IMG/VR virus record: IMGVR_UViG_3300046787_000438
Location: 64,001-128,000 of that record
Length of the DNA stretch: 64,000 bases
Source: a virus
Reading direction: 5' to 3' (one strand)
The position numbers were made by a program, and so were the translations under genes. The notes beneath the pieces are model-generated. The model had not been told where the DNA came from, made no database searches, and was given only the letters and a program-made list of their open reading frames with translations. Positions within the stretch are counted from its first letter, which is position 1; every line of letters starts with the position of its first letter. Of the stretch, positions 1 to 64,000 are shown piece by piece.

Positions 1-1220
1 GTGCCCCTGGGGTGATTGCTGTTGGTTCTGTAGACAATGGTGATACAAAATCTCCGTTCTCTAACTGGGGCATATGCGTAGACATCTTTGCGCCAGGGTC
101 ACGTATCGCTTCTAATACCCCCTCTAATCACTCAGGTTCGGTACAAAAGAGTGGTACTTCTCAAGCCAGCCCCTTTGTCTCTGGAATTATTGCCACCTAC
201 ATTTCTAGTGGATTTGCATCTACAGCTACATCGGCTGAAGCAATGTTGCATGCCTTATCTGATAAATCTGTAGTAGTCGGAGGCAAATCTACATACAACG
301 ACATAGCTATGGTGTCTAGGGTAGTTGCAGGAGTGCCTGTGACGACACCCTCAGCCCCAATGTTAGACAGGTCTTCTGTATCTCAGGACGTGTTTATTAT
401 GAACGTCACGGCCAAGTCCGTGTCGTTAGCTTGGACTCCCAAGGATAATGTCAACTACTACTCGGTAAAAATTGGACGTAGGGGGCAAGCTGGCTACATC
501 TACACCGCTAACACCTCTTACACGGAGCTGAGGGTGGATAACTTATATAGCAACACGGACTACGTAGTCAAGGTAGTTCCATACGGTAGAGGCGGGGTGA
601 AACTCTCTGAAGGGACTTTAACCTCTTTCTACGCTCCTTATGGACTTCCTAGTGCTCCGCAAAACTTCCAGATTAAAAACTACACGCTTACTTGGGGTGT
701 GCCTAACTATAACGGTGGTGCCACTGTCCCGTCGTATATCGTTCAAATTCTCAGGGGTGGGAGCTGGGCCAACCTCAGTGAGACTACAAATACCTACTAC
801 GCAATAGTTCAGCCAGGGGCTGGATCCTTAGATACCTATAGAGTAGTTTCGAAAACTAGTGCTGGCCTGGGAGCCCCTACAAACGAATTATCTACAGTTG
901 GAACTGGAATACCTAACGGATTTGAGCCAGTCCCTAACCTGCCTACTAAACTGCAGGGCACCGTTGTAGCATCTCAGCGGAGAGCTGGATCTGGAGCTGT
1001 AAATGTGTCTTGGAGTGTGATGGCAGGAGCTATTGGCTATGACATATATACCGCACCGCTGGGTACTGACCTCTGGTATATGGCTGGATCTGTATCATCT
1101 AGTGCTACCTCTAGAGTAGTTGCTATTCGACTTGGCCAAGACACTATGGTCAAGGTGGTGGCTAAGCTTAGCTCTGATACTACAAAAGATTTAGGTACTG
1201 TCCAATATCGCGGAAACTAA
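1..1220 (+). CDS. S8 subtilisin-like serine protease C-terminal part with fibronectin type III repeats (5' truncated by window edge)
   Basis: FSNWG..VDIFAPG and catalytic Ser motif SGTSQASPFVSG, followed by FN3-like segments; frame open to window start. Confidence 0.85.
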   Translation, partial: APGVIAVGSVDNGDTKSPFSNWGICVDIFAPGSRIASNTPSNHSGSVQKSGTSQASPFVSGIIATYISSGFASTATSAEAMLHALSDKSVVVGGKSTYNDIAMVSRVVAGVPVTTPSAPMLDRSSVSQDVFIMNVTAKSVSLAWTPKDNVNYYSVKIGRRGQAGYIYTANTSYTELRVDNLYSNTDYVVKVVPYGRGGVKLSEGTLTSFYAPYGLPSAPQNFQIKNYTLTWGVPNYNGGATVPSYIVQILRGGSWANLSETTNTYYAIVQPGAGSLDTYRVVSKTSAGLGAPTNELSTVGTGIPNGFEPVPNLPTKLQGTVVASQRRAGSGAVNVSWSVMAGAIGYDIYTAPLGTDLWYMAGSVSSSATSRVVAIRLGQDTMVKVVAKLSSDTTKDLGTVQYRGN

Positions 1221-1352
1221 GGTATTAAATATAACATACTAAACACCGCTATTTGCATAGTTAATGTACAAAACATAATATGCATAAAGTCACGCAAACT
1301 TAGATTTTAAATTGTGTAAATCTAGGTTATATGGCGTTGATATACTTCTTAT

Positions 1353-1919
1353 ATGCCTCTTAAAGAACTTGTCAAAGATAGACTCTGGGAGTACGAAAAC
1401 TTCCTAACTGATGATGAAGTAGATACTCTTCTACGCATAGCTGAATCTACCGATGAGGAGGGGTGGAGGGTCGATAATTTGAACCCTCATGATGGCCACT
1501 ATGCTGGTAAGTCTCTACATGTCGCTAAAATGCGCGAAGCAAAATATAAAATACAAGACATAAATTACAGAATTTCCTTGCTTTTTACAGGCACTAATCG
1601 GATGGTTCCGACTGGAACAATTGTTAGAAACTCTGAAACTTTGCACCCAGTCGGTCTTCATCGCGATAACGAAGATGAAAATATGATCGATAACAGGAAT
1701 GCTGAGTGTCGGTTTGGGATACTTGTATACCTCAATAGTGACTTCGATGGGGGCGAAATCTGCTATCCAGAATATGGAATTGAATATAAGCCTAAGCGAG
1801 GTGTCTTACTTATTCACCATGCTGGAAATTTGCACGGGGTAAATCCTGTCAGTAACGGTACTCGCTACTCCATGACTTCTTTTGCTTGGGGTTCGGAAGC
1901 TAAACTACTAGGTATATAG
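1353..1919 (+). CDS. 2OG-Fe(II) oxygenase (prolyl 4-hydroxylase-like)
   Basis: HRD ... YLNSDFDGGEI ... HGVNPV..G.RY facial-triad pattern. Confidence 0.85.
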   Translation: MPLKELVKDRLWEYENFLTDDEVDTLLRIAESTDEEGWRVDNLNPHDGHYAGKSLHVAKMREAKYKIQDINYRISLLFTGTNRMVPTGTIVRNSETLHPVGLHRDNEDENMIDNRNAECRFGILVYLNSDFDGGEICYPEYGIEYKPKRGVLLIHHAGNLHGVNPVSNGTRYSMTSFAWGSEAKLLGI

Positions 1920-2455
1920 TCTCTAAAGAAGAATATAAAGTTGAATCGACGTCCCTCTTTGACTGTGTGGACTCCATGTAAGTTCTCGGCGTTACCTCTA
2001 AACATGATGAGGTCCCCCTCCTCTAACTTAACTTCTAATCCATGGTGTTGGAAATAGAGTTCTCCGCCCTCGTAATCGCTATTCAACATAAGGATAGATG
2101 AATAGTGTAGCTCTACGCTTGGCTTACCATCGTAATGGTCGCCATCATCATCGTGCGCTGGATTGTGAGCACCAGTGTCCATGATATTTCCGTATAGACG
2201 CTTCATATCAAAGGTGTGCTTTATGTCGTAGTTACTTCTAAAGTGACTTTCTACCTTATTCAGAAGCACTCTTAATGGTTGTAGAAATGAATTATTTTCA
2301 TTGTAAAGCTCCGAGATACCAACAGTAGATAGTCGATACCCTGGTCTAAAAGCATCCGCTACTGCATATGTCTCTATCCAAGTTCTATATGCCGCGCATT
2401 GAGAAGGGGTTAGAACGCCCTTTACCAGGGTGTAAGGTAGCTTGGAGTCTGTCAT
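1865..2455 (-). CDS. 2OG-Fe(II) oxygenase (prolyl 4-hydroxylase-like)
   Basis: HDD ... LNSDYEGGELYF ... HGVHTVKEGRR. Confidence 0.85.
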   Translation of the reverse strand: MTDSKLPYTLVKGVLTPSQCAAYRTWIETYAVADAFRPGYRLSTVGISELYNENNSFLQPLRVLLNKVESHFRSNYDIKHTFDMKRLYGNIMDTGAHNPAHDDDGDHYDGKPSVELHYSSILMLNSDYEGGELYFQHHGLEVKLEEGDLIMFRGNAENLHGVHTVKEGRRFNFIFFFRDYIPSSLASEPQAKEVME

Positions 2456-2480
2456 GCATATAGTCTACTATAATATTCAT

Positions 2481-3392
2481 ATGAGTGACGAATCTAGTGT
2501 AATGCTCTCGTTGGGAGAAAACTCTACAATAGTAGCAAAGTCTGTAGCAGACTATGTCCTGAAACTTGAGCTACCTCCAGTAGATACCTCTCATATATAT
2601 ACCGACTTTGAAGATACCGTTTACACGGATAAAAACTCTTTTGGGTACCGTTCGCCTGAATTTTTGGACGCCGATATTGTCTATGCTGGCTGCTCCCAGA
2701 CCTGGGGAATTGGTATTCCTGATAGAGAGTATTTATGGGGGTCCATCATTGCCAATAAATTAGGCTTGAGCTATGCGAACCTGTCTGGGCCAGGGTGGTC
2801 AACTGAGAAAATAGTTAGGATGATATTTGCATACCTGGCAACTAATAAAAAACCTAAATATATTTTATGTCTATTTCCTAATATAACTAGATCGGAAATA
2901 CTAATAGATGAGCGATATCTAAAAATAGATAGAGGATACGTGCCATCATTCTTGGCCTCGGAAAGAGTTCGAGGTGTATATCCAGCTACTTATGAAGCAT
3001 ATGATTCAGAGCATAGAGCGTCGATATCAAAGCGTCCTCATGGTGTGGAGCATGTTAACACTGCTCTTGATGCTGTGAGATCTGGCATGCAATCAATAAA
3101 TATACTCAAAATCTACTGCAGCTCCCTTGGAATAGATTTCCATTGGTCATCCTGGGATGGTGTCTTTAGAGATCTAGCCTCGACTTTGGGTACTACAGAC
3201 TATATACCCGTAGATGTGGATAAAGAAGATGGTGGCCTATTCACTAAAGATTGCCATCAGGACTACAAACTAACCTGCGAGGAATTTTTTACTGTAGCTA
3301 ATGATAGAAAACTTGGCAATTTCCATGCTCATATGGGTGCTCACGAGCATCTCCACTACGCCAGTGCATTTTTAGATAAACTTCAAGTATGA
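2481..3392 (+). CDS. SGNH/GDSL-like acyl-hydrolase/transferase family phage protein (paralog 1)
   Basis: NSFGYR..AGCSQTWGIG, NLSGPG, C-terminal D...HMGAHEH; start moved to the ATG at 2481. Confidence 0.6.
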   Translation: MSDESSVMLSLGENSTIVAKSVADYVLKLELPPVDTSHIYTDFEDTVYTDKNSFGYRSPEFLDADIVYAGCSQTWGIGIPDREYLWGSIIANKLGLSYANLSGPGWSTEKIVRMIFAYLATNKKPKYILCLFPNITRSEILIDERYLKIDRGYVPSFLASERVRGVYPATYEAYDSEHRASISKRPHGVEHVNTALDAVRSGMQSINILKIYCSSLGIDFHWSSWDGVFRDLASTLGTTDYIPVDVDKEDGGLFTKDCHQDYKLTCEEFFTVANDRKLGNFHAHMGAHEHLHYASAFLDKLQV

Positions 3393-4825
3393 GAATACTT
3401 GGTATAAATGAAACAACACACGATGCGGCTGTCTCTGTTGTTGAAAATGGCCAAATACTTTTTGCTGCGCATGCTGAACGGTATTCCAAGAAGAAAAATG
3501 ATTGGTACACCAATAGAAAGCTGCTTTTAGAGGCACTATCATATGGCAAACCTGATCAAATTGCCTACTATGAGGACAGATGGCTAAAGAAGTGGCGCAT
3601 ATTCTCGCGCGGTGGGCTTGGTGGCGGTAAGCCTTTCTATAAGAGCATGCCAGAATTGCGTGATATTCCTACTTACACCGCATACCACCATCACTCACAT
3701 GCGGCAGCGGGGTACTACACTTCACCATTTGATGATGCAGTTGTTGTTGTCCTAGACGCTATTGGTGAATTCACTACCAGCTCGATCTGGATGGGTCAGG
3801 GAGACGAGCTTAGGCAAGTCAAGCGTTGGAAGTACCCATTTAGTTATGGTCTGTTCTACTCCGCCTTCACCGACCTTATTGGGTTAAAACCTAATGAGGA
3901 GGAGTACATCATGATGGGTATGGCTGCCTATGGCGACTGGACTAAGTACTACTACAAGGTTCTCCACTACTTCCCTAGATTTAATTATCAAACGTACAAC
4001 TTTCATAAAGGTATAGATAACTGGGGTCAGGGAATAACAGAGCAGGATCGGTTCGACATAGCTGCTGCTGTTCAGAAAGTCTATGAGCTCAGGCTTTGGG
4101 ACTTTATGCTCTATGCAAAGAAGAAAACTGGTAAGTCTAATCTTGTATTCATGGGTGGTTGCGCTTTAAATAGTAAGGCCAATACTGAGCTATGGGATCT
4201 ATTTGATGATATCTGGATTATGCCTAACCCAGGGGATGCTGGATCGTCTCTTGGAGCAGCAGCAATTGTTTACGGCAAAAAGCTAGACTGGCAAGGGCCA
4301 TATCTTGGAACAGACATCTCTGGAGAGTATCCAGTGGATAAGATAATAGAAGCACTTATTAAAGATAAGATAGCTCCAGTAGCTAGTGGAAGAGCAGAAT
4401 ATGGACCAAGAGCTCTCGGGAATCGTAGTATTCTCGCTGATCCTCGTGATCCTGACATCAAGGACAAGGTAAATAAAATTAAGCAGCGTGAGCTGTTTAG
4501 GCCGTTTGCTCCTGTAGTAATGGAGGAGTATGCAAGTGAGTGGTTTGATATGACCTATGCCTCGCCATATATGCAATTCACTCCTAGATGCCTAAAGCCA
4601 GAGCTTATACCTAGCGTTGTGCATGCTGACGGCACTTCTAGGGTTCAAACAATAAATAAAGAGCAGCACCCAGGGTTGTATGCTGTACTAAGTGCTTTCT
4701 ATCAAAAAACTGGAGTTCCAATTCTATTGAATACTAGTTTGAATATAAAAGGTCAACCAGTTTTAAATGATGACGTAGATGTTTTTGCCTGGGAATCCTA
4801 CTACGAGAAGGGTGTCATATCGTGA
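3389..4825 (+). CDS. Carbamoyltransferase (NodU/CmcH family)
   Basis: HDAA, HHHSHAA, DAIGE, GGCALN, GDAGSSLGAA, GRAEYGPRALGNRSILADP, RPFAP, DGTSRVQT, LNTSLN. Confidence 0.95.
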   Translation: MRILGINETTHDAAVSVVENGQILFAAHAERYSKKKNDWYTNRKLLLEALSYGKPDQIAYYEDRWLKKWRIFSRGGLGGGKPFYKSMPELRDIPTYTAYHHHSHAAAGYYTSPFDDAVVVVLDAIGEFTTSSIWMGQGDELRQVKRWKYPFSYGLFYSAFTDLIGLKPNEEEYIMMGMAAYGDWTKYYYKVLHYFPRFNYQTYNFHKGIDNWGQGITEQDRFDIAAAVQKVYELRLWDFMLYAKKKTGKSNLVFMGGCALNSKANTELWDLFDDIWIMPNPGDAGSSLGAAAIVYGKKLDWQGPYLGTDISGEYPVDKIIEALIKDKIAPVASGRAEYGPRALGNRSILADPRDPDIKDKVNKIKQRELFRPFAPVVMEEYASEWFDMTYASPYMQFTPRCLKPELIPSVVHADGTSRVQTINKEQHPGLYAVLSAFYQKTGVPILLNTSLNIKGQPVLNDDVDVFAWESYYEKGVIS

Positions 4826-4917
4826 TGAAGATTGCATACTACATAGAACGTGCATACCTGAAAATTAAATATTGCTTATTTCCTAAGAAAAAGCCAAAGA
4901 GAGACTTTATATACTGA
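4825..4917 (+). CDS. Small basic protein (30 aa, MKIAYYIERAYLKIKYCLFPKKKPKRDFIY)
   Basis: Translated by hand; TGATG coupling to both neighbours. Confidence 0.5.
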   Translation: MKIAYYIERAYLKIKYCLFPKKKPKRDFIY

Positions 4918-5579
4918 TGAGATCCGAACCTAAACTAAATCCTGAAAGCTCTAAAGAAGAGTTCTATGAAGATCCTATTTTTACAAAAGAAAATAGATAC
5001 CTGGAGAAAAAATTTGACACCTTATCTGGAGTTATCTCCCCTGAAGAGAGTACTGCATTAGAAAATTTTATTAACTCTAAGCTTTCAGCTAATACTACTG
5101 ACTTAGATATTAGTCAAGTGCGCACCCTACAATACCGACCTGATGAATGGGATTCTATGGGAGTAGTGCAGAAAGTTCAAGATATTGCTAGGGACCATAT
5201 CTATAAGACTTATGCAGTCTGTGGCCAACTAGAACCTAGGAGTTTTTCTATTCTGCGCACGGAAGACGTGCAAACATATAAAGAAGAGTACGGGCTGTAC
5301 AATCAGAATAACGAAATTCTATACACTGCAATAGTCACTGCCTCCCACCCTGATGACTACTATTCTGGGGAGACCCTCTACTTAAATAACGGAGAGGGGT
5401 TCAGGCCTGCCAGATCCGATGTAGTTATTCATAGAAATGAAAGGCTAAACGACTGGGAGATAGTTGAAGTTGTGACGGGGGTAAGGCTGGATCTAATTAT
5501 TGTCTTTCAAGAAATAGATCGCAAGGTCTCGTACGACTACCCTATAGATCAATTAGATGAAGCATCTGTTAATTTTTAA
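4917..5579 (+). CDS. Degenerate 2OG-Fe(II) oxygenase-like protein
   Basis: DDYYSGET..., EIVEVVTGVR resemble the oxygenase fold; HxD/H ligands not evident. Confidence 0.45.
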   Translation: MRSEPKLNPESSKEEFYEDPIFTKENRYLEKKFDTLSGVISPEESTALENFINSKLSANTTDLDISQVRTLQYRPDEWDSMGVVQKVQDIARDHIYKTYAVCGQLEPRSFSILRTEDVQTYKEEYGLYNQNNEILYTAIVTASHPDDYYSGETLYLNNGEGFRPARSDVVIHRNERLNDWEIVEVVTGVRLDLIIVFQEIDRKVSYDYPIDQLDEASVNF

Positions 5580-5582
5580 TTC

Positions 5583-6236
5583 TTAGTTATTAGCCCTATG
5601 AGCGGCCCAGGCATCATCCTGCGCCGAGAAAAAGTTGGTTAGGCTACATCTAAAGCCATCAGTCACTTCGTATACTTCATGCGGCATATCAGATGGTGAG
5701 ATGACTAAAGCGCCTCTAGAAGGTGTAACTCTCGGTCCAGCATCGTATACAAGATCTCCACCAACAAACTGGTCTGGGTTGCTCACGTAGAAAACGAGTG
5801 CAAACTCATGGCAGTCAACATGATTATTGAAGCTGTGCCCTGCTGAATAGACGTGGATTGGATCAAACTTAATTGCACCTGGATCGACAAACTTTTTAGG
5901 ATTGTTAATTAGTCTTAAATATTCCTCAATTACTGGGATCAGGTTATGCTGCAACTTTTCGATAATGTCCTGGATATGCTTTGGTCCAAGCTTGGTGTGG
6001 ACATTCTTAGACCCCCAGAAGTCCTTAAGTCGGCCAACATCTCTAGTGATAGTGTGATCTAGCTGAATGAATGCTGACTCACCATATTTACTATCTATTT
6101 CCATCTGTGCCCGAGATTCTTCAGTCTCTGCAAGCTTAGTCTCCACTGCATAGTTGTGTAGAAGAATGCACTCTTCATCGGTCAAGATGTCTCGAGTAAT
6201 GGCTATAGGGGTTTCATCGAAAAATTCAAAGTTCAT
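5583..6236 (-). CDS. 2OG-Fe(II) oxygenase
   Basis: HVD, FVGGDL, HEVYEVTDGFR. Confidence 0.8.
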   Translation of the reverse strand: MNFEFFDETPIAITRDILTDEECILLHNYAVETKLAETEESRAQMEIDSKYGESAFIQLDHTITRDVGRLKDFWGSKNVHTKLGPKHIQDIIEKLQHNLIPVIEEYLRLINNPKKFVDPGAIKFDPIHVYSAGHSFNNHVDCHEFALVFYVSNPDQFVGGDLVYDAGPRVTPSRGALVISPSDMPHEVYEVTDGFRCSLTNFFSAQDDAWAAHRANN

Positions 6237-6325
6237 GCCCTTATTTTACCAGAGTCCTAGGCACCGTATAATGGTATCCTTCTAGTATTAAAATGTACTA
6301 TACGCCACTATTGTAGGGACTACAG

Positions 6326-6721
6326 ATGGGGACTCCGAAGAAGGTTAAAATTGGCGGTCAGATCTTCAAGATTGAAGAGCGCACGATCAAGTCTGACGGC
6401 ACCCTAAATGACAATTCTTATGGCTACACTATTGATCAGGGTAACCTAATAGTGATAGATGCCAATATTGCTTTCACTAAAAAACAACAAACTCTTCTAC
6501 ATGAAATCATCCATGTCATAACTATGGTGTACTCTGGTCAAGTTCAGCCAAAGCCAAAAGATGATTATGATGTTTGGGAACATCATTTCATTGGAATTTG
6601 GGAAGCACCTATGCTATCGTTCATAAAAGACAATCCCGATATTATCGAATGGTTACAGTTGGAAGAGGATTTTAATGGGGCGCAAGAAAAAGCCAAGCCT
6701 ACCCGTGGGGCCAAAGCCTAA
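6326..6721 (+). CDS. Putative Zn metallopeptidase-like phage protein
   Basis: TLLHEIIH (HExxH). Confidence 0.55.
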   Translation: MGTPKKVKIGGQIFKIEERTIKSDGTLNDNSYGYTIDQGNLIVIDANIAFTKKQQTLLHEIIHVITMVYSGQVQPKPKDDYDVWEHHFIGIWEAPMLSFIKDNPDIIEWLQLEEDFNGAQEKAKPTRGAKA

Positions 6722-7025
6722 TGATGGTTGGGTGTATCTCACTGAGATACAGATAAATGGACGTCACGTTTCCAAAGGCACTGAGTTGAAAATCTCTGGC
6801 GAACGTGGTAGATTTCGATTTGTACAACATGTAACTACATCTGATGGCAAAGTCTGGGTGGACGTCTATGGCGGACCTAGGCATATGGAAACTATGAGAA
6901 GTTTCTATCCTGACCGTATTAAGCGAGTTCATTATAAAAATCAAACGGTAGCCAATTTGGCCATTGAACATAAAGAAAAGATGGCTGCTAAGAGAGCCGA
7001 ACTGGAAGTAAACGATAATGAGTAA
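6675..7025 (+). CDS. Hypothetical phage protein
   Basis: ORF with GAGGA RBS, 116 aa. Confidence 0.6.
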   Translation: MGRKKKPSLPVGPKPNDGWVYLTEIQINGRHVSKGTELKISGERGRFRFVQHVTTSDGKVWVDVYGGPRHMETMRSFYPDRIKRVHYKNQTVANLAIEHKEKMAAKRAELEVNDNE

Positions 7026-7133
7026 TGATAAGGATTGCTGCCATAAATGCGGTGCCTGGTATAAACTAGAATTTCTATTTAGTGGCCTGTGTCCATTTTG
7101 TAGAGGAACCCTAAAAAATGAAGGAGTACATCG

Positions 7134-7562
7134 GTGGGCGTGAAGATTAAAGTTGTTGGGGATATCCTGCCTAAGTACGCTACTCGCGGTGATGCTGGAG
7201 CTGATCTAGTTTCATCGGAAGATGTACGCATTGCTGCCCGCCAACGAGTTTTAGTTAAGACTGGCATTAAGATTGCAATCCCTGAGGGATATGTTGGATT
7301 GGTACACCCTAGAAGTGGTTTGGCGTTAAAGCATGGAATTACTGTGCTCAATGCTCCAGGAACTATCGATGCTGGATATCGTGGAGAAGTTGGTGTCATC
7401 TTGTTGAATACTGGGTCGCTCGACTTTGAAGTTAAAGCTGGCGACCGCATTGCCCAGCTGGTAATCCAAAAGGTTGAATATGCTGAGTTTGAAATTGTAG
7501 ACGCCCTAACTGAAACCGATAGAGGCGATGGTGGATTTGGATCTACTGGAGTTACTAGCTAA
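7134..7562 (+). CDS. dut: dUTPase (trimeric)
   Basis: [38 protein letters not shown]. Confidence 0.97.
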
Positions 7563-8590
7563 TGGGACACTCTTATCCAAAAAATCCTAATAGAGATTAT
7601 AGTGAAGACCTAAAGTTAGAACTCGACCCCTCTCTTTGGGAAGATACTGGAATCTACACTAAAGAGCAACTTCTATCTATATTTGGTATTTATGCCCTGC
7701 GTACGCGTAATTCCGAGGATATGCCCGACTGGTCAGAAACTGTAGACTCAGTGCACATATATAATCAGAACTCTTATGGATATAGGGACCGTGAGTACTC
7801 TGGCCCCTCTGAGTTGATTGCTGCTGGGTGCTCGCATACTTTTGGTCAAGGTGTACATGAAGATGGGAGATGGTCAACTCTTCTAGGCGAGCAATTAGGG
7901 CTGACTACTGCGACTCTTGCAGTCCCTGGGTGGGGGACTAAAACTGCCATTAGTGCAGTCATGCATCATATTAAACGATATGGCAAGCCTAAAGTAGTTG
8001 CGCTACTACTCCCTGACTTTTCTAGATTCGACACTATTACTAACTCTAGGTATTGCGTAGAAGAAAAATTTAATACTGGCAGCATCAACCCAGTTAGATT
8101 AACCCACACGAATAGGTCTATGAAGAATGCTGATACTCCTAAGTACGCTAAGCGCCCTTTCCCTATTGATAAAGTATTAAATGCTGAAGCTGCATATTTT
8201 GCATCTGGTCAGGCCTTGGCTCATTTCTCTGAATACTGTAAAGAGGCTGGAATTAATCTAGTCTGGGCTACATGGGACTTTAGATTAGATTACCTGACTC
8301 GATATGTCAGAGACTTAACTACTACTGCAGAAGACGAGAGGGATTTTAGCGACTTGAAGTTATCTGAGACCCATCTTCCGTACACTAACTTTGATAACTA
8401 TATAGATATGGAATTTTTCTATCTGGAGGGTAGCTGTGTAGATGACTTCTCTAAACTTGATTGCCACCAAGAATTGAGAGACAAGCACGGTAACTGCTGC
8501 TTTGATGAGGCAACCGATAAGCAAGAGCATATGGGAGTGCATATGCATGCTCATATTGCTGATAAATTCTACTCTAGGCTAGACCACTGA
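7562..8590 (+). CDS. SGNH-like family protein (paralog 2)
   Basis: NSYGYR, AGCSHTFGQG, D..HMGVHMH. Confidence 0.6.
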   Translation: MGHSYPKNPNRDYSEDLKLELDPSLWEDTGIYTKEQLLSIFGIYALRTRNSEDMPDWSETVDSVHIYNQNSYGYRDREYSGPSELIAAGCSHTFGQGVHEDGRWSTLLGEQLGLTTATLAVPGWGTKTAISAVMHHIKRYGKPKVVALLLPDFSRFDTITNSRYCVEEKFNTGSINPVRLTHTNRSMKNADTPKYAKRPFPIDKVLNAEAAYFASGQALAHFSEYCKEAGINLVWATWDFRLDYLTRYVRDLTTTAEDERDFSDLKLSETHLPYTNFDNYIDMEFFYLEGSCVDDFSKLDCHQELRDKHGNCCFDEATDKQEHMGVHMHAHIADKFYSRLDH

Positions 8591-9354
8591 GTCTGCCCCC
8601 CCCCCTCCCCGTAGACGGGTGGCACGGATAGTCTTTCTCGGATGGCATCTAAAATTGCAGGATCATCCTGCTGATCTTTAGATGGGGCAAACATGGCTCG
8701 AGTTCTATGGCCCTCTACTGTACTATCATCTTTTATGTAATAGAAGAGAGCGATACTTTTTCTATTCTGCCCCCTTGTTGCAGACAGTTTTTCTGGCAGC
8801 CCATGCCATGAATTTTGCGTGGTGTCAAAAATTATAGCTCTATTGAAGCTAGGTTCTATCTCCTTGACTAATTCTCCAGGACTACCACTCTCATCTGCTG
8901 ACCACAGTTGGAGGTTACCTCCCCAGGTGGGCTGCCAGTGGGGGTTTAAGTAGATTACTATATTTAGTTTACGCTTTAGTCCTAATTTAGGATGAAGCTC
9001 TGCATCTTGATGTAAGTTCAGCTTTCCAGTGGTTCCACTGTGTATATGCATCCCTCCACCATGAAGTCCATAGTCCGATACTAGCCCCTCTATTCCTGTA
9101 AGTGTCTCTAGCTGATTTATGAACTTTTGGGAGCATAGATAGAAAAAAGCTGCATATATGCTTTTTGGATATCCGTCCCAGTGCGTTGAGATCCTCTTAT
9201 CCTCTAATTCGTTTGAGTGTCGGGTTAGCCATCTAGGATCGTCATACTCATAGAAATCGGAGGCAAGCTGCACTGCGGTGGCGGTATCAAAGAAATCATC
9301 TATCACCCAGTGATCAAATGGAGTAGAGTTGTGTGCGGCATCTTGCATAGCCAA
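8569..9354 (-). CDS. 2OG-Fe(II) oxygenase
   Basis: LHGGGMH, LNLHQD, YLNPHWQPTWGGNLQLW, SWHG, RKS. Confidence 0.88.
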   Translation of the reverse strand: MAMQDAAHNSTPFDHWVIDDFFDTATAVQLASDFYEYDDPRWLTRHSNELEDKRISTHWDGYPKSIYAAFFYLCSQKFINQLETLTGIEGLVSDYGLHGGGMHIHSGTTGKLNLHQDAELHPKLGLKRKLNIVIYLNPHWQPTWGGNLQLWSADESGSPGELVKEIEPSFNRAIIFDTTQNSWHGLPEKLSATRGQNRKSIALFYYIKDDSTVEGHRTRAMFAPSKDQQDDPAILDAIRERLSVPPVYGEGGGQTQWSSLE

Positions 9355-9744
9355 ATTATATCAATTAATATAGTTAAATTAGGATTAAGTATGAAAGATG
9401 ATCTGGTTGAGAAGCGGACTTTATTTGGTTGGTGCATAACTGGCCATCACAAGATCTGTATACTTGAATTCCCTGGACACCGCTGCGGTTGCCAGTGCCA
9501 TGTGGCAGAGGAGATTGAAAATGTCAGTAGTTAGTGAATATCAAAGTAGCGGAACTGCTGGAATGTGGGCAGTCATTATTTTGGAAGATGGCTTAGTATT
9601 TGAAGGGGTCGTCAAAAATGAGCTGTCGCAGGGCATATACCTAGCGATCGGAGGGGATCCAAGTCGACTGACCTTGTTTCCTTGGGGCAGAGTCGCTAGG
9701 GTCAGCTATAAATTAACTGACTAACTGAGTGATAAGATAGCCGC

Positions 9745-10209
9745 ATGGGTATTAATATGTTGGCAAATTATTTGTCCAGAAGCCAGATTAGAGAATATCT
9801 CTCCTACATTCTAGAAAATGGGACTGACCTTATTGTAGAGAGTCCTGATGGTGTGCACGTCGCTGAGCCCCTTAACATCAGAATTGGCTCTTCAATCAAC
9901 TCCATAAACCTATTTCACGTAGGGCGACACGACGATGATCGAACTAAACTAACTCAACAGCAAGTAGTACTTAGTGCTAACGATATTAAGCCATCTCTAC
10001 CCGATGAGGCGCTTGTTATCGGAGTCATTTACATGTCCAAGCTTGGACGCGACTACAGCGGAGATCGAGATATTCTAGGTGAAGATTCCTATAACGGAGA
10101 TATCGGGGATGTTATCTGGTTTGATAGAGCTAGCTGGAATGAGTTCTCGCTCGGTAAAACCGTGGACGGTGTCAACTGTAGACTTTTTGTCTTTTGGAGG
10201 GTAGCCTAG
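9745..10209 (+). CDS. Hypothetical protein
   Basis: 154-aa ORF in co-oriented run. Confidence 0.5.
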   Translation: MGINMLANYLSRSQIREYLSYILENGTDLIVESPDGVHVAEPLNIRIGSSINSINLFHVGRHDDDRTKLTQQQVVLSANDIKPSLPDEALVIGVIYMSKLGRDYSGDRDILGEDSYNGDIGDVIWFDRASWNEFSLGKTVDGVNCRLFVFWRVA

Positions 10210-10922
10210 TGTTTTTTGATCCAGTACCTCTAAAGAACATATTTACCGAAAACCAGCGGATTGAGCTGTTAGGGGTTGTTGATGAGTACCTGAGTCCCGA
10301 TAAGAAATACTACTTCGATGACATCAGCGATAGGGAAGTACGACGAGCTAAAGGCCTAGCTAAATTTAATGAAATTCTTGAGCCGATTGCCAAGGAAGTT
10401 TTTGATGATGAGACACTAAAGGCAACTTACAGTATCCTGCTTAGCTATGACGCTAAATCACATTTGGTAGGTCATCATGACACTAATGCAAACATTTACA
10501 CGATTAACTATTGCGTTAAGTCTAACGTCGAGTGGCCTATCTGGTTTGGTACTGATGAAGATCGAATTGGATTAGACATACCAGAAGGCGAAGCATTAGC
10601 ATTTATGGGCTGCGATGATTTCCATTACAGGGAGCATACAGATCGGGAGGATGCAGAGCTTGTACTAGTCATGTTCCACTTCTGTCCATCAGATCATTGG
10701 TATTTCACTAAAGGGGAGGCGCACTTCAAGGACGTGCAGGACCACTTCGAGGTAGTTGGCAAAGTTCGTAAAGAAGCTGAAGATTTAGAGTGGTCTAGAG
10801 ATAATAACCCTAATGTATCTGAAGAAGATCTAGAAATTTTAAACGTCGCTATTGAAAATATGAGGAGCGAGCTAGTAAGACTAGAGGCGATGCATGATCG
10901 AATCAATGGGCTCATTGGATAA
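10194..10922 (+). CDS. 2OG-Fe(II) oxygenase-like protein
   Basis: HHD, WPIW, GEALAFMG...HYRE pattern. Confidence 0.65.
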   Translation: MEGSLVFFDPVPLKNIFTENQRIELLGVVDEYLSPDKKYYFDDISDREVRRAKGLAKFNEILEPIAKEVFDDETLKATYSILLSYDAKSHLVGHHDTNANIYTINYCVKSNVEWPIWFGTDEDRIGLDIPEGEALAFMGCDDFHYREHTDREDAELVLVMFHFCPSDHWYFTKGEAHFKDVQDHFEVVGKVRKEAEDLEWSRDNNPNVSEEDLEILNVAIENMRSELVRLEAMHDRINGLIG

Positions 10923-11998
10923 TGAGAATCCTTGTAGTTGGATTTGGACCTCTTGCTAGGAAAATTACTGATCAAATAAAGAGATTCCCTGAGTACGGGC
11001 TAAATAATAAAGTATTTATATATCACATCTTTACTCGTAGAAACTCACTTAGCTATGGTAAAAATCTTGTTGTAGAAATTCCAGATCCTCACGGTGATGG
11101 GTATAGAACATACAATGATGGGCTACAAAGCTTGGATGAGTATGCCACTACAATAAGCAACTATAAACCTTGGCTATTGAGTGAGGCAGAAGCTGGATCT
11201 TTCCAACTTGTCATTGACTGCACTAATAGGACTAGGGAGTCGTACTCTTTACTGGCTGAACTACTTAACTCAGCGGGTGGAAGTCTTAAGATACTTCCAG
11301 CTAGTGTCGTCGGGGCAGAGGCTACAATCTCTAAAATTAGAATGATGCTAGATGGTGGGGAACCTTGGGAGCTAGTAGACTTTAATAGCGAGATGCTTAA
11401 AAGGGCCTCTCAGCTGAATGCCGAGGCTGAAGTTAAAATGGCCAGATATCATCAAATTAATCGGCAAAATCAAATAATCCATAGGGGCAATCCCAGCGGC
11501 GCTACGGCTGTCGACCATTACTCTATTTTTGCTGCGATACCTGATTTTGATAGAGATTTGGTAAATAGATTTGTTATAAATGGAGAAGATGGTGAAGCAT
11601 ATTCTAGAGTTGAAATCTATGATGCCGAGCATGACTGTCTAGTAATTACTCATGGGCTTCTTGAATACTTTTTTGGGTGGCACCACACGGAGCAGTTGGC
11701 TGCTAAAGAGTTCCTAGACCCTGAGTTGGAGATTGACTCTGCTCGATACTATAAATATCTATCTAACGAGTCCACCCCGATGCCAGAACTTGATAGTGAC
11801 TACGTAATAGAGTACATACATGCTGGCACTCTAGCTGTTACCACTAACGATGGGCTGTCGTCTATAGACTTAGTTGGTGGCACTGAATATTCTTCTTTTG
11901 CTTACAGACCTAACACAAATCCTCCAGCTAAAAAAGAGATACATGCGGGGCTGGAGACAATTGTATTTACGTATAGAAAGATGAAAAATGCTAATTAG
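10922..11998 (+). CDS. Rossmann-like NAD(P)-binding N-domain protein
   Basis: MRILVVGFGPLAR glycine-rich start. Confidence 0.45.
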   Translation: MRILVVGFGPLARKITDQIKRFPEYGLNNKVFIYHIFTRRNSLSYGKNLVVEIPDPHGDGYRTYNDGLQSLDEYATTISNYKPWLLSEAEAGSFQLVIDCTNRTRESYSLLAELLNSAGGSLKILPASVVGAEATISKIRMMLDGGEPWELVDFNSEMLKRASQLNAEAEVKMARYHQINRQNQIIHRGNPSGATAVDHYSIFAAIPDFDRDLVNRFVINGEDGEAYSRVEIYDAEHDCLVITHGLLEYFFGWHHTEQLAAKEFLDPELEIDSARYYKYLSNESTPMPELDSDYVIEYIHAGTLAVTTNDGLSSIDLVGGTEYSSFAYRPNTNPPAKKEIHAGLETIVFTYRKMKNAN

Positions 11999-12554
11999 TG
12001 TCTGTGTACTCGGAGGAACTGAACTGGCTAGATCTTTTACGTCAGAATTTAAGCAACTTCCTTACTATAAGAGAAGAGATTCGGACACTGAAGGTGTTCG
12101 AATCCACACCACTTACATTGATGAGCTCTCGTTATTAAGTAGTGACCTAGTTTATCGATACCAACTTGCTAATGGTAATTACGCAAATGTCTTAAATGAT
12201 GGATATCAAAAAACTAAAAAAGAGTCCAGTATAGGTAACGATAGAGATTGGCTACTTGACTCCAATGGTCATGATACTATTGTCGAAGCTGTAGATGATG
12301 CAGATAAGTATCTAGAAACTCTAGTCCATCTGATTAAGAAGGGCTATCGTACTTATATAACAAGTAGGGCATATGCAGAAAGATATGCCAAAATACTTGA
12401 AGAAGCAGCTGCCGAGGGGGAAACTGTCGTAACTTACTGCGATACGATACGCGAAGTCGTCGGGTTACTAGATAAATGGTATGTAGTTAAGCTAGCATCT
12501 CAGAGAAAAAACATCCTAGAGGATTCATATAATGCACCACAGTGCGGTCTTTAG
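11988..12554 (+). CDS. Paralog of the N-terminal domain of 10922..11998
   Basis: Shared NDG..Q, DWLL/PWLL and IVE/VID segments. Confidence 0.45.
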   Translation: MLISVCVLGGTELARSFTSEFKQLPYYKRRDSDTEGVRIHTTYIDELSLLSSDLVYRYQLANGNYANVLNDGYQKTKKESSIGNDRDWLLDSNGHDTIVEAVDDADKYLETLVHLIKKGYRTYITSRAYAERYAKILEEAAAEGETVVTYCDTIREVVGLLDKWYVVKLASQRKNILEDSYNAPQCGL

Positions 12555-12571
12555 TGAGTTAGGATATTCCT

Positions 12572-13282
12572 ATGACTACTGGAATTACATTTAGATCTGA
12601 CGTTACCGTCGAACTTATTCAATCAATGGGTGGAGATGATGCAGTTGTTCGCAGTGCTCGTGTGTCTACTAGCAGTAATAGTCGCAATGTTGATATGGGA
12701 ACCAAAGAAGAAGGACTAATCAACTACCTGATGCGCGACCGTCACGGTTCGCCATTCGAGCACAATGCCTTTACCTTCTATGTTGAAGCGCCAATCTTTG
12801 TGTTCCGCGAGTTCATGCGCCACCGCATTGCTTCTTACAACGAGGAATCGGGTCGTTACAAGGAGCTAAGCCCAGTATTTTATGTTCCAGGACCTGAGCG
12901 CAAGCTGATTCAGGTTGGTAAGCCAGGCGCTTACACTTTCGAAGACGGGGACTATTCCCAGCGGATGATGGTTCCTGCTGAAGTCATGCGATCAAATGAC
13001 GATGCATACAATGCGTATAAGCGTATGTTGGATTCTGGAATTGCCCGCGAGGTTGCTCGTGCTGTGCTTCCAGTCAATATTTACTCTTCTATGTATGTGA
13101 CCATGAATGCTCGCGCTATGATGAATTTCCTATCCCTACGCACTACACGCGAAGGTACTCACTTTCCTAGTTTCCCTCAGCGGGAGATTGAAATGGTCGC
13201 TGAAAAAATGGAAGAATTCTTCGCTGAGAAGATGCCTGTTACTTATGCTGCCTTCAATAAGAATGGACGAGTAGCTCCATAA
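12572..13282 (+). CDS. thyX: Flavin-dependent thymidylate synthase
   Basis: HGSPFEH, RHRIASYNEESGRY (RHRx7S), AREVARAVLP. Confidence 0.97.
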   Translation: MTTGITFRSDVTVELIQSMGGDDAVVRSARVSTSSNSRNVDMGTKEEGLINYLMRDRHGSPFEHNAFTFYVEAPIFVFREFMRHRIASYNEESGRYKELSPVFYVPGPERKLIQVGKPGAYTFEDGDYSQRMMVPAEVMRSNDDAYNAYKRMLDSGIAREVARAVLPVNIYSSMYVTMNARAMMNFLSLRTTREGTHFPSFPQREIEMVAEKMEEFFAEKMPVTYAAFNKNGRVAP

Positions 13283-14313
13283 TGCTATCTACAGAGTTTG
13301 ATCGATACGATGACTACTTGATGTACCTGTATGGGGGTAAGTTTTTTAGTAGCTCTACGGCTAAAGATCAGGGGCCGCTGCATACCTACAACTCTGAACC
13401 TAAAACTAAACGTAATTCTTTAGGATACAGATCTAATGAATTTTCTGATGGCACTGAACTATTAATTGCTGGGTGTTCATATACAAGTGCAATAGGAGTG
13501 CCAAACGATGGTAGATGGGGGGACCTGCTTGCTCGGCAGCTAGGGACTGAATCCTTTTCTACGCTGGCATCTCCTGGAATAGCTATTGACAGATTAGTGG
13601 ACGAGCTATTTATTTATTTTTCTAGGTATGGAAATCCTAAATATCTTGCTACTGTATTTCCTGATCCTTATAGGATTACGATACCTATCGATGGCAATAT
13701 TATTGCATCGCGAATAGGTGGTGAAGATGGGATCTTATCTACTAGGTCTTATAAGGCAAGCAAATACTTTAAGACTCTATACACTAACCATAATTACGAT
13801 CTAGTCACTTCTACAAAAATAGTTAAGAAACCTATATCCCCCGAGGAAGCAGTGAGCATAGACGCAGCTCTCTATGCAAGTATTAGAGCAATAAGACATC
13901 TAGAACAGTACTGTAAATCCTCGGATATAAAATTTATCTGGGGAACCTGGGCTCATGGGTTGGTGGAACTTATGGAACACTTAGAGAGCTATGAATTTTT
14001 AAAGTTTGATAGCTATTCCAAAAAAATTAGTAATTCTTTAGCATCTTCGGTATCAACTAAACTATCTAGATATATCTGCTACCCAGACTGGGAGGCTAGA
14101 AATTCATGCCTAGCGTCCCATGCGGAGGGGACCTGCTATGATTGCGCATTAAGTGAGTGCCATCAGTCTTTATTAGATGCCTATCCAGATCATTTCTATA
14201 TAGGAGATGACAAACACCCTGAGGGGATAGAGTACTCCCACCCTGGTGTACACGTGCATGCGCACTGCGCTGATGCTTTTTATGCAGAGTTGGAAAGTAT
14301 CTATGTTAAATAG
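13282..14313 (+). CDS. SGNH-like family protein (paralog 3)
   Basis: NSLGYRS, AGCSYT, HPGVHVH. Confidence 0.6.
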   Translation: MLSTEFDRYDDYLMYLYGGKFFSSSTAKDQGPLHTYNSEPKTKRNSLGYRSNEFSDGTELLIAGCSYTSAIGVPNDGRWGDLLARQLGTESFSTLASPGIAIDRLVDELFIYFSRYGNPKYLATVFPDPYRITIPIDGNIIASRIGGEDGILSTRSYKASKYFKTLYTNHNYDLVTSTKIVKKPISPEEAVSIDAALYASIRAIRHLEQYCKSSDIKFIWGTWAHGLVELMEHLESYEFLKFDSYSKKISNSLASSVSTKLSRYICYPDWEARNSCLASHAEGTCYDCALSECHQSLLDAYPDHFYIGDDKHPEGIEYSHPGVHVHAHCADAFYAELESIYVK

Positions 14314-14724
14314 CCATGAGCCATATGTTATAAATATCTCTGGTGTCATAGATGCCATACAAACTGAAGATATAAACCTAGCTGTAGATAGAGCCTGTGA
14401 ATTTGGATTTACGCTAGGCGAAATATCTGAAAAAGATCGTTGGGTCGAAATACTTGACAAATTAGAATCTAGTCTGGTATCCTCGGAAGAGGACGCCAAA
14501 CTGACGATCCACATAATTAGAAAGTTAGCTGGAGTATCTGAAGACGACTAGTCTTTAGTGGCTCGGCTGGGAGGAACCCATGGAAGAGCAAAACGGATTT
14601 AGCTATTCAACAGACCAAGTTGCCGAAATCTATGCGAAGCTAGAGGTTGCAAAACTTCTTGTGAAGATGGGCACTGAAATGGCAAAGCAAGCCGAGACTG
14701 ACATCAAGTTCTTTAGGATCTCTA

Positions 14725-14997
14725 ATGGCATCGAAGACTAGTTACGAAGATAAGTGCGGTATTCTCGCTGACCTATGGCTTAACTATCGTTCAGACGAGG
14801 ACTTTGCTGATTTTATCGAATACAACGATCTTGGACTACCCCTTGCTTATGCACTAGCTAATGAAATTGTAGAGTCTACCGAAGTTGCCCAGCGATTTGT
14901 AGAAGAGACCTTCGACCTCCTACTTGATGGTTTAGATGTAGAAGACACTGGGTTCGAAGAACTAGATGAAATACTTGCAGAAAGCTATGATACCTAA
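14725..14997 (+). CDS. Acidic hypothetical phage protein
   Basis: ORF track; TAATG coupling to next gene. Confidence 0.6.
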   Translation: MASKTSYEDKCGILADLWLNYRSDEDFADFIEYNDLGLPLAYALANEIVESTEVAQRFVEETFDLLLDGLDVEDTGFEELDEILAESYDT

Positions 14998-15437
14998 TGA
15001 TCTCTCTTGAAGATATGTCAAAAATTAAAGAAATTACTAGACTTCATGATGAGGCTTTTTGGTATTTACATCAATTTGACGGTCACGCTAAAAGTAGTGA
15101 TGGCCATGTAAGTATTAATTTCCATATGGGCACTGTCTGGGATAGGGAAAGTGGCGACATATCTCCACGTACCGAGGTGTCTATATACTCATACGTTGTC
15201 TCGACTGATAGCGGTAGGAGTCATAAATTTGAATCTATTGATGCTGCGCTTCAAGCGGTAACTCTATGGCATTCAAAAGCAATGTCATATAAACCGACTA
15301 CTGAAGAGCTAGAAGAGCTGGATTCTTTTGCTGCTGAAATGTGGGATGTCATTAAAGATAAAGTTACAATTATTGACCTAACTAAAGATTCAAAAAATCT
15401 CCCAGAAAAATTTAGAGATATAGCTAACGGAGAGTAG
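14997..15437 (+). CDS. Hypothetical protein
   Basis: ORF track, coupled start. Confidence 0.55.
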   Translation: MISLEDMSKIKEITRLHDEAFWYLHQFDGHAKSSDGHVSINFHMGTVWDRESGDISPRTEVSIYSYVVSTDSGRSHKFESIDAALQAVTLWHSKAMSYKPTTEELEELDSFAAEMWDVIKDKVTIIDLTKDSKNLPEKFRDIANGE

Positions 15438-15459
15438 ATCTTAGTTGTAAACTAAATAT

Positions 15460-15547
15460 GGAAACGTGGCCGAGTGGCCTAAGGCGGCAGTCTTGAAAAC
15501 TGTTGGGTGTAATAGCCCCGTGGGTTCAAATCCTACCGTTTCCGCCA
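15460..15547 (+). tRNA. tRNA-Ser(UGA)
   Basis: GGAAACG/CGTTTCC acceptor, CT-TGA-AA loop, long variable arm, GTTCAAAT, encoded CCA. Confidence 0.93.
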
Positions 15548-15593
15548 ACAGGCAGAGAAACTGTCACGGAGGCATCTGTGGCAAGTCAAACCT

Positions 15594-15676
15594 GGAGCTA
15601 TAGTGTCAGTGGCAGCACGCGGAGGTCTGAATGCAGGGCATAATCCGAAGCCCTGGTTCGAATCCAGGTAGCTCAT
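15594..15676 (+). ncRNA. tRNA-like element with expanded (~20 nt) anticodon loop
   Basis: GAGCTA/TAGCTC acceptor, GTGT/GCAC D stem, CGGA/TCCG stem, CCTGG-TTCGAAT-CCAGG T arm. Confidence 0.7.
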
Positions 15677-15679
15677 TTA

Positions 15680-15753
15680 CGAGACTTAGCTCAGCTGGTT
15701 AGAGCAGCGGACTCATAATCCGTCGGTCGTCGGTTCAAGTCCGACAGTCTCGA
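15680..15753 (+). tRNA. tRNA with CAU anticodon (Ile2/lysidine-type or elongator Met)
   Basis: CGAGACT/AGTCTCG acceptor, GCGGA-CTCATAA-TCCGT. Confidence 0.9.
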
Positions 15754-15754
15754 C

Positions 15755-15828
15755 TCTGCGATATCCTAATAGGTCAAGGAACCACTCTTATAAGGTGGAA
15801 TATCTGGGTTCAAGTCCCAGTCGCAGTA
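15755..15828 (+). tRNA. tRNA-Ile(UAU)
   Basis: CTGCGA/TCGCAG acceptor (1:72 mismatch), CCACT-CTTATAA-GGTGG, CTGGG-TTCAAGT-CCCAG. Confidence 0.8.
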
Positions 15829-15829
15829 C

Positions 15830-15906
15830 GCTCCTATATCCCAATCGGCAGAGGAAGTTGACTTAAAATCAATTCAGTGTGGGTTCGAGTCCCACTGGGA
15901 GTACCA
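15830..15906 (+). tRNA. tRNA-Leu(UAA), short variable arm
   Basis: GTTGA-CTTAAAA-TCAAT, T arm GTGGG-TTCGAGT-CCCAC, CCA. Confidence 0.9.
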
Positions 15907-15907
15907 A

Positions 15908-15980
15908 CCGTCTATGGCGCAACGGATAGCGCAGGAAGTTTCTACCTTCAAGGTTGTAGGTTCGAGTCCTACTAGGCGGA
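15908..15980 (+). tRNA. tRNA-Arg(UCU)
   Basis: CCGTCTA/TAGGCGG acceptor, TT-TCT-AC loop. Confidence 0.88.
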
Positions 15981-16004
15981 CTGTATAATAGAATAAAGAA
16001 GTAA

Positions 16005-16078
16005 GGTCCTGTGGCGCAGTTGGTTAGCGCGTCTCCCTGTCACGGAGAAGGTCGCCAGTTCAAGTCTGGTCAGGATCG
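16005..16078 (+). tRNA. tRNA-Asp(GUC)
   Basis: GGTCCTG/CAGGATC, TCTCC-CTGTCAC-GGAGA. Confidence 0.93.
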
Positions 16079-16084
16079 CGCGAA

Positions 16085-16249
16085 GCATAAGTCTGAATAA
16101 CTTATGTGGAGATAGGTGCATCCGAAAATTACGTTGTCTCAGCCGCGGAGTGAAAGTATTCAGACTCATGGACTCTGTGTTGAAGCGAAGACTAGGATGT
16201 ACAGCTAGTAGCAATAGTTTTCCTTAACCAAAAGGTGAGCATGACTAGC
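16085..16249 (+). ncRNA. Candidate structured ncRNA with kissing-loop pseudoknot
   Basis: Several nested stems plus 8-bp loop-loop complement (16092-16099 with 16157-16164); sits between two tRNAs. Confidence 0.6.
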
Positions 16250-16252
16250 AAC

Positions 16253-16328
16253 GCCACCTTAGCTCCAATGGTAGAGCGCCGCCTTTGTAACGCGGATGTT
16301 ATCGGTTCGAGTCCGATAGGTGGCTCCA
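16253..16328 (+). tRNA. tRNA-Thr(UGU)
   Basis: GCCACCT/AGGTGGC, TT-TGT-AA loop, CCA. Confidence 0.92.
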
Positions 16329-16591
16329 TACTTTGGTAAAATTAGTTAATGGAAGCCAAAGATTTACCTGGCGAGCTTGAATCGGATCTGATGATTCTTG
16401 GCACACGTGCTGAGATGCTAGTTAGATCGTCAGTAAAGCTTGGCGAGATGAAAGCCCGTATAGAGCTGTTTCAACTTATACGTGAGGCAATGGCTGATAA
16501 ATATGCTCAGGGCGACGAGATTGCTGGAGCAATCCTAGAATGGCTCTGGCTAGAGCTCTCTGAAAAATATCAAATTAATTTATCTGAATAG

Positions 16592-16620
16592 TTGACATAT
16601 TAGCTTTTTAGTTCTATAGT
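16592..16620 (+). promoter_or_regulatory. Sigma70/SigA-type promoter
   Basis: TTGACA-17 nt-TATAGT. Confidence 0.7.
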
Positions 16621-17046
16621 TTGACTATGACAGTTACATTGCATCGAGGAGTCGATCTCCCGAGTACAAAAATAGAGCCTGAGTTTTCCTGGGCAGATAA
16701 GCTTATCCCTCATGAGGGGGAGATGGTTTATGTGCGCCGTAAAGAAGGAAAACTATATTGGCTAAAAGCTAATGATATGAGTAACCCTAATTGGGTTGAA
16801 ATCGCTGGAACTGGCAAAATTACTACCTATGGCGGTAATGGAAATAAAAAGCCAGACGGTCCTACGGCTAGTGAAGAGGGCATCGAAGAGCAGGAGTTAT
16901 CTCATATTCCTAGTGGCTGGTATCAAGATGATACTGCCAATCTCCATCAATATGTAAGTGGCTCTGGCTGGAAAGATGTATCGCATGCTAAGGCAAAAAG
17001 CTTAACTAAACTAGCCGAGGCTGGAAGTATGGAGTACTTGGGGTAA
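16621..17046 (+). CDS. Hypothetical protein with C-terminal DUF2510-like GWY..W motif
   Basis: SGWYQDD....QY....W; paralog of 36357..36644. Confidence 0.5.
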   Translation: MTMTVTLHRGVDLPSTKIEPEFSWADKLIPHEGEMVYVRRKEGKLYWLKANDMSNPNWVEIAGTGKITTYGGNGNKKPDGPTASEEGIEEQELSHIPSGWYQDDTANLHQYVSGSGWKDVSHAKAKSLTKLAEAGSMEYLG

Positions 17047-17321
17047 TGAGCTACCAACTAAGTCACATAAAAGAGATTCGTGAGTTCGCTAAGCTTGTTG
17101 AAAAACAAGGATGGACTGTAATTAAAACTAAAGGTGACCATCTAAAATGGGTATCTCCCAGCGGGCAGTTCATAATCTCGGCTTCGACTCCATCTGATCG
17201 AAAAAGATTCTTTCAACATATAGTTAAAGATATGGCTAAGATTGGCTACATCTTTAATAAACAAACTCGAACGATTACAGAAAAAGAAAGTGATTTAAAT
17301 GCAAACCTTCTTGCCATATAA
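17046..17321 (+). CDS. HicA-like mRNA interferase-fold protein
   Basis: GWTVIKTKGDHLKW..P.G pattern. Confidence 0.6.
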   Translation: MSYQLSHIKEIREFAKLVEKQGWTVIKTKGDHLKWVSPSGQFIISASTPSDRKRFFQHIVKDMAKIGYIFNKQTRTITEKESDLNANLLAI

Positions 17322-17781
17322 GGACTTCGACAGGACTGCAAGTGCCCTTGACTCTAAGCGTTTGAATAAGCAAATTCTAGAGTGCTACCAGATTCTCAAG
17401 GTGCTTAATAATCCTGACCCTAAGGCTGGATGGCGTAATCACCCAGCAGTGAAGATGTGGCGGGGTCACGAGAATGCGCTATTCGATTACACTCTTGCGA
17501 TGCTTCGCGAGGCCGATCGACGTGGCATCAAGACTGACAAGAACAAGGAGAACCTTATGGTTCTTCGTGTAGCAACTATTGCTAACTGGGGTAGTGGACT
17601 ACCTGGTTGGTTTAATGACCGAGCTGTCATGAGTCGCGTGACTACTACACACAAAGCAAACTTGTACCGCAAGGATGATGCTTACTATCACAACTTTAAG
17701 TCTGCAGTGATTGATGAAAACAATGAGCCTTGCTGTGAGCGATGTAACTACTTTTGGGTAACTCATCAGGAAATTGCATGA
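17299..17781 (+). CDS. Pyrimidine-dimer DNA glycosylase / MSMEG_6728 family
   Basis: MQTFLPY, LDSKRLNKQILEC.QI, GWRNHPAVKMWRG, HKANLYRKD. Confidence 0.88.
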   Translation: MQTFLPYKDFDRTASALDSKRLNKQILECYQILKVLNNPDPKAGWRNHPAVKMWRGHENALFDYTLAMLREADRRGIKTDKNKENLMVLRVATIANWGSGLPGWFNDRAVMSRVTTTHKANLYRKDDAYYHNFKSAVIDENNEPCCERCNYFWVTHQEIA

Positions 17782-18059
17782 TTAAGTTTAAGCACTATCC
17801 TTCGGATTCTTTAGGCGTAAGGTATGTATTTGGAATCACCTTGTCTGACTTAAAGACTCAACCGACTTTAGATGTAATTATTGGTAAGCATATATTCGTA
17901 ATACTTTGGAAGAAATACAGTGATTAGATATAAGCATCGTATAGATAGGCTAGACCCTGCTAAGCTTTTTGGTTTTGCTATTGAGATACACCCTAAATAT
18001 AAAACTGTTATGTTTTTTATTGGTCACCATACTTTTGACTTTTGGACAGGATACAGAAA

Positions 18060-18617
18060 ATGAGCTTCATATTTGTAGGACTTGACGGTGAGATGTCAAG
18101 TAGCGAGTTAGACCGAGGTGGACGTCTGCTCCAAATTGGTCTTGCGCTAGCAAATGGTGCGTCCTACTCGGCGATGATTAACCCTGGTGAAATGTTGTGG
18201 GATGAGAAAGCCGTTGCTGTACCTGGCTTCACTCGTGAGATGCTACCCTCCTCGGTTAACTTTGAAGAAGTCGATCAGAATGGGTACGACTTCCTAGTGA
18301 GTCAAGGTGCCAACCCTAAGCGTCGTACTAAGACTGTCCCAGTTGGTTGGAATGTTGGCGCGTTTGATATGCCATTTGTGCGTGAGACACTGCCACTAAC
18401 GTACTCTTTGTTCTCTCGCAGGACTGTTGATCTCAATGCTCTCTGCTTTGCGCTTGACGGTAAAGACAGCCTAAACTTTGAGTCTTGGAAGAGACTCTCT
18501 AAAGAGTATGCAATTGAAAAGATTGGCTATGAGGATGCCCATGATGCTGGCTGGGATGCCAAGATGGGTTTATATTGCTTCGAGTATTTACAAAATGTAG
18601 TTAAAGGAGGAAAGTAG
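18060..18617 (+). CDS. DEDDh-type 3'-5' exonuclease
   Basis: LDGEM, GWNVGAFD, HDAGWDA. Confidence 0.75.
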   Translation: MSFIFVGLDGEMSSSELDRGGRLLQIGLALANGASYSAMINPGEMLWDEKAVAVPGFTREMLPSSVNFEEVDQNGYDFLVSQGANPKRRTKTVPVGWNVGAFDMPFVRETLPLTYSLFSRRTVDLNALCFALDGKDSLNFESWKRLSKEYAIEKIGYEDAHDAGWDAKMGLYCFEYLQNVVKGGK

Positions 18618-19499
18618 ATGAACACGCCAACAGATAAAGAAGTTCGTGACTGGTATATGGGCTATGGAGTAGAGGGTCGTGCAGAACTTGCCGAAGTTGA
18701 AGGTATAGCTTTTGACCGCTACTTGCTAGAGCGAGATGTAGAAACCCAAAAAGTTGCCTTGTCTTGGGAGCGTGAACGCTTTGATCGACTATGGCAGATT
18801 GAGAGGGGCTGTAAATGTAAGGAATCAATGCAGCATCTAAAAATTCGTATGGAGCGCTCTCAGAGCGGAATTAACTATGACCTTGAGTTAGGAGATAAGT
18901 AAATGAGTAATGATCTACCGTATGTAGAGTTTAGGTTTAAGCGCGATTGGGAGACTAGACGCGCTGGTTGGGTTCAGGGTAGGTCACATGTTAGTGGCGG
19001 CTGGTTCCCTATGAAATACTGTAGGAATGTTAAAGCTGCCGATCGATACGTACGTAGGGTTATTACTCGCCGAGGAGAGCCTGTCATGTATATCGAGCTT
19101 CCTATCCAAACAGGCATTAAGTAAATGAGTTGGGAAGAAGACTGGGATAACTCGGACGATGCTGTATATGATGGTCCCGATGAAGAGCAGCTCAAGGCTA
19201 AGAAGCGTCGCGAAGCTTTTAATGAGCTACGTAAAATTGATGAAGAAATCTATAACTCTTATGAAGATAAAGAACTCTATTGGGCGAACGAACATTGGAT
19301 CAATAACCCATTGATTAAGCCCAAGAGCAAGGTTTATTTATTTGAGCAGTGGGAAGAGCGTATTCGTAAGGAACAGAATGAACGCATTATCAAGTTGCTA
19401 GACATTTGGGATTGTAATAATGACCGATGCGATTGCGACTCTATCAATGAATGCGTCTACCGTCAGGAATTTATCGCTCTTATCAAAGGAGAGAAGTAA
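18618..19499 (+). other. Run of three short coupled hypothetical genes (18618-18902, 18903-19124, 19125-19499)
   Basis: TAG/TAA directly followed by ATG at each junction. Confidence 0.6.
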
Positions 19500-19613
19500 A
19501 TGACGCACACTCATGTGACTTACTCATCGGGAGTAAACGCTGAGCAGTATTGGTGGTGTTGGTGTGGCAAGCGTTACACCAATCCGCTATTTATCAAAGG
19601 AGAGAAGTAAATG
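19480..19613 (+). repeat. 23-bp direct repeat TTATCAAAGGAGAGAAGTAAATG (19480-19502, 19591-19613) flanking a 36-aa mini-gene (19500-19610)
   Basis: Exact repeat read from the sequence; encodes IKGEK*, RBS and next ATG. Confidence 0.85.
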
Positions 19614-19892
19614 GGTAAGAAAGAACCAATTCATAAGCTGACTCTTGACGAGTACGATGAGCTGACTATGGAAAATCAAATTCTTGGTGCTCAGTCCGAA
19701 CGTGGCAAGATTATTGCCGAGCTTGAGCGTCGCGCTGGGCAAATGATGGATTTTGCTGAGTGTATGGAATCTACTAAAGATAAAAATTCCTACTCTCGTT
19801 ATGCATTTGGTCTTCAGATGGCAGTACGTATTGTAAATGAGTTACGTCCATATGAGGAAAATGTTGGCTGCCCTGAATGCGAGGCTTTCTAG
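19611..19892 (+). CDS. Hypothetical protein with C-terminal CxxC
   Basis: RBS within repeat; CPEC. Confidence 0.6.
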   Translation: MGKKEPIHKLTLDEYDELTMENQILGAQSERGKIIAELERRAGQMMDFAECMESTKDKNSYSRYAFGLQMAVRIVNELRPYEENVGCPECEAF

Positions 19893-20086
19893 TGTCAGAC
19901 AACGTAAAGGTCTTTATTAACCCTAAGTCGGGATCTATCAAGATGATAGGGACTATTGATCTAGTCGATATCGAAGGCAATGTGCTTGAAACGGTAACTA
20001 ATATTAAGCTCTGTGGATGTGGTCTAACTAAAGAAAAGCCAATCTGTGATGGGGCTCATAAGCTACGTAAGTCTGAAAGTAAGTAA
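19877..20086 (+). CDS. CDGSH iron-sulfur (NEET) domain protein
   Basis: LCGCGLTKEKPICDGAH = C-x-C-x2-(S/T)-x3-P-x-CDG-A-H. Confidence 0.85.
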   Translation: MRGFLVSDNVKVFINPKSGSIKMIGTIDLVDIEGNVLETVTNIKLCGCGLTKEKPICDGAHKLRKSESK

Positions 20087-20259
20087 TATCTGATGCCTAT
20101 ATGGGCTATATACGTCACTGCCACTGGTATGCCAATGTGGAACGGTGGGTCCCTCGAGTCCTTAGAGGGGCAACTCTCTATCTTGGAGGCGCACTTTGGG
20201 ATTGGGTCATACTATATAAATAGCATGATAGACTAAGTCTGCCTAAGATAGGAGATATT

Positions 20260-20538
20260 ATGAAGGTACTAATCAACCGTTGCCCTCACGGCTTCACCTT
20301 GTCAGAGGCTCAGAAAGAGCTTTTCCCTGAGCTAAAGACTAACCCAAACATGCAGGTGTCGGATGTAAGCCGAACTGATCCACGTCTTATTGCTTCATTT
20401 GAAGCAGGAGATAACCGTGGTGATGGTGGTTCTACTCTAACTATTGTAGAGATTCCAGATGGTGCGCAGTTCAAGGTTGCCCCTCGTGGTGGCTATGAAG
20501 AGCTTGCTTGGACGACTGGTGAACTAAACGTTATCTAA
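20260..20538 (+). CDS. Hypothetical phage protein
   Basis: GGAG RBS; INRC..GF.LS and R.DP.L motifs. Confidence 0.6.
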   Translation: MKVLINRCPHGFTLSEAQKELFPELKTNPNMQVSDVSRTDPRLIASFEAGDNRGDGGSTLTIVEIPDGAQFKVAPRGGYEELAWTTGELNVI

Positions 20539-20549
20539 AGAGGTCTACC

Positions 20550-20816
20550 ATGAGTGTTCAGCATGTAAAAGGTGATACTTGGGTTGATGACTATAATCAA
20601 GTGATTGTAAACATACATAAACCTAATCAGTGTAGGCATGACTACTGCACCATACATAATCAGTCTGAGCACCACATGGTAGGCTTCCCACAGAAGTGGC
20701 GGCAAGACAGACACTTCATGGAACGGGTATGCCCTCACGGTATAGGGCACCCAGATCCAGATGAAATTATTCAGAATTTAGTACATGCGTGTGATAGGTG
20801 TTGCATAAATGAGTAA
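20550..20816 (+). CDS. Cys/His-rich phage protein
   Basis: C.IH, MERVCPHGIGHPDPD. Confidence 0.6.
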   Translation: MSVQHVKGDTWVDDYNQVIVNIHKPNQCRHDYCTIHNQSEHHMVGFPQKWRQDRHFMERVCPHGIGHPDPDEIIQNLVHACDRCCINE

Positions 20817-21009
20817 AAATGTATTTGCTGAAGGTACCCCTGAGTACGAAGCATTCGAGGCTGGGATCCAAGCAGAGCGGCTAAGGCTGCGAAAGATTCT
20901 TGAAAAGTACCACACTACATTTGGGTCTGGCGACATAAATCAGTCGTCGACAAAGATGGAAATTAGATATATGTATGACTATGTCAATGAATCTAGGTCT
21001 TTGAAGTAG

Positions 21010-22071
21010 ATGGGCAGTAGTCGTAGGGTAGAGGTTTTTGCAAGATCGGACTATCTTGGTAGGCCAGATAGTGATAAAGATACGACTATTTTTTCTGGTG
21101 AACTAGCCGATGCTGTTTTTTCTAACAAACTAATTAAGGTTCCGCTGCCTTATGGATGGGGACCAGGTGATGTTAAAGAAAAATATGACTCGTACAACTC
21201 TTATACCTTAAATTCATATAACTGCAGGGGACCAGAATTTTCTTCTGGAGTAGATTTTATTTTTGCTGGCTGCTCTCAAACTTTTGGTATCGGAGTTCCA
21301 GATGACGGGGTGTGGCCAAAATTTGTTGCTGAGAATCTAAATTCAACTTATGCAAATCTATCTATGCTTGGAGCTGGTATGGAATGGATAACTGACTCTA
21401 TCTATAGGTATGTAAATACTTTTGGTAAGCCTAATAGAGGAATTATTGTACTAGCGCCTGACTACTATAGAGTAGATGTTCTTGTAGATAATATTTTAAA
21501 TAGCTGCGATAGACATAGAGTTACCGACTATGTTCCTCAGTATTATGACGATAATAACCTGGATTTTCGACTAGTTACTTGTCATTTAGATAATAGCTAT
21601 CCAGTTTCTTATATGAAAAAACCTTTTTCTGTGAGCCAGACTATGCTAGAAGCCGAAGCTCTTAGAAGATCTATAAAGGCTGTAAGAGACCTAGAAATCT
21701 TTTGCGAACAAGCTGGTATACCTCTTATATGGTCAACTTGGCATGAGGGGTTAGATAGATTAGCTACTAATCTTACAGATGAATATAGGTTTAAAAATTA
21801 CCTACCTACAAATAATCTTAGGTGGCAATCAAAAATGAGTGACCTACCACTGCCCGACACTGATGAATATGATATATGTTATTACTTAGTGGATCGTAAT
21901 GGAGAATCAATTTCATGCCACTCTGATTTAGAAAGTGAATTTGGCTTAGCTTTTCACAAAGGTACCGACCGATTTAAATTTGAAAAACGTGACCAGTCTC
22001 ACATGGGTGTTCATGAGCATATACATCTTGCAGAAGCTTTTACTCAAAAAGCGCTAGAAATTGGTATGTAG
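21010..22071 (+). CDS. SGNH-like family protein (paralog 4)
   Basis: NSYNCRG, AGCSQTFGIG, NLS..G, HMGVHEH. Confidence 0.6.
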   Translation: MGSSRRVEVFARSDYLGRPDSDKDTTIFSGELADAVFSNKLIKVPLPYGWGPGDVKEKYDSYNSYTLNSYNCRGPEFSSGVDFIFAGCSQTFGIGVPDDGVWPKFVAENLNSTYANLSMLGAGMEWITDSIYRYVNTFGKPNRGIIVLAPDYYRVDVLVDNILNSCDRHRVTDYVPQYYDDNNLDFRLVTCHLDNSYPVSYMKKPFSVSQTMLEAEALRRSIKAVRDLEIFCEQAGIPLIWSTWHEGLDRLATNLTDEYRFKNYLPTNNLRWQSKMSDLPLPDTDEYDICYYLVDRNGESISCHSDLESEFGLAFHKGTDRFKFEKRDQSHMGVHEHIHLAEAFTQKALEIGM

Positions 22072-22075
22072 AGAT

Positions 22076-23161
22076 ATGCCTGAACAGCCAGTAATAGTTA
22101 TACCGCCTAAAAATTATCGTAGGGAGCTAAAGTTCTCTGGTGATTTTAAGGAATCAATATTTGGTAAAACTATTATGCCTATGCCTACTCCCATATCCTG
22201 GGCAGACTCCGACATTCAACTAAACCATGATAGTTACAATAAATACACTTTAAATAACTATAATTATCGGGGGCCTGACTTCTCCAGTAACTATGATGTA
22301 TTGACTGCTGGATGTTCTCAGACATTTGGGATAGGTGTGCCTGATGATGGACCATGGCCAGTACATGTATCTGAGATGCTGAATGCATCCTATGTAAATG
22401 TCTCTATGCCAGGGGCTAGCATTGAGTGGATTATTGATTCTATATACAGATACATAGATACTTTTGGTAAACCTATCCGTGGGATTATTGCACTATTCCC
22501 TGACATTCTTAGACATGATGTGGTTATTAACTCTGAAATAAATGACACGATAGAAACTAGTGATAATGATTTTATCCCTCAGTATAGAAGCAACGATGGG
22601 AAGCTTAAGCTCCTCTCATATAGCCCAGCGGGATATCCTGCACCTAACTACCTAAAAAAGCCGTATCCTATAGAGAACACAATGGTCCTAGAAGAATCTG
22701 TAAAAGCTTCTATTACAAAAATAAAAGACTTAGAGAGATTCTGCAAGGCTGCTGGTGTAAACCTAGTCTGGTCCAGTTGGGCTGACAGTTTAGTGTGGTT
22801 AGTTAGAGGACTACCTGAAAAGTATCAGTTTGAAAATTACGTAAAGTTAGATGGATTATCTCTTTGGAAGTCACATCTATATGCCCTGGAACGCACAGAA
22901 AAAGATCCAGAGGGTATCGCGGACATCAAGTTGGCCCATATGGAAAACACAATGGCAGATTTTGGCTGCTCTAATGAGTTAGCTGAAGCTCAGGAGTGCA
23001 TATGTTTCTGGCCTTGTCACCAAAATTTAGTAGAAAAGTATGGCCTATCTTTTCATGAAGGAACTGATAGATTTACTAGAGAAGGATCTCACTATGGGGT
23101 TCACAAGCATATTCATATAGCTGAAGATTTTTCAGCAAGGGCGCTAGAGATTGGGATGTGA
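22076..23161 (+). CDS. SGNH-like family protein (paralog 5, tandem duplicate of paralog 4)
   Basis: AGCSQTFGIGVPDDG, DSIYRY..TFGKP.RGII, identical ALEIGM C-terminus. Confidence 0.65.
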   Translation: MPEQPVIVIPPKNYRRELKFSGDFKESIFGKTIMPMPTPISWADSDIQLNHDSYNKYTLNNYNYRGPDFSSNYDVLTAGCSQTFGIGVPDDGPWPVHVSEMLNASYVNVSMPGASIEWIIDSIYRYIDTFGKPIRGIIALFPDILRHDVVINSEINDTIETSDNDFIPQYRSNDGKLKLLSYSPAGYPAPNYLKKPYPIENTMVLEESVKASITKIKDLERFCKAAGVNLVWSSWADSLVWLVRGLPEKYQFENYVKLDGLSLWKSHLYALERTEKDPEGIADIKLAHMENTMADFGCSNELAEAQECICFWPCHQNLVEKYGLSFHEGTDRFTREGSHYGVHKHIHIAEDFSARALEIGM

Positions 23162-23746
23162 TGGCCTATAAAGATAAATTCTCCGAGAGAATAGAGCTAG
23201 ACCTAGACACTACTGCGGTACAACTAGCGGTTAAGATCGTAATGCAGGAGGGAGAGCTACGTTTCAGGGAAAAGTTTGCTGAGGTCCTAGCCTTACAAGT
23301 CATCTCGGCTCAAAAGTCCTCGCCAGATACGGAGCTTCGTTGGGAAGACGGGGTCAATTATGTAATACATCTTTTGAAGGAGATTGATCTACGTGAGTCA
23401 GAATAGTAGTCAGCCAGCTAATTATCATGATGGACACCCTAGGGATCCATATGAAGATAGATTCCGTGATGGGTTTATAGATGGGTTCACGAGAGCCCGA
23501 GAAATATTTTGGCGCGACCTTATGCGTAAAGCTGGTGAGTGCAGATTAATGGGTGAGTCTACCGACAGCCCCTCCCTCAAAGAGCATATGGCTGCTATGG
23601 AAGTGGCTTATCGAGTCTCTGCTGACTTAATTTCTAGGTCACACACTGTATATCCAGGGGCACTTACAATAGATGCTGACCCTAATGATCCAAGATACAC
23701 CATTAAATTTGATGAAGATTTATATAAATACTGATACATTTTATAT

Positions 23747-24208
23747 ATGGAATCATCTAGTGAAGAAGTAAAGCACCTCTACAAGTTTGACTACTATGAG
23801 GCAGATGACAATTGCACCTATGTCGATTGGGTCTGGCTCGAGCACTCTGAGGTAGAAGACTACAAAAGTAGCTATGCTCAGGTGAAAATGCGTGTTGCTA
23901 CGCAGGATGAGGAAAACCTCTACGAAGAAGCATATGAAGATGGCTATGGCATTGCCATGATTATGGAGATGAGAAGCATCGACAACGGTGTCACCTTCAG
24001 GGTAGAGCTCTCTAAGGATGGCGATTTTGATATGGGCCACAAGATGTTTAGATGCGCCCTATGCGATAAGCATAAAGACTTCGAGGAACATGCTGCTACT
24101 GCAGGTGCTTACTACATAACTCAGTTGGTTGATGATGTCCTATGGCATGTGTGCGAAGAGTGTGTGGTCCTGGGCGAGCAGATCGATGAGATAAATCTTG
24201 ACGATTAA
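23747..24208 (+). CDS. Acidic protein with two CxxC motifs
   Basis: CALC...CEEC. Confidence 0.5.
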   Translation: MESSSEEVKHLYKFDYYEADDNCTYVDWVWLEHSEVEDYKSSYAQVKMRVATQDEENLYEEAYEDGYGIAMIMEMRSIDNGVTFRVELSKDGDFDMGHKMFRCALCDKHKDFEEHAATAGAYYITQLVDDVLWHVCEECVVLGEQIDEINLDD

Positions 24209-24479
24209 AAAACGTGTGAAGGATATCGCTGAGAGGTACACCCAGAACTATAAGAGATGCCCTTGGTGGGTTAAAGCTTCTACTTGGCTGCTCATAGGAT
24301 TGATACTTCTACCTGATCCATTTGATTGGATCCCTGGATTAACTTTTATGGATGAAGTGCTGTATGCTTCTATATTGTTACATCTTCTACACAAGTACGG
24401 TGCTCTGCCCGACGAGGATAAGAAGAGCGCAAAAGACCTAGTTAAAGAGATCCTTGGAAAGGATAGTCATGGACATTGA
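24198..24479 (+). CDS. DUF1232/YkvA-like small membrane protein
   Basis: LLPDPFDWIPGLTFMDE. Confidence 0.6.
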   Translation: MTIKKRVKDIAERYTQNYKRCPWWVKASTWLLIGLILLPDPFDWIPGLTFMDEVLYASILLHLLHKYGALPDEDKKSAKDLVKEILGKDSHGH

Positions 24480-24756
24480 GGAATTCAAAGAAGTATCAAA
24501 GCCATATTACGGTGAGACATATCAAGTACTTGTAAAAAAGCAGATGGACTATGGGCCATTCAACATTGCTCGCTCGCCTGGTGGCCCGCTTAATGGTCTC
24601 CGTGTTCGTATGCATGACAAGCTAGCTCGTATCAATCACCTGATTGATAGCGGTGCAACCCCTGAAAATGAGAGTTTGCGTGACTCGTTCCTGGATCTAG
24701 CTAACTACAGCATGATTGCAATGATGGTTATTGATGACAAGTGGCCAACTGAGTAA
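24469..24756 (+). CDS. Nucleotide-modification-associated (DUF1599-like) domain protein
   Basis: KQMDYG, RMHDKLAR, ESLRDSFLDLANYS. Confidence 0.75.
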   Translation: MDIEEFKEVSKPYYGETYQVLVKKQMDYGPFNIARSPGGPLNGLRVRMHDKLARINHLIDSGATPENESLRDSFLDLANYSMIAMMVIDDKWPTE

Positions 24757-25249
24757 CGAAGAGGCAGAGAATTTTCGCCAAGAAGGTCGCGAAGAAGTCC
24801 TGGACTATTTAGTTGCTAGAGAGATTTTAAACTACAGCAGCTATGATAATGAGTACTTCAAGTATGACTGGAAGTCCGAGCGATTGACTCTATTCCCTTG
24901 GCGGAAAGCCGCTAATAAAGATTAGCTCTCCAAGGTAAAATTAGTTATAAAGCATCCATTATTGCTACCATGTAGTAGAAAAGATAGAGGAACATGAGCA
25001 GCATTAGAGCCACGGAAAAGCAGCTTCGTAAGCTTCAGAAGCAACGCCATATGTATGACATTCAGCAGATGATTTTGGCTAATCCTCTACTAAAAAACCT
25101 AACTAGTCATGACCAGAAGGTACTCCAGAAGTTACTATATAAAGCTGAAATGATTGAAGTCTTCATGAGAGATAAGCAGATTGTTCGCGTCAATGAGTCT
25201 TTCGATGATATTATCAATAGCTTCAATGACATGATCAATGATGCCCTAG

Positions 25250-25837
25250 ATGGAGACATTCGTGGCGAAGAAGATGATGACTTTAGGCCTTAACTACAGT
25301 GTGCTAGCAGATAGAGTAGTTCTATTTCATAATGCACTTGGTGATTCTTTATTAGTCACTACTATGGCTGACGAGGGAGAATGGCGTAGTAATCAGCGAG
25401 ACAACTATGATGATGGTGTGACTCGCAGATATGAGCAGGATATCGAAATCACTAAGTCTCTTCCTTTTGGAAAATCTGTACTAGAGGACCTAAATATAGT
25501 CCTAAAGACCTATGCATCCCTAATCAACTCGCCTGCGCATGATGGGCGCGATACCATTGTTGGCGAAATGTGGTTAGCGCACGTATCAAAATATGTTTTG
25601 GGAGGGTACATAGTACCTCATAGAGATGAAGACTACACGTCTGACAATGGTATCTATACCTGTATTGTCTACTTAAATGAAGACTATACTGGAGGACATG
25701 TTGGCTTCACTGATTTTAATGTAGAGATAAAACCATCTATTGGGGATATACTAATGTTCCCTAGCTACTACATGCACTATGGCACTCCCGTAACGTCAGG
25801 AAGTAAATACATGGCAATCTCTAGACTTGAATTTTAA
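25250..25837 (+). CDS. 2OG-Fe(II) oxygenase
   Basis: HRD, YLNEDYTGG, FPSYYMH..PV.SG.KY. Confidence 0.85.
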   Translation: METFVAKKMMTLGLNYSVLADRVVLFHNALGDSLLVTTMADEGEWRSNQRDNYDDGVTRRYEQDIEITKSLPFGKSVLEDLNIVLKTYASLINSPAHDGRDTIVGEMWLAHVSKYVLGGYIVPHRDEDYTSDNGIYTCIVYLNEDYTGGHVGFTDFNVEIKPSIGDILMFPSYYMHYGTPVTSGSKYMAISRLEF

Positions 25838-25902
25838 CTAAGTACTTGACAAATAGTTTTAAGTGTAGTACTTTCTAAATAAGCCTTTAGAAAGGAAACT
25901 AA

Positions 25903-27054
25903 ATGAACAAGGCAATCGCAACACTCTCTGCGGTACTTATTGCCGCTACAACCCTAGTATCTGGCGGAGCTGCTTCGGCAGCACCTATCCAAGAAGCATC
26001 TGGGGTTAGCGCGTACTATCGAGCTGACCTGGGTTACAAAGTGGCTTGGCAGCTACCTTCTGACAAGACTGGCATCACTGGATATGTGGTAACCGCTAAC
26101 AGCGGGCAGACCTGTGCCGTAGTTGGTGGCCTGACTAATACCTGTACTTTTAAAGCCATTCAGCTAGGGTATTCGGGAAGTTTTAACTTTACAGTGTCTA
26201 CTAAGAGTGGCGCTAATACTCTAGCAGTCTCTTCAGTATCTAATACCGTGGGGCCTGCTTCTACCCCTACTGCTCCAATTCTACTAACCTCTGAAGCAGC
26301 TTCTAGCACCATAATCAATGTTGCATGGATTCCTAGCCCTGGTACTGGAAACCTAGACCTGTATGGCTACAAGGTGACTTATTGGAAGTCGGACTTGGTT
26401 GGCACCCCTGTAAATGCGACCAAGATTGTAAAGGTTGTTAGTGAAACTTCTACATCTTTGTCGGTCTCGCCTAAGACGATGTACATCATCGATGTAGCTG
26501 CCTGTAACGCGCTCGGATGTAACTCGACCAACTACTGGTCATACGTGGCTACGGACCCTGCATCTGCTGAAGTTAAGGCTGTAAAGCTCCCTACCATCAT
26601 TAGTGGTGGCTCTGCTTCTACTACGTGCTTCGACTCTATCTATGATGCAAACACTGGTGAATCGGCCACTGGTAACTGCGGTTCTGTAGTGGCTAACCCT
26701 AGTACTTATCCAGTGATTAATTCAAGTGCTACTGAGCTAGTGCTCCCTAACCTAGCTACTAAGCTTGCTAACCAGGCTGTACTATCTAACTTCTTGAAGT
26801 CTTACTCGCTCAGGACCTGGGCACCAATTGGTATCCCGTGGTTCGCTAACTTGACTAGTACGAGCAAGTCAACAACTCTAGGCTTCACTACTACTGCCAC
26901 GGTTAGCTCCTCTACCCCTGCAATATGTTCTGTGGTTGGAGAAAAGATTATGCTTACTGCAATCGGAACCTGTAAACTTGCTGGGTACGTAGATGGCAAT
27001 AGTGTATTTAAACCAAGCAATACTGCTAGCGCTTCATTTACTGTCACTAATTAG
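25903..27054 (+). CDS. Secreted/surface fibronectin type III repeat protein
   Basis: Signal peptide (..AASA), W..P...G..ITGY.V FN3 pattern twice. Confidence 0.7.
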   Translation: MNKAIATLSAVLIAATTLVSGGAASAAPIQEASGVSAYYRADLGYKVAWQLPSDKTGITGYVVTANSGQTCAVVGGLTNTCTFKAIQLGYSGSFNFTVSTKSGANTLAVSSVSNTVGPASTPTAPILLTSEAASSTIINVAWIPSPGTGNLDLYGYKVTYWKSDLVGTPVNATKIVKVVSETSTSLSVSPKTMYIIDVAACNALGCNSTNYWSYVATDPASAEVKAVKLPTIISGGSASTTCFDSIYDANTGESATGNCGSVVANPSTYPVINSSATELVLPNLATKLANQAVLSNFLKSYSLRTWAPIGIPWFANLTSTSKSTTLGFTTTATVSSSTPAICSVVGEKIMLTAIGTCKLAGYVDGNSVFKPSNTASASFTVTN

Positions 27055-27063
27055 TACGACAAA

Positions 27064-27100
27064 AGAAATCCCCCTAGATTAAAACCTAGGGGGTTTCTCT
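27064..27100. terminator. Bidirectional intrinsic terminator
   Basis: GAAATCCCCCTAG/CTAGGGGGTTTC stem between convergent genes. Confidence 0.75.
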
Positions 27101-27114
27101 TTATCTTGTCGGGA

Positions 27115-27960
27115 TTAGTCTAGGAAAGCCCAAGTCTTAGGACCAACGATACCGTCAACCTTTAGACCATGCTTACTCTGCAGTGCTTCGACTGCTACGT
27201 GGGTTTTCTCACCAAAGGTTCCATCAACAACAACCTTAAGCTGCTGCTGAATGAACTTAACTGAGTTACCTGTTGCACCTTTCTGAACATAGTGTCCAGG
27301 GTATCCAGGGTTAGAGATAACTACAGGAGCCACTACAGTAGGAGCTGCTGGTGTAGCTTTAGACACTGCCTTCTTCTGTGCAATAACTGCATCGACCTTA
27401 GCTGCCTGTGCTTCGTTGTGCTCTGGTGCATCCTCTACTGGATCGTCATCAGTCGCAACAACTGCAGCTGAAGCGATAGCTTTCTCCTTAGCAATAAGAG
27501 CCTTAAAGAATGCGATTGGTTCGATGTAGTTCTTACCCATTGCATCCCATGTATGAACCTTGCCGAGACGTAGCTCCCAGTGGAGGTGCTTGCCAGTTGA
27601 CATACCAGTTGTGCCCATCTTGCCTAGCATCTGACCTGCTGTGACCTTGTCGCCCTTCTTAACTTTAAGAGAGCCGTCCTTCATGTGAGCATAAAGTGTG
27701 GTGTAGAACTTGCCATCAATCTTGTGTAGAAGGATAACGTAGTTACCGAAGCCACCGCCTGGACTGGTTGACTTCTTTGCCTCTAAAACCTTACCGTCAT
27801 ATGGAGCCTCGATGATGCATGGTTCGTGTGGCGACCAGATGTCGGTACCATTGTGGTGCTTCTTTTGCTTGGTGACTGGGTGGATGCGCATACCCATGAG
27901 GCTGGTTGCCTTAAAGTCTTTACCAAGTTTTCCGTCGATTGGATATTGGGCCTTAGCCAT
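27115..27960 (-). CDS. M23 peptidase endolysin with C-terminal peptidoglycan-binding domain
   Basis: HNGTD, YAH, TGMSTGKHLHWE; DGIVGPKTW. Confidence 0.9.
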   Translation of the reverse strand: MAKAQYPIDGKLGKDFKATSLMGMRIHPVTKQKKHHNGTDIWSPHEPCIIEAPYDGKVLEAKKSTSPGGGFGNYVILLHKIDGKFYTTLYAHMKDGSLKVKKGDKVTAGQMLGKMGTTGMSTGKHLHWELRLGKVHTWDAMGKNYIEPIAFFKALIAKEKAIASAAVVATDDDPVEDAPEHNEAQAAKVDAVIAQKKAVSKATPAAPTVVAPVVISNPGYPGHYVQKGATGNSVKFIQQQLKVVVDGTFGEKTHVAVEALQSKHGLKVDGIVGPKTWAFLD

Positions 27961-28218
27961 TTTGGCTCCTTTGTATTAGTTTGTTCTTAGCTGTTACGTG
28001 GCAAAACTCCCTCATGTAGGCTCCCGTGAAAGCCGTGAAGTTGATCCTGTACGCATCAGTAGATCGTTGTAATTGTTGGCCCATGCACCATTCTCGGGCT
28101 GCCTTTGTAGCCTGTGCACGAACCTCTTTAGTGTCTGCCTCGAAGCTATACTTCAGGTAGAAAAAAAGGCGGGAGAGTCCTCTCATACGGTAATTTTACC
28201 GCAGAGTTAGATAGGTGA

Positions 28219-29256
28219 TTAGATTCCTAGCCAGTACTTGCGCTCTAAGGTCCAGTTGACTGTATTCTTCAAAGACTCATCAAATGGCACTACAGGCAGC
28301 CATCCCCACTCTTCTAGGGTTCCGCGCTCTAATCCGTAACGTAGATCGTGGCCAGGGCGTGTATTCCCGACGTCATTGTATTCCACCCAGTCGCCATCTA
28401 GCCCCATGAATGACGCAATCAGATTAGCCATCTCGTCATTAGATACTTCGCGCTCGCCACCTACGTGGAAGCGGAGTGGGCGGGAAACCCCTTCAGACTT
28501 TCTAAGACTATGGCTAGAGGCATTCTTAATTATGTAAGTCAATGCGTCAGCTTGATTGCGAGCGTGTAGGTAAAATCTACTGCCAGATTTCCAGACTCCG
28601 TCAATCATCTGGCCGTGTACTGGCATTTTCTCGCCAGCTAAAAGTTTCTTTATAGTCTTTGGGACGAACTTCTCTGGGTCTTGGCGCTCGCCGATGATGT
28701 TCATTGTATTGGTGATAACAACTGGGACATCGTAGCTTCGCCAGTATGCAATGGAAATTGCTTCCTGAGCTGCCTTAGATGCAGAGTACGGATTAGATGG
28801 AAGAATCGAATCATACTCTGGATGAGCTGTGCCATTTATTGCTGGACCATATACTTCATCAGTGCTAATTTGAATGAATAAGTCTAGATTTGGTAGTGTG
28901 CGTGCATAGTCAAGCATTGTCGTGACTAGCATTATGTTATTTTCTATGAAATGTCTAGGCTCTTCTAAGCTTCTGTCGACATGAGACTCGGAGGCCATGT
29001 TGATAATCACATCTACATGACCGATTTCTCTAGCTGTTATAGGGTCTATTGGTGCCACAATATTGTGAGTCAAGATTAATACTCGGTGGCGCTCTGTTGG
29101 ATTAGCATCTAGGACTTCGCGTAATCGGGAACTAATGCCCTTATGTCTAAAGCTCTCTAAGCAGACTACCTCCCAGTCTGTAGTCTTTAGGATATGCTCG
29201 AGCGTGTGATGGCCAATAAATCCGCCAGCACCTGTTAGTAGAATTCGCTTCGACAT
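28219..29256 (-). CDS. dTDP-glucose 4,6-dehydratase (RmlB-like)
   Basis: GAGGFIG, ASESHVDRS, STDEVYG, PYSASK, RPGHDLRY. Confidence 0.9.
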   Translation of the reverse strand: MSKRILLTGAGGFIGHHTLEHILKTTDWEVVCLESFRHKGISSRLREVLDANPTERHRVLILTHNIVAPIDPITAREIGHVDVIINMASESHVDRSLEEPRHFIENNIMLVTTMLDYARTLPNLDLFIQISTDEVYGPAINGTAHPEYDSILPSNPYSASKAAQEAISIAYWRSYDVPVVITNTMNIIGERQDPEKFVPKTIKKLLAGEKMPVHGQMIDGVWKSGSRFYLHARNQADALTYIIKNASSHSLRKSEGVSRPLRFHVGGEREVSNDEMANLIASFMGLDGDWVEYNDVGNTRPGHDLRYGLERGTLEEWGWLPVVPFDESLKNTVNWTLERKYWLGI

Positions 29257-29273
29257 GGTAGGATAAGCCTATC

Positions 29274-30116
29274 ATGAAGACTGCTATTGCCATAGTGTTT
29301 GACGCTAACTATATAGAGAAAGCGGCAATATTCATTGACTCCCTGTCAGAGAACTATCATGGCAGCGAGAAGCTCGATATTACATGTGTAGTGCCAGAGT
29401 ATGAATCTAAAGCTTTTGATGATCTAAAGAAGTTAGTATCAATTACCCCTCGTATTCACTTGATAAAAGTTGTATATCCTAAAGACTTGTCTGACTGGAT
29501 ATCAGGAGCAGTTAAACAAAGATTCTCTTGGGTACCGTCTATGACCTGGTACCGTCTATTCCTAGGCACGGTATTGCCTGACTATGACAAGGTTATCTAC
29601 TTTGACGTAGATGCCTTGGTTGTGGATAACATTCAACCAATACTTGATCACAAGATGTATAGCCCCTTCATGGCAACGGTTGATGTAACTGGCTTTGAAA
29701 TTATGTTTCTAAAATCTCGTGGTGAGCTGCCTAGGCTACATGCTGGAACTCTAATAGCTGATCTTAACTGGTGGAGAGACTCTGGTATTGAGGATGAATT
29801 TAGAGCTGCCATGGAAGAGTGGGATTTGACACTCGGATCGGATGAGGATCTTCTAAATAGGAATGAAACTATTAGATCTAATTGGACGCTAATCCCTTTC
29901 ACGTTCAACTTTCTATTCTTTACGCGAGATGCTTACGGTATTCCAGACTTCGATAGCTCTGAGTCATTACCCTTGTACTACAAACATGCAATCATGATTC
30001 ACTTTGCTAGTCAGATAAAACCATGGAACTATAAAAAGATTGTTGGTAAAGAGGATCCTTCTCGTATAGGCGCTGAGTGGCGTAGGCGAGAAGCTTTAAT
30101 TAAGGCTAGAAAATAG
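29274..30116 (+). CDS. Glycosyltransferase family 8
   Basis: DANY, YRLF, KVIYFDVD, D.DLLN, IHF...KPW. Confidence 0.88.
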   Translation: MKTAIAIVFDANYIEKAAIFIDSLSENYHGSEKLDITCVVPEYESKAFDDLKKLVSITPRIHLIKVVYPKDLSDWISGAVKQRFSWVPSMTWYRLFLGTVLPDYDKVIYFDVDALVVDNIQPILDHKMYSPFMATVDVTGFEIMFLKSRGELPRLHAGTLIADLNWWRDSGIEDEFRAAMEEWDLTLGSDEDLLNRNETIRSNWTLIPFTFNFLFFTRDAYGIPDFDSSESLPLYYKHAIMIHFASQIKPWNYKKIVGKEDPSRIGAEWRRREALIKARK

Positions 30117-30155
30117 CTACTTGACATAATATCTTGACTATGTTAGGTTAAACCT

Positions 30156-30689
30156 ATGACAGTTAAGACAAGAGCCGTTTCGGCAATAATGACAGACATA
30201 ACTACAATGGGCGTTGACGCGATTGTAAATGCTGCTAATGAAGATATGGCTGGTGGTGGTGGAGTTGATGGTGCTATCCATCGTGCTGCAGGCCCACTAC
30301 TTAAGTTAGAGACAATCAAACATGCTCCTCTCTATGTAGCTAAGACTGCTATAACTGATGGCTACAATCTAAAGGCGAAGTTTATTGTCCACACGGTTGG
30401 ACCTAAATATGGTCATGGTGGTTCTGGTGAGTACCTAGCACTGGAGACTTGCTACCAAAGAGCTATTGTTGCTGCCCACTACAAAGGTGCTAAAAGTGTT
30501 GCAATCCCAGCTATCAGTGCTGGTGTTTATGGATTCCCTAGAGAGCGAGCTGCAAAGATTGCAGTTGAGGCTTCTATTAGGACCGTTGAGTCGCTTGAAG
30601 AATTATATGAAGGTAATGGCCTAGAGGTAATACTTGTTGCATATGACAAAGAAACCCTCGACCTATACCTTAAATATCTAAAGGCATAA
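30156..30689 (+). CDS. Macrodomain ADP-ribose hydrolase (YmdB/MacroD type)
   Basis: DIT, IVNAAN, GGGGVDGAIHRAAG, HTVGP, AISAGVYGFP. Confidence 0.93.
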   Translation: MTVKTRAVSAIMTDITTMGVDAIVNAANEDMAGGGGVDGAIHRAAGPLLKLETIKHAPLYVAKTAITDGYNLKAKFIVHTVGPKYGHGGSGEYLALETCYQRAIVAAHYKGAKSVAIPAISAGVYGFPRERAAKIAVEASIRTVESLEELYEGNGLEVILVAYDKETLDLYLKYLKA

Positions 30690-30714
30690 GCCGAGGGCTT
30701 AGTTGTTAGATGGT

Positions 30715-30903
30715 TTAGTCGTCTTCTGGCTTCTCGTAACGAAGTGGGAAGGTGATTACCCAAATCGAAAGTACTACGAGAATAAGGGTTCCAGTTAGTT
30801 CTTTGGCTGAGCCTTCAAGAACGAGCCATGCAACAACCATACCTAGTAAGGTCCATGCCTGGTCAATGATGTCCTTGAATAGGGCTACGAGGAAATTCTT
30901 CAT
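30715..30903 (-). CDS. Small two-TM membrane protein
   Basis: Two hydrophobic segments; coupled to upstream gene. Confidence 0.6.
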   Translation of the reverse strand: MKNFLVALFKDIIDQAWTLLGMVVAWLVLEGSAKELTGTLILVVLSIWVITFPLRYEKPEDD

Positions 30904-31139
30904 TAGTCTTCTTCTTTCTTGTTATTATTGTTAGTTGCTTTTGCTCCAAAGTAGCCACCGAGAATACCGATGATTCCACCGAGAGCTGTCTGTACTAGGG
31001 TCATAACATCTGATGAAACTTCTACTGGCTCTCTTGTTGTCTGAGTTTCGATTGCAGCAACCACGTAATCACCAACGATTGCAAATAGAATTGCAAGCAT
31101 TACGCCAGCTGCTAGAATCAGCATTGTTTTTTCTTTCAT
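30903..31139 (-). CDS. Small two-TM membrane protein (holin-like)
   Basis: Two TM segments, GGYFG, charged tail. Confidence 0.55.
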   Translation of the reverse strand: MKEKTMLILAAGVMLAILFAIVGDYVVAAIETQTTREPVEVSSDVMTLVQTALGGIIGILGGYFGAKATNNNNKKEED

Positions 31140-33055
31140 TACTTAATCTTTCTTGTTGAGGTATTTTCTGAGCGTCGTGAGCCGCCTGATGCGCCTCCGC
31201 CTCCGCCCGAGCTAGCTGCTGCTGAAGTTGCTGCGCCTGCTGCTCCTGTTGCTGCTGCGATAGCTGCGTTACCTGCAACAACTGCTGCAACAACTACCTT
31301 CTCTGACTCTTCACGAACCGCGGGTGCCATGTCAGCGCCAACGTTTGACATGAAGTTAATTGCATCAACGAGGGCTGCAGCACCTGGGATTGCTGCAAGC
31401 TCTGGAGAGATAACGATGTCATCGGCAGCAGCTGCAATATACAAAGCATCGAGTGCTTGCTCGTATGCTGCTGAGCCCTTCTCTGCTGTCTCGAAGGTTT
31501 CGAGTGCTGCATCCTTCAAGGCTTCTGCTTGCTTAGGTGATAGGTCAGTGGCTACAATCTCGGTGAGGTCGATCTTCGTTAGAAGTTCGGCGCTGATGAT
31601 TTCTGGAAGTTGTTCAGCAGAAGTAATCTCTTCTTCTTTTACAACTGGCGGTTCTGGTTCCACTGGTGTAGGCTCTGGAGTAGGTTCAGGTTCCACGGCT
31701 GGTGGTTCTGGTGCAACGACGGGAGGTTCAGGTGTCGGTTCAACAACAGGTGGTTCAGGTACTACTACTGGCGGTTCTGGTTCCGCTGGTACCGTTGGTT
31801 CTGGTGTTGGCGCTACTGGTGGCTCTGGAGTGGGAGTCGGTGCTGGTGTTGGCTCTGGTTGCGGTTCTGGCGACGGACTTGGTGCTGGAGGCAAAGTTGG
31901 CTCTGGCTGTGGAGTCGGAGTCGGAGTCGGGGTTGGAGTAGGAGTAGGTTCTGGTACTACAACTGGTGGAACTGTAGGGGTAGGTTCTGGAGTTGGAGTA
32001 GGTACTGGCACTGGTTCATATGCAACTACAAATATAAGAACTTTAACTGTGCCACCTGCTGGATCGCCGTAAATGTTTGACGACTCAATTGTTACAGAAG
32101 TCTGCCCACTAGCTAACTGAGTTAGTTGTGATGAAACTTCAACGCCTCGGGATCCATCATTAGGGTCACCATACCAAGCAGTAATGCTCAAGATACGTTG
32201 ACCTTCAGGAGCTACTACTTGAACACTTGAGCCCTCTCCTAGAAGTGTTGCGCCTTCAGGAATATACGGAGCTGAGATAGGTGGAACAGTTGGTTCAGGT
32301 GTTGGCTCTGGAGTTACTACAGGTTCTGGTGTTACAACTGGTTCAGGAGTAGGAGTAGTGGTAGGAGTAGGCTCTACAGTTGGAGTCGGGGTTGGGGTCG
32401 GGTCAACTGTGGGTGCTGGGGTTGGTTCTAGTGTCGGTTCAGGTGTTGGCACAACGGGTTCTGGTGTTAGCACGGGCGGAGTCTCGACCTGAATGACACC
32501 ATATTCTTCCAGAGTAACTACCTGACCACTAGTTAAAGTAACGCCAGTTCTTGTCTGACCTTCATAGGTGGGTCCAACAATTGAATAGGAGATAGCAACT
32601 GTTCCATCAACATTGATTGCGGCAACAATGTTAATGTTTGTCGGTTCTGTGGCGTTTTGTAGCCAGATAGGTCTGGCGGATATGTCTACTTGGAATCCGC
32701 CATCAGAGGCTGCAATAGTTAAGTGTTCGTCTGCTCGCGCCCAAGGGAACACAACCCAGTCCATCGAGTAGAGCGAGATCGACGGGGTTTGCGGGTAAGT
32801 CCAGTATGTTCCATCGGGACGTCCGAAGGTAATTACAGAGTTTGTTGTAGCAAAAACGTCAGTGTATTGAACTCCGTCAAAAGTTACAGTGGTTGTCAGA
32901 GGGATCTGATACGAAGAATCATCTCCACCAGGTGTAGTTACTACTACCACTACGGGCTCTACTATGCTATCATCTGCAAAAGCAGTGGTTGCAGCTAGTA
33001 AAGGCCACCCTAGCGCTAACATTAAACTAAGGTATAGTCTGAAATATTTACGCAT
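31139..33055 (-). CDS. Secreted/membrane-anchored Pro/Thr/Glu-rich surface protein
   Basis: Signal peptide, two long (PT/PE)n linkers, Ala-rich C-terminus. Confidence 0.75.
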   Translation of the reverse strand: MRKYFRLYLSLMLALGWPLLAATTAFADDSIVEPVVVVVTTPGGDDSSYQIPLTTTVTFDGVQYTDVFATTNSVITFGRPDGTYWTYPQTPSISLYSMDWVVFPWARADEHLTIAASDGGFQVDISARPIWLQNATEPTNINIVAAINVDGTVAISYSIVGPTYEGQTRTGVTLTSGQVVTLEEYGVIQVETPPVLTPEPVVPTPEPTLEPTPAPTVDPTPTPTPTVEPTPTTTPTPEPVVTPEPVVTPEPTPEPTVPPISAPYIPEGATLLGEGSSVQVVAPEGQRILSITAWYGDPNDGSRGVEVSSQLTQLASGQTSVTIESSNIYGDPAGGTVKVLIFVVAYEPVPVPTPTPEPTPTVPPVVVPEPTPTPTPTPTPTPQPEPTLPPAPSPSPEPQPEPTPAPTPTPEPPVAPTPEPTVPAEPEPPVVVPEPPVVEPTPEPPVVAPEPPAVEPEPTPEPTPVEPEPPVVKEEEITSAEQLPEIISAELLTKIDLTEIVATDLSPKQAEALKDAALETFETAEKGSAAYEQALDALYIAAAADDIVISPELAAIPGAAALVDAINFMSNVGADMAPAVREESEKVVVAAVVAGNAAIAAATGAAGAATSAAASSGGGGGASGGSRRSENTSTRKIK

Positions 33056-33056
33056 A

Positions 33057-33359
33057 TTACTTGTCCCCTAACTCTTCAGCGTTCTTTAGGCGGACAACCT
33101 GAGAGAAAATAGCGTTAACTTCGTCCTGATCGATCTTTCCATCTTCAAGAAATGCGAGTGCAAGTTTCTCTACAACCTTGGCTACCGCTAGTAATCCTCC
33201 AAGGGATGCGGACAGCCAGACGTCGATACCAATAATAGATCCAGCACCGATAACGGATAGGGCAGACGCGATAAACGTAGCTATAACTCTGTACGAGATG
33301 TCAAGAGTTAGCTTGGCTTTTTTGGTTTTGCTTTTAGGCTTTGATTTAGTGCTAGACAC
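33057..33359 (-). CDS. Two-TM membrane protein (holin-like)
   Basis: Hydrophobic helices, DGKID..E.N tail. Confidence 0.55.
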   Translation of the reverse strand: MSSTKSKPKSKTKKAKLTLDISYRVIATFIASALSVIGAGSIIGIDVWLSASLGGLLAVAKVVEKLALAFLEDGKIDQDEVNAIFSQVVRLKNAEELGDK

Positions 33360-33414
33360 TAGAGGCTCCTGTGTGCTGGATGGCCTCTCCCTGTAACTAT
33401 TTTACCAGAAATGC

Positions 33415-33570
33415 TTGTAAATGACTGTGATTGGGTATATACTGTAAGTGGTTCATTAAGTGCTCCAATCCATTTTGTGAACTCCTTTCTATTGTGTGCG
33501 GAAAGGCGGTCCAGGAACTTTAGGGTTTATTCATTCCCCTTCTTTCCGCCTGGGCCGCCTTTCTATTTTT
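33415..33570 (+). ncRNA. Candidate small RNA with own promoter and terminator carrying anti-RBS/anti-AUG sequence
   Basis: TTGTAA-17-TATACT (33415-33443); 15-bp stem 33501-33515/33549-33563 plus T run; 33470-33494 complementary to early-gene leaders. Confidence 0.65.
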
Positions 33571-33925
33571 GGGGGTATACTCTAAAACTATGGATGAAGA
33601 GTATGAAATAGAGGTTCCTATTGAGCGGGAGCCTGTCGAGGGCTACGCTACCCCTAGTGACATCCAAAGGATTAGAGCTGAGTTCCTATCTGAATGGCTT
33701 AAGAGATGGGAAGGTATCTATATCTCTGAACGTAAGATACTTGAAGTATTTGGGGCTATGGGAATGACTATTGAGCTAGATGATCGTAATGGGGCTACTG
33801 CAATGGAAGCTCTTAAATACCTTGACTATGAGATAGATTCTGATAGTATCGATCCTATAAGCTTGGCTAGATATAAAATTAGCCGAGACAAAAAGAAGTA
33901 CTAGGAAAGAATAAAAGGAGAGAAC

Positions 33926-34216
33926 ATGACGACTTCAGTTCCAGCTATAGCTCTACTACTTGGCACTCTTGAAAAGGGCTACGTACTAGACATCTATGTT
34001 GAAGGCGAAGACAAGCGAGCCTACGATGGCGGCTTGAATAAGGATGAAATAATTCACGTTGCGGAAGACGGAATTATCTATAGGACCGATGCGGACAATG
34101 AAGTAGTCTACATCCCTATGTCACGAATCAATCACCTGTCAGTGAATAAGATGTTTGACTTTGAAAATGATATTGACTTTATTGATGTAAAAAACAAAAG
34201 AGAGGTTAGCTTCTAA
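33926..34216 (+). CDS. Hypothetical protein
   Basis: AAGGAG RBS. Confidence 0.6.
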   Translation: MTTSVPAIALLLGTLEKGYVLDIYVEGEDKRAYDGGLNKDEIIHVAEDGIIYRTDADNEVVYIPMSRINHLSVNKMFDFENDIDFIDVKNKREVSF

Positions 34217-34670
34217 TGACTATTGACTGGAGTTGGTGGGCGTTCGTTGCTGGAGTACTGGCAACGCTAACCGTTGAGTTCTGGGTAGTAATTGCTATTG
34301 CTTGGAAGCAGTGGAAGAAGCAGCAGAAGAAGGCTACGTCATTCGCTGATGACTGGACTGTAGATAGAATGTTCGGTTCAGGTAATAAGTAAAGCTTGAT
34401 ACCCTTGCCATGTGTTAGCATGTTATTATGACAAGCTTTCAGGTGGCCCTAATAACCCTCGCTGCCCTTTGGGTAGTGGGGGTTGTTTCTTTTATGCTAT
34501 GGCTAACCTTTAAGGTCATCCCTAAGATCCATAATGAGTTGGATGAGATGGGTATGAGTGAGGGCGAAAAGCGTAAGACGCTAACTAAGGTTGCCTATCC
34601 ACCTAGGTTCTTTAAGTAATACTTAATACTTAATACTTGACAAATAAACGTAATGCTGTACTATTGAAGT

Positions 34671-35045
34671 ATGGATTACGAAACTTATGCAGCTTATACA
34701 ACTCCTAAGGCCTACAAAGCTTGGGCGCTTGGGGCTCTTGTAGCGGGGGCTATAGCCTTCTTTGGTGGAGTAGTGGGGGTGCTGGCATCTATCCCTGTCG
34801 GAATAGCGGTGGCTTTGGCGTTATATCGCTGGGTATTCTGCAACGCTGAGGAGCGTGCCTTTTTCGATAGTGAAGAATATTCGACATTACAGGCCTCATA
34901 CAGAAGACGTCAGAGTGTTGCGTTGGACGCCCGTATTTATTACGAGTCGTTAATCCCTAAGGCAAAAGAGGACAGGTATGTGGCCGAAGTGCTAGAGGAA
35001 GTTGTACAGATTGCTAAGACAACTGCTAAGTCTGGCAGACGCTAG
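34671..35045 (+). CDS. Membrane protein
   Basis: TTGACA promoter upstream; two TM segments. Confidence 0.55.
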   Translation: MDYETYAAYTTPKAYKAWALGALVAGAIAFFGGVVGVLASIPVGIAVALALYRWVFCNAEERAFFDSEEYSTLQASYRRRQSVALDARIYYESLIPKAKEDRYVAEVLEEVVQIAKTTAKSGRR

Positions 35046-35674
35046 AGGGTCCCTAGAGAATCCCTAAATGCATTGACTTCGTCAAAGATGGGTAGGGATG
35101 GGTCTAGCTGACTTAGGTGTGAGAAGTCTGAGTGTGGATGCTGAACGAACCTAAAAAACATAACGCGAATATATTCGTTGTCTTTGAAAGTCTTGCGTGG
35201 CCTCCAATGGACGTTCCTATTTGGGTGAAATAGTAGGGCGGAGTTATCTTCTAAAGTGTAGAGATCCATATCGATACCTAATGGCCAATAGGTGTTTGGA
35301 CTGGAACTTAGCTGGAAGTCAATGATGTAGTCTGTGAAATCGCCATCATAGTGTGGACGTAACTTAGGGACGCCGTACTTACTACTGTATTCAACGCAAA
35401 GTGGTGGGTTCATAACTTCAAGCTCTAAGTTGGGGAAGAGCTCTTTAATTAGCTTATTGAGCTTAAGTTCGATCTCTGGTGGTAACGTACCGTTCTCTAG
35501 GTGAACCCTACCTAGCTCCTGATATGTGTAGACGTCACTATCTGGAAGAGTAGCTAACGCGTGGTTTATGGCAACTAGCTCTTCTGAAGTGAATAGGTTG
35601 GGTAAAAGTATTGGAGTGGGTGGGCTAATCTTCATCTTCGTCTGGCCCCCAAACGTAACGCCTAACGGTTCCAT
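35042..35674 (-). CDS. 2OG-Fe(II) oxygenase-like protein (10194-type)
   Basis: L.PHYD, WPLGID, HWRP. Confidence 0.65.
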   Translation of the reverse strand: MEPLGVTFGGQTKMKISPPTPILLPNLFTSEELVAINHALATLPDSDVYTYQELGRVHLENGTLPPEIELKLNKLIKELFPNLELEVMNPPLCVEYSSKYGVPKLRPHYDGDFTDYIIDFQLSSSPNTYWPLGIDMDLYTLEDNSALLFHPNRNVHWRPRKTFKDNEYIRVMFFRFVQHPHSDFSHLSQLDPSLPIFDEVNAFRDSLGTL

Positions 35675-35869
35675 ATAGATCGATTACTTCGGATACTAGC
35701 TTCTCTGTTGCGATTAGAAGGTCTGCCTTTGATTCGGCATCTATTGGTTCGTCAACCTCTGTGTGGATCTCCTGAACTGCATACGCGCATAAATCTAAAC
35801 GCCGTAGTGCATTAACTAGGGATGCGTGTGGGAGTCGATCTGTGGACATGGTTTCTATTGTAGCCGAGG

Positions 35870-36345
35870 GATTTAGGGGTGTTATTTGAGGTTAGAGGGG
35901 GGTTGGGAGGGAGTTGGAGAGGGGGAGCCTGTGGATAACTTTCAGAGATGGAGGGTGAATTTTGTGATAATAGACGCCAATATTGACAGAAGAAGAGTCG
36001 GAATGGGAGAGGAAGTTATTATCGAGAAAAGTTTGGAGTAGAGGGGAAAGTTGATAATAAAAGGAGGGAGTTATTATCAGAGAAAGTTTGTAAGGAAGGG
36101 AAGATTTTTGATAATAAACAGGGTTTAATAGACCTTAGTTTATATTGCTAACAATTATTTCCAATACGCGTATAGAGTTCTCTTAGGGCCTTAGGTAAAA
36201 AATTGTTGCATATATAAAATAACGTCTATAGAACATATATACTGGTAACCTGTGGATAACTTTGTGGAAAGCAGGGGAGGTTGGCAGGGAAAATTTAATA
36301 TTGAATATTGATTAATTACTATTGACTAATAACTATTGAAGGTGT
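35870..36345. other. Putative replication origin
   Basis: Non-coding ~480 bp, strong purine strand bias, two perfect DnaA boxes (TGTGGATAA 35930-35938, 36251-36259), iteron-like repeats, AT-rich end. Confidence 0.55.
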
Positions 36346-36356
36346 AGGGTGTAGAT

Positions 36357-36644
36357 ATGAAACCTGAGAGTGCAGAGAGTGCAGATTGGATACTTGAAGA
36401 ACTTTCAAACGCTCGAGCCTTTGGAGAGTCAGAGGAAATACTCAAGCTGTTGGATCTTTATGTAGCTACTAGTCAAGAGTTGAAGTATGTATCTACTAAT
36501 CAAGAGTTAAAACCTGCTAGGCAGATAAAAGTTTCTGATGCTGGTTGGTATCAGAATTCAGATGGAAAGTTATTTCATTATGACGGTGTCGTATGGGATG
36601 AAGTTCCTTCTGAGAAACAAGGCGACCTAGAGTTCCTTGGCTAA
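36357..36644 (+). CDS. Hypothetical protein with DUF2510-like motif
   Basis: AGWYQNSDG...YDGVVW. Confidence 0.5.
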   Translation: MKPESAESADWILEELSNARAFGESEEILKLLDLYVATSQELKYVSTNQELKPARQIKVSDAGWYQNSDGKLFHYDGVVWDEVPSEKQGDLEFLG

Positions 36645-37021
36645 TAGAGAGATAGAGAGAAGCAAATGATTAAAGCAAATGCTGGAAAGATGCGAGGAGT
36701 TCGTGTAATGCGAGACCCTGATGGCATCCTGATTGATCCTTTCACTGATGTGGATGGTTCAAAGTATGGCTACGTTGTTGTTTACGGTGAGGGTGAGCCT
36801 GCTGTATTCGATGGTGAAGTATGGCACCCAGTTATCACTGGGTCAGCTGACGAGTGGGAAAACTCACTTCAGCAGGTTATTTATGACCAGGGAACTGCCA
36901 TTGCACAAGCTGCGATTAGTAGCCCTGTTTATGCTGAACTGGCAAAGGTTATGAATATTATGGTTGGTGCTGGAGTAAATGCTCCGACTGACACTGTGTT
37001 TACGTTTGGAGCAACTTCCTA

Positions 37022-37558
37022 ATGTCTTTCATGGATGCGTTTGATATTGACGAGCACAAGCTCGAGTTGATTGATAAGACTCTAGCTAAGAACCCTCGTA
37101 AGAATGACAAGCGTATCTGCGCATGTGGACACCCAATGTCCAGACACGATGCAGATAACGAGATGCACTGCAAGCCTGCTAGGTTTGACTGTCCATGTCG
37201 TATCCCAACCGCTGTACTTGAAGTACCAGACAACCGATACTTCCTAGCAAGGAATGAAGGATCTGGGGAGAAGCATGCATTGATGCGTGGAATCTTCATG
37301 GCTCGTAAAGGTATGCAAGAGAAGTTTGACCAAGAAGCCAACTGGCTGATTGATTTCAAATGTCAGAACCCAACCTGCGGCAAAGACACAAAAGCATATC
37401 CAGTCCGATGCGATGTGGATTTCTACCGAATCTATGACTCTAATAAAGATCAAGGCATCACCATGTTCTACTGTGAAACATGCCGAGAAGTTTATTACGA
37501 CTCCGATGAAGCAATCGCTGCAAAGCGAGCAATGCTGATTCAAAGAAACACAAAGTAG
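37022..37558 (+). CDS. Cys-rich (Zn-binding) phage protein
   Basis: CACGH..H, C..C.C, CxxxxC, CxxC. Confidence 0.55.
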   Translation: MSFMDAFDIDEHKLELIDKTLAKNPRKNDKRICACGHPMSRHDADNEMHCKPARFDCPCRIPTAVLEVPDNRYFLARNEGSGEKHALMRGIFMARKGMQEKFDQEANWLIDFKCQNPTCGKDTKAYPVRCDVDFYRIYDSNKDQGITMFYCETCREVYYDSDEAIAAKRAMLIQRNTK

Positions 37559-37613
37559 CAAAACTGGCACAAACTGTGCTAGCATAATAAATCGATAAGT
37601 TAGGAGCCATAAC

Positions 37614-37964
37614 ATGGCAAAGATCACCACTTGGGACAAGGTACGTAACTCACTAGGTCTCGGATTCTCAAAGGGAACTGAAGCAGAGCTAGCTCGTGAA
37701 GCTGCAGAGTTTGTTGCAACTTTGGCTGAGGCAGCCGAGGAGCGTAAGGCAGCTCTTGCAAAGAAGGCTACTGAAGAGAAGAAGGCAGCTGAATCAGTAA
37801 AGCCAGTTGCAAAGAAGCCAGTTGAAAAGGCTGCCCCAGCAAAGAAGCCAGTTGCAAAGACCACTGCAAAGAAGGATGCCATCAAGAAGGATCTTGCTGA
37901 CACTCCTGTTGCAAAGAAGACTCCTGCTGCAAAGAAGCCAACTCCAAAGAAGCCTTCAAAGTAG
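37614..37964 (+). CDS. Histone-like Lys/Ala/Pro-rich protein
   Basis: Repeated (V/A)AKKP units; AGGAG RBS. Confidence 0.65.
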   Translation: MAKITTWDKVRNSLGLGFSKGTEAELAREAAEFVATLAEAAEERKAALAKKATEEKKAAESVKPVAKKPVEKAAPAKKPVAKTTAKKDAIKKDLADTPVAKKTPAAKKPTPKKPSK

Positions 37965-38157
37965 TAGTAGAATAAAATTCTCCACTGGGAGTTAGCGAGC
38001 GGGAAGCTCGGGAAGAACTAACTCCTAGTGGGGAACATAACTTAAAAGTTTTTTGTCTCTGCGGGAGAGGTAGGGACAAAAATAAACCCAGCTAGGGTTG
38101 GAAAAACCGTCTCGTCATGTTAAAGTGATGAGGCGGTTATTTCTTTCTGGAGGACAT

Positions 38158-38394
38158 ATGAGTGATGGTTTAGTCAAGATACCCTTGATGGCTGAAGAAC
38201 TTGGCATTACTACCAAAACCTTGTACAATTGGATTAACTCTGGAAAGCTAGTCATGCCCACCCCTGGGTTCGTCAATCAGACCTCCGCCTACGAAGTGTG
38301 GCTCCAACAGAAGTCCCTGAAGAGTATCCAGTCCTACTTCATGGCTATAAAGATTCCCCGCGACTCCTCTGGGAAGTTCTTCCCTAAAGACTAA
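38158..38394 (+). CDS. Small HTH DNA-binding protein
   Basis: AEELGITTKTLYNWINSGKL. Confidence 0.75.
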   Translation: MSDGLVKIPLMAEELGITTKTLYNWINSGKLVMPTPGFVNQTSAYEVWLQQKSLKSIQSYFMAIKIPRDSSGKFFPKD

Positions 38395-38447
38395 GTTCTT
38401 AATTTAATAAGAAAATCAATAAGAAAAAATAATGCTATTCTAAAGTC

Positions 38448-39125
38448 ATGTGTCAAAAATGTATTGATGAAGTTGTAGACCTGAAGCCTAAGGTTAAGTT
38501 TAGGATGTCGAAAGAAGATAAGGCTAAACTCCCAGGTAAGCTGATTCCTAATAAGCTAGTTTCCGATATGTCTCCCGAGGAGTATCAAGAGCATCGTCTA
38601 TACGCTAGAGCCTACAAAAAAGCGTACAATGACTTCCATGCAGCAAACGGTAACGGCACCAAAATATATCAGGATGCCTATCAAAAAGCATACAAGCGTA
38701 ATCACTATGCCCAATATATGGAGTACTTGAATCGGTATCGCAAAGAGAATCCAGAGTGGGGAAATAGAAGTCACCGCCGCCGCAGAGCTAGACACGCTGC
38801 TGTTGATTCCGAGGTTTATTATCCTAATCAAATCATCGAGTTGTGGGGGACGGATTGTTACCTCTGTGGTGAGGCCATAGATCTTGAAGCTAATCGCGGC
38901 GTCGGACAGATCGGATGGGAGCGAGGGCTACACTTAGACCATGTAATTCCCATTTCGGCGGGGGGACCAGATACGGTAGATAACGTGAGACCAACCCACG
39001 GGCAATGTAATTTAAGGAAGCAATCATCAATTGTAGTTACCTTAAACGATGAAGCAGAACGAGTTAAGGTACTATTTCAAGAGCGTTATGGTGCACCCAA
39101 AAAAGGTAGACCGAGACTTGACTAA
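38448..39125 (+). CDS. HNH homing endonuclease
   Basis: RRRRAR, CYLC, HLDHVIP..GG...N....H..CN..K. Confidence 0.88.
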   Translation: MCQKCIDEVVDLKPKVKFRMSKEDKAKLPGKLIPNKLVSDMSPEEYQEHRLYARAYKKAYNDFHAANGNGTKIYQDAYQKAYKRNHYAQYMEYLNRYRKENPEWGNRSHRRRRARHAAVDSEVYYPNQIIELWGTDCYLCGEAIDLEANRGVGQIGWERGLHLDHVIPISAGGPDTVDNVRPTHGQCNLRKQSSIVVTLNDEAERVKVLFQERYGAPKKGRPRLD

Positions 39126-39401
39126 CTGGTTGAAATCAAATAATGCTTAATGAAGGGCAAAACCCCTGCGTTTACCCTCACCTCGTCCAAAAAATTCGTC
39201 CAACGAATAATCAACAACTTTTCATGATTGTACAATTGTTGCTATGTTTACTGCAGCTAAAACTAGTGGCGTCCACAATACCCTACAATTGATGGAGAAG
39301 GCGGCCTTACCACAGTCCTCTCCCCAGTTGGTAGGGTCGCTTTCGCCTTCCTGTCTAAGTTGCATCATCATTAAGAAGTTGCTTGACATTAGGGACGTAC
39401 A

Positions 39402-40358
39402 TTGTTAGAATTAAACGGCGAGTCAAAAGAGACCGATCCACTGGATTATGTCCTCGAAGATCCAACCGCGATCCTCGCTGACCTTTCAGCCCTCGGTATT
39501 GAAGAAGTCGATAAAGGCGTTTGCGAGGACTCATTCGAGAACCGTGCTATATTACGGCGAGCGCACCTAATCTGGGAACCTGTTTACTCGAGCACGGGCG
39601 GATCAACGGGCCTGTTAAAAGTACGGTCAGCTGAATCAACTCGCGAACGTCGCATCCAATCTCTAGCCGAGAAACGGCCTGTTCTCGTTAACCCCTCAGA
39701 TAATAACTCCGACTACCTAACGGGTCTAGATCTAATAGCTGAAGAAGCTTCCGACTACCTAGTACCGCCTTGGGTTATTGGTGCCACCCGTAAGTGGTTG
39801 AAAGAGCAAGAAGCTGGTGGACCCCCAACCGCTAAGCGCCAGCCAGTTCCACTACCTCACCGTTGTCGCCAGGTAAAGTTTGACGGGATCCGATGCATGC
39901 TCTGGGGATCAGGGCGTCCAGTTGATGACGGCCTGTGTCGAGTACATTTGCGTACACTGAAGTCGAAGACATCTGATGACATCGAACGAGCCCGTGAAAA
40001 GTTAATGCAAGCTGCACCGTATGCTGTAGACAAACTTGAAGATCTTATGGAAAACGCCGAGTCGGAGCCTGTAAGATTAAAAGCAGCAACAGAAATTCTT
40101 GACCGTGCTGGTGTACGTGGTGGTGTTGAAATTGATACCAACGTCAATATCGACGTGCGGCCTGCTGCGTCTATCATTGCCGAACGTTTGGAACGGTTGG
40201 CCATGGGAGCTGCAACCGCTGCGTCTCTTCTACAAGAGAGCGGCGCGGATGTAGTAGATGCTGAAGTTGTAATTGAAGAGACCGCGAGCGCGACCGATCC
40301 TAACCAGGAGCGGCCTGCGTCTACTACTAAAGAAGAAACCGAGATAACGAATGAGTAA
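39402..40358 (+). CDS. Phage protein, possibly terminase small subunit-like
   Basis: C..C..CRVH zinc motif followed by AVDKLEDLM...ESEPVRLKAATEILDRAG helical motif. Confidence 0.45.
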   Translation: MLELNGESKETDPLDYVLEDPTAILADLSALGIEEVDKGVCEDSFENRAILRRAHLIWEPVYSSTGGSTGLLKVRSAESTRERRIQSLAEKRPVLVNPSDNNSDYLTGLDLIAEEASDYLVPPWVIGATRKWLKEQEAGGPPTAKRQPVPLPHRCRQVKFDGIRCMLWGSGRPVDDGLCRVHLRTLKSKTSDDIERAREKLMQAAPYAVDKLEDLMENAESEPVRLKAATEILDRAGVRGGVEIDTNVNIDVRPAASIIAERLERLAMGAATAASLLQESGADVVDAEVVIEETASATDPNQERPASTTKEETEITNE

Positions 40359-40655
40359 CGGACACGACTACGGTCAGATTCTTAAAGCGGCCCGCGATCA
40401 CTACAATAACCTGAAGACGGATATCGCAAACGCGTCTAACCGTATAGAGCACATCCGACTAAGCGCTCTAGCTCAGGAAGCTCATAATCTTTTAACGGAG
40501 CTTCAGATGTTCGAGATCGGACTCGTCTACACTCACACTGGATCAACCGAAGCATATTTCGCTAAGCTCCAGGAAGAGGGACGTTCGTCAACCGATGAAT
40601 CAGATCTCACTCTGGACCTTCCAGAATTCAAGAGCCCCTTCAATCCAGACGTAAA

Positions 40656-41327
40656 ATGAAACAGCTAACCCTCGAAGACATTCAGGGCCTAGGTTTTGAC
40701 GTCGAGGAAATCCTGCCGCGGGTTTTCAAGATACGTAACTTTTTATCAATCGAAGAGACTGCAGCTGTTCTAGCTGAAGCTCGAAGCTACACTGAAGAAG
40801 ACTGGCGATTCAGGTACATGTCTGAGATGCGTCGAAGCTGTCTTGAAAAGTTTGGCCGCGATGACATCGAAGCTTTGGTTGAAGAGGGCCTGCTTGAGGT
40901 AACCTGGAATTTTGCAGACAAGAACTGCGGGTACCACAACGAAGAGTTCGCTGAAACTTTGCGCTTGCGTGCGCAGCAGATGTTTGATATAGTTGGCGGG
41001 ATACAGCTGAATGGGTTCCTTGTTGTGCACAGACTCTATGAAGGATCTGACCTCAAGTCTCACTACGACCAGTACTCTGACAAGCTGATTGAATATGCTG
41101 CAGTACTTTACATCAACGATGACTACACTGATGGTGAGCTCTTCTTCCCAAAGTTTGATTTCAAATTGCGGCCAGAGCCTGGTACATTGATGGTCTTCCC
41201 TGGAACTGAGGAGTATGAACATGGCGTTCATCCAGTGGGACCAGGACCAGTACGTTATAACTTGCCAACGTTCATCAAACGTCAACACCCAGATGGTGAC
41301 ATGGCAGGGTGGGCAAGCTTCGGCTAG
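40656..41327 (+). CDS. 2OG-Fe(II) oxygenase
   Basis: HYD, YINDDYTDGELFF, HGVHPV..G.VRY. Confidence 0.85.
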   Translation: MKQLTLEDIQGLGFDVEEILPRVFKIRNFLSIEETAAVLAEARSYTEEDWRFRYMSEMRRSCLEKFGRDDIEALVEEGLLEVTWNFADKNCGYHNEEFAETLRLRAQQMFDIVGGIQLNGFLVVHRLYEGSDLKSHYDQYSDKLIEYAAVLYINDDYTDGELFFPKFDFKLRPEPGTLMVFPGTEEYEHGVHPVGPGPVRYNLPTFIKRQHPDGDMAGWASFG

Positions 41328-41357
41328 CAGCAGCAATGCATGCGATAGGATGAACTT

Positions 41358-42209
41358 ATGAGATTCCGTAAACGCCAAGATCCTGCTGCAGCAGCTGAAC
41401 TTTTCATCAGCAAAGCTCAGCAATACCTGGGCTACACAGCTGAGATGCTTGGCCGTAACATGTTCGGCCAGAAGGTTGGCTATGACTCAACCCCATGGAG
41501 CGGCGCGTTTATTGACGTAGTCGCCCGTGAGGCAGGCCTCCACCTACCAAGCTTTGTCTACACTCCTGCCGCGCTCGCAGAATTCATTCGCCAGGGAAAC
41601 TTTTCACGGGTACCGCAGCTTGGCAGCGTAGCGATCTATAACTTTTCATCAGAAGTTGGAGCTGCGGCGAGCGCCTTCTCAATGCCCCATTGCGGAATCG
41701 TGACCGACGTCCGCGAGTTCGAGACCACGGGACGGTTTATAACCGTTGAGGGAAACACCGAAGGTTCAACAACTCATACCAAGAAGGATGGCGTGCATCA
41801 ACGGATCCGCACAATTAACGATGTAGTTATTTTTTGTCAGCTGCCTGCAGCACGGATCTCAACTTTTAACGGAAGATTGATTAAGCTCCTGGATCGCGGC
41901 CGCACAACTTTTAACGGCGAGGATCTTAAAGCTATAGACGACGCGGCCCGCATTCCTTCAATACTTCGCATCAACAACGAGATCAAGCACGGATCACGTA
42001 ACCGCGATATCGAGATCCTGCAGCTAGCGCTTGCAACTGTTACTGACTTACGTGGCTGCGTACCTGGTAAGTGGGACACAATAACCGCGTCTGCTTGCGC
42101 AAGATATCAACGTATGATAGGATTCGTTGGAGCAGATGCAAACGGCCTGCCTAACCTAAACACGCTGAAGCGCTTAGCTAAAGAGACGGGACTCTTCACA
42201 ATTGCCTAA
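41358..42209 (+). CDS. CHAP-domain protein with peptidoglycan-binding C-terminus
   Basis: PWSGAF, HCGIV, TVEGNT; LQLAL...G.WD..T. Confidence 0.7.
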   Translation: MRFRKRQDPAAAAELFISKAQQYLGYTAEMLGRNMFGQKVGYDSTPWSGAFIDVVAREAGLHLPSFVYTPAALAEFIRQGNFSRVPQLGSVAIYNFSSEVGAAASAFSMPHCGIVTDVREFETTGRFITVEGNTEGSTTHTKKDGVHQRIRTINDVVIFCQLPAARISTFNGRLIKLLDRGRTTFNGEDLKAIDDAARIPSILRINNEIKHGSRNRDIEILQLALATVTDLRGCVPGKWDTITASACARYQRMIGFVGADANGLPNLNTLKRLAKETGLFTIA

Positions 42210-42849
42210 AGAATTTAATCTGGATGACTACCAGTACTCTGAAGAGCACATAACTTTTGATGAGTTCCTCAGGTACCAGCCGCTGAAGAACGATCTAGAT
42301 CCAGCTGCATCTTTTGACGGAGCATTGTTTCGTCATGAAGGAGATCAGTGGGTCCACATTGCGAAACTATCTGCTGCCAATATCTGGACACTTTTCACGG
42401 ACCGAGACGGCTCGCTGCGCATTCGAAACGGATACCAGGTAGACGGACGGCTCGGGTACTTCCACTGTGCTCAGATGCACAACGCTCACAGGACCATCAT
42501 TGTTGACGGCCTGGATCTGAACAACTTTTAACGGAGAGTTTGATGAAGCTATTCACCTTCAGCATTATGCATCCTGCAGCAGAAGACGGACCGCTCACTG
42601 CGATCGTCCCAGCGGCTAGCGAAAGCGCGGCGAGGAAACTCCTAGCAACCGAGTTCTTCTTCAACCAAGACTTGGTCAACGGATACATGTTCGACGTCAA
42701 GCTGGTCCGATCAGCTGAGCTGCCACTTTCCATGAAAAGATTGAATGTCATCACAGTGCAGCTGCCTGACGGACGGATGATGGAGAAAGCTTTCTAACTG
42801 CGGCGAGCGCTGATTTGCATCGACGGCCTGCTGTAGGTAAACTAGCGGC

Positions 42850-43281
42850 ATGCCCACACTAGTCACGCAAGATGAAGCAGCACGGATCCTCCACGTCTCA
42901 CGGGGAATGATTCAGTACTGGGTCCGCAAGGGAGCTACGCGGTACCCTAAACCGAGAAAGCCTGGAGCACGCTATGCCCCGTCGACTCGCGAGAGACTTG
43001 GACCGACATGTAACCGCAACTACCTCCTGGACCTGGAAGAGCTGCAGCTCAAACTTTTCACGAATGCTGTAAAGAATCTGGAGCAGCAGAATCCTGAGGC
43101 CCATCTCATGACCGTTCGCGAGGCAGCCAAGCGAACTAATAGAAAACACGAGACCATTGCCACGTACGTAAAGAAATTCCAACTGAAGAAGTATTTCCTT
43201 CACGAAGGCACCTCCCACTACTTGATAGATGGCGAGGAACTGGCGGACGCAATGGAATCCAGGGGCCTAGCGCTTACTTGA
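42850..43281 (+). CDS. Double HTH (excisionase/MerR-like) protein
   Basis: VTQDEAARILHVS...W and MTVREAAKR. Confidence 0.65.
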   Translation: MPTLVTQDEAARILHVSRGMIQYWVRKGATRYPKPRKPGARYAPSTRERLGPTCNRNYLLDLEELQLKLFTNAVKNLEQQNPEAHLMTVREAAKRTNRKHETIATYVKKFQLKKYFLHEGTSHYLIDGEELADAMESRGLALT

Positions 43282-43312
43282 CTTATTAGCGCTGCAGTGG
43301 TACATTTGACCC

Positions 43313-43609
43313 ATGACTACTAAATGTGATTGCAACAAAGTGAATGCCATGGCGTTCAGGTGCTGGGACTGCAACATGTGTACTCTCTGTAACGATGAGT
43401 ACTACATGGTTGATGATGGCGTATGGGAAGTTGCCACTGAAGACTTCGGGGGCCATGGCATGTTATGCATTGGCTGCCTTGAGGCACGCCTTGGTGGAAA
43501 GCTTGTAGCTAGCGACTTCCCTGATTACCCAATCAATATGGGCGTCTTCCCGCAATCAACACGCCTACGAAATCGTTTGACAAATAGCGCAGATGCTGCT
43601 AACTTTTAA
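43313..43609 (+). CDS. Cys-rich phage protein
   Basis: C.DC, EYYMV...VW, LCIGCLE.RLG. Confidence 0.6.
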   Translation: MTTKCDCNKVNAMAFRCWDCNMCTLCNDEYYMVDDGVWEVATEDFGGHGMLCIGCLEARLGGKLVASDFPDYPINMGVFPQSTRLRNRLTNSADAANF

Positions 43610-43796
43610 TTACACATAGAAAGGGGTTCCAAATGTATGGTTTGGACTTGACAGACCCAATGGTTAAGAAGGCTTACCAATTGGGATTTAACGATGGCCT
43701 GACCTGCGCGGTAGATAACGCGAAGGAGTTCGAGTACATCGACGAAGAGCAGGCAGATGACCTGCTTACTGAACTAGTAGAGATTGAGGCCTAGTC

Positions 43797-44279
43797 ATGG
43801 GATTAGATATGTACCTTGAGGCACGCCGCTTTGTTAGCGGGTACGCGCACTCGGATGCAGCAGAGCGACAAATTTACGATACCGTTCTCGATGCAATCGG
43901 CCAGAGCGGTAAGGGTGATGAGCGGTTCGTCTATGTCAACTTCAACGTTGCGTACTGGCGCAAGACCAACCACATTCATAACTGGTTTGTGGCCAACGTT
44001 CAGGGCGGCGAGGATGACTGTAAGTCTTACTACGTCTCTCGCGAGAAGTTGCTGGAACTCGAGCAGTTGTGTAGGGACGTTGCTTCTAACGGAACCGAGG
44101 AGTACGCGCAAGAACATCTACCTACGGGTTCAGGTTTTTTCTTTGGCGGTACAGACTACGACGAGTACTACTTTGAGCAAACCGACTGGACAGCAAAGCG
44201 GCTTGCCGAGATACTGGTAAGCATCCCAGAGAAGCCGAGCCTCACAGGTATCGACTTCTACTATTCAGCAAGTTGGTAG
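43797..44279 (+). CDS. Phage protein (MGLDMYL...YWRK.N.IH.WF type)
   Basis: Recognisable phage motif, GFFFG, YY.SW end. Confidence 0.7.
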   Translation: MGLDMYLEARRFVSGYAHSDAAERQIYDTVLDAIGQSGKGDERFVYVNFNVAYWRKTNHIHNWFVANVQGGEDDCKSYYVSREKLLELEQLCRDVASNGTEEYAQEHLPTGSGFFFGGTDYDEYYFEQTDWTAKRLAEILVSIPEKPSLTGIDFYYSASW

Positions 44280-44740
44280 AAGCGGCATGCGGCGAGCGCG
44301 TTCCAAATCAAGGGCGTGCGCTCGTTGTATGCTACTATCATGCGCTCACTAGAAGTACACCTGTTCGAAACCGACTCTGACCTAGACTCTGCTATCGCTA
44401 GCGGAGCTGTACTACCAGAGCAACTCATCCGAACCGTATGCATCGATTGCCAAGGACCAGTAGGTTTTGCTGGACTGGAGTTCGAACCCTTCGTTGTAGT
44501 CATAGACGAGAATGACCAAGACTGGTTAGCATGCACCGATTGCGCAAAAGCTATCCTCAACTACGTGGACACATTCTTTCCGCCAGTCACAAAAAGTCAC
44601 TTCGCTCATCACCTCACAGATGACGAAGAATTCGACGCCTTCTAACTGTATTTATTTTTTGTCCAACACGCCGTAGTTCGTGTTGCGTAATGTTATACCC
44701 TTTGCTATAGTTGGATTACCAATAGAAAGGGGTTTCCCAA

Positions 44741-45259
44741 ATGGGAATGGATGTTTATGGCAAGAACCCAGTAAATGAAACTGGGCAATACTTCCGCCGA
44801 AATGTGTGGGGCTGGCATCCTCTATGGGGTTATGTGGAAGACACTTACCCAGAGATTGCCGAACTGGTCGAACACGCACACAGCAACGATGGCGATGGCT
44901 TGGGTGCGAGAAATGCTAAGAAGTTAGCGAAACTTTTGATGAGCGATTACGAAACTGGCAAAGCCAAGGAGTATGTCGAGGAACGCAACAAGGCTATTTC
45001 AGAGTTGCCTTTTGATGAGTGCCGTCTATGTGCTGGCACAGGTATTCGCACAGACGAGATTGCGGTAAATGCTGGTATGCCAACTCAAGAGTTGCGACCA
45101 GACATTGCGATTATCGTTGGTCGAACTCACGGAACTTGTAATGCTTGTAGTGGCCTAGGTAAGACAGAGCCTTGGGCAAGCAACTACTACCTAGAGCCAG
45201 ACGACATAAAAGAGTTTGCCGAGTTCCTAGTGAACTCTGGTGGATTTGAGATTTGCTAG
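44741..45259 (+). CDS. Early phage protein with DnaJ-type CxxCxGxG zinc motifs
   Basis: CRLCAGTG ... CNACSGLG; AGAAAGGGG RBS. Confidence 0.65.
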   Translation: MGMDVYGKNPVNETGQYFRRNVWGWHPLWGYVEDTYPEIAELVEHAHSNDGDGLGARNAKKLAKLLMSDYETGKAKEYVEERNKAISELPFDECRLCAGTGIRTDEIAVNAGMPTQELRPDIAIIVGRTHGTCNACSGLGKTEPWASNYYLEPDDIKEFAEFLVNSGGFEIC

Positions 45260-45466
45260 ACCCTGACTAAAAGTCAAACACCTGAGCCAAGTGTCTAAAC
45301 TGGCTCATCTTTTTGATTGGAAGTTGTATTTATTTTTTGTCTACCCCCGAGGGGCGACACGCCGAAAAAGATTTTCATAGATAGATTTGACATTCCGTAA
45401 AAAGTTTGCTTTACTTTACTTACTGACCAAAAGGGCAGACACGACACACGAAAGGGGCTAGTCGAA

Positions 45467-46081
45467 ATGACTACCACAGCAACAGCAACACCAAAGATTG
45501 TAGGCAACGCACTCTACCTAGAGTTGGTTGGCGACACTACTATGCCCGAGGACAAACTACGCCAAATGCTCGGGTGGCAACACAAGGGAACTAAGCAGGT
45601 TCTCATGTTCCCCGAGTATCAGGACGACATGGGCAAGACCCACAGCGCAGTCATTATGACCAGAGTTATCACAGAGAACTCCCCACGCGCTCAATGGGAC
45701 ATGAACTACATGGCTCGCAATCGTCCGAAGCCACAGTTGGCAGATAACGATTCTTACTACGCCAACTACCCAGAATACAGCAACGCCGAGTGGGACGCAC
45801 TAACAAGTCGTGAGCAGTTTGAGGCTCGTAAGCGTGCCATAGCAATCCTGCTCAAGAATGTAGTGCTTGACACTTACTACTCCGAGCCAGACGCAGAGGG
45901 CAATCGCACAACGCTCGCAGGGCAGGGTTGGGTTGTTCGTGAGGGAAAACCAATCGCAGTTGAGATTACTGACCAAGACATGACAGAACTTCACAGCGAC
46001 AGCAAAACTCCACAGGCAGTTATTCGCCGAATCAACAAAGTTCGCACGACACTTGACAAGTTCCCAGCAAAACTTGTATAG
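45467..46081 (+). CDS. Hypothetical early protein
   Basis: GAAAGGGG RBS, 204 aa. Confidence 0.7.
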   Translation: MTTTATATPKIVGNALYLELVGDTTMPEDKLRQMLGWQHKGTKQVLMFPEYQDDMGKTHSAVIMTRVITENSPRAQWDMNYMARNRPKPQLADNDSYYANYPEYSNAEWDALTSREQFEARKRAIAILLKNVVLDTYYSEPDAEGNRTTLAGQGWVVREGKPIAVEITDQDMTELHSDSKTPQAVIRRINKVRTTLDKFPAKLV

Positions 46082-46125
46082 TTTCTAATAGATACACACG
46101 ACACGACACGAAAGGGGCGAAAGCC

Positions 46126-47190
46126 ATGTATCAGCAAAAAGTAGTAGCAGAACACACGAACCCAGACCTAGCAGGATTGGACTTCGACAAACTGGCAGAG
46201 GCGGTTTCTAGCGCAGTATCAAGCAAGGCGTTTGGAATCACAACTTCGGTGATTGACGACTTGCTAACTCCAGCAGGACGAGCAACTATCAGAGTAAAGA
46301 CAGGGGCAAAGCCTACTTCACCTATCTCACTTGATTCTCTTGTAGAATCGAAAGAGGAAAAGGCAGAGGTAAGCATGGAACTTGGTGAAACACTTGAGGG
46401 CGCAGAATCATACGCTCGTCCAAATGGCGACTTGTATTATGGTCGCAAGTGGGGCGAAAATGTAGATGTCGAAGTTCTACGCAAAGCACGAGAAGCAGGT
46501 GCTTATGTCATGTTGTATGGAGTCCCTGGAACTGGTAAGACCGCTATGGTCGAAGCCGCTTTTCCAGATGAACTTTACACAATCTTGGGTTCGGGCGACA
46601 CAGAGGTTTCTGACTTGGTGGGTGGCTATGTCCAGACCCCGAGTGGCGGTTTTGAGTGGGTGGACGGAGTTTTGACTCGTTCGGCACTTGAGGGCAAAGT
46701 TCTACTGATTGACGAGATTGGTCTGATTGACCCAAAGGTTCTTTCGGTGGTCTATGGTCTAATGGACGGCAGACGAGAACTGACCATTAGCGCAAACCCA
46801 GAGCGAGGCACTATCAAAGCACAAGAGGGTTTTTATGTCGTGTCAGCGACTAACCCAAATGTCGCAGGTGTTCGCTTGTCAGAGGCACTTCTATCTCGCT
46901 TCGCCATTCAGGTCGAAATGACAACTGACTGGGCGTTGGCAAAGAAGTTGGGTGTTCCGCAGAGTGCCGTTGTCGCTTCACAGAACTTGGCAAAGAAAAT
47001 GGAGAATGGCGAAACTTCATGGTCGCCACAGTTCCGAGAGTTGCTTGCGTTCAGGGACTTGTCAAAGTTGTTCGGAACGAAGTGGGCGGTTCAGAACTTG
47101 CTCGCTTCTGCCCCAGAGATTGACAGACCAGTTGCGTCAGATGTATTCACCCGAGTATTCGGAGAGGCGATTCTGCCAGCCAAGATTTAG
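46126..47190 (+). CDS. MoxR/CbbQ/CobS-like AAA+ ATPase
   Basis: GVPGTGKT Walker A, DLVG, LLIDE Walker B, ATNP, ALLSRF. Confidence 0.9.
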   Translation: MYQQKVVAEHTNPDLAGLDFDKLAEAVSSAVSSKAFGITTSVIDDLLTPAGRATIRVKTGAKPTSPISLDSLVESKEEKAEVSMELGETLEGAESYARPNGDLYYGRKWGENVDVEVLRKAREAGAYVMLYGVPGTGKTAMVEAAFPDELYTILGSGDTEVSDLVGGYVQTPSGGFEWVDGVLTRSALEGKVLLIDEIGLIDPKVLSVVYGLMDGRRELTISANPERGTIKAQEGFYVVSATNPNVAGVRLSEALLSRFAIQVEMTTDWALAKKLGVPQSAVVASQNLAKKMENGETSWSPQFRELLAFRDLSKLFGTKWAVQNLLASAPEIDRPVASDVFTRVFGEAILPAKI

Positions 47191-47319
47191 TAGGTGGTCG
47201 TGTCCCTACTGAAACCCCGAGAGTAGCGCAAGAAAAATGTTTGCGAAAACACTTGCGCTACTCTCAAAAGGGTGTATAGTTAGACATACAACAACAAAGC
47301 CAGATGAAAGGGAAAGCAA

Positions 47320-49185
47320 ATGGCACACTACAGTTCTAAGGGAAAATCAAGACTTACCAAGCGCACTAGCGCAACTCCGTCAGAGTGGTATCGTGTTTGC
47401 TCACAGATTGGTCGTCTAGTAAACGACTGGTCATGGAGAAGCGACCTTGCCGTTTATGGTGGCGAGGATTCATGCGAGGGTCGTGCGATAGCAGGATACT
47501 ACGCCGAGATTGCCGAGATTGAGATAGATGTTCGCAAGGCGTTTGGAGAGGGCGTTAGCCCAGACTTCGTTGGCGACCTAAACGAAAAGGCAACTCGCTA
47601 CGAGTTCCCAATGGTTTCAGGAATCCTATTCCATGAGGCACTTCACGCTCGCCACACAGGCTGGGACACAGCCTACTTGTCAGAGCAGTTTGAGAACATA
47701 GAAGCACAGGCGTTCATGGCACTTGAGGAATCTCGTATCGAATCTCGTGGCGTGAAAGAGCGACCAGAGAATCGTTTGTTCCTACGCACTTCGGCGTTGG
47801 ACATGGCACTTGAGGGCGTAAACGAATCAGCACTCGCAAAACTTGGTGGCGACAAATGGATTACAGCGAATCTCGCAACTCTATCTATCGCACGAGTGGA
47901 CGCAGGTGTTCTTGAGGTTTCAGACATCAGCGAGATTTACAAAGAGGTTGTCAGCGTTCTTGGTCAAGACTTGTTTGACGAACTACGCAAAGTTTGGATT
48001 GCGTTTCAGGCACTAGGCGTTCCACAGATTGACGAGGCGATTGCGCTCGCTAAGAAGTGGGTCGAACTTTTGCGTGAGGCAGACCCAGAGGGCGAGCCAA
48101 ACAAGGACGAAGTTGGCGACCCATTCGCAGAGGAATCTGGCGAGGGTGAGGGCGAGGGCGAAAGCGAATCTGGCGAGGGCAAGGGCGAAATGTCAGAAGC
48201 CATGAAGCAGTTGGTTTCTAAACTTTCAGATTCAGCGAGCAAGACAGAAGCAAACGCAGAGCAAGCACTTGGCGACCAAGAGCGCAAAGAGAAGTGGGAC
48301 GAGGAATCAAAGGCACGCCAGAGCGAAGCGCAGAAAAACAATCAGCGCAAGCAGGAAGCCAAAAAGATTTTCGACAAGAGCCACAACGAAAGTGGTTCTG
48401 GTTCTAACTCACGAGTAAGCGAACGCCGAGTGCCAACTGGCGCAGAGCGAGCCAGCGCAGTCCAGATTGCTAAGGCGTTGGAAAAGGCGAAGTATCGTGA
48501 GCGTTCTGTCCATGTTCGCAAGCACCAAGCACCACAGGGTCGCTTGATTGCTCGCAACGCAGTCCAGAACAAGGCTATGGAATCTATGGGATTGCGTGGC
48601 GAGTTGCCAGCGTGGAAGTCAAAGACACGCAAGCACACAGACGACCCAACTCTCAAGATTGGTGTCATGGTGGACATCTCTGGTTCTATGGGTTCGGCTA
48701 TGGAATCTATGGGAACTACGGCTTGGGTTCTATCGGAAGCAGGTCGCCGAATCCAAGCGGAAACCGCTATGATTTACTACGGCTCGGGTGTCTTTTCAAC
48801 TCTACGCCGAGGTCAGCGATTGAGCGAGGTTTCTATCTACACCGCACCAGACGGAACGGAAAAGTTTGCCGAGGCGTGGGAAGCACTTGACGGCGAACTC
48901 GGATTGACTTTCACAGACGGCGTGCGTTTGTTGGTAATCGTGTCGGACGGAAACTACACACCGAAGCAGACCGAGAGTGCCAAGCAGATTCTCCAAGAGT
49001 GTAAACGGAACGGCGTGGCAGTCTTGTGGATTACCCCGAAAGATTGCTACTCGCTTGGGGCAAGGCACATCATCAACGGCTCGGGTTGGGGAATCCACTT
49101 GGATAACCTTGACACGAATGAGATTGCTTCACTTGTCGGCAAGACGGCAAGCGAAGCGTTGGGTAAGGTCGGCTCGCTCATGTGA
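47320..49185 (+). CDS. VWA domain protein with N-terminal HExxH and acidic linker (CobT-like AAA+ partner)
   Basis: HEALH, EESRIE, E/G-rich linker, MIDAS DISGSM...T...VSDG. Confidence 0.85.
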   Translation: MAHYSSKGKSRLTKRTSATPSEWYRVCSQIGRLVNDWSWRSDLAVYGGEDSCEGRAIAGYYAEIAEIEIDVRKAFGEGVSPDFVGDLNEKATRYEFPMVSGILFHEALHARHTGWDTAYLSEQFENIEAQAFMALEESRIESRGVKERPENRLFLRTSALDMALEGVNESALAKLGGDKWITANLATLSIARVDAGVLEVSDISEIYKEVVSVLGQDLFDELRKVWIAFQALGVPQIDEAIALAKKWVELLREADPEGEPNKDEVGDPFAEESGEGEGEGESESGEGKGEMSEAMKQLVSKLSDSASKTEANAEQALGDQERKEKWDEESKARQSEAQKNNQRKQEAKKIFDKSHNESGSGSNSRVSERRVPTGAERASAVQIAKALEKAKYRERSVHVRKHQAPQGRLIARNAVQNKAMESMGLRGELPAWKSKTRKHTDDPTLKIGVMVDISGSMGSAMESMGTTAWVLSEAGRRIQAETAMIYYGSGVFSTLRRGQRLSEVSIYTAPDGTEKFAEAWEALDGELGLTFTDGVRLLVIVSDGNYTPKQTESAKQILQECKRNGVAVLWITPKDCYSLGARHIINGSGWGIHLDNLDTNEIASLVGKTASEALGKVGSLM

Positions 49186-49553
49186 GTCCCTTGCCCTAAC
49201 GGAGTGCCTAACCGATTGGATTGAGCATAGTGCCAGACCCCCCTTACTGGTCGCTCTCCTAACGGACGGGACACTAGAAGCCCCTATCAACTCTTTCCCC
49301 CATTGGTTGGTAGGGGTTTCGCCATACCCAAGACGGATAGGTGCTTGCGTGGTATTAGCGTGCTAGGGATTGACGGCTCGTCAGAAGTTCTCGTGAAAAG
49401 CAGGTGACAGACTTTTCTGATTTTCGAGCCAGAGGTTGTATTTATTTTTTGTCGAAAACTTCGTATCTTGATTTGACATGACTAAAAAAGTCAGGTAAGT
49501 TTGGAACTACCAAACAGGGACGAACAAGAAGTAGTCCCAAAGGGGGTGTCAGA

Positions 49554-49892
49554 ATGGCAACAGCCACTAAGACCCAAGACCAGACCCAGACGAAAGTCTT
49601 GGTCAAAGTTTCACGCAAGTTCGTTGCTATGTTGGACGAACTCAAAGATGTTCGTGCTACTTACAATCAGGCAGACAAGCGTATTGCCGAACTGCGTAAG
49701 GACATCTTTGCCGTAGTTGGCGAACAAGCCCAGACTCTAACCCACAATGGGGTTGAGGTCGCCGTAATCGTTGCCCAGACCAAAGAGGTTGTGGACATGG
49801 ACTTGCTGAAAGCCAACTTCCCAGAGGTGTATCAGGCTTGCCTAGTGAGCAAGACCCAATACCCTATTCGTGCGGTATCTCGCTCGAAGTAG
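49554..49892 (+). CDS. Early protein, paralog of 57810..58154
   Basis: TLTHNGVE, DLLKANFPEVYQAC. Confidence 0.7.
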   Translation: MATATKTQDQTQTKVLVKVSRKFVAMLDELKDVRATYNQADKRIAELRKDIFAVVGEQAQTLTHNGVEVAVIVAQTKEVVDMDLLKANFPEVYQACLVSKTQYPIRAVSRSK

Positions 49893-50040
49893 TCGAGAGG
49901 GGCAGGGGGAAATCCTTGCCCCTTTTTTCTGAAGCGAGTATGTATTTATTTTTTGTCTGCGATTCCGACCCGCCGTCAAAAGTTGTGGCGAATGTCGCAA
50001 CGCCGTAGTAAGTTAGAACTATAAGAAAGGGGAGTTCACA

Positions 50041-50376
50041 ATGAGTGAGCCATTAGAACTACAAGACATAGCAGGACTTAGCCTGACGATTATTGGCGTG
50101 TTGATTGAGAGTTATGTGAACGAGGGATACGCCGACCCAACAATGTATAAGGCGTTGTCTGCGACTGCCGAACTAGCAGAGCAGTTTCAGGCACGAGCAA
50201 AGTATGACAACGCACCTAGCGATGTTGTCGAATCTATCGCCGACTTGCTAGTGAATCTCAAACTCACAGCGATTGAGTGCGGAGAAGTTGTAGAGCGAAT
50301 CATCAAAGAGCAGGGAATCGAAGTCAAGGGCGATTGGTCTGCCCACACTTGCGACGACCCAGAACACGACCACTAG
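50041..50376 (+). CDS. Hypothetical early protein
   Basis: AGAAAGGGGAG RBS. Confidence 0.65.
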   Translation: MSEPLELQDIAGLSLTIIGVLIESYVNEGYADPTMYKALSATAELAEQFQARAKYDNAPSDVVESIADLLVNLKLTAIECGEVVERIIKEQGIEVKGDWSAHTCDDPEHDH

Positions 50377-50385
50377 GAGAGAATC

Positions 50386-50688
50386 GTGAATCTAAACTTT
50401 AGAACTGCCCTCGGAGAAATCTTGCGAGAGAAGCGACACGAGTTAGGTCTGAACTTGCGTCAGGTTTCCAGCAAAGGTTTCGTGGCACTCGGATACTTGA
50501 GTGAAGTTGAGCGTGGACAGAAAGACGCTTCATCAGAAACTCTAGAAGCGATTGCTCAAGGCTTGGGCGTAGAAGTTTACGAACTTGTCGTAGAAGCAGG
50601 GTTGCGGATGGCAAATGCCCCAGACAGCCCAGAAAGTCTTTTCACTCGGAACGCCGATTGGTCAAAGCAATACGCCGACCTCTCATAG
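50386..50688 (+). CDS. XRE-family HTH regulator, ClgR-like
   Basis: GEILR..R...G..LR.VS....V.LGYLSEVERGQK.ASSE.L.AI. Confidence 0.85.
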   Translation: MNLNFRTALGEILREKRHELGLNLRQVSSKGFVALGYLSEVERGQKDASSETLEAIAQGLGVEVYELVVEAGLRMANAPDSPESLFTRNADWSKQYADLS

Positions 50689-50868
50689 CCCCGATAGCCA
50701 CAACTCAAAGCCCCTAAGCAGATTGCTTGGGGGTTTTGTTTTGCCCGATTATTTTGCGCCGTGCGTCTGTATTTATTTTTTGTCGCAGAGTTTTCGCCAC
50801 GAACGATTTTGGTTTGCCAAATGTCGGTAGCAGGGTATAGTATCGAACTATCAAAGAAAGGGGACAGA

Positions 50869-51123
50869 ATGTCCAGCAACTATCCAGAGGGGTCAATGCG
50901 TGGTTCGGGTATCTATGCCGAGGACTACACAGGAACTTTTTATTGCTCGGCTTGTGATGATGAATACTCGCTAGATGGAACTACTGACGATTGGGGCTAC
51001 AACGCTTCAGCCGAATGTCCAGACTGCGGTGCGACTTTGGAGGTAGAACTTCCAAGCCGAGAAGAACGAGATGAGGACGCTGATTACGATTCTTATCGTG
51101 ATAGCCAAATGGATTGGAACTAA
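50869..51123 (+). CDS. Zn-ribbon acidic early protein
   Basis: CSAC...CPDC; start set by RBS. Confidence 0.6.
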   Translation: MSSNYPEGSMRGSGIYAEDYTGTFYCSACDDEYSLDGTTDDWGYNASAECPDCGATLEVELPSREERDEDADYDSYRDSQMDWN

Positions 51124-51560
51124 AATGAGTCGTATCGCAAGAGAAAACCCAGAAGCAACATACGAAGAACTTTTTGATTTAGGACTGCGTGGAAGCGTGC
51201 GGGTCAGAGAGGGAGAGCAACTCCACCAATACGATTGCCGTCAATGCGGAGAGATTGTAATGGTAGACCAAGAGCAACACGAACGCTTACAGTATTTCCG
51301 TAGCCACCCAAAAGAGTTTGGGACTAGAACGCCAAAGTGCGGAGATTGTTGGGTGAACTAGCCCACCAAAGTCTTCCCCCGAATAATCAGGAACAGAGAT
51401 TCCGATTCGGGGGATTTTCTTTTGTCTGGTGCGTTTTTATTTTTTAGGTTTGGGTGTATTTATTTTTTGTCCAGCTTCGACACACGCTCGCGGGATTGGT
51501 TTGCGGTTTGCTAGCGCTCGCCGTATGATTAGATTGTTCACAAAAGGAAGGGGTTCCCAA

Positions 51561-51950
51561 ATGGGTTCACGAACAGAATGGATTATCAAGACGAACACTA
51601 GCGATAGTGCGCTTCACCTATACAGCCACTATGGTGGAGAGTCAAAGTTTGAGGATACACAGCAAGCGCTATTCAAGGCTCAGCCTCGCTGGAACGACAT
51701 TAGTTATGGCGCTCGTATCTTCACTAGCCAAATTATTGGCAACGATTGGGGCAGCGAAACTGGATTCGGCATTGCCATTGGTAATGACACAGACAACATG
51801 TTTGAGGAGAGTTACTTTCACGCCGTCATTGACTTTCCAAATCAGTTAGTTACTTTCGGTTCTATGACTTGGACTTTTGATGAGTTCGTGGTTGCCGACA
51901 ACTTTCAAGAGATTCTGGTTGAGGAGTATTGGGCAGAGGTGAGCGTCTAA
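51561..51950 (+). CDS. Phage protein (MG.R...LY.H..G type)
   Basis: AAGGGG RBS. Confidence 0.6.
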   Translation: MGSRTEWIIKTNTSDSALHLYSHYGGESKFEDTQQALFKAQPRWNDISYGARIFTSQIIGNDWGSETGFGIAIGNDTDNMFEESYFHAVIDFPNQLVTFGSMTWTFDEFVVADNFQEILVEEYWAEVSV

Positions 51951-52240
51951 TGGGCGCACTTCACGCTAACGCCATTGCCGCCGATACAGCGATTCCACTA
52001 GAGAAACAACTGGAGTGGCACTTACAAGGTAATCACTTTCCGCCGATTCCAAAATCTATGGTCATTCCATGCGAGGAAGCGATTCAGGCTTTCTGGGAAG
52101 ATGACTTAGAGAGGTTGATTAGTCTTCCAGATGGAGTTGGATACAAAGGTTTGACAGTTGCCCCTGCGAGGGCGATTATTATCGAACACCACCTAGACGC
52201 CTGGTGCGTTGAGTATGACGAAGAGGATTCAGACTTCTAG
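51950..52240 (+). CDS. Phage protein (HLQGNHFPP)
   Basis: TAATG coupling. Confidence 0.6.
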   Translation: MGALHANAIAADTAIPLEKQLEWHLQGNHFPPIPKSMVIPCEEAIQAFWEDDLERLISLPDGVGYKGLTVAPARAIIIEHHLDAWCVEYDEEDSDF

Positions 52241-52262
52241 TCAATAAGAGATAGACCCCGTC

Positions 52263-52370
52263 AGCGATTAGCATTGACGCTAATCGCTTTCGGCTTGCTA
52301 GGGTTTATCCCCCTTTTCCCTAGCATGCGGGTAGCAGATTCCCCCCTTTTCTGCTACCCGCTTTTCTTTT
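52263..52370 (+). ncRNA. Triple-hairpin element with C-rich loops ending in terminator
   Basis: Three perfect stems (10, 8, 12 bp); loops ATTGAC, TTTATCCCCCTTTT, TTCCCCCCTTT. Confidence 0.65.
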
Positions 52371-52518
52371 TGCCGTTTTGTTTTTCTTTTTTTTTGTTTT
52401 ACAAAGTGTATTTATTTTTTGTCTGTCAGATCAAAGCGCCGTTCGCAAAGGTGGAAAATGTCAGAGGATTTTAGTAAAGTTGTAGTAGTTGGAAGTTCCA
52501 ACAGATAAGGGGGCAGAG

Positions 52519-52881
52519 ATGCCAAAGACAGCAGTCATTGTGACTACCAAGGCGGAGGTCAGCATTATTGACATTGCCGAAGGTTCACTAAAGAAATTAC
52601 AAAGCGCCGTAGATGGCTTGATTCAGCCAATCGACCTAGACGCAAATGTGACTATGTGGGTGAACGAAGAGGGCTTGCTACGCAGTGACCTTGAGATGAA
52701 CGACATTGCCACAAGCCTTTACGCTCAAATGTATGACATCACTAACCCACTAATGGGAGATGTTGTCTTCACTGGTGGCACAGATGGAGAGGGCGAAACG
52801 CTCGGACTAGGCGACGACTATGTGAACGCAATCTACGCCCTAGTCGATAACTACAAACAGGTTATGTCGCAGTTCGCATAA
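52519..52881 (+). CDS. DUF3846-like protein
   Basis: LQSAVDGLIQ, MWVNEEG, N..AT, GDVVF.G. Confidence 0.7.
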   Translation: MPKTAVIVTTKAEVSIIDIAEGSLKKLQSAVDGLIQPIDLDANVTMWVNEEGLLRSDLEMNDIATSLYAQMYDITNPLMGDVVFTGGTDGEGETLGLGDDYVNAIYALVDNYKQVMSQFA

Positions 52882-53057
52882 CTAACAAAGACACAGCCCC
52901 TCGCAGAAATGCGGGGGGTTTCTTTTTACCCTAAACAAAAACTTTACGCGCTCGCGGGGTGTATTTATTTTTTGTCAAGCTGCCGTATTATGCGCCGTGA
53001 AAAGTTTGCGCTTGTCAGAGGTTGGTGGTAGGTTTGGAACAAGGAAAGGGGACAGAG

Positions 53058-54111
53058 ATGTCAATGCTAAAGACTAAGAACTACAACGCAGAGTTTGCGT
53101 TCGAGCAAGTCATTCGCCTAGTAGGTGGCGCAAGCGAGTATGGCGACAGCACCAAGGCTAGTATCTGGGCAGAGTGCCACAACAACGAAACTATCGAGAT
53201 GTTGGCGGGTATGTATCTGGTTGGTTCATCAGAGCGTGCGGAACGCAACCTTGCTCGTCTAAACGATAAGTTGCGACAGGTATTCGGTATCTAATGGCTA
53301 TGACTTATCAAGAGCGTAAAGCCAAGGGCTTGCGACAGCGTGCGGAGTATCGTAATCGTCTACACCACGCAGAACACCTTGCCGTAATGTTTCGTGGGTT
53401 CGGTATTGGATTTAGTTTTATTACAGTAATGACAGCCGTTGCTGGAGTTCACGGAACTTTAGCGATTGCGTTGTTCATTATGTTTATGTTGATTGCTGGT
53501 TCAGGTTTTATTGGCGCAGAACACATTATGTTTTGGGCAGAGCAAAGCCGTTATCCAAAGAGTCGCCGTAGAACTTTACGAAGCGAGTTCGCAGATGAGT
53601 GGCGTAGATTTAGACAGTACCGAAAAGTAGAAAAGGGTTAGAAGTGAAAATGGTAACGATAGGTGACTCGGTTGCCTCGCTAGAAGTTAGAAATAACGCA
53701 GACAATACTGGACTAGAACTAGAAGTTTGGGTCACTAAGCGTGTTGGCTCGTTCTATGCTCTATTGGGCTACGGAGTATTCGGAGTGCCATTAGGCATGA
53801 GTGAAGTAGATTTCTACACAGATACCCTATACCCGATTATGAAGAGCGCACCCCTCACCACAAGTCAGCCAAGCCGAATGGCGTTGGATTTTGATGGCTC
53901 TATGAAAAGAGCAGAGGCACACATAATCAGCCATAGAAACAACCACCCATTCTCAAATAAAACTCGGTCTGTATCCCCTGAAGAGGGCTTAGCAAAAATG
54001 CTAGGCGCAGGGGCAAAATACTTGACTATTTTGGCGGAGATAAATGGAGTTACGCCACGCACTATGGAAACTATGCGTAAGAGGTCAAAAGAGTATTACG
54101 CAAAACAATAA
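53058..54111 (+). other. Cassette of three hypothetical genes (53058-53294, 53294-53641 membrane, 53644-54111)
   Basis: RBS and coupled junctions. Confidence 0.6.
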
Positions 54112-54313
54112 GAGTTAGCCCCCCACTAACAAAAGCCCCCATTATGTTCATTCATAGTGGGGGTTTTGTTTTGCTCGAAGCGTTTTGTGTTTTTTTACAC
54201 TCGCCGTGTATTTATTTTTTGTCTATATGTGGGGCAACTTTTTACGGAGCGCCGTAAGATGTTTGATTTATTTGGTTTATAGGATACGATTGAACTACAT
54301 AGAAGGGGAGCAA

Positions 54314-55000
54314 ATGCTAGTAAACAACAAAATGATGTCTTATAGGACTACACCGACTGAAAAATTGCTGGGCACAGTAAACAAGTATGCCGTGATTGGC
54401 TACCTAGAGGGAATAAAGACTTTAGTTTCAGATAGCGAAACACTAATCAAGGCGCAGGAGCAGAAGTTCACTGACGCAATAGTAAAAGCGGAGGCGCAAG
54501 TTTCTGAGTGGGAAGCCGAGTATATTCAACTACATACAAAGGCATTGCGAGCAGAACTTAAGCGTAAACTCGAAGCACCGACCAGCGCTACTCATTGGCT
54601 GAGTGCCGAGGAGATTCGTCTGCCTATCAGAGATGAAGTAATCTCTAACGAGATTGCTGAACTTTTAAAGCGCCGCCCTGATTATCGAACTTATCAGATT
54701 GCTAGGGGAGATGTCGGAGCGCCTCATGACATTCAGTATTCTAGAGCGTGGAGCAAAGGCAATAAGACTTTGGTAGGTATAAATAGACTCACCACGCGCC
54801 GTGTGGAGCAGTGGCAAGCCTCACTAGATAGTCTGATTTCTGACCTAAAGGATAGAAACAAGCAAGAAGTTTACATAGCGCAGGTTATGGAACTCAAGCG
54901 CACCACAGCAACTATTCTTGCGAACTGGGGTATAGATACCACCAAGACTGAGCGCAAGGACAGGGATAAACCAAAGCCACGAAGCAAAACTAAAAAGTAA
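54314..55000 (+). CDS. Hypothetical early protein
   Basis: GAAGGGGAG RBS. Confidence 0.6.
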   Translation: MLVNNKMMSYRTTPTEKLLGTVNKYAVIGYLEGIKTLVSDSETLIKAQEQKFTDAIVKAEAQVSEWEAEYIQLHTKALRAELKRKLEAPTSATHWLSAEEIRLPIRDEVISNEIAELLKRRPDYRTYQIARGDVGAPHDIQYSRAWSKGNKTLVGINRLTTRRVEQWQASLDSLISDLKDRNKQEVYIAQVMELKRTTATILANWGIDTTKTERKDRDKPKPRSKTKK

Positions 55001-55163
55001 CAACCAAAGACCCAAGCCCCGCTAGATTTCTGGCGGGGTTTCTTTTTATCGTGCTATTCGTGTATTTATTTTTTGTCTGAAGCCCGCCGCAACTTTTGAT
55101 GAGAGTTGCGAAGTGTCACAGACCTAGGGTAAGATTTAAGTATCAAAGAAAGGGGAAGCGATT

Positions 55164-55892
55164 ATGGCAAAGCCAAGCGTTTCAGCAGTAAAAGAATGGG
55201 ACACAGTTTACGAGAGTGACCTAGTCGAACTCGCAGTAGGGACAGCAGTATTTGCCGAGGACTACTGGCGTATGACGAATGTTGTTACTGGCAAGAAGAA
55301 GTATTTCTATGGCGAACTTGCGTGGGCAGATTCACGCCGAGAAGCAAGCGACCTAGACTTTGAGGCGTGGAACGTATGAACGAGTTGAAGCGTTGCCCAA
55401 AGTGCGCTGGACACATTCCGAACAACAAGACCCCTGGGGCATACCCTGGTGCGATTTCACGCCGAGACAACACGACAGAGATTTGTTCAGCGTGCGGAAC
55501 AATGGAAGCGCTGGAAGATTTCTTTGAGCGTGAAAAGGTTGGTGCGTAATGGCAACAACCTTAGAGCAGACAACTTGCTACAAGTGCGAAGCCGAGATTG
55601 AGGCAGAGGTTGGGCAGGTTCACCCTTTGTGTTCAGAGTGCCAAGACGATTTCGATAGTTGGTTCAATAGCCAGTTAGGAATGTTCAAGTGAGCAAGCAA
55701 GTATTTTTTGTTATTGGCGTTGATTTAGATGACAAAGAGGTTTTTATCGCAGATGACACTTATTCAGCGCGGTTCAGCGAAGACGAGCAAGTCTGGGACA
55801 CCGACATAAACGAATGGGTTGAAGATGAAGATAGGAAACACTATCTTGACGCATTAGACCTTTTGAACAATAAAAAGTTAGCAAGAGATTAG
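55164..55892 (+). other. Cassette of four small genes, including two Zn-finger mini-proteins
   Basis: 55164-55379, ~55376-55549 (CPKC..CSAC), ~55549-55692, 55689-55892. Confidence 0.55.
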
Positions 55893-56098
55893 ATTTCTGC
55901 CCCCCCCCCCTAAAAGAAAAAGCGCTCGCCGAAAGGGGGGCGTTTTTTTTTGCGTGCGGGAGATTTATTCGAGTCCCGTGTGTATTTATTTTTTGTCGAA
56001 GTTTAGGGGAGCGCCGTTGAGGAGTTTGCGTTTATCGTTGGTTGCTTGTATAGTTATAGATGTCAGGAAAACTTGACACTAAGTAGGGAGATAGAAAA

Positions 56099-56323
56099 AT
56101 GAAGTTTTACATTCGCAGAGCAGTAGTCGGAGTTATCGCAGTTCCAGTTGTCGCAGGTCTTTACACTTTTGCTTACCTATGGTTGGTAATCGCAGGGGGA
56201 GAGCCTAACGTTTCAAGTGAAGAAGTATTCAACAATGGGTTGTGGCTAGGCGCGTTGATTGCCGTAATGCTTACATTCTCACCGCAGGTTTCTAAGTTGC
56301 TAAACAGAATTGTGGGTGCGTAA
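56099..56323 (+). CDS. Small membrane protein
   Basis: Two TM segments, GGGAG RBS. Confidence 0.6.
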   Translation: MKFYIRRAVVGVIAVPVVAGLYTFAYLWLVIAGGEPNVSSEEVFNNGLWLGALIAVMLTFSPQVSKLLNRIVGA

Positions 56324-56694
56324 TGAGCAACGCCGATTGGGCATTATTGTTTGGAGTAGTGAGCCTATCAGTTGGTTCATTCCTATTAGGTTTCGTGATT
56401 AGCGGATTGCCAAAGCGTGAGGGTCGTAATGGTCGCCACGCAAATGGCAGGGGTCGCCACACGAGTTAGAGTTGTCCCCCTACAACAAAATAAGAAACCT
56501 CACGAGTGTTCATTCCTCGTGGGTTTTCTTTTTGTTTGGGTTGGCGTTCGTTGTTTTTTTCTGCCGAGTGTATTTATTTTTTGTCGCGCTCGCTGCGGGC
56601 AACAACTCGCCGTTCGTGAAAAGTTTGGGAATGTCGTAGGTAGTTAGTAAAATAGAACTATCCCAAAAGGGACAAAAGGAAAAGGGGAAACAGA

Positions 56695-57027
56695 ATGTCA
56701 AGAGTTGCTAACTATCAGATAAATGGTTTGATTCAAAAGTTTCAAGAGTTTGTGAACTACAACGGAACTATTACTGCCGAGATAGATGACAAGGGGATTT
56801 ACCGTATTACGCATTGGCGAACTACTATCCTCGAATACGATGTCTACAACCACCAGATTGTTTCGCTAACATACGGATACATTAGCCAGACAACCAGCAC
56901 ACTAGTCGGTCGTATCTTGCGCTCGCTACCGCAACCAGCCGTTGAGAACTATCTAGGCTATTTCTCACCGTCAGCCGAGAAGCGTCGCTTAGTGAAGATG
57001 TTGAACACTAGGGCTTACGCCTACTAA
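56695..57027 (+). CDS. Hypothetical early protein
   Basis: AAAGGGG RBS; YISQTTS motif. Confidence 0.65.
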   Translation: MSRVANYQINGLIQKFQEFVNYNGTITAEIDDKGIYRITHWRTTILEYDVYNHQIVSLTYGYISQTTSTLVGRILRSLPQPAVENYLGYFSPSAEKRRLVKMLNTRAYAY

Positions 57028-57236
57028 CCACCAATACAAAGAAGCACCCGTCAGAAGTGGCGGGTGTTTTTTTATTTGTGCGGGAGATTTGTTTGCCGCA
57101 GCGTGTATTTATTTTTTGTCTGAGGTGCGACACGGTTCGTGAAAAGTTTGGAATACGATTTGACTTTTGGTTCGATAGCGATAAACTTGAGTTATCAAGT
57201 AAACCGCTTGATAGAGAAAGATAAAGGGGATACAAA

Positions 57237-57488
57237 ATGTCAGCAGTTCTAACCACCCAGAACATCGTTACCGTAGTTGCTAAGGTCGTAGACATCAACA
57301 CAGGCGAAACCATTGAGCCAGTTTACGAAGCATACGGATACGAGAAGTTTCAGGAGTTCGTGGACTTTTACCGCAAGCAGAACTACATCAACAAGATTGT
57401 TTGGGTTCGTGGCTTTGGATACAACGACGAGAACGGCGCAAGCCAAGTTCTAGCAACCGAGTTCGTTGGCGTTGGAAGTTTCGAGTAA
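57237..57488 (+). CDS. Hypothetical early protein
   Basis: AAAGGGG RBS. Confidence 0.6.
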   Translation: MSAVLTTQNIVTVVAKVVDINTGETIEPVYEAYGYEKFQEFVDFYRKQNYINKIVWVRGFGYNDENGASQVLATEFVGVGSFE

Positions 57489-57809
57489 TGGAGACCCTAG
57501 AGAGCCTACTAGAGGGGGTAGCGTTTGAGATTGAGAACGAAACAGGAATACCGATAGAGGTTATCTTTGAGGGAAACCTAATCACCATCAAGCAAGGCTA
57601 ACCACAGAGAGAAGCCCCCAAGCCGAAAGGCTAGGGGGTCTTTCTTTTGCCGTAGTTGGCTTTGGCGTTTTTTGTTCCCGTGCCTGTATTTATTTTTTGT
57701 CGAAACCGACACGCCCAGCCGTAAAAAGATTTGACTTATTTTGGAATAGCGTTTAGGCTGATTACATCAGCAAAAGTTGATACACACAAAAAGAAAAAGG
57801 GGCTACAAA

Positions 57810-58154
57810 ATGACCACCACCACCACCCAGAACGCAACCACCACCAAGGCAACCAAGGTTGTTCTTGAGCAGGTAAAGCAGTTGGTCGAAGTTCGTGCCG
57901 AGATTGCTCGCCTAGAGAAGATGAAGGTCGCATTGACCTCCCAGATTGAGGGCGTGTTTGGTGTAGACAAGGAAGCCAAGACTGCCGAGTTCACTACCTT
58001 GACCCACAACGGCATTGAGTTTGCTCGCATTGACCTACGCACTCGCAAGGGTGTAGATACCGAGAAACTTGCCGTAGAGTTCCCAGAAGCCTACGAGGCT
58101 TGCTTTGACCCAGAGATGACCAAGTATTTCCAGATTGTGAGCCTCTACAAGTAA
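57810..58154 (+). CDS. Early protein, paralog of 49554..49892
   Basis: TLTHNGIE, EKLAVEFPEAYEAC. Confidence 0.7.
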   Translation: MTTTTTQNATTTKATKVVLEQVKQLVEVRAEIARLEKMKVALTSQIEGVFGVDKEAKTAEFTTLTHNGIEFARIDLRTRKGVDTEKLAVEFPEAYEACFDPEMTKYFQIVSLYK

Positions 58155-58528
58155 GCCACTAGCCAAGAAGCCCCTGCCGTTAGTTCGGTAGGGGTTTTTT
58201 GCTTGCCGAGGCACTTGATTGGTGTCAAGGGGGGCTAGACAGAAAATAAATACACAGGGCAGGGCTCTATTCACTCATAGGGCTTGCCCGTAGAGAGTTC
58301 CACCAGATAGAGCAGGGGCAGGACATACATAGACCACACAAGACCCATCAAGATAGTCGCCCACCATTCTTTAGCCCCTAGAAGCCTCATAGAAGCCACA
58401 GGCATAGCCTTAGCCACCAGATACCCACCAAGACCCCTAGAAGTCCACAGAGGCACTCATAGCCCAGAGCAGGGAGATAGCCACACAGAGGGGGGGGGTG
58501 TCTATTAGTTCACAGTCATAGACATACA

Positions 58529-58598
58529 ACACATCACACATCACAGCCCAGAGCAAGAGAGCAACACACATCACACATCACACATCACACATCACACA
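58529..58598 (+). repeat. Tandem heptamer CACACAT (about 5 copies 58565-58598, about 2 copies 58529-58545)
   Basis: Read directly from sequence. Confidence 0.9.
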
Positions 58599-58893
58599 AG
58601 CACTCAGGTAGAAGCACAGAGAAACTTTTTTATTGCTAGTGAAATGTTTGAAGCACATCAGTAATGAACGCAGACCCCTTCCGTTTTTGGAAACAAATCA
58701 ACACGCACCGAAAATATACCGCTGCCTTCTCACCCGCCAAAAGCAGTAGACGTTAAGGTACTAAATCTTCCGTTACCGTACACTCCCCCTCTTTTAATAA
58801 ACGCCCCTACCCCCCTTCTTTTTGGAGGACAAAAAATTTCCAAAAAATTTTTTAAAAAATTTACGTAAAGGTGCCTAGTGGTAGGATTAGCTC

Positions 58894-59844
58894 ATGCATG
58901 ACACTAGAAAAGACGCGTTATCCATCGCAAAAAACGTCTTAACTGATCCCATCACATATAGAGATATGACTGAGTTCATCATAAATGGGGTAAACACTGA
59001 GTTCATGCATAAAGAGGATCCGCACAATGACTACATACCAAATAATAAAGGTTTGCGTGGCCCCGATATAGCCTTAGCCGATATTGTGACCATAGGATGC
59101 TCGCAAACCTTCGGAGTCGGGGTACAAGAAGAGCAGACCTGGCCAGCTGTCTTATCCAAGATGACAAATAAGTCTTATGTCAACCTGGGAACACCAGGGA
59201 TATCTCCACAAGCTATGGTGAACTCGGCGATAGCGTACGTCCGTGATTTTGGTATGCCAAAATATGTATGCGCAAATTTTCCTAGCTTATTTAGATTCAC
59301 TCTGCCAACAAAGTCAGATCTACTCATCTACCAAGATCCAGGGAATTACGCAACAGACACCCCCCGTACCGACGTCTATAACATGAATCTGCTACCAGAC
59401 GGGGGGTTCTCTCGCGGATATGCGCAGGAGTGGCCGAGCTACTCTAAGAGACCTCACAAGATTCGAGAGGTACTCCCAAATGAGGTAGCGCTCTATCTAT
59501 CTATGATGGCAATCAATCATCTAATAGAATTCTGCAGCGCCGCTGGGATACAACTGCTATTCACAACTTGGTACCTAGAGACTCAAGAATTCTTAGATGA
59601 GAAGGCGAGGCGGTCAGCGGACCCATACCTACACGACGACAAGCTAGACATGTCCTCTTACATGCCACTACCCGAACTTGAGAGATTCCCCGCTCATGCG
59701 CGGGAGCTTCTTTGCCATTCCGATCACCCTAAAACCATCTCTTGGCATGAAGGTACCGATATAAGCCAGCATATGGGCGTTCATCAGCACCTACACTATG
59801 CAGAACTATTCGCAGCTAGAATAAACGCCCCTACTAGCTACTAA
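58894..59844 (+). CDS. SGNH-like family protein (paralog 6)
   Basis: NNKGLRG, IGCSQTFGVG, NLGTPG, D..QHMGVHQH. Confidence 0.6.
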   Translation: MHDTRKDALSIAKNVLTDPITYRDMTEFIINGVNTEFMHKEDPHNDYIPNNKGLRGPDIALADIVTIGCSQTFGVGVQEEQTWPAVLSKMTNKSYVNLGTPGISPQAMVNSAIAYVRDFGMPKYVCANFPSLFRFTLPTKSDLLIYQDPGNYATDTPRTDVYNMNLLPDGGFSRGYAQEWPSYSKRPHKIREVLPNEVALYLSMMAINHLIEFCSAAGIQLLFTTWYLETQEFLDEKARRSADPYLHDDKLDMSSYMPLPELERFPAHARELLCHSDHPKTISWHEGTDISQHMGVHQHLHYAELFAARINAPTSY

Positions 59845-59854
59845 AATAACTACT

Positions 59855-60361
59855 ATGCCTAGAAGATCAGCGCGTGGCCAGAAGCTCCCTCCTCAGGAGG
59901 TTGAGCTACTCAATTCAATTACTATGGATGCCCTTATTGTTCGAGTAAATGACCTTTACCAAGCTGGATGGTCTCTACAAAGTATCGGCGAGGCACTCTC
60001 TCCCCAACGTCCAAGAACTACCATCCGCAGTTGGGTATTGAAGGCCCCTTCACAGACTCCAGCAAGCAAAGTAGTAGACGCCCCTATTCCATCCCCCGCT
60101 CTGAGAACAGAAGAGAGCGGTTATCAGAAGAAGCGTGTCTCTCCAGGCATCCCTCAGGACATTTACGAAGATATCCAGCGACTTGCCCCCCTTGCACGTA
60201 CTTTCCGCTCTAGGATGTCATCGACTTCGGCACCATCAGTTGCTAACGGGCGTCTAACTGATCTATGTAAGAATCTCAATACTAAGGGCGTTTCCGTTAA
60301 AGAGCTCGCTGAGGCAGCAGGAGTAACCTACCGAGCTATGTACAAGAGAATTAAGCTTTAA
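59855..60361 (+). CDS. Double-HTH DNA-binding protein (paralog of 62662..63258)
   Basis: GWSLQSIGEAL...; GVSVKELAEAAGVTYRAM. Confidence 0.7.
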   Translation: MPRRSARGQKLPPQEVELLNSITMDALIVRVNDLYQAGWSLQSIGEALSPQRPRTTIRSWVLKAPSQTPASKVVDAPIPSPALRTEESGYQKKRVSPGIPQDIYEDIQRLAPLARTFRSRMSSTSAPSVANGRLTDLCKNLNTKGVSVKELAEAAGVTYRAMYKRIKL

Positions 60362-60657
60362 GCTTTACCTGTCTAGCTTTATGGTATCTAGTCTGCCCCA
60401 TATATCCCAGTAATCCACTGGTTTTCTCGATTTGACAAGCGTAATTTGACCTACTAGGGTTTTTTCTATGCTATTCTGTTTAGACGGAGGGCACATTCTT
60501 TCACTAAAAGAAAGGGTGTGCTTTTTGGCATCTCTAGGACCCATGTGCTAGGGTGAACACCACAACTTAATATCAAATACTAAACCGAAAGATAACAACC
60601 CCCAAACAATAAACGACCGAGTACTAAAGTATTCACTTCTGAAAGGTAGGTCGCTAA

Positions 60658-61428
60658 ATGCATAAAAGGTTCATTTCAATAGGTGTAATCGCACTGATAA
60701 TGACTACGTCGAACGCAGCACTTGCAAATATGGACGGGAATCAAAACCCAGACAGCAATCAAGCTTTGGCACAGGTAACACGAGTAACACAAGTAACAAT
60801 CCCGCCAACAATTGTTGGAGGCGCACCAGTAAGAGTTCAAAACGCAGTTTCAGGTCCAGTTAAGACCGCGGAGCTGGCATCTGGACCAGTGGTAATGACC
60901 GAGACCCCCGAAGTGGGTTCGGTAGAGTGGCTAGCTCAAGAAAAAGCAGACAGAGATAAGATCCAATCGGACGCTGAGCGCAAGCAGGCGGAACTCGAAG
61001 CAGAGATCGCTCGTCTAGAAAAAATCGCTAAAGATACCAGGAACCTGAATAAGGCCGTTGCCGCTACTAAAAAGTATGTTGGTAGAACCTGGTACGCCCT
61101 TAGTGGCTCAACTCCAGATGCATGGGACTGCTCGGGTCTTGTTATGTGGATGTATGGACAAATTGGGTACTCACTGGAACACCGAGCTTCTTTACAAAAG
61201 AATGCAGGAGAACTGGTAGAAGATCCAAAAATCGGAGATATCGTAGCCTTTACATATAAGGGTTCGAACTCTGCATACCACGTTGGCGTATACGTGGGTC
61301 CAAACGAGATGATACACGCTGGTGGAAAACGAGGAGATAGGACAGAAATCGTGTCCGTAAGCCAGTGGGCAAAAGGCAACGGCAACACCGTTGTAACATA
61401 CACTCGCATCATTGAGACCAATAACTAA
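60658..61428 (+). CDS. Secreted NlpC/P60 peptidoglycan endopeptidase
   Basis: Signal peptide, coiled coil, DCSGLV, HVGVY, IHA. Confidence 0.9.
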   Translation: MHKRFISIGVIALIMTTSNAALANMDGNQNPDSNQALAQVTRVTQVTIPPTIVGGAPVRVQNAVSGPVKTAELASGPVVMTETPEVGSVEWLAQEKADRDKIQSDAERKQAELEAEIARLEKIAKDTRNLNKAVAATKKYVGRTWYALSGSTPDAWDCSGLVMWMYGQIGYSLEHRASLQKNAGELVEDPKIGDIVAFTYKGSNSAYHVGVYVGPNEMIHAGGKRGDRTEIVSVSQWAKGNGNTVVTYTRIIETNN

Positions 61429-61446
61429 AACAAGTTATAGTCGGAA

Positions 61447-61480
61447 AAGCCCCTCCAGAGACGGAGGGGTTTTTCTTTTT
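61447..61480 (+). terminator. Intrinsic terminator
   Basis: GCCCCTCC-loop-GGAGGGGT plus T tract. Confidence 0.75.
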
Positions 61481-62661
61481 TTATTTTGGATTTGACAAAA
61501 GAAAACATAACACGCTAATGTGTAGCTACAGCTAATTATTTAGCCCAACGAAAGAGATTAAAATGAAAGACATATACAGAAGCCTCGTTATCGCGGTTGT
61601 ATTTGGAAATGCCATCGCATTTCCGATCGTTGCATTCAACTTCCCTTGGAACACCTACCTAATTGACCCGACTCCGTACTACATCATTCAATCAGAGTCT
61701 CTAGGATTCCTAATTGCCGCCTGTGTGTTTACATACGAGTGGGTAAAGTACGCAGACCACCGAGTTGTTCGCCGTTTGGTTGATAAACTAAAAACTACAA
61801 AGAAGAAGGGATAATATCCCAGTTGTTCTTGTTGACAACTATGATATGCTGACATTATGAGCATCCTAAATATTCCCCCTGTAGTTGGCTGGTTACTCCT
61901 CACTGCGATCTTTATTGGACCGTCCGCGTATAGGCTTGTCAAAAGACTTTACCGCCACTGGCGTATTCGCCGTCACATGAAGACCATTCCTGGCCCCCTA
62001 CTGGGCGTCATCTTCCCAGAAATGAAGAAGAAATGAAATTCTATCTTTTCCTACGCTCAATCATTTGGACTTCAGTCCTTTCGGTTGTTACTGCTATTGC
62101 CGCTCTAATAACGGCGTTCATTAATTTACCCCTAGCTACTCCACTAGGCCTAGTTGCAATTACTTTTGCACTACTAGCTCCTCGGACTCAGTGACCCATG
62201 ACGCCTTTTCACTGGACAGCGCTTCTTATTATTCTTGGAGCAATATCCGCGTCTCTTATTTTTCTATCTCTGATACTTTTCTTCGGACCTCCAGATAGCT
62301 TTGATATCGAGCTAGAGACAGAGAAATTAGAGAAAGACCACACTAGAAAGACAGGTACAAATACATGGCAGTAAATGCCCACACGCTTTTAGTTAAAACT
62401 TACGATGACTTTAGAGATGCCCTACCAACCAGCGGCCTCTTCGAGATGACAGACTGTGAAGTGGAGATCTGGTGTCCAGAGCTCTCTGACGTAGCCGAGG
62501 TAGAGCGCATGGTAAGCCTGATAGAGTCCATGGTTCACGTCAAGGACATGAAGATTGGCTCTACCATTCAGGATCTACTTTCCGAAGACTACCGAGTTGT
62601 AATAACCGAAGTACCCAACGACATCAGAAAGAAATATGCCCGCTAGGGCTAAGAGGATTTT

Positions 62662-63258
62662 ATGAGCGACGAAAAGACCTACATCACAAAGAATCAACAG
62701 CTACCTGAATACATTCGCATTGAGTTCAGCGCCTCGAGTGGAAATAACCCACGCCGTGATCGACTAATCAAAGAGCTTGTTGACGCTAAGTGGACTTACG
62801 AAGCAATCTCCAATGCTTCAGGATTAACTCGCGAGCGCGTTCGCCAGATTTCAAATGCTATTGGTAAGCTCCCAGCGGACTTACTAGGTGCCCTGGATAT
62901 CGACATCCCGTCTCCTCCCCTAAAGCCAGAGAAAGTCGGACCGAAGTACGTAGAGCCGAGCCCAGAGATTTTGAAGCGCCTATTAGAGCTTCAGCCATAT
63001 GCCCAGCAGGTTCGTGCTAATGGCGCAAAGTATCGCAAGGAAGCTGAAGAATACACTGCCCTACTAAACCAGGCGCATACCGTTGACGGTGTAACCCTCT
63101 ATCGCTTGGCAAAGCGTCTCGGTGTAACTCACGGTGCCCTTCGTTTCCGTCTTGTACGCTACGGCTACAAGAAGCCAGTTACAGCAACATCAAAGGTTTA
63201 TGCTCCAATCGTTAGAGACAACCGAGCCCTAGAGGAGAATAATGCAAAGCTTGATTGA
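62662..63258 (+). CDS. Double-HTH DNA-binding protein (sigma-70 region 4-like first HTH)
   Basis: WTYEAISNASGLTRERVRQI; VTLYRLAKRLGVTHGAL. Confidence 0.75.
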   Translation: MSDEKTYITKNQQLPEYIRIEFSASSGNNPRRDRLIKELVDAKWTYEAISNASGLTRERVRQISNAIGKLPADLLGALDIDIPSPPLKPEKVGPKYVEPSPEILKRLLELQPYAQQVRANGAKYRKEAEEYTALLNQAHTVDGVTLYRLAKRLGVTHGALRFRLVRYGYKKPVTATSKVYAPIVRDNRALEENNAKLD

Positions 63259-63690
63259 GCAGTACGACGTAGAGCTACAGGAGCAGAACTTCACTGATCT
63301 TGTTGCACGTATCTACACACTGAAGGTGCAAAACAACTACTCGAACATCGAGATTCAGCCAACTGGTGGTTGGTACGTATCTCGAGAGGACCAACTAACC
63401 CAGAAGGCAGAGCGTATTGCTGATGCCATCATTGCAACAGGACTTTAAGGAATAAAAACATGGCCGATTTGGATGAACTATACGAGGTAGTACAGAAGCA
63501 GGAACGCTTCGCTTATCTAGTAGCTGCTCGTGTAGTAGACTATCAAAACAAGACCGCTCAGCCGCTGGCAATTCACACTGCTGCAGGGCAATTTCAAACA
63601 TTTGAAGAAGAACAGCTAATGTTTGCTGACCGTGTTGCACAGAGAGTGCACCAGGCGCTTACAAAGCTGGAGACTGAAGAGAAGGCATAA

Positions 63691-64000
63691 ATGCTAACAA
63701 TTGGCGACAAGGTAGAAGATTTTAAAGTTATTGGAGTTTTTCCAGAGGTTCTAGAAGATGGAACCTATTTCCAGGAAATCACCGATAAGTCATTCGAGGG
63801 TCAGTGGAAGGTTATTGTCTTCTACCCTAAGGACTTTACTTTTGTCTGTCCTACCGAGATCATCGAGTATGACAAGTTGAATACCGAGTTCCTATTGCGT
63901 AACACGATTCTTATGTCTGGTTCAACAGACAACGAGTTCTGCAAGCTTGCATGGAAAGAGTCACACCCAGATCTAGCAAAGCTAACTAGTATTATGTTTG
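63691..64000 (+). CDS. ahpC: Peroxiredoxin AhpC (3' truncated)
   Basis: Hand translation: MLTIGD...WKVIVFYPKDFTFVCPTEI...STDNEF. Confidence 0.92.
   Translation, partial: MLTIGDKVEDFKVIGVFPEVLEDGTYFQEITDKSFEGQWKVIVFYPKDFTFVCPTEIIEYDKLNTEFLLRNTILMSGSTDNEFCKLAWKESHPDLAKLTSIMF

What the first reader, a model, noticed from the sequence alone, without database searches (positions are those of the whole stretch)
33415..58254. Integrated hypothesis: cassette-built early module with an antisense anti-RBS RNA shut-off layer
Seen: (i) 14 cassettes share an invariant 17-mer and mostly an unusual AAAGGGG RBS; (ii) the block lacks restriction palindromes; (iii) at least five RNA elements (33450-33570, 39297-39344, 47186-47213, 49220-49320, 52263-52361) show unpaired sequence complementary to such leaders. 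Known: C-rich-loop sRNAs such as S. aureus RNAIII and RsaE repress translation by pairing with SD sequences. Inference: the phage standardised the DNA tag (17-mer) and the mRNA tag (G-rich RBS) of its first-expressed genes so they can be switched on together and silenced together by phage RNAs. I know of no described phage system combining these features.
Basis: partly seen in the sequence, partly recalled or inferred. Interest (0 to 1): 0.9.

Follow-up and report, generated by a model that had tools for sequence, protein, structure and literature searches.

The report
Early-gene cassettes with anti-RBS RNA hairpins
An uncultured 152-kb phage of freshwater actinobacteria has a 14-kb block of self-contained early-gene cassettes stripped of restriction sites, and it carries conserved small RNA structures whose loops mirror ribosome-binding sites; the best conserved of them most likely throttles its own gene rather than switching off the whole block.

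Summary
The three observations hold, with corrections. (i) The 17-mer occurs 14 times exactly, plus two one-mismatch copies, only in 41.8-58.3 kb. The AAAGGGG ribosome-binding site is private to the first gene of each cassette. (ii) Palindrome loss is extreme but confined to 44.5-58.5 kb. (iii) Of the five RNA elements, three are conserved in related phages (49192-49330, 39284-39351, 33415-33575), one is strain-specific (52263-52372) and one is not supported (47186-47213).

The strongest result concerns the structured RNA just behind the VWA (cobT-like) gene. It is found by a covariance model in at least 20 related phage contigs; on an 18-sequence alignment 24 of 34 pairs show compensatory changes. 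A hairpin at the same place recurs in phages down to 40% protein identity. Across 33 clades, its loop is the best or joint-best complement of that gene's own ribosome-binding leader in 19 (2.2 expected). Loop and leader therefore change together.

This supports real RNA-RNA pairing. It favours an icaR-like tail-to-start brake on one gene over a global early shut-off, which remains possible in this phage but is untested. An earlier follow-up in this scan reported the same VWA-tail hairpin in another genome. A matching hairpin turned up in Cluster K1 mycobacteriophages.

The parts
44500..58500 (.). Palindrome-purged island that coincides with the 17-mer cassette array; candidate first-expressed (pre-early) region
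   Evidence: 500-nt windows hold 2-13 4-mer palindromes (one holds 20) inside the island, against 22-37 outside, with sharp edges. The same island occurs in relatives.
44647..57701 (+). 14 exact copies of TGTATTTATTTTTTGTC, each heading a promoter-gene(s)-terminator cassette. Starts: 44647, 45325, 49437, 49941, 50768, 51455, 52407, 52960, 54207, 55061, 55981, 56569, 57104, 57685
   Evidence: In 11 of the 14 cassettes the distance from the motif core to the called -10 hexamer is 43, 52-53 or 62-63 nt, one helical face; the other three calls (32, 71, 80) look like promoter miscalls. Relatives carry their own variants, TAGTTATTTTTTCTG or GTATCCACTTTTTT.
58238..58254 (-). One-mismatch 17-mer copy on the opposite strand, at the right edge of the island
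41822..41838 (+). One-mismatch 17-mer copy inside the ORF 41358-42209, outside the purged island
43620..57802 (+). Stereotyped AAAGGGG Shine-Dalgarno sites 5-9 nt before the first ATG of cassettes. Starts: 43620, 44726, 45451, 46111, 49539, 50026, 50857, 53045, 55149, 56681, 57223, 57796
   Evidence: The site pairs with the usual 16S tail through one G-U wobble (inference from the usual actinobacterial 16S 3' end).
46126..47190 (+). MoxR-type AAA+ ATPase gene
   Evidence: Pfam AAA_5, E = 3.6e-21.
47320..49185 (+). VWA / cobT-like gene, the conserved anchor of the RNA element. Its own leader carries GGGAAAG at 47310-47316
   Evidence: Weak VWA_CoxE match. The homologue in phage DSL-LC01 is annotated as a cobalamin biosynthesis protein. 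80 related loci were found.
49192..49330 (+). Conserved structured 3'-UTR RNA of five helices, starting about 7 nt after the VWA stop. Loop 1 is within 49236-49247 (CCCCCCUU). Loop 2 is within 49291-49306 (CUUUCCCCC). The tail is UUUCGCC.
   Evidence: Covariance model R1 scores 122 bits here and finds the element behind the VWA gene in at least 20 related contigs at E <= 1e-6. On the 18-sequence alignment, 96% of cells pair, 24 of 34 pairs show compensatory change, and the covariation score is 0.58 against 0.07-0.13 for slid controls. There is no Rfam match.
39284..39351 (+). Candidate stand-alone hairpin RNA: -10-like TACAAT (39284-39289), stem from 39295, invariant loop 39313-39328 (GUCCUCUCCCCAGU core), tail UUUCGCC
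   Evidence: Conserved in 6 relatives, with 8 of 16 pairs compensatory and the loop unchanged. It aligns to the 3' hairpin of model R1 at 24 bits. The loop has a 12-nt exact complement to the start region of the gene at genome 13567.
33415..33575 (+). Promoter-like site (TTGTAA-17-TATACT, 33415-43), a 5' hairpin, a single-stranded CUCCUUUCUAUUGUGU (33482-97) and a terminator hairpin with a U-tract (33498-33575). Either a small RNA or an attenuator leader of the gene at 33590
   Evidence: Fold z = -4.4. Promoter scan. The -10/start region, the anti-SD stretch and the terminator stem are conserved in relative G001. Duplexes of -29 to -34 kcal/mol form with the leaders at 43633, 44741 and 51561.
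52263..52372 (+). Three tandem hairpins after the gene ending at 52240. Two loops carry C5-C6 followed by U-runs; the last hairpin is an intrinsic terminator
   Evidence: Fold z = -8.6. By BLAST it is found only in the 99%-identical strain L127. No match to its own cassette leader.
47186..47213 (+).
   Evidence: Fold z = -0.35. The C-run at 47215-18 pairs with GGG across a larger stem.
54114..54130 (+). Mini-hairpin with a C6 loop just after a stop codon. Similar items: the C11 run at 55900-55910 and the mini-hairpin at 56471-56487
   Evidence: Unpaired probability 0.9-1.0 for the first two. Unpaired C>=5 runs number 8 in 4.2 kb of block intergenic RNA, against 3 in 11.5 kb elsewhere.
50386..50688 (+). 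XRE-type helix-turn-helix protein, the only recognisable DNA-binding protein found among the block proteins scanned
   Evidence: Pfam HTH_3, E = 5.5e-8. Three calls covered about 30 of the block's proteins.

Best explanation
The stretch is the pre-early region of a lytic phage of low-GC freshwater actinobacteria.

Cassette layout. About 14 autonomous cassettes sit in a 14-kb island purged of restriction palindromes. Each cassette has a terminator, the 17-mer, a sigma-70-type -35/-10 promoter, a short leader with AAAGGGG, one to four genes, and a terminator. This layout fits DNA that must be expressed before anti-restriction functions exist.

The 17-mer. It is an upstream promoter element. It sits on one face of the helix, centred near -62, -72 or -82, and is read by a lineage-specific factor that has not been identified.

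The RNA layer. It is real but mixed.
(a) The 139-nt structured RNA directly behind the VWA (cobT-like) gene is made as that mRNA's 3' UTR. It displays loops complementary to translation-start regions. It most likely folds back on, or pairs in trans with, the VWA mRNA's own ribosome-binding site, and possibly those of neighbours carrying the same tag, to limit translation, as the icaR 3' UTR does.
(b) The hairpin at 39.3 kb is a separately transcribed paralogue of the 3' hairpin. Its invariant loop fits the start region of a replication-module gene.
(c) The RNA at 33.4 kb carries a single-stranded anti-SD stretch and is either a small RNA or an attenuator.

Shown: sequence, structure, conservation and co-variation. 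Inferred: transcription, pairing in vivo, and the sign of the effect.
For: Cassette anatomy:
- Layout, repeat counts and private SD.
- Helical phasing of the 17-mer.
- Lineage-specific motif variants in relatives. The distant relative DSL-LC01 has 33 copies of a different stereotyped promoter plus a stereotyped leader.
- Palindrome purge here and in relatives.
- Host class: two WhiB genes, no sigma factor; the nearest named phages infect actinobacteria.

The RNA behind the VWA gene:
- It starts within about 10 nt of the stop codon across the related loci examined.
- The covariance model finds it in at least 20 related contigs.
- On the 18-sequence alignment, 96% of cells pair, 24 of 34 pairs are compensatory, and the covariation score is 0.58 against at most 0.13 for slid controls.

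Loop-leader complementarity:
- In eight clades tested, the anti-leader 8-mer occurs once or twice on the + strand of a 16-41 kb locus, and that copy lies in the hairpin loop 20-110 nt after the stop. The sense copies number 3-41.
- The gene's own leader is the best or joint-best complement in 19 of 33 clade representatives, against 2.2 expected. The summed complement length is 292 against 210 +/- 9 (p < 5e-5).
- Inside the window's own clade, the leader GGGAAAG goes with the loop CUUUCCC in three genomes, and GGGAAGCAA with (U)UGCUUCCC in three others.

The other elements:
- The 39.3-kb hairpin's conservation and target.
- Conservation of the 33.4-kb RNA.
Against: - No RNA data could be obtained. 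Transcription, 3' ends and pairing are all inferred.
- In this phage the complement to the VWA gene's own leader is only 7 nt (-12.9 kcal/mol). The loops pair better with the leader of the next gene, 49554 (-19.8).
- In several clades (L140, L167, L207, L135) other cassette leaders match better than the gene's own. A trans role cannot be excluded there or here.
- Loop 1 keeps a C6 run even in clades whose leaders lack G-runs, so it may have another partner.
- The alignment used for pair counts was fitted to the model, which inflates the percentage paired.
- The phasing rests on automatic promoter calls, some of which are clearly wrong.
- No factor for the 17-mer was identified.
Confidence: 0.55

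Rival explanations
1. The phage RNAs act in trans on all AAAGGGG-tagged cassette leaders and silence the whole pre-early set together. For example, a stable 3'-UTR fragment could build up and titrate the leaders, acting as a timer.
For: - All the C-rich loops pair better with the 18 cassette leaders than with 91 other strong-SD leaders (p from 0.03 down to 5e-9).
- In L140 and L167 the loop matches the multi-copy leader consensus better than the gene's own leader.
- Unpaired C>=5 runs are about 7-fold enriched in the block's intergenic RNA.
- A C-run pairs perfectly with GGGG but mismatches GGAG, while the ribosome tolerates both. That would make the tag selective (inference).
Against: - Shuffled loops of the same composition pair nearly as well (z -0.4 to -2.8).
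- The comparative signal follows the VWA gene's own leader in most clades.
- The consensus-leader co-variation test is only weakly significant (446 of 20,000).
- One RNA made from an early promoter would have to titrate about 15 mRNA species.
- The 52.3-kb element is not conserved beyond a near-identical strain.
Confidence: 0.2
2. The C-rich loops mimic the host's 6C-type small RNA, or otherwise target host G-rich mRNAs or a C-binding protein. Their fit to phage leaders is a by-product.
For: - Two hairpins with C5-C6 loops resemble the 6C RNA of Actinobacteria, which binds targets through C-rich loops (PMC6486639).
- Loop 1 keeps its C-run in clades with GAAAGGA leaders.
- The loop of the 39.3-kb hairpin is invariant across relatives.
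Against: - No match to the 6C model, or to any Rfam family, even at E <= 10.
- In clades with private leader tags (ACAGA, AUAA, CGAAA, UGACGGAAGGA), the loop follows the tag rather than staying C-rich.
- No host genome is available to test.
Confidence: 0.1
3. The hairpins are only terminators or 3'-end stabilisers. The loop-leader complementarity is incidental or a relic of duplication.
For: - All the elements lie at 3' ends of transcription units.
- The last hairpin at 52.3 kb is a textbook terminator.
- The anti-leader stretch of the 33.4-kb RNA looks like an inverted copy of a paralogous leader.
Against: - The single + strand copy of the anti-leader word falls in the loop in clade after clade.
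- Loop and leader change together.
- The element behind the VWA gene has five conserved helices and no U-tract.
Confidence: 0.08
4. The leader word is a double-stranded DNA operator for a phage protein, as with Cluster A stoperators. The inverted copy would then be one more binding site.
For: - The word is asymmetric, multi-copy and orientation-biased, like stoperators (described in PMC3203893).
- A helix-turn-helix protein is encoded in the block.
Against: - The words sit at a fixed 5-9 nt from start codons.
- The inverted copy is always displayed in the loop of a hairpin whose stem co-varies.
Confidence: 0.05

Closest known systems
icaR mRNA 3'-UTR/5'-UTR pairing, Staphylococcus aureus (PMC3868564)
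   Same: A C-rich anti-SD motif (UCCCCUG there, CUUUCCC / CCCCCCUU here) lies in the 3' UTR of the same mRNA whose Shine-Dalgarno region it complements. That pairing blocks initiation.
   Different: Here the motif is displayed in loops of a conserved five-helix structure. It is phage-encoded and recurs across a large phage family, with loop and leader changing together. It may also reach other leaders that share the tag. RNase III cleavage and repression are untested.
6C RNA of Actinobacteria (Rfam RF01066; PMC6486639) and RsaE/RoxS-type C-rich small RNAs of Firmicutes
   Same: Hairpins present C-rich loops that pair with G-rich ribosome-binding regions, without a known chaperone. The host phylum is the same as for 6C.
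   Different: No covariance-model match. The element is made as a 3' UTR, not from its own gene. In other clades the loops are not C-rich but follow the phage's private leader.
[quoted passage not shown]
   Same: An asymmetric, multi-copy word that includes the SD sits 3-9 nt before the start codons of non-structural genes. It is often preceded by a conserved promoter-bearing module, and its function is still unknown. K1 phages have one reverse copy. I find that this copy sits in a hairpin loop.
   Different: The sequences and phage family are unrelated. The ESAS is an inverted repeat that contains the promoter, whereas the 17-mer here lies 40-60 nt upstream of the -10 hexamer.
T4 RegB nuclease and RegA repressor (my own knowledge; the T4 review PMC3014915 was listed but not read)
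   Same: Early mRNAs share a ribosome-binding-site feature (GGAG for RegB) that lets the phage switch off their translation as a class.
   Different: The T4 effectors are proteins. Here the candidates are RNAs, and class-wide action is unproven.
P1/P7 c4 and P22 sar antisense RNAs (my own knowledge)
   Same: Phage RNAs whose loops pair with a ribosome-binding region. In P1 and P7, loop and target differ together between the two phages.
   Different: Those RNAs control one immunity or antirepressor gene of temperate phages. No sequence or structural relation to them was tested here.
First-step-transfer (pre-early) region of phage T5 (my own knowledge)
   Same: A terminal block of small genes under strong host-type promoters is expressed before the rest of the genome and is free of some restriction sites.
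   Different: Two-step injection, and the position of the island relative to a physical DNA end, are unknown here. The purge covers most 4-mer palindromes, not a single enzyme's site.

Membership tests
icaR-type 3'-UTR to own-SD pairing | Anti-SD motif located in the 3' UTR of the same mRNA | tested here: met
   The element starts within about 10 nt of the VWA stop codon in the related loci examined, leaving no room for a promoter.
icaR-type 3'-UTR to own-SD pairing | Complementarity specifically to the gene's own SD region | tested here: inconclusive
   The family-wide test is met: best or joint-best in 19 of 33 clades, p < 5e-5. In this window the match is only 7 nt, and other leaders pair as well or better.
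icaR-type 3'-UTR to own-SD pairing | Pairing blocks the initiation complex and creates an RNase III substrate | not testable with these tools
   Needs toeprinting and cleavage assays.
6C RNA (RF01066) | Match to the Rfam covariance model | tested here: not met
   No hit at the gathering score or at E <= 10 over 33000-58600.
6C RNA (RF01066) | Two stem-loops with C-rich loops | tested here: met
   Loops CCCCCCUU and CUUUCCCCC, unpaired probability 0.98-1.0.
Intrinsic (Rho-independent) terminator | GC-rich stem followed directly by a U-tract | tested here: inconclusive
   Met for 52328-52372 and 33498-33575. Not met for 49277-49330 or 39295-39351, which end in UUUCGCC.
Upstream activator or UP-like promoter element (class I geometry) | Fixed helical face relative to the core promoter | tested here: inconclusive
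   In 11 of the window's 14 cassettes the distance to the -10 hexamer is 43, 52-53 or 62-63 nt. Across 109 cassettes in 8 genomes the modes lie near 30, 42, 52 and 63. The promoter calls were automatic and some are wrong.
Upstream activator or UP-like promoter element (class I geometry) | A cognate DNA-binding factor | not tested
   Only one HTH protein was found in the block. Co-variation of a protein with the motif variants was not examined.
Pre-early / first-entering phage DNA (T5 FST-like) | Local absence of restriction sites | tested here: met
   4-mer palindromes are 4-fold and 6-mer palindromes 11-fold depleted, with sharp edges. The island is conserved in relatives.
Pre-early / first-entering phage DNA (T5 FST-like) | Location at the DNA end that enters first; stepwise injection | not testable with these tools
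   The record's terminal repeat is an assembly feature. The physical ends are unknown.
Cluster K SAS/ESAS | The 13-nt word GGGATAGGAGCCC | tested here: not met
   The leader here is AAAGGGG-based. The resemblance is in architecture only.

The most novel reading that the evidence does not exclude
Actinophages may share a general device: a private extension of the ribosome-binding site (a 'tag') on chosen early genes, read by a single phage hairpin RNA that displays the anti-tag in its loop. The hairpin behind the VWA gene in freshwater actinophages would be one instance. The hairpin in the Adephagia/Anaya gp92-gp93 spacer, whose 10-nt loop is the only reverse copy of the Start-Associated Sequence, would be another. 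If so, this would give the SAS motif, unexplained since 2011, a testable RNA partner in a cultivable Mycobacterium smegmatis phage. It would also make the window's cassette tag plus C-loop RNAs a true class-wide translational switch.
Probability: 0.3. Interest if true: 0.85.

Novelty: new variant of a known kind. Interest (0 to 1): 0.72.

Why it matters
Post-transcriptional control by phage RNAs is little explored, above all in actinobacteria, which lack Hfq.

This family offers a natural experiment. Dozens of diverged phages have changed an RNA loop and a ribosome-binding leader together, which is about as strong as sequence-only evidence for an RNA-RNA contact can be.

The result links three features that are usually seen apart: a restriction-site-free pre-early island, phased stereotyped promoters, and tagged leaders.

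The parallel hairpin in Cluster K1 mycobacteriophages gives a cultivable system in which to test what Start-Associated Sequences do.

The modular cassette heads (17-mer, promoter, strong SD) and the anti-tag hairpins could also serve as parts for gene expression in actinobacteria.

Tried and rejected
- Rfam, at gathering score and at E <= 10, gave only the tRNAs and chance terminator-like hits.
- An exact search for the 17-mer in IMG/VR returned 116 or more single chance matches and no relative.
- The DSL-LC01 VWA protein alone found no relatives. The alignment query did.
- A 19-mer from the promoter/start region of the 33.4-kb RNA found only G001 plus two unrelated chance matches.
- The 8-mer reverse-complement count was too noisy for C-run loops, because the low-complexity filter removed them.
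- The mean longest-complement matrix over all called leaders gave only a small diagonal excess.
- The cassette-level test, each 3' UTR against its own first-gene leader, was negative (p = 0.86). I therefore dropped the idea that every cassette has its own tail-to-start pairing.
- Cultured relatives with the AAA/VWA gene pair (Microbacterium phage Pumpernickel, Gordonia phage Forza) have no such hairpin.
- Pixie (Cluster K3) has no reverse SAS copy by a simple search.
- I considered the 17-mer as a promoter in itself and rejected it. It contains no TAnnnT hexamer at a usable position, and clear -35/-10 pairs lie downstream of it.
- I considered a phage sigma factor and found none.

Full report
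WHAT THE DNA IS

The window is bases 64001-128000 of a complete 152,411-bp virus record with 46.6% G+C. The genome encodes two WhiB-like proteins and no sigma factor. Its MoxR-type ATPase is closest to that of the metagenome-assembled 'Actinomycetia phage DSL-LC01' and to phages of Microbacterium and Gordonia. I read it as a lytic phage of low-GC freshwater actinobacteria. The host itself is inferred, not shown.

OBSERVATION (i): CASSETTES

The 17-mer TGTATTTATTTTTTGTC occurs 14 times exactly, always on the + strand, between 44647 and 57701. There are also two one-mismatch copies: 41822, inside a gene, and 58238-58254, on the minus strand. It occurs nowhere else in the genome. About 0.02 copies are expected by chance in the window.

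Each copy follows a terminator. Downstream of it come a GCCGT / AAAAGTTTG patch, a TTGnnn -35, a TAnnnT -10, a GAACTA patch and AAAGGGG, then the ATG 5-9 nt later.

AAAGGGG is private to these cassette heads. Thirteen of the genome's 15 + strand copies lie here, and 12 precede a first gene. Second and later genes in a cassette, and the rest of the genome, use AGGAG-type sites. AAAGGGG still fits the usual 16S tail through one G-U wobble, so it is a variant site rather than an exotic one (inference).

In 11 of the 14 cassettes, the distance from the motif core to the -10 hexamer is 43, 52-53 or 62-63 nt. The other three calls (32, 71, 80) look like promoter miscalls. Over 109 cassettes in eight related genomes the modes lie near 30, 42, 52 and 63 nt, that is, on one helical face. 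The promoter calls were automatic and some are wrong.

Relatives keep the architecture but change the word. L119 and L127 have TGTATTTATTTTTTGT. Four contigs have TAGTTATTTTTTCTG and four have GTATCCACTTTTT(T). The distant DSL-LC01 has 33 copies of a different extended -10 promoter, each followed by the leader ACGACGAAAGGACAA.

A word that is uniform within a genome but differs between lineages, phased to the promoter, is best read as the site of a lineage-specific factor. That factor was not identified. Among about 30 block proteins scanned, the only recognisable DNA-binding protein is an XRE-type HTH at 50386-50688.

OBSERVATION (ii): PALINDROMES

- From about 44.5 to 58.5 kb, 4-mer palindromes fall to 15.4 per kb, against 59.7 elsewhere.
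- 6-mer palindromes fall to 1.34 per kb, against 15.4 elsewhere.
- GATC is 1 of 517 genome copies, TGCA 0 of 705 and AGCT 2 of 1001.
- CTAG, GCGC and TCGA are spared.
- The left third of the finding (33.4-44.5 kb) is normal.

The same island, starting 4-5 kb upstream of the VWA stop codon, is present in the relatives of the C-loop clade but not in DSL-type genomes.

Together with the self-contained promoter-terminator units, this fits DNA that is expressed before the phage can protect itself, as in the T5 first-step-transfer region (my own knowledge). The order of DNA entry cannot be tested here.

OBSERVATION (iii): THE FIVE RNA ELEMENTS

Element 4 (49220-49320)

This is the strong one. A 139-nt structure (49192-49330) begins about 7 nt after the stop codon of the VWA / cobT-like gene.

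It aligned across 11 first-round relatives. A covariance model built from nine sequences finds it behind the VWA gene in at least 20 related contigs at E <= 1e-6. On an 18-sequence alignment:

- 96% of cells pair.
- 24 of 34 pairs show changes on both sides.
- The covariation score is 0.58, against 0.07-0.13 when partners are slid by 1-3 columns.

One caveat applies: that alignment was fitted to the model. Two loops are unpaired and C-rich, CCCCCCUU and CUUUCCCCC. Rfam has nothing like it.

Element 2 (39297-39344)

This is a paralogue of the 3' hairpin of element 4, with the same AGAA...UUUCGCC frame. In six relatives the stem changes with pairing kept (8 of 16 pairs), while a 14-nt loop core, GUCCUCUCCCCAGU, is invariant. 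A TACAAT hexamer sits 5-9 nt before the stem. It is therefore probably transcribed on its own.

Element 1 (33450-33570)

It has a TTGTAA-17-TATACT site, a 5' hairpin, a single-stranded CUCCUUUCUAUUGUGU and a terminator with a U-tract, all on the + strand. The -10/start region, the anti-SD stretch and the terminator stem are conserved in the one relative that reaches this far. The large C-rich loop is not conserved.

It pairs at -29 to -34 kcal/mol with the leaders of 43633, 44741 and 51561. That is because it is the inverted image of a paralogous leader.

It ends 15 nt before the ATG at 33590. It may therefore be an attenuator of that operon rather than a free small RNA; its CCUUUC could compete with the terminator's 3' arm (inference).

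Element 5 (52263-52361)

It folds very well (z = -8.6). By sequence search it is shared only with a 99%-identical strain. Its last hairpin is an ordinary terminator.

Element 3 (47186-47213)

It is not supported. The fold z is -0.35, and its C-run pairs within a larger stem.

Other items

Beyond these five, a C6 mini-hairpin (54114-54130), a C11 run (55900-55910) and another mini-hairpin (56471-56487) sit in 3' UTRs. Unpaired C>=5 runs number 8 in 4.2 kb of the block's intergenic RNA, against 3 in 11.5 kb elsewhere.

WHAT THE LOOPS PAIR WITH

All the C-rich loops pair better with the 18 cassette leaders than with 91 other strong-SD leaders (p from 0.03 down to 5e-9). However, shuffled loops of the same composition do nearly as well (z -0.4 to -2.8). 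Only element 1 shows sequence-specific fit (z = -6).

The decisive evidence is comparative. A profile search with the VWA protein returned 80 loci at 40-74% identity. Almost all have a hairpin directly after the stop codon, and its loop mirrors that genome's leaders:

- TTATCCTTTC against GAAAGGATAA (L140)
- TCTGTCCC against GAGGGACAGA (L150)
- TTGTCCTTT against AAAGGACAA (DSL-LC01, L202, L156)
- TTTCCTTTCGTT against AACGAAAGGAAA (L167)
- TCCTTCCGTC against GACGGAAGGA (L165 and others)
- GTCCTTTCGTC (L183)

In eight clades tested, the anti-leader 8-mer occurs once or twice on the + strand of a 16-41 kb locus. That copy sits in the loop, while the sense copies number 3-41.

Against the consensus leader, the co-variation test is only modest (446 of 20,000 permutations).

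An earlier follow-up in this scan had reported, on another genome, that the hairpin behind a phage VWA gene matches that gene's own ribosome-binding site (e1-5791703). I tested that reading here. Among 33 clade representatives, the VWA gene's own leader is the best or joint-best complement in 19, against 2.2 expected (maximum 8 in 20,000 draws). The summed complement length is 292 against 210 +/- 9.

This explains cases that failed the consensus test. In L192 the pair is AGAGACAGG / CCUGUCUCU. In L199 it is AAGAAUAGAA / UUCUAUUCUU. In the large group where the loop reads CCUUCCGUCA, the VWA leader alone reads UGACGGAAGG.

Inside the window's own clade, three genomes pair the leader GGGAAAG with the loop CUUUCCC, and three pair GGGAAGCAA with (U)UGCUUCCC.

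The closest known mechanism is therefore the icaR 3'-UTR/SD pairing of S. aureus (PMC3868564).

Three limits apply.
- In this phage the own-leader match is only 7 nt (47310-47316 with 49293-49299; -12.9 kcal/mol). The loops pair better with the leader of the next gene, 49554 (-19.8).
- In L140, L167, L207 and L135, other cassette leaders match better than the gene's own.
- The other cassettes' 3' UTRs show no own-leader match (p = 0.86).

So a wider, class-level action is not excluded here, but it is not what the conserved signal shows.

The invariant loop of element 2 has a 12-nt exact complement (AACUGGGGAGAG) at -20 to -9 of the gene at genome position 13567. That gene lies between the DNA polymerase and a helicase. 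By my rough estimate such a match at a start region has a chance of about 0.003. The site is kept in three of four relatives, but it is also coding sequence for the polymerase C-terminus. Co-variation therefore cannot be read from it.

A PARALLEL IN CULTURED PHAGES

Cluster K mycobacteriophages carry the 13-nt Start-Associated Sequence before 13-19 genes. Its role is still described as unknown (PMC3203893, PMC11373665, PMC12699233). The 2011 paper notes one reverse copy in K1 phages that is not at a gene start.

In Adephagia and Anaya, that copy lies exactly in the 10-nt loop CCUCCUAUCC of a roughly 20-bp hairpin downstream of gene 92. The fold z is -5.2, and the stems differ between the two phages with pairing kept. 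Pixie (K3) shows none by a simple search.

The papers I read do not mention this hairpin.

VERDICT

The observations are largely right. The anti-RBS RNA idea has real comparative support. The specific claim of a coordinated shut-off layer is not established. The best-supported function is a gene-specific tail-to-start brake on the VWA gene, plus at least one separately transcribed hairpin RNA aimed at another start region.

I rate the finding as a new variant of known kinds. The precedents are icaR-type pairing, C-rich-loop small RNAs, SAS-like tagged leaders and T5-like pre-early DNA. The whole sits in an uncultured phage family.

Noticed in passing
L213:46660-46715 (Adephagia JF704105, genome about 58,660-58,715); L214:31850-31905 (Anaya): The single reverse copy of the Cluster K Start-Associated Sequence lies in the 10-nt loop CCUCCUAUCC of a roughly 20-bp hairpin downstream of gene 92. 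There are 16 sense copies. The stems differ between the two K1 phages with pairing kept. Pixie (K3) has none.
   Followed up: partly
whole genome (G000): CCGG is absent from all 152,411 bases, where about 447 copies are expected from composition. This genome-wide avoidance is separate from the local palindrome purge.
   Followed up: partly
window 58155-58893: A 739-nt non-coding stretch at the right edge of the purged island holds CA-rich repeats (ACACATCACACATC), repeated CCCCTAGAAG words and a G9 run. DSL-LC01 has a similar CA-rich repeat field (L001:38775-39377) near its terminase gene. It may be a packaging site, a DNA end or an origin.
   Followed up: no
window 15460-16328: A cluster of seven tRNA genes: Ser, Met, Ile, Leu, Arg, Asp, Thr.
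   Followed up: no
window 37614-37964: A 116-aa protein whose C-terminal half consists of lysine/alanine/proline repeats (AKKPV-like), resembling histone H1 or HU-tail DNA-binding proteins.
   Followed up: no
window 33394-33408 (minus strand): The extended -10-like CTGGTAAAAT is conserved in relative G001. It lies back to back with the + strand promoter-like site of the 33.4-kb RNA and is the likely promoter of the leftward operon that starts at 33359.
   Followed up: partly
genome 13547-13558 (L219:2548-2559): AACTGGGGAGAG encodes the DNA polymerase C-terminus and serves as the SD of the next gene. It is the exact complement of the invariant loop of the hairpin at window 39313-39328.
   Followed up: partly
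window 52519-52881 and 50869-51361: The cassette genes include a DUF3846 protein and two small zinc-ribbon proteins. One has a weak match (E = 0.023, below the curated cutoff) to the Lar restriction-alleviation family, which hints at a pre-early, anti-defence role for the block.
   Followed up: no
window 47219-47270: A 14-bp hairpin lies between the AAA+ and VWA genes. It is flanked by CCCC and AAAAGGG, which extend the stem. It sits just upstream of the VWA leader and could affect how accessible that leader is.
   Followed up: no

What the first reader, a model, noticed from the sequence alone, without database searches (positions are those of the whole stretch)
33415..33570. Stand-alone ~120-nt sRNA that is antisense to early-gene translation starts
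It has its own promoter and a 15-bp terminator stem. Segment 33470-33494 (CCATTTTGTGAACTCCTTTCTATTG) pairs with the leader of the first cassette gene (44720-44744, CAATAGAAAGGGGTTTCCCAAATGG) at 21/25 Watson-Crick plus 2 G-U positions, covering SD and AUG. It has an 11-nt perfect core (TTGTGAACTCC) to the 50041 leader and also fits the leader at ~43612-43635. The terminator loop carries a second CAT+CCCCTT element. The targets lie 10-17 kb away, so action would be in trans.
Basis: partly seen in the sequence, partly recalled or inferred. Interest (0 to 1): 0.85.

Follow-up and report, generated by a model that had tools for sequence, protein, structure and literature searches.

The report
Conserved actinophage small RNA with anti-Shine-Dalgarno seed
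A large uncultured phage of Actinobacteria and a handful of relatives keep a roughly 120-base non-coding RNA gene whose exposed middle copies the ribosome's mRNA-docking tail, and in this phage it matches the start sites of three putative early genes, so it probably damps their translation, though nobody has yet seen the RNA or tested this.

Summary
At 33415-33570 (+) there is a promoter (TTGTAA-17-TATACT), about 121 nt of non-coding sequence, and a 16-bp hairpin followed by a T run. The quoted complementarities are exact.

Homologues occur in 8 other uncultured phage or metagenome contigs, about 6 distinct lineages. All share four features:
- a TAnnnT -10 element;
- one or more 5' hairpins;
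- a predicted single-stranded CUCCUUUCU, which is the 16S rRNA 3' tail;
- a terminator with compensatory changes.

All terminator wobbles are G·U on the + strand. That argues for + strand RNA and against the minus-strand RBS/MDWST reading.

The element is single-copy per genome. It is absent from Rfam and from 55 other related loci. The host is inferred to be an actinobacterium, from two WhiB genes and the nearest relatives.

Their predicted net pairing energies are -19 to -27 kcal/mol, against -6.7±4.0 for 223 starts. That extended pairing is not seen in the relative G001. Only the 9-nt anti-SD core is conserved.

Verdict: a real new sRNA family. Trans repression of strong-SD (putative early) genes is plausible but untested, because no expression data were available. 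This scan has already noted similar anti-SD sRNA candidates in other phages.

The parts
33399..33407 (-). Extended -10 (TGGTAAAAT) of the leftward holin-like gene 33359-33057. It lies back to back with the sRNA promoter.
   Evidence: TGnTAAAAT is conserved at this place in window, L003, L005-L009 and L011. It lies downstream, in the minus sense, of the MDWST mini-ORF.
33415..33443 (+). sRNA promoter, TTGTAA-17-TATACT
   Evidence: The T, A and last T of the -10 (TAnnnT) are invariant in 9 homologues, and a conserved G lies 6 nt downstream.
33450..33570 (+). Predicted ~121-nt non-coding RNA
   Evidence: Homologues are 89-127 nt. Covariance model R1 scores members 55-80 bits.
33450..33483 (+). 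5' hairpin (GGUUCAU.../...GUGAACU); it holds the CAU that would face a target AUG
   Evidence: An equivalent hairpin is predicted in L006 and L194, with U-A to U·G and G·U to G-C changes.
33482..33499 (+). Seed: CUCCUUUCU (33482-33490), identical to the 16S rRNA 3' tail, plus AUUGUGUGC. Predicted single-stranded.
   Evidence: Unpaired probability is 0.9-1.0 for 7 of the 9 bases here, and above 0.55 for positions 2-9 of the motif (only 0.19-0.49 at position 2 in several homologues) in all 9 homologues. The 9-mer is invariant in all homologues, including those found without using it.
33500..33570 (+). Intrinsic terminator: stem 33500-33515 / 33549-33564, 33-nt loop, T run 33566-33570
   Evidence: The helix is 97% paired across 9 sequences, 4 pairs show changes on both sides, and 0 of 500 shuffles reach its covariation score. 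All wobbles are G·U on the + strand.
33576..33592 (+). TATACT -10 followed 8 nt later by the ATG of gene 33590-33904. This is probably a separate, near-leaderless transcript.
   Evidence: Read from the sequence. The L195 orthologue has its own TTGACA-17-TATGTT promoter and starts 6 nt after it.
43611..43640 (+). Predicted target 1: leader, SD and AUG of a 53-aa gene
   Evidence: Duplex -34.1 kcal/mol. Net cofold energy -27.2, against a mean of -6.7±4.0.
44720..44744 (+). Predicted target 2: leader, SD and AUG of the 172-aa first cassette gene
   Evidence: 21 WC + 2 G·U of 25 positions. Duplex -32.0; net cofold -18.9.
51537..51566 (+).
   Evidence: Duplex -35.4, the best in the genome. Net cofold -26.6.
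50027..50043 (+). Weaker predicted target: 11-nt perfect match in the 50041 leader
   Evidence: -24.1; -14.5. Its G001 orthologue (52% aa identity) is among that genome's best duplex hits.

Best explanation
An independently transcribed, intrinsically terminated, ~121-nt non-coding RNA of a 152-kb actinobacteriophage. It sits at the head of the rightward gene block. It folds into a 5' hairpin, an open linker and a terminator hairpin. The linker carries CUCCUUUCU, the same letters as the 3' tail of 16S rRNA. It can therefore pair with any long Shine-Dalgarno sequence of the AGAAAGGRG type.

The inferred mechanism has three parts:
- The RNA acts in trans, without need of Hfq (which Actinobacteria lack).
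- It pairs with the SD, and in this phage through the AUG, of promoter-headed cassette genes 10-18 kb to the right. The strongest candidates are the genes starting at 43633, 44741 and 51561.
- This keeps 30S subunits off and lowers translation of those genes.

What is shown is the gene's anatomy, its conservation, its strand, and the unusual complementarity. Expression, repression and timing are inferred.
For: Anatomy: promoter, fold with z = -5.8.

Conservation: homologues occur in L005, L006 and L003 (found through the neighbouring protein) and in L188, L194, L195, L199 and L203.

Architecture: all 9 share the same layout, with the 9-mer predicted unpaired.

Terminator: covariation is seen, and wobbles are G·U only on the + strand.

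Independence from neighbours:
- In 6 homologues a separate TTGACA promoter follows the terminator.
- In L194 the unit lies after a + strand gene end, so it is not tied to the divergent gene.

Distribution: single copy per genome, with clear score separation from chance hits.

Coding: no conserved ORF on either strand.

Targets:
- Three outlier leaders in the genome scan.
- The flank-shuffle test gives 0 of 60.
- Net cofold energies are 3-5 SD beyond the mean of 223 starts.
- With the 16-nt seed, 10 of 38 genes in 43-58.6 kb reach <= -12 kcal/mol, against 7 of 185 elsewhere. Fisher p = 5e-5.

Host: inferred actinobacterial from two WhiB genes and the closest ATPase relatives (PMC10611076).

16S tail: GAUCACCUCCUUUCU is documented in PMC6288834.
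Against: In the complete relative G001 the best leader pairings are no better than with shuffled flanks. No dominant target appears there or in G002. The G001 orthologue of 44741 lacks extended pairing.

Five homologues were found with a pattern that required the 9-mer, so their conservation of it is partly by ascertainment.

The sRNA promoter is of the same host-type class as the target promoters, which gives no obvious temporal logic.

Related phages with 82-98% identical neighbouring genes lack the element, so it is dispensable.
Confidence: 0.5

Rival explanations
1. General 16S-tail mimic. The RNA is real, but its conserved job is not tied to particular phage genes. It competes with ribosomes for all long SD sequences, phage or host. 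That would shift translation towards leaderless or weak-SD messages. Alternatively it serves as a decoy for a factor that recognises or cleaves the 16S 3' tail.
For: Only the 9-nt core is conserved. L006 and L194 even match CCUCCUUUCUA over 11 nt. There is no conserved extended target in G001 or G002. Neighbouring phage genes appear leaderless (33590; L004, L012, L195), so SD-independent translation exists in this system.
Against: In this genome the flanks add pairing well beyond the core to three paralogous leaders. A single sRNA would need very high abundance to compete with ribosomes globally. The host genome is unknown, so host targets could not be scored.
Confidence: 0.17
2. Cis element. 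The unit is a promoter-proximal terminator (attenuator or insulator) that sets how much transcription from the divergent promoter region enters the rightward genes. On this view the pyrimidine tract has no trans role.
For: In window and L005 the next gene starts 20 nt after the T run, with no -35 element between. An alternative 8-bp pairing, GCGGAAAG (33498-33505) with CUUUCCGC (33542-33549), competes with the terminator stem in this lineage. L011 has a non-homologous promoter-terminator unit at the same place.
Against: Six homologues have a strong separate promoter right after the terminator. No conserved antiterminator exists, and the alternative pairing lies in a lineage-specific loop insertion. 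It does not explain an invariant, unpaired 9-mer.
Confidence: 0.12
3. Minus-strand reading. The bases are a leader with RBS and a tiny ORF (MDWST), or the relic of an inverted gene start. The + strand promoter and terminator would then be coincidental.
For: The reverse complement is a perfect SD-spacer-ATG, and it is a fourth copy of the leader family of 43633, 44741 and 51561. An ATG lies 3-12 nt after the SD in every homologue.
Against: The mini-ORFs are 2, 2, 5, 5, 6, 17 and 21 codons long with unrelated peptides. The leftward gene's conserved promoter lies downstream of it. L194 has no leftward gene next to it. Every stem wobble would be an A·C mismatch on the minus strand; its fold is 9 kcal/mol weaker. 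No T run follows on the minus strand.
Confidence: 0.04
4. A real small RNA with another, unrelated role. Examples are RNA polymerase or RNase binding, or acting on host mRNAs through the 5' hairpin. Actinophages express abundant ncRNAs of unknown function.
For: Abundant unexplained ncRNAs are reported for phages WC1, D29 and Kampy (PMC10986025). The element is patchy among close relatives.
Against: The only invariant unpaired stretch is the anti-SD 9-mer. There is no match to 6S, Ms1, 6C or any Rfam family.
Confidence: 0.12

Closest known systems
c4 antisense RNA of phages P1 and P7 (review PMC12197685)
   Same: A phage-encoded small RNA that pairs in trans with the ribosome-binding region of the phage's own mRNA and blocks translation. 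Its pairing stretches are displayed in unpaired parts of a folded RNA.
   Different: c4 is cut from the same operon transcript as its target and serves prophage immunity (own knowledge). Its seeds are specific, not a 16S-tail copy. Here the RNA has its own promoter and terminator, the predicted targets are several and lie 10-18 kb away, and the host is actinobacterial.
RegA translational repressor of phage T4 (review PMC3014915)
   Same: Functional analogue: one phage product aimed at the translation initiation regions of many early messages.
   Different: RegA is a protein. No sequence or structural relation exists.
6C / B11 sRNA of Actinobacteria (PMC10470900), and the UCCC-motif sRNAs of Firmicutes such as LhrC and RsaE (own knowledge)
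   Same: Hfq-independent sRNAs whose unpaired pyrimidine-rich motifs pair with purine-rich SD regions of several mRNAs.
   Different: Those are host-encoded and show C-rich loops in hairpins. Here a linear linker carries CUCCUUUCU. There is no Rfam match to 6C or any other family.
Abundant non-coding RNAs of actinophages WC1, D29 and Kampy (PMC10986025, PMC5712189)
   Same: Short, promoter-proximal non-coding transcripts in actinophage genomes, of unknown function.
   Different: Those were seen by RNA-seq but have no proposed seed. Homology to this element was not tested. A search of 50,697 phage records with this region found nothing.

Membership tests
Stand-alone trans-acting base-pairing sRNA gene | Own promoter at a fixed distance from a conserved 5' end | tested here: met
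   TAnnnT is invariant, with a conserved G 6 nt downstream, in 9 homologues. Sequence evidence only.
Stand-alone trans-acting base-pairing sRNA gene | Intrinsic terminator kept by compensatory change | tested here: met
   97% paired, 4 pairs with double changes, 0 of 500 shuffles. A T run follows in all complete copies.
Stand-alone trans-acting base-pairing sRNA gene | Non-coding: no conserved ORF on either strand | tested here: met
   Minus-strand mini-ORFs are 2-21 codons and unrelated. + strand ORFs are absent or not shared.
Stand-alone trans-acting base-pairing sRNA gene | Accessible conserved seed with complementary mRNA sites | tested here: met
   unpaired probabilities; targets. Extended pairing is not conserved in G001.
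Stand-alone trans-acting base-pairing sRNA gene | The transcript exists and changes target expression | not testable with these tools
The host is uncultured.
Any described RNA family (Rfam 15) | Score at or above a family's gathering threshold | tested here: not met
   (only tRNAs in the window). In one search the best hit is 17.9 bits against thresholds of 42-88.
P1/P7 c4-type antisense RNA | Processed from the same transcript that carries its target sites | tested here: not met
   The element has its own promoter and terminator, and the predicted targets lie 10-18 kb away behind their own promoters.
Cis-antisense RNA (P22 sar, lambda OOP type) | Overlaps a functional gene or leader on the opposite strand | tested here: not met
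   The opposite strand holds only non-conserved mini-ORFs, upstream of the leftward promoter.
Transcription attenuator / leader | The downstream gene depends on read-through, and a conserved alternative antiterminator fold exists | tested here: inconclusive
   Six homologues have a separate promoter after the terminator. Window and L005 have only a -10 element. No conserved alternative fold was found.

The most novel reading that the evidence does not exclude
The RNA is a deliberate copy of the 16S rRNA 3' tail, used by the phage as a translation-mode switch. By soaking up long Shine-Dalgarno sites it would silence SD-led messages (its own cassette genes and strong-SD host genes). Leaderless messages, which this phage and its actinobacterial host use widely, would keep being translated. 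A rarer variant of this reading: it is a decoy substrate for host toxins that cut the 16S anti-SD tail.
Probability: 0.12. Interest if true: 0.8.

Novelty: new member of a known kind. Interest (0 to 1): 0.5.

Why it matters
Few phage-encoded trans-acting RNAs that block ribosome-binding sites have been described, and none that I found for actinophages. In those phages abundant non-coding RNAs have been seen but remain unexplained. This element gives a concrete, conserved candidate with a clear seed and three named targets, so a simple reporter test is possible. This scan has also noted similar anti-SD small RNAs in unrelated phages (unchecked notes). Taken together, they suggest that RNA-based control of SD-dependent translation may be a common, overlooked layer of phage gene regulation.

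Tried and rejected
- Known phages: blastn of 33000-34300 against 50,697 phage records gave no match.
- Rfam: nothing at gathering or permissive thresholds.
- Neighbour and target proteins: PHROGs and Pfam gave nothing, apart from a weak holin/'nuclease' family for the 100-aa leftward gene.
- Loose hairpin pattern in viral contigs: mostly chance hits in GC-rich DNA, so it was not used.
- Tighter hairpin pattern without the seed: it returned only the known family members, plus unrelated phage terminators with the same stem. No seed-less member was found.
- Prokaryote genomes: only chance hits, at <=39 bits with model R1. There is therefore no prophage copy and no host clue.
- Conserved target: this failed. 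In G001 the pairing is not better than with shuffled flanks. There is no dominant target in G001 or G002. L005's contig does not reach the cassette region.
- Degenerate-cassette idea: rejected. A gene-less cassette would carry the SD in sense on the transcribed strand, with the promoter upstream and the terminator downstream. The order here is wrong for the minus strand.
- + strand 66-codon ORF 33411-33611: rejected. It starts upstream of the promoter, runs through the terminator and is not conserved.

Full report
**Setting**

The window is bases 64001-128000 of a 152,411-bp IMG/VR phage genome with direct terminal repeats.

The host is inferred to be an actinobacterium, on three grounds:
- The phage carries two WhiB-family genes, a family that the control genomes show only in Corynebacterium.
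- Its AAA ATPase is closest to that of the metagenome-assembled Actinomycetia phage DSL-LC01 (70%), and then to Microbacterium and Gordonia phages.
- PMC10611076 predicts an actinobacterial host for DSL-LC01.

The finding lies in a 230-bp gap between a leftward 100-aa holin-like gene (33359-33057) and a rightward 104-aa gene (33590-33904).

**Observation**

- TTGTAA-17-TATACT lies at 33415-33443.
- RNA from about 33450 to 33570 folds at -44.6 kcal/mol (z = -5.8). The fold is a 5' hairpin (33450-33483), a 16-nt open linker (33484-33499) and a 16-pair hairpin (33500-33515 / 33549-33564) followed by TATTTTT.
- The 25-nt pairing with 44720-44744 is 21 Watson-Crick pairs, 2 G·U pairs and 2 mismatches.
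- The 11-nt perfect match to the 50041 leader is correct.

**Is the element real, and which strand matters?**

Using the leftward protein as a handle, I fetched 58 related loci.
- The element is present in L005/L002 (95% identical), and in diverged form in L006 and L003.
- A pattern scan of metagenomes added L188, L194, L195, L199 and L203.

That gives nine sequences in about six lineages, and all share the same plan:
- a -10 element whose T, A and last T are invariant, with a conserved G six bases on;
- one or two 5' hairpins;
- CUCCUUUCU predicted unpaired;
- a hairpin followed by a T run.

The terminator helix is 97% paired. Four of its pairs change on both sides, and its covariation score is above all 500 shuffles and all slid controls. 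Every wobble in it is G·U on the + strand, which would be an A·C mismatch on the minus strand. The minus-strand fold is 9 kcal/mol weaker.

Three further points argue against the minus-strand reading:
- The leftward gene has its own conserved extended -10 (TGnTAAAAT, 33407-33399). It lies downstream of the MDWST mini-ORF in the minus sense.
- The mini-ORFs in the relatives are 2 to 21 codons long and unrelated.
- In L194 the unit follows the end of a + strand gene, so it is not tied to a leftward gene at all.

In six homologues a separate TTGACA-type promoter follows the terminator. In the window the next gene has a TATACT 8 nt before its ATG, and its L195 orthologue is leaderless behind its own promoter. 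I therefore read the unit as a stand-alone + strand RNA gene.

A covariance model gives these results:
- one copy each in G000, G001 and G002;
- none in 55 other related loci;
- members at 55-80 bits, against <=39 bits for chance pattern hits;
- nothing in prokaryote genomes.

Rfam has no match.

**The seed**

The only invariant unpaired stretch is CUCCUUUCU. L006 and L194 read CCUCCUUUCUA. This is the 3' tail of 16S rRNA in many bacteria (GAUCACCUCCUUUCU, PMC6288834). That Actinobacteria share it is from my own knowledge.

Five homologues were found with a pattern that required this 9-mer, so their agreement is partly by ascertainment. The four IMG/VR members were found without it, and a hairpin-only pattern returned no seed-less member.

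**Targets in this genome**

A duplex scan of the 35-nt seed region against every 36-nt window of both strands gives three outliers. All are translation starts:
- 51534 (-35.4 kcal/mol);
- 43611 (-34.1);
- 44715 (-32.0).

The next best hit is -26.2.

With the core kept and the flanks shuffled, the best hit averages -27.8±2.1, and none of 60 shuffles reaches -35.4.

Co-folding the whole RNA with 60-nt start regions charges for opening the 5' hairpin. Net energies are -27.2 (43633), -26.6 (51561) and -18.9 (44741), against -6.7±4.0 for 223 starts.

The three leaders are paralogous to each other (families D10 and D19). The seed region is in effect an inverted fourth copy of them.

Using only the 16-nt open linker, 10 of 38 genes between 43 and 58.6 kb reach -12 kcal/mol or better, against 7 of 185 elsewhere (Fisher p = 5e-5). 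That block holds 14 cassettes, each headed by the 17-mer TGTATTTATTTTTTGTC, a promoter and mostly an AAAGGGG ribosome-binding site. The target proteins have no known family.

**Limits**

- In the complete relative G001 the best leader pairings are ordinary for the seed composition, and no target dominates.
- The G001 orthologue of 44741 is not an extended match.
- The orthologue of 50041 (52% identical) is among G001's best duplex hits.
- The extended pairing therefore looks lineage-specific, and only the anti-SD core is conserved.
- The loop's 'second element' is confined to window and L005.
- Close relatives lack the element altogether (L004 at 98% and L007-L010 at 82% identity in the neighbouring protein). 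L011 has a non-homologous promoter-terminator unit at the same place.
- No expression data could be obtained.

**Mechanism**

The best-supported reading is a trans-acting, Hfq-independent sRNA. Its open CUCCUUUCU pairs with long SD sequences, and in this phage the pairing extends through the AUG of three cassette genes. That would hide them from 30S subunits.

I put about 0.85 on the RNA gene being real and about 0.5 on this mechanism. The rivals are:
- a general 16S-tail mimic;
- a cis attenuator or insulator;
- an unrelated RNA role;
- the minus-strand leader reading.

**Comparison and novelty**

It works like the c4 RNA of P1/P7 (PMC12197685) and is a functional analogue of T4 RegA (PMC3014915). 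It is not a member of either, nor of 6C/B11 or any Rfam family.

Actinophages are known to make abundant unexplained ncRNAs (PMC10986025).

Earlier unchecked notes from this scan describe similar anti-SD sRNA candidates in at least eight other phages. The kind is therefore recurrent in the scan, though not established in the literature. I class it as a new family within a known kind of regulator.

Noticed in passing
window 44647-57701: Fourteen exact copies of the 17-mer TGTATTTATTTTTTGTC. Each lies ahead of a promoter-like site and a leader with mostly an AAAGGGG ribosome-binding site, and most follow a T-rich terminator tail.
   Followed up: partly
window 33576-33592; L004, L012-L014, L195: Several genes start 6-8 nt after a TAnnnT -10 element with no Shine-Dalgarno sequence. 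These are probably leaderless messages, as is common in Actinobacteria.
   Followed up: no
L011, reverse complement of ~2230-2470: At the same position between the same divergent genes, this relative has a different, non-homologous promoter-to-terminator unit of about 120 nt, without the anti-SD 9-mer.
   Followed up: no
L235, L236/L239, L240, L242/L246: Unrelated phage contigs end genes with a terminator whose stem is almost the same (GAAAGCGGTCCAGG ... CCTGGGCCGCTTTT, with the same U·G wobble). The stem is therefore a recurring terminator module, not specific to this RNA.
   Followed up: no
G000:C1:21296-21487 and 60943-61161 (outside the window): Two WhiB-family genes score above the Pfam cut-off. 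This is a hallmark of actinobacteriophages.
   Followed up: partly
window 15460-16328: A cluster of seven tRNA genes: Ser, Met, Ile, Leu, Arg, Asp and Thr.
   Followed up: no
window 31139-33055 (-): A 638-aa protein with a signal-like N-terminus and very long Pro/Thr/Glu-rich linkers, directly downstream of the holin-like gene.
   Followed up: no
G001:C1:1-110 (L206): The relative's genome begins with tandem GGGAAGTAAGGT repeats. These gave a spurious top 'target' in the co-fold ranking.
   Followed up: no
L181, L182, L187, L196, L197, L204 (human-gut contigs): The same search pattern hits a terminator followed on the other strand by AGAAAGGAGG and an ATG of a real gene. This is an ordinary layout that mimics the element's letters and shows how the minus-strand reading could arise by chance elsewhere.
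   Followed up: partly

What the first reader, a model, noticed from the sequence alone, without database searches (positions are those of the whole stretch)
42890..58940. 16-kb zone purged of restriction palindromes
I found a single GATC (52429) between ~42890 and ~58945, against about 60 expected. From ~44.7 kb, AGCT, TGCA, GTAC, GGCC, AATT and TTAA are also very scarce though common elsewhere. The GATC and two AGCT exceptions sit right after 17-mers. Known: first-transferred DNA of T5 lacks certain restriction sites. Inference: this is the first-injected DNA, exposed before anti-restriction functions act, so its small genes are prime anti-defence and host-takeover candidates. I also saw no CCGG anywhere in the window (unverified).
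Basis: partly seen in the sequence, partly recalled or inferred. Interest (0 to 1): 0.8.

Follow-up and report, generated by a model that had tools for sequence, protein, structure and literature searches.

The report
Restriction-site-free early gene block in actinophage
One sharply bounded 14-kb block of early genes in an uncultured 152-kb phage of Actinobacteria has lost nearly every short palindrome that restriction enzymes cut. Dozens of related phages show the same loss, so this is probably the DNA that must work in the host before the phage can disarm restriction.

Summary
Between window 44,647 and about 58,713, eleven of the sixteen 4-bp palindromes are nearly absent: 24 sites against about 470 expected. 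Six-base palindromes fall from 15.4 to 1.3 per kb. Synonymous-codon shuffles expect 319±14 sites where 15 occur, while flanking genes show no loss. CCGG is absent from the whole 152-kb genome (213 expected).

The zone occurs once in the genome. It starts exactly at the first of 14 identical 17-mers. Each 17-mer heads a cassette of sigma-70-like promoter, small gene(s) and terminator, all on the + strand. The zone also holds a conserved MoxR-type AAA+ ATPase and VWA protein pair.

More than 40 related uncultured phages have the same purged block at the same map position, but avoid different sets of palindromes. That fits selection by restriction-modification systems.

"First-injected" is plausible but unproven, because the contig is a circular assembly. 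The support is indirect. Cultured relatives carry 20-kb terminal repeats starting 1.9 kb after the VWA gene. The zone's right edge coincides with the genome's GC-skew maximum.

The T5 first-step-transfer region, the closest known analogue, shows no general purge. This scan has noted the same phenomenon in other phage genomes.

The parts
44647..58713 (.). Palindrome-purged zone (14,067 nt; 9.2% of the 152-kb genome)
   Evidence: Eleven of 16 tetramer palindromes have O/E of 0-0.14. 6-mer palindromes are 1.28/kb here against 15.4/kb elsewhere. The stretch is unique in the genome.
44647..57701 (+). Array of 14 exact copies of TGTATTTATTTTTTGTC, starting at 44647, 45325, 49437, 49941, 50768, 51455, 52407, 52960, 54207, 55061, 55981, 56569, 57104 and 57685
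   Evidence: All copies are on the + strand and occur nowhere else in the genome. For 12 of the 14, the 3' end lies 19, 28-29 or 39 nt upstream of a TTGnnn-N16-18-TAnnnT promoter. Relatives carry lineage-specific variants.
44741..45259 (+). First zone gene, 172 aa, acidic (pI 4.8), with a CxxC...CNGCNG zinc-ribbon-like insert. It behaves as a mobile cassette in relatives.
   Evidence: The AF2 model has pLDDT 93. Fold matches are weak only: YfbM Z 6.2, DNA mimic DMP12 Z 5.7, CdiI immunity protein Z 5.4. No Pfam or PHROG hit.
45467..46081 (+). Conserved 204-aa protein that always precedes the AAA+ gene in relatives
   Evidence: The model has pLDDT 89. No fold match with Z of 5 or more.
46126..47190 (+). 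MoxR-type AAA+ ATPase (AAA_5)
   Evidence: Pfam PF07728, 76 bits, E=3.6e-21. phrog_16448 E=6e-50.
47320..49185 (+). 621-aa protein with a C-terminal VWA domain (CobT/CoxE-like); partner of the ATPase
   Evidence: The PF05762 match is below the curated cut-off. An invariant D-I-S-G-S MIDAS-type motif sits at residues 452-456 in 7 orthologues. Homologues occur in DSL-LC01 and in Microbacterium and Gordonia phages.
49437..58154 (+). Hypervariable array of 12 cassettes, each with 17-mer, promoter, 1-4 small genes and terminator
   Evidence: There is almost no nucleotide similarity to relatives, and the order of the few shared genes is shuffled.
50386..50688 (+). HTH_3 (Xre-type) DNA-binding protein; a candidate regulator of the array
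   Evidence: Pfam PF01381 E=5.5e-8.
52489..52881 (+). DUF3846 protein, acidic (pI 4.1)
   Evidence: Pfam PF12957 E=2e-17; charge.
58238..58254 (-). One-mismatch copy of the 17-mer on the opposite strand, just after the last cassette's terminator
58255..58713 (.). Non-coding A+C-rich stretch with (CACACAT)n repeats at the right edge of the zone
   Evidence: It is the most A+C-rich 300-nt window of the whole genome. The global maximum of cumulative GC skew lies at window 58,322. Similar A+C-rich elements follow the zone in relatives G001 and G004.
42886..44646 (.). Left 'shoulder', where only some sites (GATC, TATA, TTAA, ATAT, GGCC) are already absent while the others are at normal density
   Evidence: A similar shoulder, free of GATC, ATAT and TTAA, lies before the first motif in L132, L137 and G004.

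Best explanation
Proposed mechanism. The zone is the immediate-early module of a large virulent actinophage. It has 14 cassettes, each with its own host-type promoter, so host RNA polymerase can transcribe it as soon as the DNA arrives.

This DNA must stay intact while host type II restriction enzymes are still active. Selection has therefore removed nearly all short palindromic recognition sites from it. It did so by synonymous codon choice and, where no synonym exists, by avoiding dipeptides.

The rest of the genome keeps its sites. Presumably it is exposed only after products of the zone have neutralised restriction, or it enters the cell later. Sites the phage apparently cannot neutralise, such as CCGG, are removed genome-wide.

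Favoured geometry, by inference. The cassette array lies at, or forms, a long terminal repeat. The right edge of the zone (about 58.2-58.7 kb) is next to a physical end. The roughly 14 kb from that end inwards is a T5-like first-transferred segment.

What is shown: the purge, its sharp bounds, its mode, its conservation across relatives, and its lineage-specific spectrum.

What is inferred: early timing, restriction as the selective agent, entry order, and which zone gene protects the rest of the genome.
For: 1. The depletion is specific to palindromes. The 11 lowest O/E tetramers of 256 are all palindromes. 6-mer palindromes with retained cores number 15 against 49 expected. GGNCC is 0/14.8, GCNGC 9/40 and GTNAC 15/45.

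2. The depletion acts at the DNA level. Synonymous shuffles of 22 zone genes give 319±14 avoided-set sites where 15 are observed. Flanking genes show 324 against 312. The dipeptides that force a site (Met-His, Met-Gln, Trp-Pro) are 0 against 5.9 expected in zone proteins, and 68 against 73 elsewhere.

3. The same block is purged in relatives. This holds for 7 close relatives and for most of about 50 more distant ones (VWA identity 40-74%). The avoided sets differ. AGCT, AATT, TGCA, TCGA, GCGC and CATG vary between lineages. Some lineages lose 12-14 of the 16 palindromes.

4. Whole-genome bans differ by lineage. CCGG is banned here, GATC plus CCGG in G001, and ATAT plus TTAA in DSL-LC01. This shows that restriction pressure acts on the clade.

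5. Promoters look host-type. TTGnnn-N16-18-TAnnnT follows 12 of the 14 17-mers, with terminators between cassettes. Non-purged relatives carry 15-19 copies of an extended -10 motif, CCTGATATAAT, in the same place.

6. No C5, N4/N6 or Dam-type methyltransferase and no DpdA/TGT was found in the genome. No phage-encoded modification that would protect the site-rich remainder was detected.

7. Clues to a nearby physical end. Pumpernickel has an exact 19,963-bp terminal repeat starting 1.86 kb after its VWA gene. Four other Microbacterium phages also carry the left-end sequence twice. The GC-skew maximum and the most A+C-rich non-coding stretch of the genome sit at the right edge of the zone. The large terminase gene lies 8 kb downstream.

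8. The principle is established experimentally. T5 and BF23 are restricted only when sites lie in the first-step DNA (PMC10644984). Murciavirus sensitivity to a type I system depends only on motifs in the early-injected region (PMC12455610).
Against: The physical ends are unknown. The 127-bp 'terminal repeat' is an assembler overlap. No relative's assembly retains a duplicated array.

The cultured relatives that have the long terminal repeat are not purged. Their repeat could not be mapped onto this genome by homology.

No recognisable anti-restriction gene (Ocr, ArdA, ArdB or Dar type) was found in the zone. The host and its restriction systems are unknown.

Early timing rests on promoter prediction only. 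A generic promoter scan of the region was not enriched over shuffles.

T5, the model invoked, shows no general purge in its first-step DNA. So stepwise entry alone does not predict so complete a loss.
Confidence: 0.68

Rival explanations
1. Self-protection from the phage's own nucleases. Early phage nucleases that destroy host DNA cut at short palindromes. Only the phage DNA present in the cell at that moment (the zone) needs to lack those sites.
For: T5 degrades host DNA during first-step transfer, and how its own DNA escapes is unknown (PMC10644984). The zone is the only protected part of the genome.
Against: Ten to fourteen different specificities would be needed, and they would have to differ between close relatives. 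No nuclease domain was found among zone proteins, apart from one weak RecE-like match. Genome-wide bans on CCGG or GATC are easier to explain by host enzymes.
Confidence: 0.08
2. Modification gap. Most of the genome is protected by a DNA modification. The zone is kept unmodified, for example so that host RNA polymerase can read it, and therefore must avoid sites by sequence.
For: The genome encodes a carbamoyltransferase and a 2OG-Fe(II) oxygenase, enzyme classes that in some phages act on DNA. Elsewhere this scan found a GG/CC-free block beside a deazaguanine system (unchecked note).
Against: No DNA methyltransferase and no DpdA/TGT was detected. No known mechanism would spare a 14-kb block defined only by position. 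Genome-wide avoidance of CCGG argues that the bulk DNA is itself exposed to restriction.
Confidence: 0.08
3. A foreign or mobile island. The block was acquired from another element that avoids palindromes globally. The pattern then reflects ancestry, not position-specific selection.
For: The cassette part is hypervariable and shuffled between relatives. The first gene moves about within the array. Sub-zones differ: CATG is kept in the ATPase operon but lost in the cassettes.
Against: The block, including orthologous AAA+/VWA genes, sits at the same map position in more than 40 relatives. G+C content matches the neighbouring DNA. The edges coincide with the first promoter motif in every genome. 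The conserved VWA gene is itself purged differently in each lineage, so purging happens in place.
Confidence: 0.05
4. A cause unrelated to restriction, such as avoidance of hairpins or cruciforms, a mutational bias, or codon usage of highly expressed genes.
For: The zone has its own oligonucleotide biases: CTG, TCC and CCT are low, TTT and ACA are high.
Against: Four-base palindromes are too short to form structures. CTAG, GCGC and CATG are spared while their siblings vanish. Shuffles that preserve codon usage still expect 319 sites. The avoided sets differ between close relatives.
Confidence: 0.02

Closest known systems
First-step-transfer (pre-early) DNA in the long terminal repeat of T5 / BF23 (Tequintavirus)
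   Same: About 8-9% of the genome (T5 7.9%, abstract of bioRxiv 10.1101/866236; here 9.2%). Small genes of unknown function are read by host RNA polymerase from strong promoters. A non-coding repeat-rich element sits at the inner border. In T5 and BF23, restriction acts only on sites within this DNA (PMC10644984).
   Different: T5's segment shows no general palindrome loss: 630 tetramer sites against 754 expected, and 14.1 hexamer palindromes per kb against 14.25 elsewhere. No A1/A2/dmp homologues were seen here. The host phylum differs. A terminal position and two-step entry have not been shown here.
Early-injected region of T7-like phages (Autographiviridae), with Ocr
   Same: Sensitivity to restriction depends only on motifs in the first-entering DNA (PMC12455610). 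All promoters point one way, as would suit transcription-driven entry.
   Different: Those regions are 1-8 kb and lack only particular motifs. No Ocr-like protein was identified here. The genome is four times larger, and its structural genes resemble those of siphovirus actinophages.
Genome-wide restriction-site (palindrome) avoidance in phages (Rusinov et al. 2018, PMC6286503)
   Same: Under-representation of type II palindromic sites as a passive anti-restriction strategy. This genome also shows the genome-wide form for CCGG, GGCGCC and GCGCGC.
   Different: Here the main effect is confined to one block with base-pair-sharp edges, and it covers most palindromes at once rather than a few sites.
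SPO1 host-takeover module in the 13-kb terminal redundancy; anti-defence islands in plasmid leading regions (both from my own knowledge, not checked here)
   Same: Dense arrays of small early genes, each with its own strong promoter, in the first DNA to become active in the recipient cell.
   Different: I know of no reported palindrome purge for either. No sequence homology was tested.

Membership tests
T5-type first-step-transfer region | Lies at a physical genome end, inside a long direct terminal repeat | not testable with these tools
   The contig is a circular assembly with a 127-bp overlap. Cultured distant relatives have 20-kb terminal repeats that begin 1.9 kb after the VWA gene. Homology mapping onto this genome failed.
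T5-type first-step-transfer region | DNA entry pauses at an injection stop signal until pre-early proteins are made | not testable with these tools
   Only a candidate element can be named: the A+C-rich repeat-bearing non-coding stretch at 58,255-58,713, which holds the GC-skew maximum.
T5-type first-step-transfer region | Genes transcribed by unmodified host RNA polymerase from strong promoters | tested here: inconclusive
   Twelve of 14 cassettes have TTGnnn-N16-18-TAnnnT at phased distances from the 17-mer. However, a generic scan was not enriched over shuffles, and there are no expression data.
T5-type first-step-transfer region | Restriction sites absent here but present in the rest of the genome | tested here: met
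T5-type first-step-transfer region | Homologues of the A1, A2 or dmp pre-early proteins | tested here: not met
   PHROG and Pfam scans of 20 zone proteins gave no such families.
Restriction-site avoidance | Significant, palindrome-specific under-representation not explained by composition or codon usage | tested here: met
   Markov expectation; synonymous shuffles; flank controls.
Restriction-site avoidance | Avoided words match the restriction systems of the host | not testable with these tools
   The host is unknown. It is an actinobacterium, judged by two WhiB genes and actinophage capsid relatives. Lineage-specific spectra are consistent with the feature.
MoxR AAA+ / VWA pair | AAA_5 ATPase domain | tested here: met
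   PF07728, 76 bits against a cut-off of 22.
MoxR AAA+ / VWA pair | Adjacent VWA-domain partner with a MIDAS motif | tested here: inconclusive
   PF05762 scores 19.1 bits, below the 26.4 cut-off. An invariant DISGS motif is present in 7 orthologues.

The most novel reading that the evidence does not exclude
A clade of freshwater actinophages uses a two-step, T5-like genome entry that evolved independently. [quoted passage not shown] A protein bound to the invariant 17-mers organises the first-entering DNA and shields the sites next to it. The purge would then be a sequence-only marker that delimits first-entering DNA, and its anti-defence genes, in uncultured phages.
Probability: 0.15. Interest if true: 0.85.

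Novelty: new variant of a known kind. Interest (0 to 1): 0.62.

Why it matters
Position-dependent escape from restriction is known from T5 and T7-like phages, where it was found by experiment and involves a few sites. Here the genome sequence alone shows it, in extreme form. Hexamer palindromes drop 12-fold, the edges are sharp to within tens of bases, and the loss reaches into protein sequence. It recurs in dozens of uncultured phages with lineage-specific spectra.

If the reading holds, three things follow:
- It gives a computable marker for the DNA that faces host defences unprotected. That marker points to unexplored early and anti-defence genes: 20-40 small ORFs per phage, which turn over rapidly.
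- It implies that restriction pressure in freshwater Actinobacteria is both broad and intense.
- It makes the role of the widespread phage MoxR/VWA pair testable.

Tried and rejected
- Megablast of the zone and of 20 kb upstream against 50,697 phage records gave no match.
- An exact scan for the 17-mer in IMG/VR returned only single chance hits in unrelated contigs.
- Contig ends of relatives are enriched 1-8 kb upstream of the VWA gene (24 loci, against 5 downstream). They do not coincide with the zone edge, and many belong to non-purged phages, so they do not locate a terminus.
- No relative's record holds the motif array twice, so no assembly retained a long terminal repeat.
- The 316-aa ORF just right of the zone shows no BLASTP similarity to Pumpernickel gp1 or to the DSL-LC01 317-aa protein. 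The two lysin-like genes match only at E=0.027. The cultured phages' repeat start therefore cannot be projected onto this genome.
- Pfam, PHROG and NCBIfam named only 4 of about 22 zone proteins.
- Two PDB sequence searches found nothing useful. The ESM Atlas gave only unnamed viral clusters for gene 1 and nothing for the 111-aa acidic protein.
- High-confidence models of genes 1 and 2 had no Foldseek match at E ≤ 0.001. VIA-align gave only Z 5.4-6.2 for gene 1 (YfbM, DNA mimic DMP12, CdiI) and below 5 for gene 2. These values are under the level at which a shared fold can be claimed, so the DNA-mimic idea is a lead only.
- Rfam found nothing in 42-60 kb.
- Residual sites cluster next to the repeated motif in 4 of 13 genomes only.
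- An early idea that the promoters were of Bacteroidota type was dropped once the capsid relatives and WhiB genes pointed to Actinobacteria.


Full report
**Context.** The window is bases 64,001-128,000 of a 152,411-bp IMG/VR viral contig rated complete. Its "direct terminal repeat" is only 127 bp, which is an assembler overlap. The map is therefore circular and the physical ends are unknown.

The capsid, portal, terminase, tape-measure and replication genes are those of a large siphovirus-like phage. The nearest named capsid relatives are actinophages. These are the metagenome-assembled DSL-LC01 (66% identity) and then Microbacterium, Arthrobacter, Gordonia and Mycobacterium phages. Two WhiB genes confirm an actinobacterial host.

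**The observation.** Counting all sixteen 4-bp palindromes in 2-kb bins shows a single anomalous stretch. From 44,647 to about 58,713, eleven of them almost vanish: AATT, ACGT, AGCT, ATAT, GATC, GGCC, GTAC, TGCA, TTAA, CGCG and CCGG.
- Against second-order Markov expectations of 17-59 each, the observed counts are 0-8, with P of 1e-8 to 1e-26.
- The eleven lowest-ratio tetramers of all 256 are all palindromes.
- CTAG, GCGC and CATG stay near expectation. TCGA and TATA are halved.
- Trinucleotide frequencies are unremarkable.

The loss extends to longer and interrupted sites.
- Hexamer palindromes built on the retained cores number 15 against 49 expected.
- GGNCC is 0/14.8, CCNGG 4/18, GCNGC 9/40 and GTNAC 15/45.
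- All hexamer palindromes together fall from 15.4 to 1.28 per kb.

The edges are sharp. On the left, ordinary density runs up to 44,629-44,632, and the zone begins with the first 17-mer at 44,647. On the right, ten different palindromes return between 58,714 and 58,945. GATC, TATA, TTAA and ATAT disappear 0.8-2.7 kb before the left edge, forming a shoulder.

CCGG is absent from the entire genome (213 expected). GGCGCC and GCGCGC are absent too.

**Mode of the loss.** I shuffled synonymous codons within each of 22 zone genes. Those shuffles predict 319±14 sites of the avoided set, and 15 are present. The same test on eleven flanking genes gives 324 observed against 312 expected. The loss is therefore selection on DNA words, not on amino-acid or codon composition.

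It also reaches the proteins. Met-His, Met-Gln and Trp-Pro cannot be encoded without TGCA or GGCC. They occur 0 times against 5.9 expected in zone proteins, and 68 against 73 elsewhere.

**Anatomy.** All credible genes in the zone are on the + strand. Fourteen exact copies of TGTATTTATTTTTTGTC occur, all on the + strand and nowhere else in the genome.
- Each 17-mer follows the terminator of the preceding unit.
- Twelve of the 14 are followed, at 19, 28-29 or 39 nt, by TTGnnn-N16-18-TAnnnT and then an AAAGGGG-type ribosome-binding site. The roughly 10-nt steps keep the 17-mer on one face of the helix relative to the promoter.
- The first 4.8 kb is an operon-like group: a 172-aa acidic protein, a 204-aa protein, a MoxR-type AAA+ ATPase (PF07728, 76 bits) and a 621-aa VWA-type protein with an invariant DISGS motif.
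- The remaining 9 kb holds twelve cassettes of small ORFs. Only an Xre-type HTH protein and a DUF3846 protein have names. Several ORFs are strongly acidic.
- After the last cassette come a terminator, a reversed one-mismatch 17-mer, and a 460-nt non-coding A+C-rich stretch with CACACAT repeats. That stretch is the most A+C-rich window of the genome and contains the global maximum of cumulative GC skew.
- The large terminase gene lies 8 kb further on.

**Relatives.** Using the VWA protein as a probe, 11 and then 80 IMG/VR loci were recovered.
- In seven close relatives (VWA identity 66-75%), a block of 13-16 kb starts at the first copy of a lineage-specific repeated motif. The motifs are TATTTATTTTTTG, TAGTTATTTTTTC and GTATCCACTTTTT, with 14-19 copies almost all on one strand. 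Each block is purged.
- Whole-record profiles of a 154-kb relative and two 65-kb fragments show one such block each, ending 3-8 kb before the terminase gene.
- The avoided sets differ. ACGT, ATAT, GGCC, GTAC, TTAA and mostly GATC are always lost. AATT, AGCT, TGCA, TCGA, GCGC, CGCG and CATG are lost in some lineages and kept in others. CTAG is never lost.
- Among more distant relatives (40-56%), most are purged. Some are purged more strongly than this phage, with 12-14 of 16 tetramers gone and 0-0.9 hexamer palindromes per kb.
- A minority are not purged, including two loci with 60% G+C, as well as DSL-LC01 and the cultured Microbacterium phages. Several non-purged IMG/VR loci still carry 15-19 copies of CCTGATATAAT, an extended -10 promoter, in the same place.
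- Whole-genome bans also differ. G001 lacks GATC and CCGG. DSL-LC01 lacks ATAT and TTAA.
- The AAA+/VWA operon is conserved at about 72% nucleotide identity. The cassette part shares almost nothing, and what is shared is reordered. Gene 1 sits among the cassettes in some relatives.

The purge is thus maintained in place on both stable and rapidly exchanged DNA.

**Interpretation.** Four features point to type II restriction-modification systems as the selective agent: specificity for palindromes, inclusion of interrupted sites, lineage-specific spectra, and coexisting genome-wide bans.

Only one block is purged, while the remaining 138 kb carries about 8,000 tetramer palindromes. No methyltransferase or deazaguanine transglycosylase is detectable. 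This implies that the rest of the genome is protected in time or by a product. The simplest source of that product is the block itself, which looks like a host-polymerase-read immediate-early module.

The logic has been shown experimentally for T5 and BF23 (PMC10644984) and for Murciavirus (PMC12455610). The authors of the latter note that surveys of site avoidance have ignored position.

**Is it the first DNA to enter?** This cannot be settled here. Three clues favour a nearby end.
- Pumpernickel, a cultured distant relative, has an exact 19,963-bp terminal repeat. It starts 1.86 kb downstream of its VWA gene and consists of small + strand genes. Four related Microbacterium phages also carry their left-end sequence twice.
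- The zone's right edge carries the compositional landmarks described above.
- The block lies just upstream of the packaging genes.

One model fits all of this. The cassette array is, or abuts, a long terminal repeat that collapsed in assembly. The right end, packaged last, enters first. About 14 kb enters before a pause near 44.6 kb, and the shoulder on that side would reflect occasional overshoot.

Against this, the cultured relatives are not purged, and their repeat could not be aligned to this genome. Contig ends of relatives do not mark the zone edges.

**Comparison with T5.** T5's annotated first-step DNA shows no general palindrome loss. The present case therefore shares the logic but is far more extreme in degree. 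It also lacks A1/A2/dmp homologues.

**Gene functions.** Attempts to name a protective gene failed. Models of genes 1 and 2 are confident (pLDDT 93 and 89) but have no reliable structural neighbours. Gene 1's best matches (YfbM, DNA mimic DMP12, a CdiI immunity protein; Z 5.4-6.2) are below a trustworthy level.

**A further oddity.** Five of the 24 residual sites lie within a few bases of a 17-mer's 3' end (P=4e-5). These include the single GATC and both AGCT sites. A similar clustering is seen in 3 of 12 relatives examined. Occlusion by a protein bound to the 17-mer is one possible reason, but it is untested.

**Earlier notes.** First-stage notes and follow-ups of this scan describe the same kind of block in other freshwater phage genomes. 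My survey of relatives shows independently that it is a family trait.

Noticed in passing
whole genome (G000), incl. window 1-64000: CCGG is absent from all 152,411 bases (213 expected). GGCGCC (0 against 13.7 expected) and GCGCGC (0 against 9.9) are absent too. The 154-kb relative G001 lacks GATC entirely and has a single CCGG. DSL-LC01 lacks ATAT and TTAA entirely.
   Followed up: partly
window 51473, 52429, 52978, 54225, 56585: Five of the 24 residual 'forbidden' palindromes sit within -1..+5 nt of a 17-mer's 3' end (0.4 expected). The same clustering is seen in L129, L135 and L178, but not in nine other relatives. Shielding by a 17-mer-binding protein is a possible cause.
   Followed up: partly
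window 44647-57701: The distance from the 17-mer to the -35 hexamer falls into classes of 19, 28-29 and 39 nt. This helical phasing resembles that of class I activator sites. Relatives carry three or more co-varying motif versions of the form TAnnnAyTTTTT.
   Followed up: partly
window 42886-44646: A 'shoulder' lies left of the sharp zone edge. GATC (last at 42,885), TATA (41,933), TTAA (43,688) and ATAT (43,807) are already gone while other palindromes are at normal density. A similar shoulder occurs in L132, L137 and G004.
   Followed up: partly
window 58238-58620: A reversed one-mismatch 17-mer follows the last cassette's terminator. Next comes a T-poor stretch with (CACACAT)n repeats that holds the genome's cumulative GC-skew maximum (58,322). 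It is a candidate terminus, pause signal or antisense unit.
   Followed up: partly
window 15460-16328: A cluster of seven tRNA genes: Ser-TGA, Met-CAT, Ile-TAT, Leu-TAA, Arg-TCT, Asp-GTC and Thr-TGT.
   Followed up: no
L191, L193, L196, L197, L213 (IMG/VR relatives): These non-purged relatives carry 15-19 identical copies of CCTGATATAAT, an extended -10 promoter, across the homologous small-gene array. This shows that a multi-promoter early array is ancestral to the family.
   Followed up: partly
G007 (record of L178), 49.9-78.6 kb: One relative has a much larger array: 41 copies of GTATTCGTTTTT over 29 kb, ten of them on the opposite strand.
   Followed up: no
L140/L141 (Microbacterium phage Pumpernickel): An exact 19,963-bp direct terminal repeat carries 52 small genes, including an endolysin and an Lsr2-like protein. 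It starts 1.86 kb after the VWA gene.
   Followed up: yes
window 3389-4825 and 40656-41327: A NodU/CmcH-type carbamoyltransferase and a 2OG-Fe(II) oxygenase are present. Whether their substrates are DNA, virion fibres or metabolites is unknown.
   Followed up: no

What the first reader, a model, noticed from the sequence alone, without database searches (positions are those of the whole stretch)
44647..58254. Array of 14 self-contained gene cassettes each headed by an invariant 17-mer
Each unit is (usually) terminator hairpin - TGTATTTATTTTTTGTC - variable spacer with CGCCG - promoter-like -35/-10 - G-rich RBS - 1 to 4 genes. The 17-mer is identical in all 14 copies while flanks diverge, and its distance to the promoter varies, arguing against a simple UP element. 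An inverted copy closes the array. Possible roles: operator or activator site, loading site for a DNA-entry or protective protein, or crossover site for cassette shuffling (compare PeSL elements of T4-like phages). No recombinase gene is visible in the window.
Basis: partly seen in the sequence, partly recalled or inferred. Interest (0 to 1): 0.88.

Follow-up and report, generated by a model that had tools for sequence, protein, structure and literature searches.

The report
Phage cassette array shuffled at 17-mer
An uncultured 152-kb lake actinophage runs 14 small early-gene units from host-type promoters that each carry the same 17-base word about 70 bases upstream. Related phages use their own versions of the word and gain, lose and reorder units exactly at it, a new variant of the PeSL shuffling known from T4-type phages.

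Summary
There are 14 exact, same-strand copies of TGTATTTATTTTTTGTC (chance 0.02), and none elsewhere in the 152-kb genome. Each copy lies between a terminator hairpin and a SigA-type promoter (TTGnnn-17-TAnnnT). In 8 of 14 cassettes it ends 51-52 nt before the -10, which centres it near -72.

Thirty-five related loci share this architecture but use lineage-private versions of the word (at least eight classes). Each version is nearly invariant within a genome, even where backbones are 87-95% identical.

Four recent indels have their junction inside the word. Gene adjacencies break at 61% of word-bearing junctions against 15% of the others. No tyrosine or serine recombinase is encoded, but a general recombination module is.

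The array coincides exactly with a 14-kb block purged of 4-bp palindromes. That suggests first-entering, pre-early DNA, as in T5 or SPO1.

Best reading: a PeSL-like terminator/promoter module with an added far-upstream docking word. The word is probably read by an unidentified sequence-specific factor, and its identity makes it the crossover point for cassette shuffling. I found no covarying DNA-binding protein. Helical phasing holds in this genome only.

The scan found the same system before in a relative (e1-5863743), and analogous arrays in other phages.

The parts
44630..58713 (.). Block purged of nine 4-bp palindromes (AATT, ACGT, AGCT, ATAT, GATC, GGCC, GTAC, TGCA, TTAA). It starts 18 nt before the first word and ends about 460 nt after the inverted near-copy.
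   Evidence: 16 sites inside the block against 30-55 per kb outside. All 4-bp palindromes together run at 15.5 per kb inside against 59.5 per kb outside. The same contrast is seen in relatives.
44647..45324 (+). Cassette 1: word 44647-44663, -35 at 44683, -10 at 44706, gene 44741-45259 (172 aa, no family).
   Evidence: There is no terminator upstream; the word follows the stop codon of ORF 44316-44645.
45325..49436 (+). Cassette 2: word 45325-45341. Genes 45467-46081 (204 aa), 46126-47190 (AAA_5, MoxR/CobS-like) and 47320-49185 (621 aa, weak VWA/CobT-like).
   Evidence: Hairpin at 45283-45307. This cassette is conserved in all relatives and is the head of the array.
49437..49940 (+). Cassette 3: word 49437-49453, gene 49554-49892 (112 aa, family '0'). 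The whole unit is absent from the 96%-identical relative L139.
   Evidence: The BLAST segments overlap by exactly the 17-mer, and the 3-way alignment switches partner inside the word.
49941..50767 (+). Cassette 4: word 49941-49957. Genes 50041-50376 (111 aa) and 50386-50688 (HTH_3, 100 aa).
50768..51454 (+). Cassette 5: word 50768-50784. Genes 50869-51123 (84 aa, weak zinc-ribbon hits) and 51071-51361 (96 aa).
51455..52406 (+). Cassette 6: word 51455-51471. Genes 51561-51950 (129 aa, phrog_31860) and 51929-52240 (103 aa).
52407..52959 (+). Cassette 7: word 52407-52423, gene 52519-52881 (DUF3846, 120 aa).
52960..54206 (+). Cassette 8: word 52960-52976. Genes 53058-53294, 53294-53641 and 53644-54111.
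54207..55060 (+). Cassette 9: word 54207-54223, gene 54314-55000 (228 aa).
55061..55980 (+). Cassette 10: word 55061-55077. Four small ORFs: 55164-55379, 55376-55549, 55549-55692 and 55689-55892.
55981..56568 (+). Cassette 11: word 55981-55997. Genes 56099-56323 and 56323-56469.
56569..57103 (+). Cassette 12: word 56569-56585, gene 56695-57027 (110 aa).
57104..57684 (+). Cassette 13: word 57104-57120, gene 57237-57488 (83 aa).
57685..58237 (+). Cassette 14: word 57685-57701, gene 57810-58154 (114 aa, second paralogue of family '0'), followed by a hairpin shared with the converging minus-strand genes.
58238..58254 (-). Inverted near-copy of the word (one mismatch) at the far end of the array. 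It is conserved in L139, and L131 has two inverted copies.
41822..41838 (+). Look-alike with one mismatch inside coding sequence (ORF 41358-42209). Not part of the array.

Best explanation
The region is the pre-early or early 'host-takeover' block of a lytic, siphovirus-like actinophage of about 152 kb. It is built from autonomous units, each ordered as terminator hairpin, 17-mer, host SigA-type promoter, strong RBS, then 1-4 small genes.

The 17-mer is a far-upstream promoter element, usually spanning about -80 to -64. I infer that it is the docking site of a sequence-specific factor that acts on RNA polymerase at these mostly weak -35 promoters. An activator is most likely; a shut-off protein is possible. 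The factor's specificity evolves quickly, so each phage lineage has its own version of the word.

Because the word is the only long identical stretch shared by all intergenic regions, general recombination or copy-choice between copies deletes, duplicates, inserts and reorders whole units. This is what PeSL elements do in T4-type phages.

Shown here: the architecture, the preferred position, the lineage-private versions and the crossovers inside the word. Inferred: early timing, protein binding, the direction of regulation and the recombination enzymes.
For: Architecture:
- The pattern TTGnnn-16..18-TAnnnT occurs 10-50 nt downstream of 64% of 174 word sites, against 5% of random sites.
- A hairpin plus T-run lies upstream of 80% of word sites, against 6% of random sites.
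- The aligned logo shows TTG, a 17-nt spacer, TGn-TAnAnT and an A seven nt further on.

Position:
- The distance from word end to -35 peaks at 26-28 nt in 65 of 174 sites.
- In non-redundant arrays, 51 of 107 sites have the word end 49-52 nt before the -10.
- In this window the distances are 42, 51-52, 61-62 and 68 nt.

Lineage-private versions, each nearly invariant within a genome and confined to the array:
- TGTATTTATTTTTTGT
- TAGTTATTTTTTCTG
- GTATCCACTTTTT(G/T)A
- GTATTCATTTTTTCT
- CGTTTTCACTTTTT
- GTGTTTATTTTTTG
- ATTATGTATTTTTT

Fast, coordinated change of the word:
- L292 and L294 share an 87% identical backbone, yet every copy differs in class.
- L134 and L135 have 95% identical flanks but different words at orthologous sites.

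Weak -35 boxes:
- Only 19 of 150 are TTGACA.
- The nearly word-less relative L306 has consensus TTGACTTGACA boxes instead.

Crossovers:
- Four 3-way alignments switch partner inside the word.
- Adjacency breaks occur at 61% of word-bearing junctions against 15% of others.
- Upstream flanks follow the upstream gene and downstream flanks follow the downstream gene.

Enzymes:
- No tyrosine or serine recombinase is found.
- A module of helicase, PD-(D/E)XK nuclease, AAA_24 and DUF669 lies at genome 14.1-18.2 kb.

Early or first-entering status: the palindrome purge matches the array exactly. T5/BF23 first-step-transfer DNA is restricted only through sites in that region (PMC10644984). The SPO1 host-takeover module is a terminal block of about 12-13 kb of small early operons (PMC6873191).
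Against: No binding factor was identified. The array's HTH_3 protein, the two double-HTH proteins just downstream, a WhiB-like protein and others do not co-vary with the word class. Only two complete genomes were available, and both belong to the same class.

About half of the sites lie off the preferred distance. Across relatives, these off-peak distances show no 10-bp periodicity (R about 0.02).

One + strand cassette in L131 is headed by an inverted word.

Roughly half of the clean indels inside arrays have junctions away from the word.

There is no expression data.
Confidence: 0.6

Rival explanations
1. The word is read by a host component, with no phage-encoded partner. It would be either a distal UP-like or alpha-CTD site, or a phased T-tract bend or nucleoid-protein site. 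On this view the lineage versions reflect different hosts.
For: The word is AT-rich, and every version keeps a T5-6 tract. In this class a second T-tract lies at -17 to -12 relative to the word. Early promoters must fire before any phage protein is made. No phage factor was found.
Against: All 16-17 positions are invariant within a genome, which is more than a bend or UP site needs. The class changes between phages with 87-95% identical DNA. UP elements abut the -35, whereas here 19-39 nt intervene.
Confidence: 0.15
2. The word is a stoperator-like or shut-off operator. A phage protein would bind the oriented word to block read-through or to silence the pre-early units once takeover is done.
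For: The site is asymmetric, oriented with transcription, present in many copies, and evolves by lineage, as with Cluster A stoperators (PMC6550527, PMC9283540). T5 shuts off its pre-early genes through A1 (PMC10644984).
Against: The word lies upstream of the promoter rather than over it or inside the transcription unit. A terminator already precedes it. The sites are confined to one block rather than spread genome-wide. There is no integrase or sign of lysogeny, and no repressor candidate co-varies.
Confidence: 0.1
3. The word is the target of a dedicated site-specific exchange system, an integron-like cassette platform.
For: The junctions of four indels lie inside the word. Cassettes are reordered among relatives. 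Orthologous words are swapped in short patches between 95% identical phages.
Against: The complete genome has no tyrosine or serine recombinase. The word has no dyad symmetry. The cassettes carry their own promoters. Other indels lie away from the word. A 17-23 bp identity is enough for annealing or copy-choice.
Confidence: 0.05
4. The word serves DNA entry or end biology. It could be a loading or pause signal on the first-entering DNA, or belong to a long terminal repeat.
For: The array equals a palindrome-purged block whose edge lies 18 nt before the first word. The copies share one orientation. T5 uses cis signals at the border of its first-step DNA (PMC10644984).
Against: The word keeps a fixed distance to each promoter and not to any end. 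An entry signal would not need to be repeated at each unit. No terminal data are available.
Confidence: 0.05
5. The word is itself a promoter for a phage RNA polymerase or sigma factor (a second, later promoter).
For: Identical short words heading every unit recall T7-type promoters.
Against: There is no Sigma70_r2 hit. The only Sigma70_r4-like HTH is below cut-off and is conserved across word classes. There is no T7-type polymerase hit, although that control search rang nowhere. Bases after the word are not conserved.
Confidence: 0.03

Closest known systems
PeSL (promoter-early stem-loop) regulatory cassettes of T4-type phages (Arbiol et al. 2010, PMC2839356; Comeau et al. 2014, PMC4122927)
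   Same: Both are composite terminator plus host-type early promoter modules with an AT-rich upstream part. Both sit in front of small ORFan genes in a plastic region. In both, indels and swaps between relatives are bounded by the modules, and recombination is proposed in the AT-rich part.
   Different: Here the phages are siphovirus-like actinophages. The conserved part is a discrete, invariant 16-17-mer placed about 27 nt upstream of a variable and mostly weak -35, rather than the promoter itself. The word is lineage-private and changes in concert. The hairpin always precedes the word. Mini-circles were not tested.
[quoted passage not shown] 1998, as cited in PMC6873191)
   Same: Both are blocks of about 12-13 kb containing some 24-26 small early genes. 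The genes are arranged in a dozen operons with their own strong promoters and RBSs.
   Different: I know of no private upstream word or cassette shuffling described for SPO1. A terminal-repeat status for the present block is untested.
T5/BF23 first-step-transfer (pre-early) DNA (PMC10644984)
   Same: Restriction sites matter only in the first-entering pre-early block. Here the cassette block alone is purged of 4-bp palindromes.
   Different: Two-step entry, a terminal repeat and an injection stop signal are not shown here. The gene content is unrelated.
Stoperators of Cluster A mycobacteriophages (PMC6550527, PMC9283540)
   Same: Both are asymmetric sites oriented with transcription, present in many copies, with motifs that differ between related phages.
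   Different: Stoperators are 13-14 bp, spread over the whole genome of temperate phages, and bound by the immunity repressor to stop elongation. The present word is confined to one block of an apparently lytic phage and lies upstream of promoters.
Class I activator-dependent promoters (CAP at -61.5/-72.5/-82.5; MarA/SoxS class I sites), from my own knowledge
   Same: The upstream site is centred near -62, -72 and -82 in this genome. The -35 boxes are weak.
   Different: The site is asymmetric, no protein is known, and phasing is not supported across relatives.
17-bp repeats of Cluster O mycobacteriophages (PMC4351075)
   Same: Both are invariant 17-bp words present many times in an actinophage. 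One Cluster O gene is flanked by a 17-bp direct repeat that is single in relatives.
   Different: The Cluster O repeat is a palindrome, is spread genome-wide, and has no fixed relation to promoters.

Membership tests
PeSL-type regulatory cassette | Host sigma-70/SigA-type early promoter in the module | tested here: met
   TTG-17-TGnTAnAnT-7-A logo. The promoter pattern follows 64% of word sites against 5% of random sites. Promoter activity itself was not assayed.
PeSL-type regulatory cassette | Stem-loop terminator or attenuator in the same intergenic module | tested here: met
   A hairpin of -8 kcal/mol or stronger ending at a T-run lies upstream of 80% of sites against 6% of random sites. 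In this window it is present at 13 of 14 copies.
PeSL-type regulatory cassette | Located in a plastic region, in front of small genes of unknown function | tested here: met
   Most cassette proteins have no Pfam or PHROG function. Gene order and content differ among relatives.
PeSL-type regulatory cassette | Indels and replacements between close relatives are bounded by the modules | tested here: met
   Four indels have their junction inside the word. Adjacency breaks occur at 61% against 15% of junctions.
PeSL-type regulatory cassette | Excised mini-circles detectable | not testable with these tools
PeSL-type regulatory cassette | Member of the T4-type myovirus lineage in which PeSLs were defined | tested here: not met
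   The nearest relatives are Microbacterium phages and Actinomycetia phage DSL-LC01. The tape measure is siphovirus-like. The similarity is one of mechanism, not descent.
Stoperator system (Cluster A) | Asymmetric site in one orientation relative to transcription | tested here: met
   All 14 copies are on the + strand with + strand genes.
Stoperator system (Cluster A) | Sites distributed across the genome, and a temperate phage with an immunity repressor | tested here: not met
   The sites occur only in the array. There is no integrase and no co-varying repressor.
Integron | Tyrosine integrase next to the array, attC-type imperfect inverted repeats, and promoterless cassettes | tested here: not met
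   There is no PF00589 or PF00239 hit in the complete genome. The word has no dyad symmetry. Each unit has its own promoter.
UP element | AT-rich element directly upstream of the -35 (about -40 to -60) | tested here: not met
   The word ends 19-45 nt before the -35, with a mode of 28-29 nt. A short AAAAG does abut the -35.
First-step-transfer or terminal-repeat pre-early block (T5/SPO1 type) | Block depleted of restriction-type sites | tested here: met
First-step-transfer or terminal-repeat pre-early block (T5/SPO1 type) | Block is a long terminal direct repeat or enters first | not testable with these tools
   This needs read coverage or physical ends. The 127-bp 'DTR' looks like assembly overlap.

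The most novel reading that the evidence does not exclude
The word is the address of a fast-evolving, lineage-private transcription code. An unrecognised phage factor, possibly virion-borne since the units look pre-early, would read a 16-17-bp asymmetric site at about -72. Its specificity would switch faster than the genome diverges, with all 14-19 sites following, perhaps helped by a short-patch copy mechanism (L134 against L135). The same word would then define which co-infecting phages can exchange working cassettes, coupling a private expression code to a private recombination code.
Probability: 0.2. Interest if true: 0.8.

Novelty: new variant of a known kind. Interest (0 to 1): 0.6.

Why it matters
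This shows that PeSL-style modular shuffling is not peculiar to T4-type myoviruses. A whole clade of abundant freshwater, and some marine, actinophages builds its takeover region the same way.

The crossover can be pinned to a 17-bp word in four independent natural events. That is unusually sharp evidence for how phage ORFan regions turn over.

The private, concertedly evolving word upstream of otherwise ordinary host promoters points to an unknown regulator or recognition system in phages of uncultured Actinobacteria. It gives a direct handle (the word) to fish for that system.

The coincidence with a restriction-site-free block marks these cassettes as the first line of host takeover and anti-defence genes. 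That makes the array a ready-made catalogue of candidates.

Tried and rejected
1. A trans-factor hunt by co-variation found nothing. The following show recognition regions that are either conserved across word classes or grouped against them: the HTH_3 protein (50386-50688), family '0', the two double-HTH proteins (59855-60358 and 62662-63255), WhiB-like 1 (genome 21275-21733), and small proteins flagged as closer to the same-class genome G001. The data were too thin, because only G000 and G001 are complete. G004 and G005 overlap by only 8 kb.

2. Host use of the word: scans of IMG/VR and of 185,579 species genomes gave only single chance hits.

3. An RNA-level target, such as a trans ribozyme (lead from e1-3293241): Rfam finds only tRNAs in the genome and nothing relevant in the array.

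4. Helical phasing is clean in this window (42, 51-52 and 61-62 nt) but is not supported for off-peak sites across seven arrays.

5. The generic E. coli-consensus promoter and terminator scan does not discriminate here.

6. The 41822 near-copy is a coding coincidence.

7. The resemblance of the GTATCCAC versions to a DnaA box (my own knowledge) was rejected as a general explanation, because the other classes lack it.

8. Cultured relatives do not have this system. A3Wally has no cassette design. DSL-LC01 has a different repeated promoter.

Full report
**What is there.** The pattern TGTATTTATTTTTTGTC occurs 14 times without mismatch on the + strand between 44647 and 57701. Shuffled sequence gives 0.02 matches. 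The window is bases 64001-128000 of a 152,411-bp IMG/VR virus record, and that genome has no other exact copy.

There are two one-mismatch copies. One is inverted at 58238-58254. The other, at 41822, lies inside a conserved lysin-like ORF, where it encodes NDVVIFC. Orthologues in other lineages keep the peptide but not the DNA word, so it is a coding look-alike.

**The phage.** PHROG and Pfam hits give the following:
- a 1019-aa tape measure
- Pol I
- a primase-helicase
- a T4-type large terminase at genome 130.7 kb
- collagen-like fibres
- ribonucleotide reductase (RNR)

The nearest database phages are the roughly 190-kb Microbacterium phages (A3Wally and others) and Actinomycetia phage DSL-LC01, at 47-51% identity for the primase. 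The genome has no Sigma70_r2 hit, no tyrosine integrase and no serine recombinase. It has two WhiB-like genes. A general recombination module lies at genome 14.1-18.2 kb: helicase, PD-(D/E)XK nuclease, AAA_24 and DUF669.

**Anatomy of a unit.** Upstream of 13 of the 14 words is a hairpin of -8 to -25 kcal/mol ending in a T-run. Downstream come a -35/-10 pair, an AAAGGGG-type RBS and 1-4 small ORFs.

Over 174 word sites in this and eleven related loci:
- The simple pattern TTGnnn-16..18-TAnnnT starts 10-50 nt after the word at 64% of sites, against 5% of random positions.
- A terminator precedes 80% of sites, against 6% of random positions.
- Aligned on the -35, the logo reads AAAAg-TTGc-17 nt-tGgTAaAnT, with an A seven nt later. 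This is a SigA-type promoter with an extended -10.

Only 19 of 150 predicted -35 boxes are TTGACA. TTGC(T/G)n is commoner.

Cassette proteins are mostly ORFans. The exceptions are:
- an AAA_5 / VWA-like pair
- an HTH_3 protein
- a DUF3846 protein
- weak zinc-ribbon hits

**Position of the word.** The word end lies 26-28 nt before the TTG in 65 of 174 sites, and 25-30 nt before it in 90 of 174. In seven non-redundant arrays, 51 of 107 sites have the word end 49-52 nt before the -10. With the start site about 12 nt after the -10 start, the word spans roughly -80 to -64.

In this window the distances to the -10 are 42 nt (2 sites), 51-52 nt (8), 61-62 nt (3) and 68 nt (1). One promoter, at 51455, was re-called by eye. 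This looks like steps of one helical turn. Across relatives, however, the off-peak sites show no 10-bp periodicity. I therefore treat phasing as a feature of this genome only. Automated promoter calls may also blur it.

**Relatives use private versions.** I searched with the VWA-like protein and obtained 11 IMG/VR loci and 24 metagenome loci at 58-99% identity. Almost all have the same terminator-word-promoter design, but the word differs by lineage:

| Lineage (loci) | Word |
|---|---|
| This phage, L139, L131, L299, L300 | TGTATTTATTTTTTGT |
| L130, L132, L137, L140, L292, L296 | TAGTTATTTTTTCTG |
| Many loci, including a TARA contig | GTATCCACTTTTT(G/T)A |
| L134 | GTATTCATTTTTTCT |
| L298, L309, L315 | CGTTTTCACTTTTT |
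| L302 | GTGTTTATTTTTTG |
| L310 | ATTATGTATTTTTT |

All versions keep ...A(T/C)TTTTT. Within a genome the core is invariant across 14-19 copies. In the four larger records I examined, it occurs only in the array.

The class changes faster than the backbone:
- L292 and L294 are 87% identical over the conserved genes, yet every copy differs in class.
- L134 and L135 are about 95% identical right up to the word at orthologous sites, but differ inside it.
- L134 mixes three copies of one class with one copy of the other.

Two more distant solutions exist. L304 and L306 have almost no word, and have consensus TTGACTTGACA -35 boxes instead. DSL-LC01 repeats a 25-bp extended -10 promoter flanked by an inverted repeat about 30 times. 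A3Wally has tightly packed genes and no cassette design.

**Recombination at the word.** The head of the array is syntenic in all relatives. It comprises the first unit, the AAA/VWA unit, a family-'0' gene and the HTH unit. The remaining units differ in order and content. Among gene pairs present in two genomes, adjacency is lost at 61% of junctions that carry a word, against 15% of junctions without one. The genome pairs in this count are not independent.

Flanks segregate as expected for a crossover at the word. When only the upstream gene is shared, the 70 nt upstream of the word are similar and the 70 nt downstream are at background. The converse also holds.

Four recent events are resolved to the base:
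1. L139 lacks this window's cassette 3 (504 bp).
2. L130 has an extra 643-bp unit relative to L140.
3. L137 lacks two units (956 bp) of L140.
4. L303 has 1693 bp more than L313 and L135.

In each case the left flank matches one copy, the right flank matches the other, and the switch falls inside the word. About as many clean indels inside arrays lie away from the word, so the word is a hotspot, not the only route. With no site-specific recombinase in a complete genome, annealing, homologous exchange or copy-choice on 17-23 bp of identity is the economical mechanism. This step is inference.

**The array is a distinct block.** I followed a lead from earlier notes on relatives and counted 4-bp palindromes. 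The array has 15.5 per kb, against 59.5 per kb in the rest of the genome. For nine words (AATT, ACGT, AGCT, ATAT, GATC, GGCC, GTAC, TGCA, TTAA) only 16 sites remain between 44630 and 58713, against 30-55 per kb on either side. The purge starts 18 nt before the first word. Relatives show the same contrast.

In T5 and BF23, restriction systems act only through sites in the first-entering pre-early DNA (PMC10644984). The SPO1 takeover genes form a comparable terminal block of small early operons (PMC6873191). I therefore read the array as pre-early or first-exposed DNA.

**What the word does.** Four observations fit a docking site for a sequence-specific factor acting on the promoter:
- exact identity of all positions in every copy
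- identity is lost immediately outside the word
- a preferred place relative to the promoter rather than to the terminator
- coordinated change between close relatives

The weak -35 boxes, and the consensus boxes in the word-less relative, favour activation. I could not name the factor. None of the DNA-binding candidates that could be compared follows the word classes. The word is not multi-copy in any scanned cellular genome. No structured RNA family is present. A host factor, a shut-off operator, an entry signal and a dedicated exchange site remain as rivals, with the weights given in the rival explanations.

**Comparison and novelty.** The closest known system is the PeSL of T4-type phages (PMC2839356, PMC4122927). 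It shares the same functional parts, the same plastic ORFan context, and the same bounded indels.

The differences are:
- the phage lineage
- a discrete invariant word separated from a variable promoter
- its lineage-private, concerted evolution
- crossovers mapped inside it
- the coincidence with a palindrome-free block

This is a new variant of a known kind. The scan has already reported the same system in a relative that carries the GTATCCACTTTTT version (e1-5863743), and analogous arrays in unrelated phages. Those are AI notes; the points I reuse were re-tested here.

Noticed in passing
window 44630-58713 (genome 108.6-122.7 kb): The cassette block is almost free of nine 4-bp palindromes: 16 sites against an expected roughly 500. 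CTAG, GCGC, TCGA and CATG are kept. CCGG is absent from the whole 152-kb genome.
   Followed up: yes
L306 and L304 (metagenome relatives), downstream of the VWA-like gene: These relatives have terminator/promoter cassettes but almost no upstream word. Their -35 regions read TTGACTTGACA, and two copies carry a degraded GGATCCACTTTTTTAC.
   Followed up: partly
L141 (Actinomycetia phage DSL-LC01, OQ999401) 9.3-30 kb of the locus: About 30 copies of a 25-bp promoter-like repeat, GATTCTAAAGATGTTATAATnGAATC. It is an extended -10 bracketed by an inverted repeat. Each copy is followed by ACGACGAAAGGACA and a small gene.
   Followed up: partly
L134 6.7-12.6 kb against L135: Orthologous intergenic regions are about 95% identical, but the word plus a few bases 3' of it differ. 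L134 carries three copies of one class and one of another. This looks like short-patch replacement or rapid selection.
   Followed up: partly
L131 15156-15172: A + strand cassette is headed by the word in inverted orientation, about 20 nt before its -35.
   Followed up: no
window 49554-49892 and 57810-58154: Paralogous 112- and 114-aa genes (family '0') bracket the variable part of the array in most relatives. They have a weak match to the C-terminal part of PHROG 434, annotated as RecE-like.
   Followed up: no
window -17 to -12 relative to each word: A second T4-7 tract sits 11-12 nt upstream of the word in nearly all copies of this class, even where the terminator's own T-run lies further away.
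   Followed up: no
genome 21275-21733 and 60892-61185: Two WhiB-like genes. The first carries a C-terminal Cys4 zinc-ribbon-like extension and the second a basic tail.
   Followed up: partly
window 59855-60358 and 62662-63255: Two proteins of 168 and 198 aa lie just downstream of the array. Each has two HTH-like regions, one of them Sigma70_r4-like at 24.6 bits. They are highly conserved across word classes and may regulate later genes.
   Followed up: partly
window 58894-59844: A 316-aa gene is present here but absent from the 96%-identical relative L139. This indel is not bounded by the word.
   Followed up: no
word versions with GTATCCAC (L133, L135, L136 and others): These versions match 7 of 9 bases of the DnaA-box consensus TTATCCACA (my own knowledge). 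The other classes do not.
   Followed up: no
window 15460-16328: A cluster of seven tRNA genes: Ser, Met, Ile, Leu, Arg, Asp and Thr.
   Followed up: no
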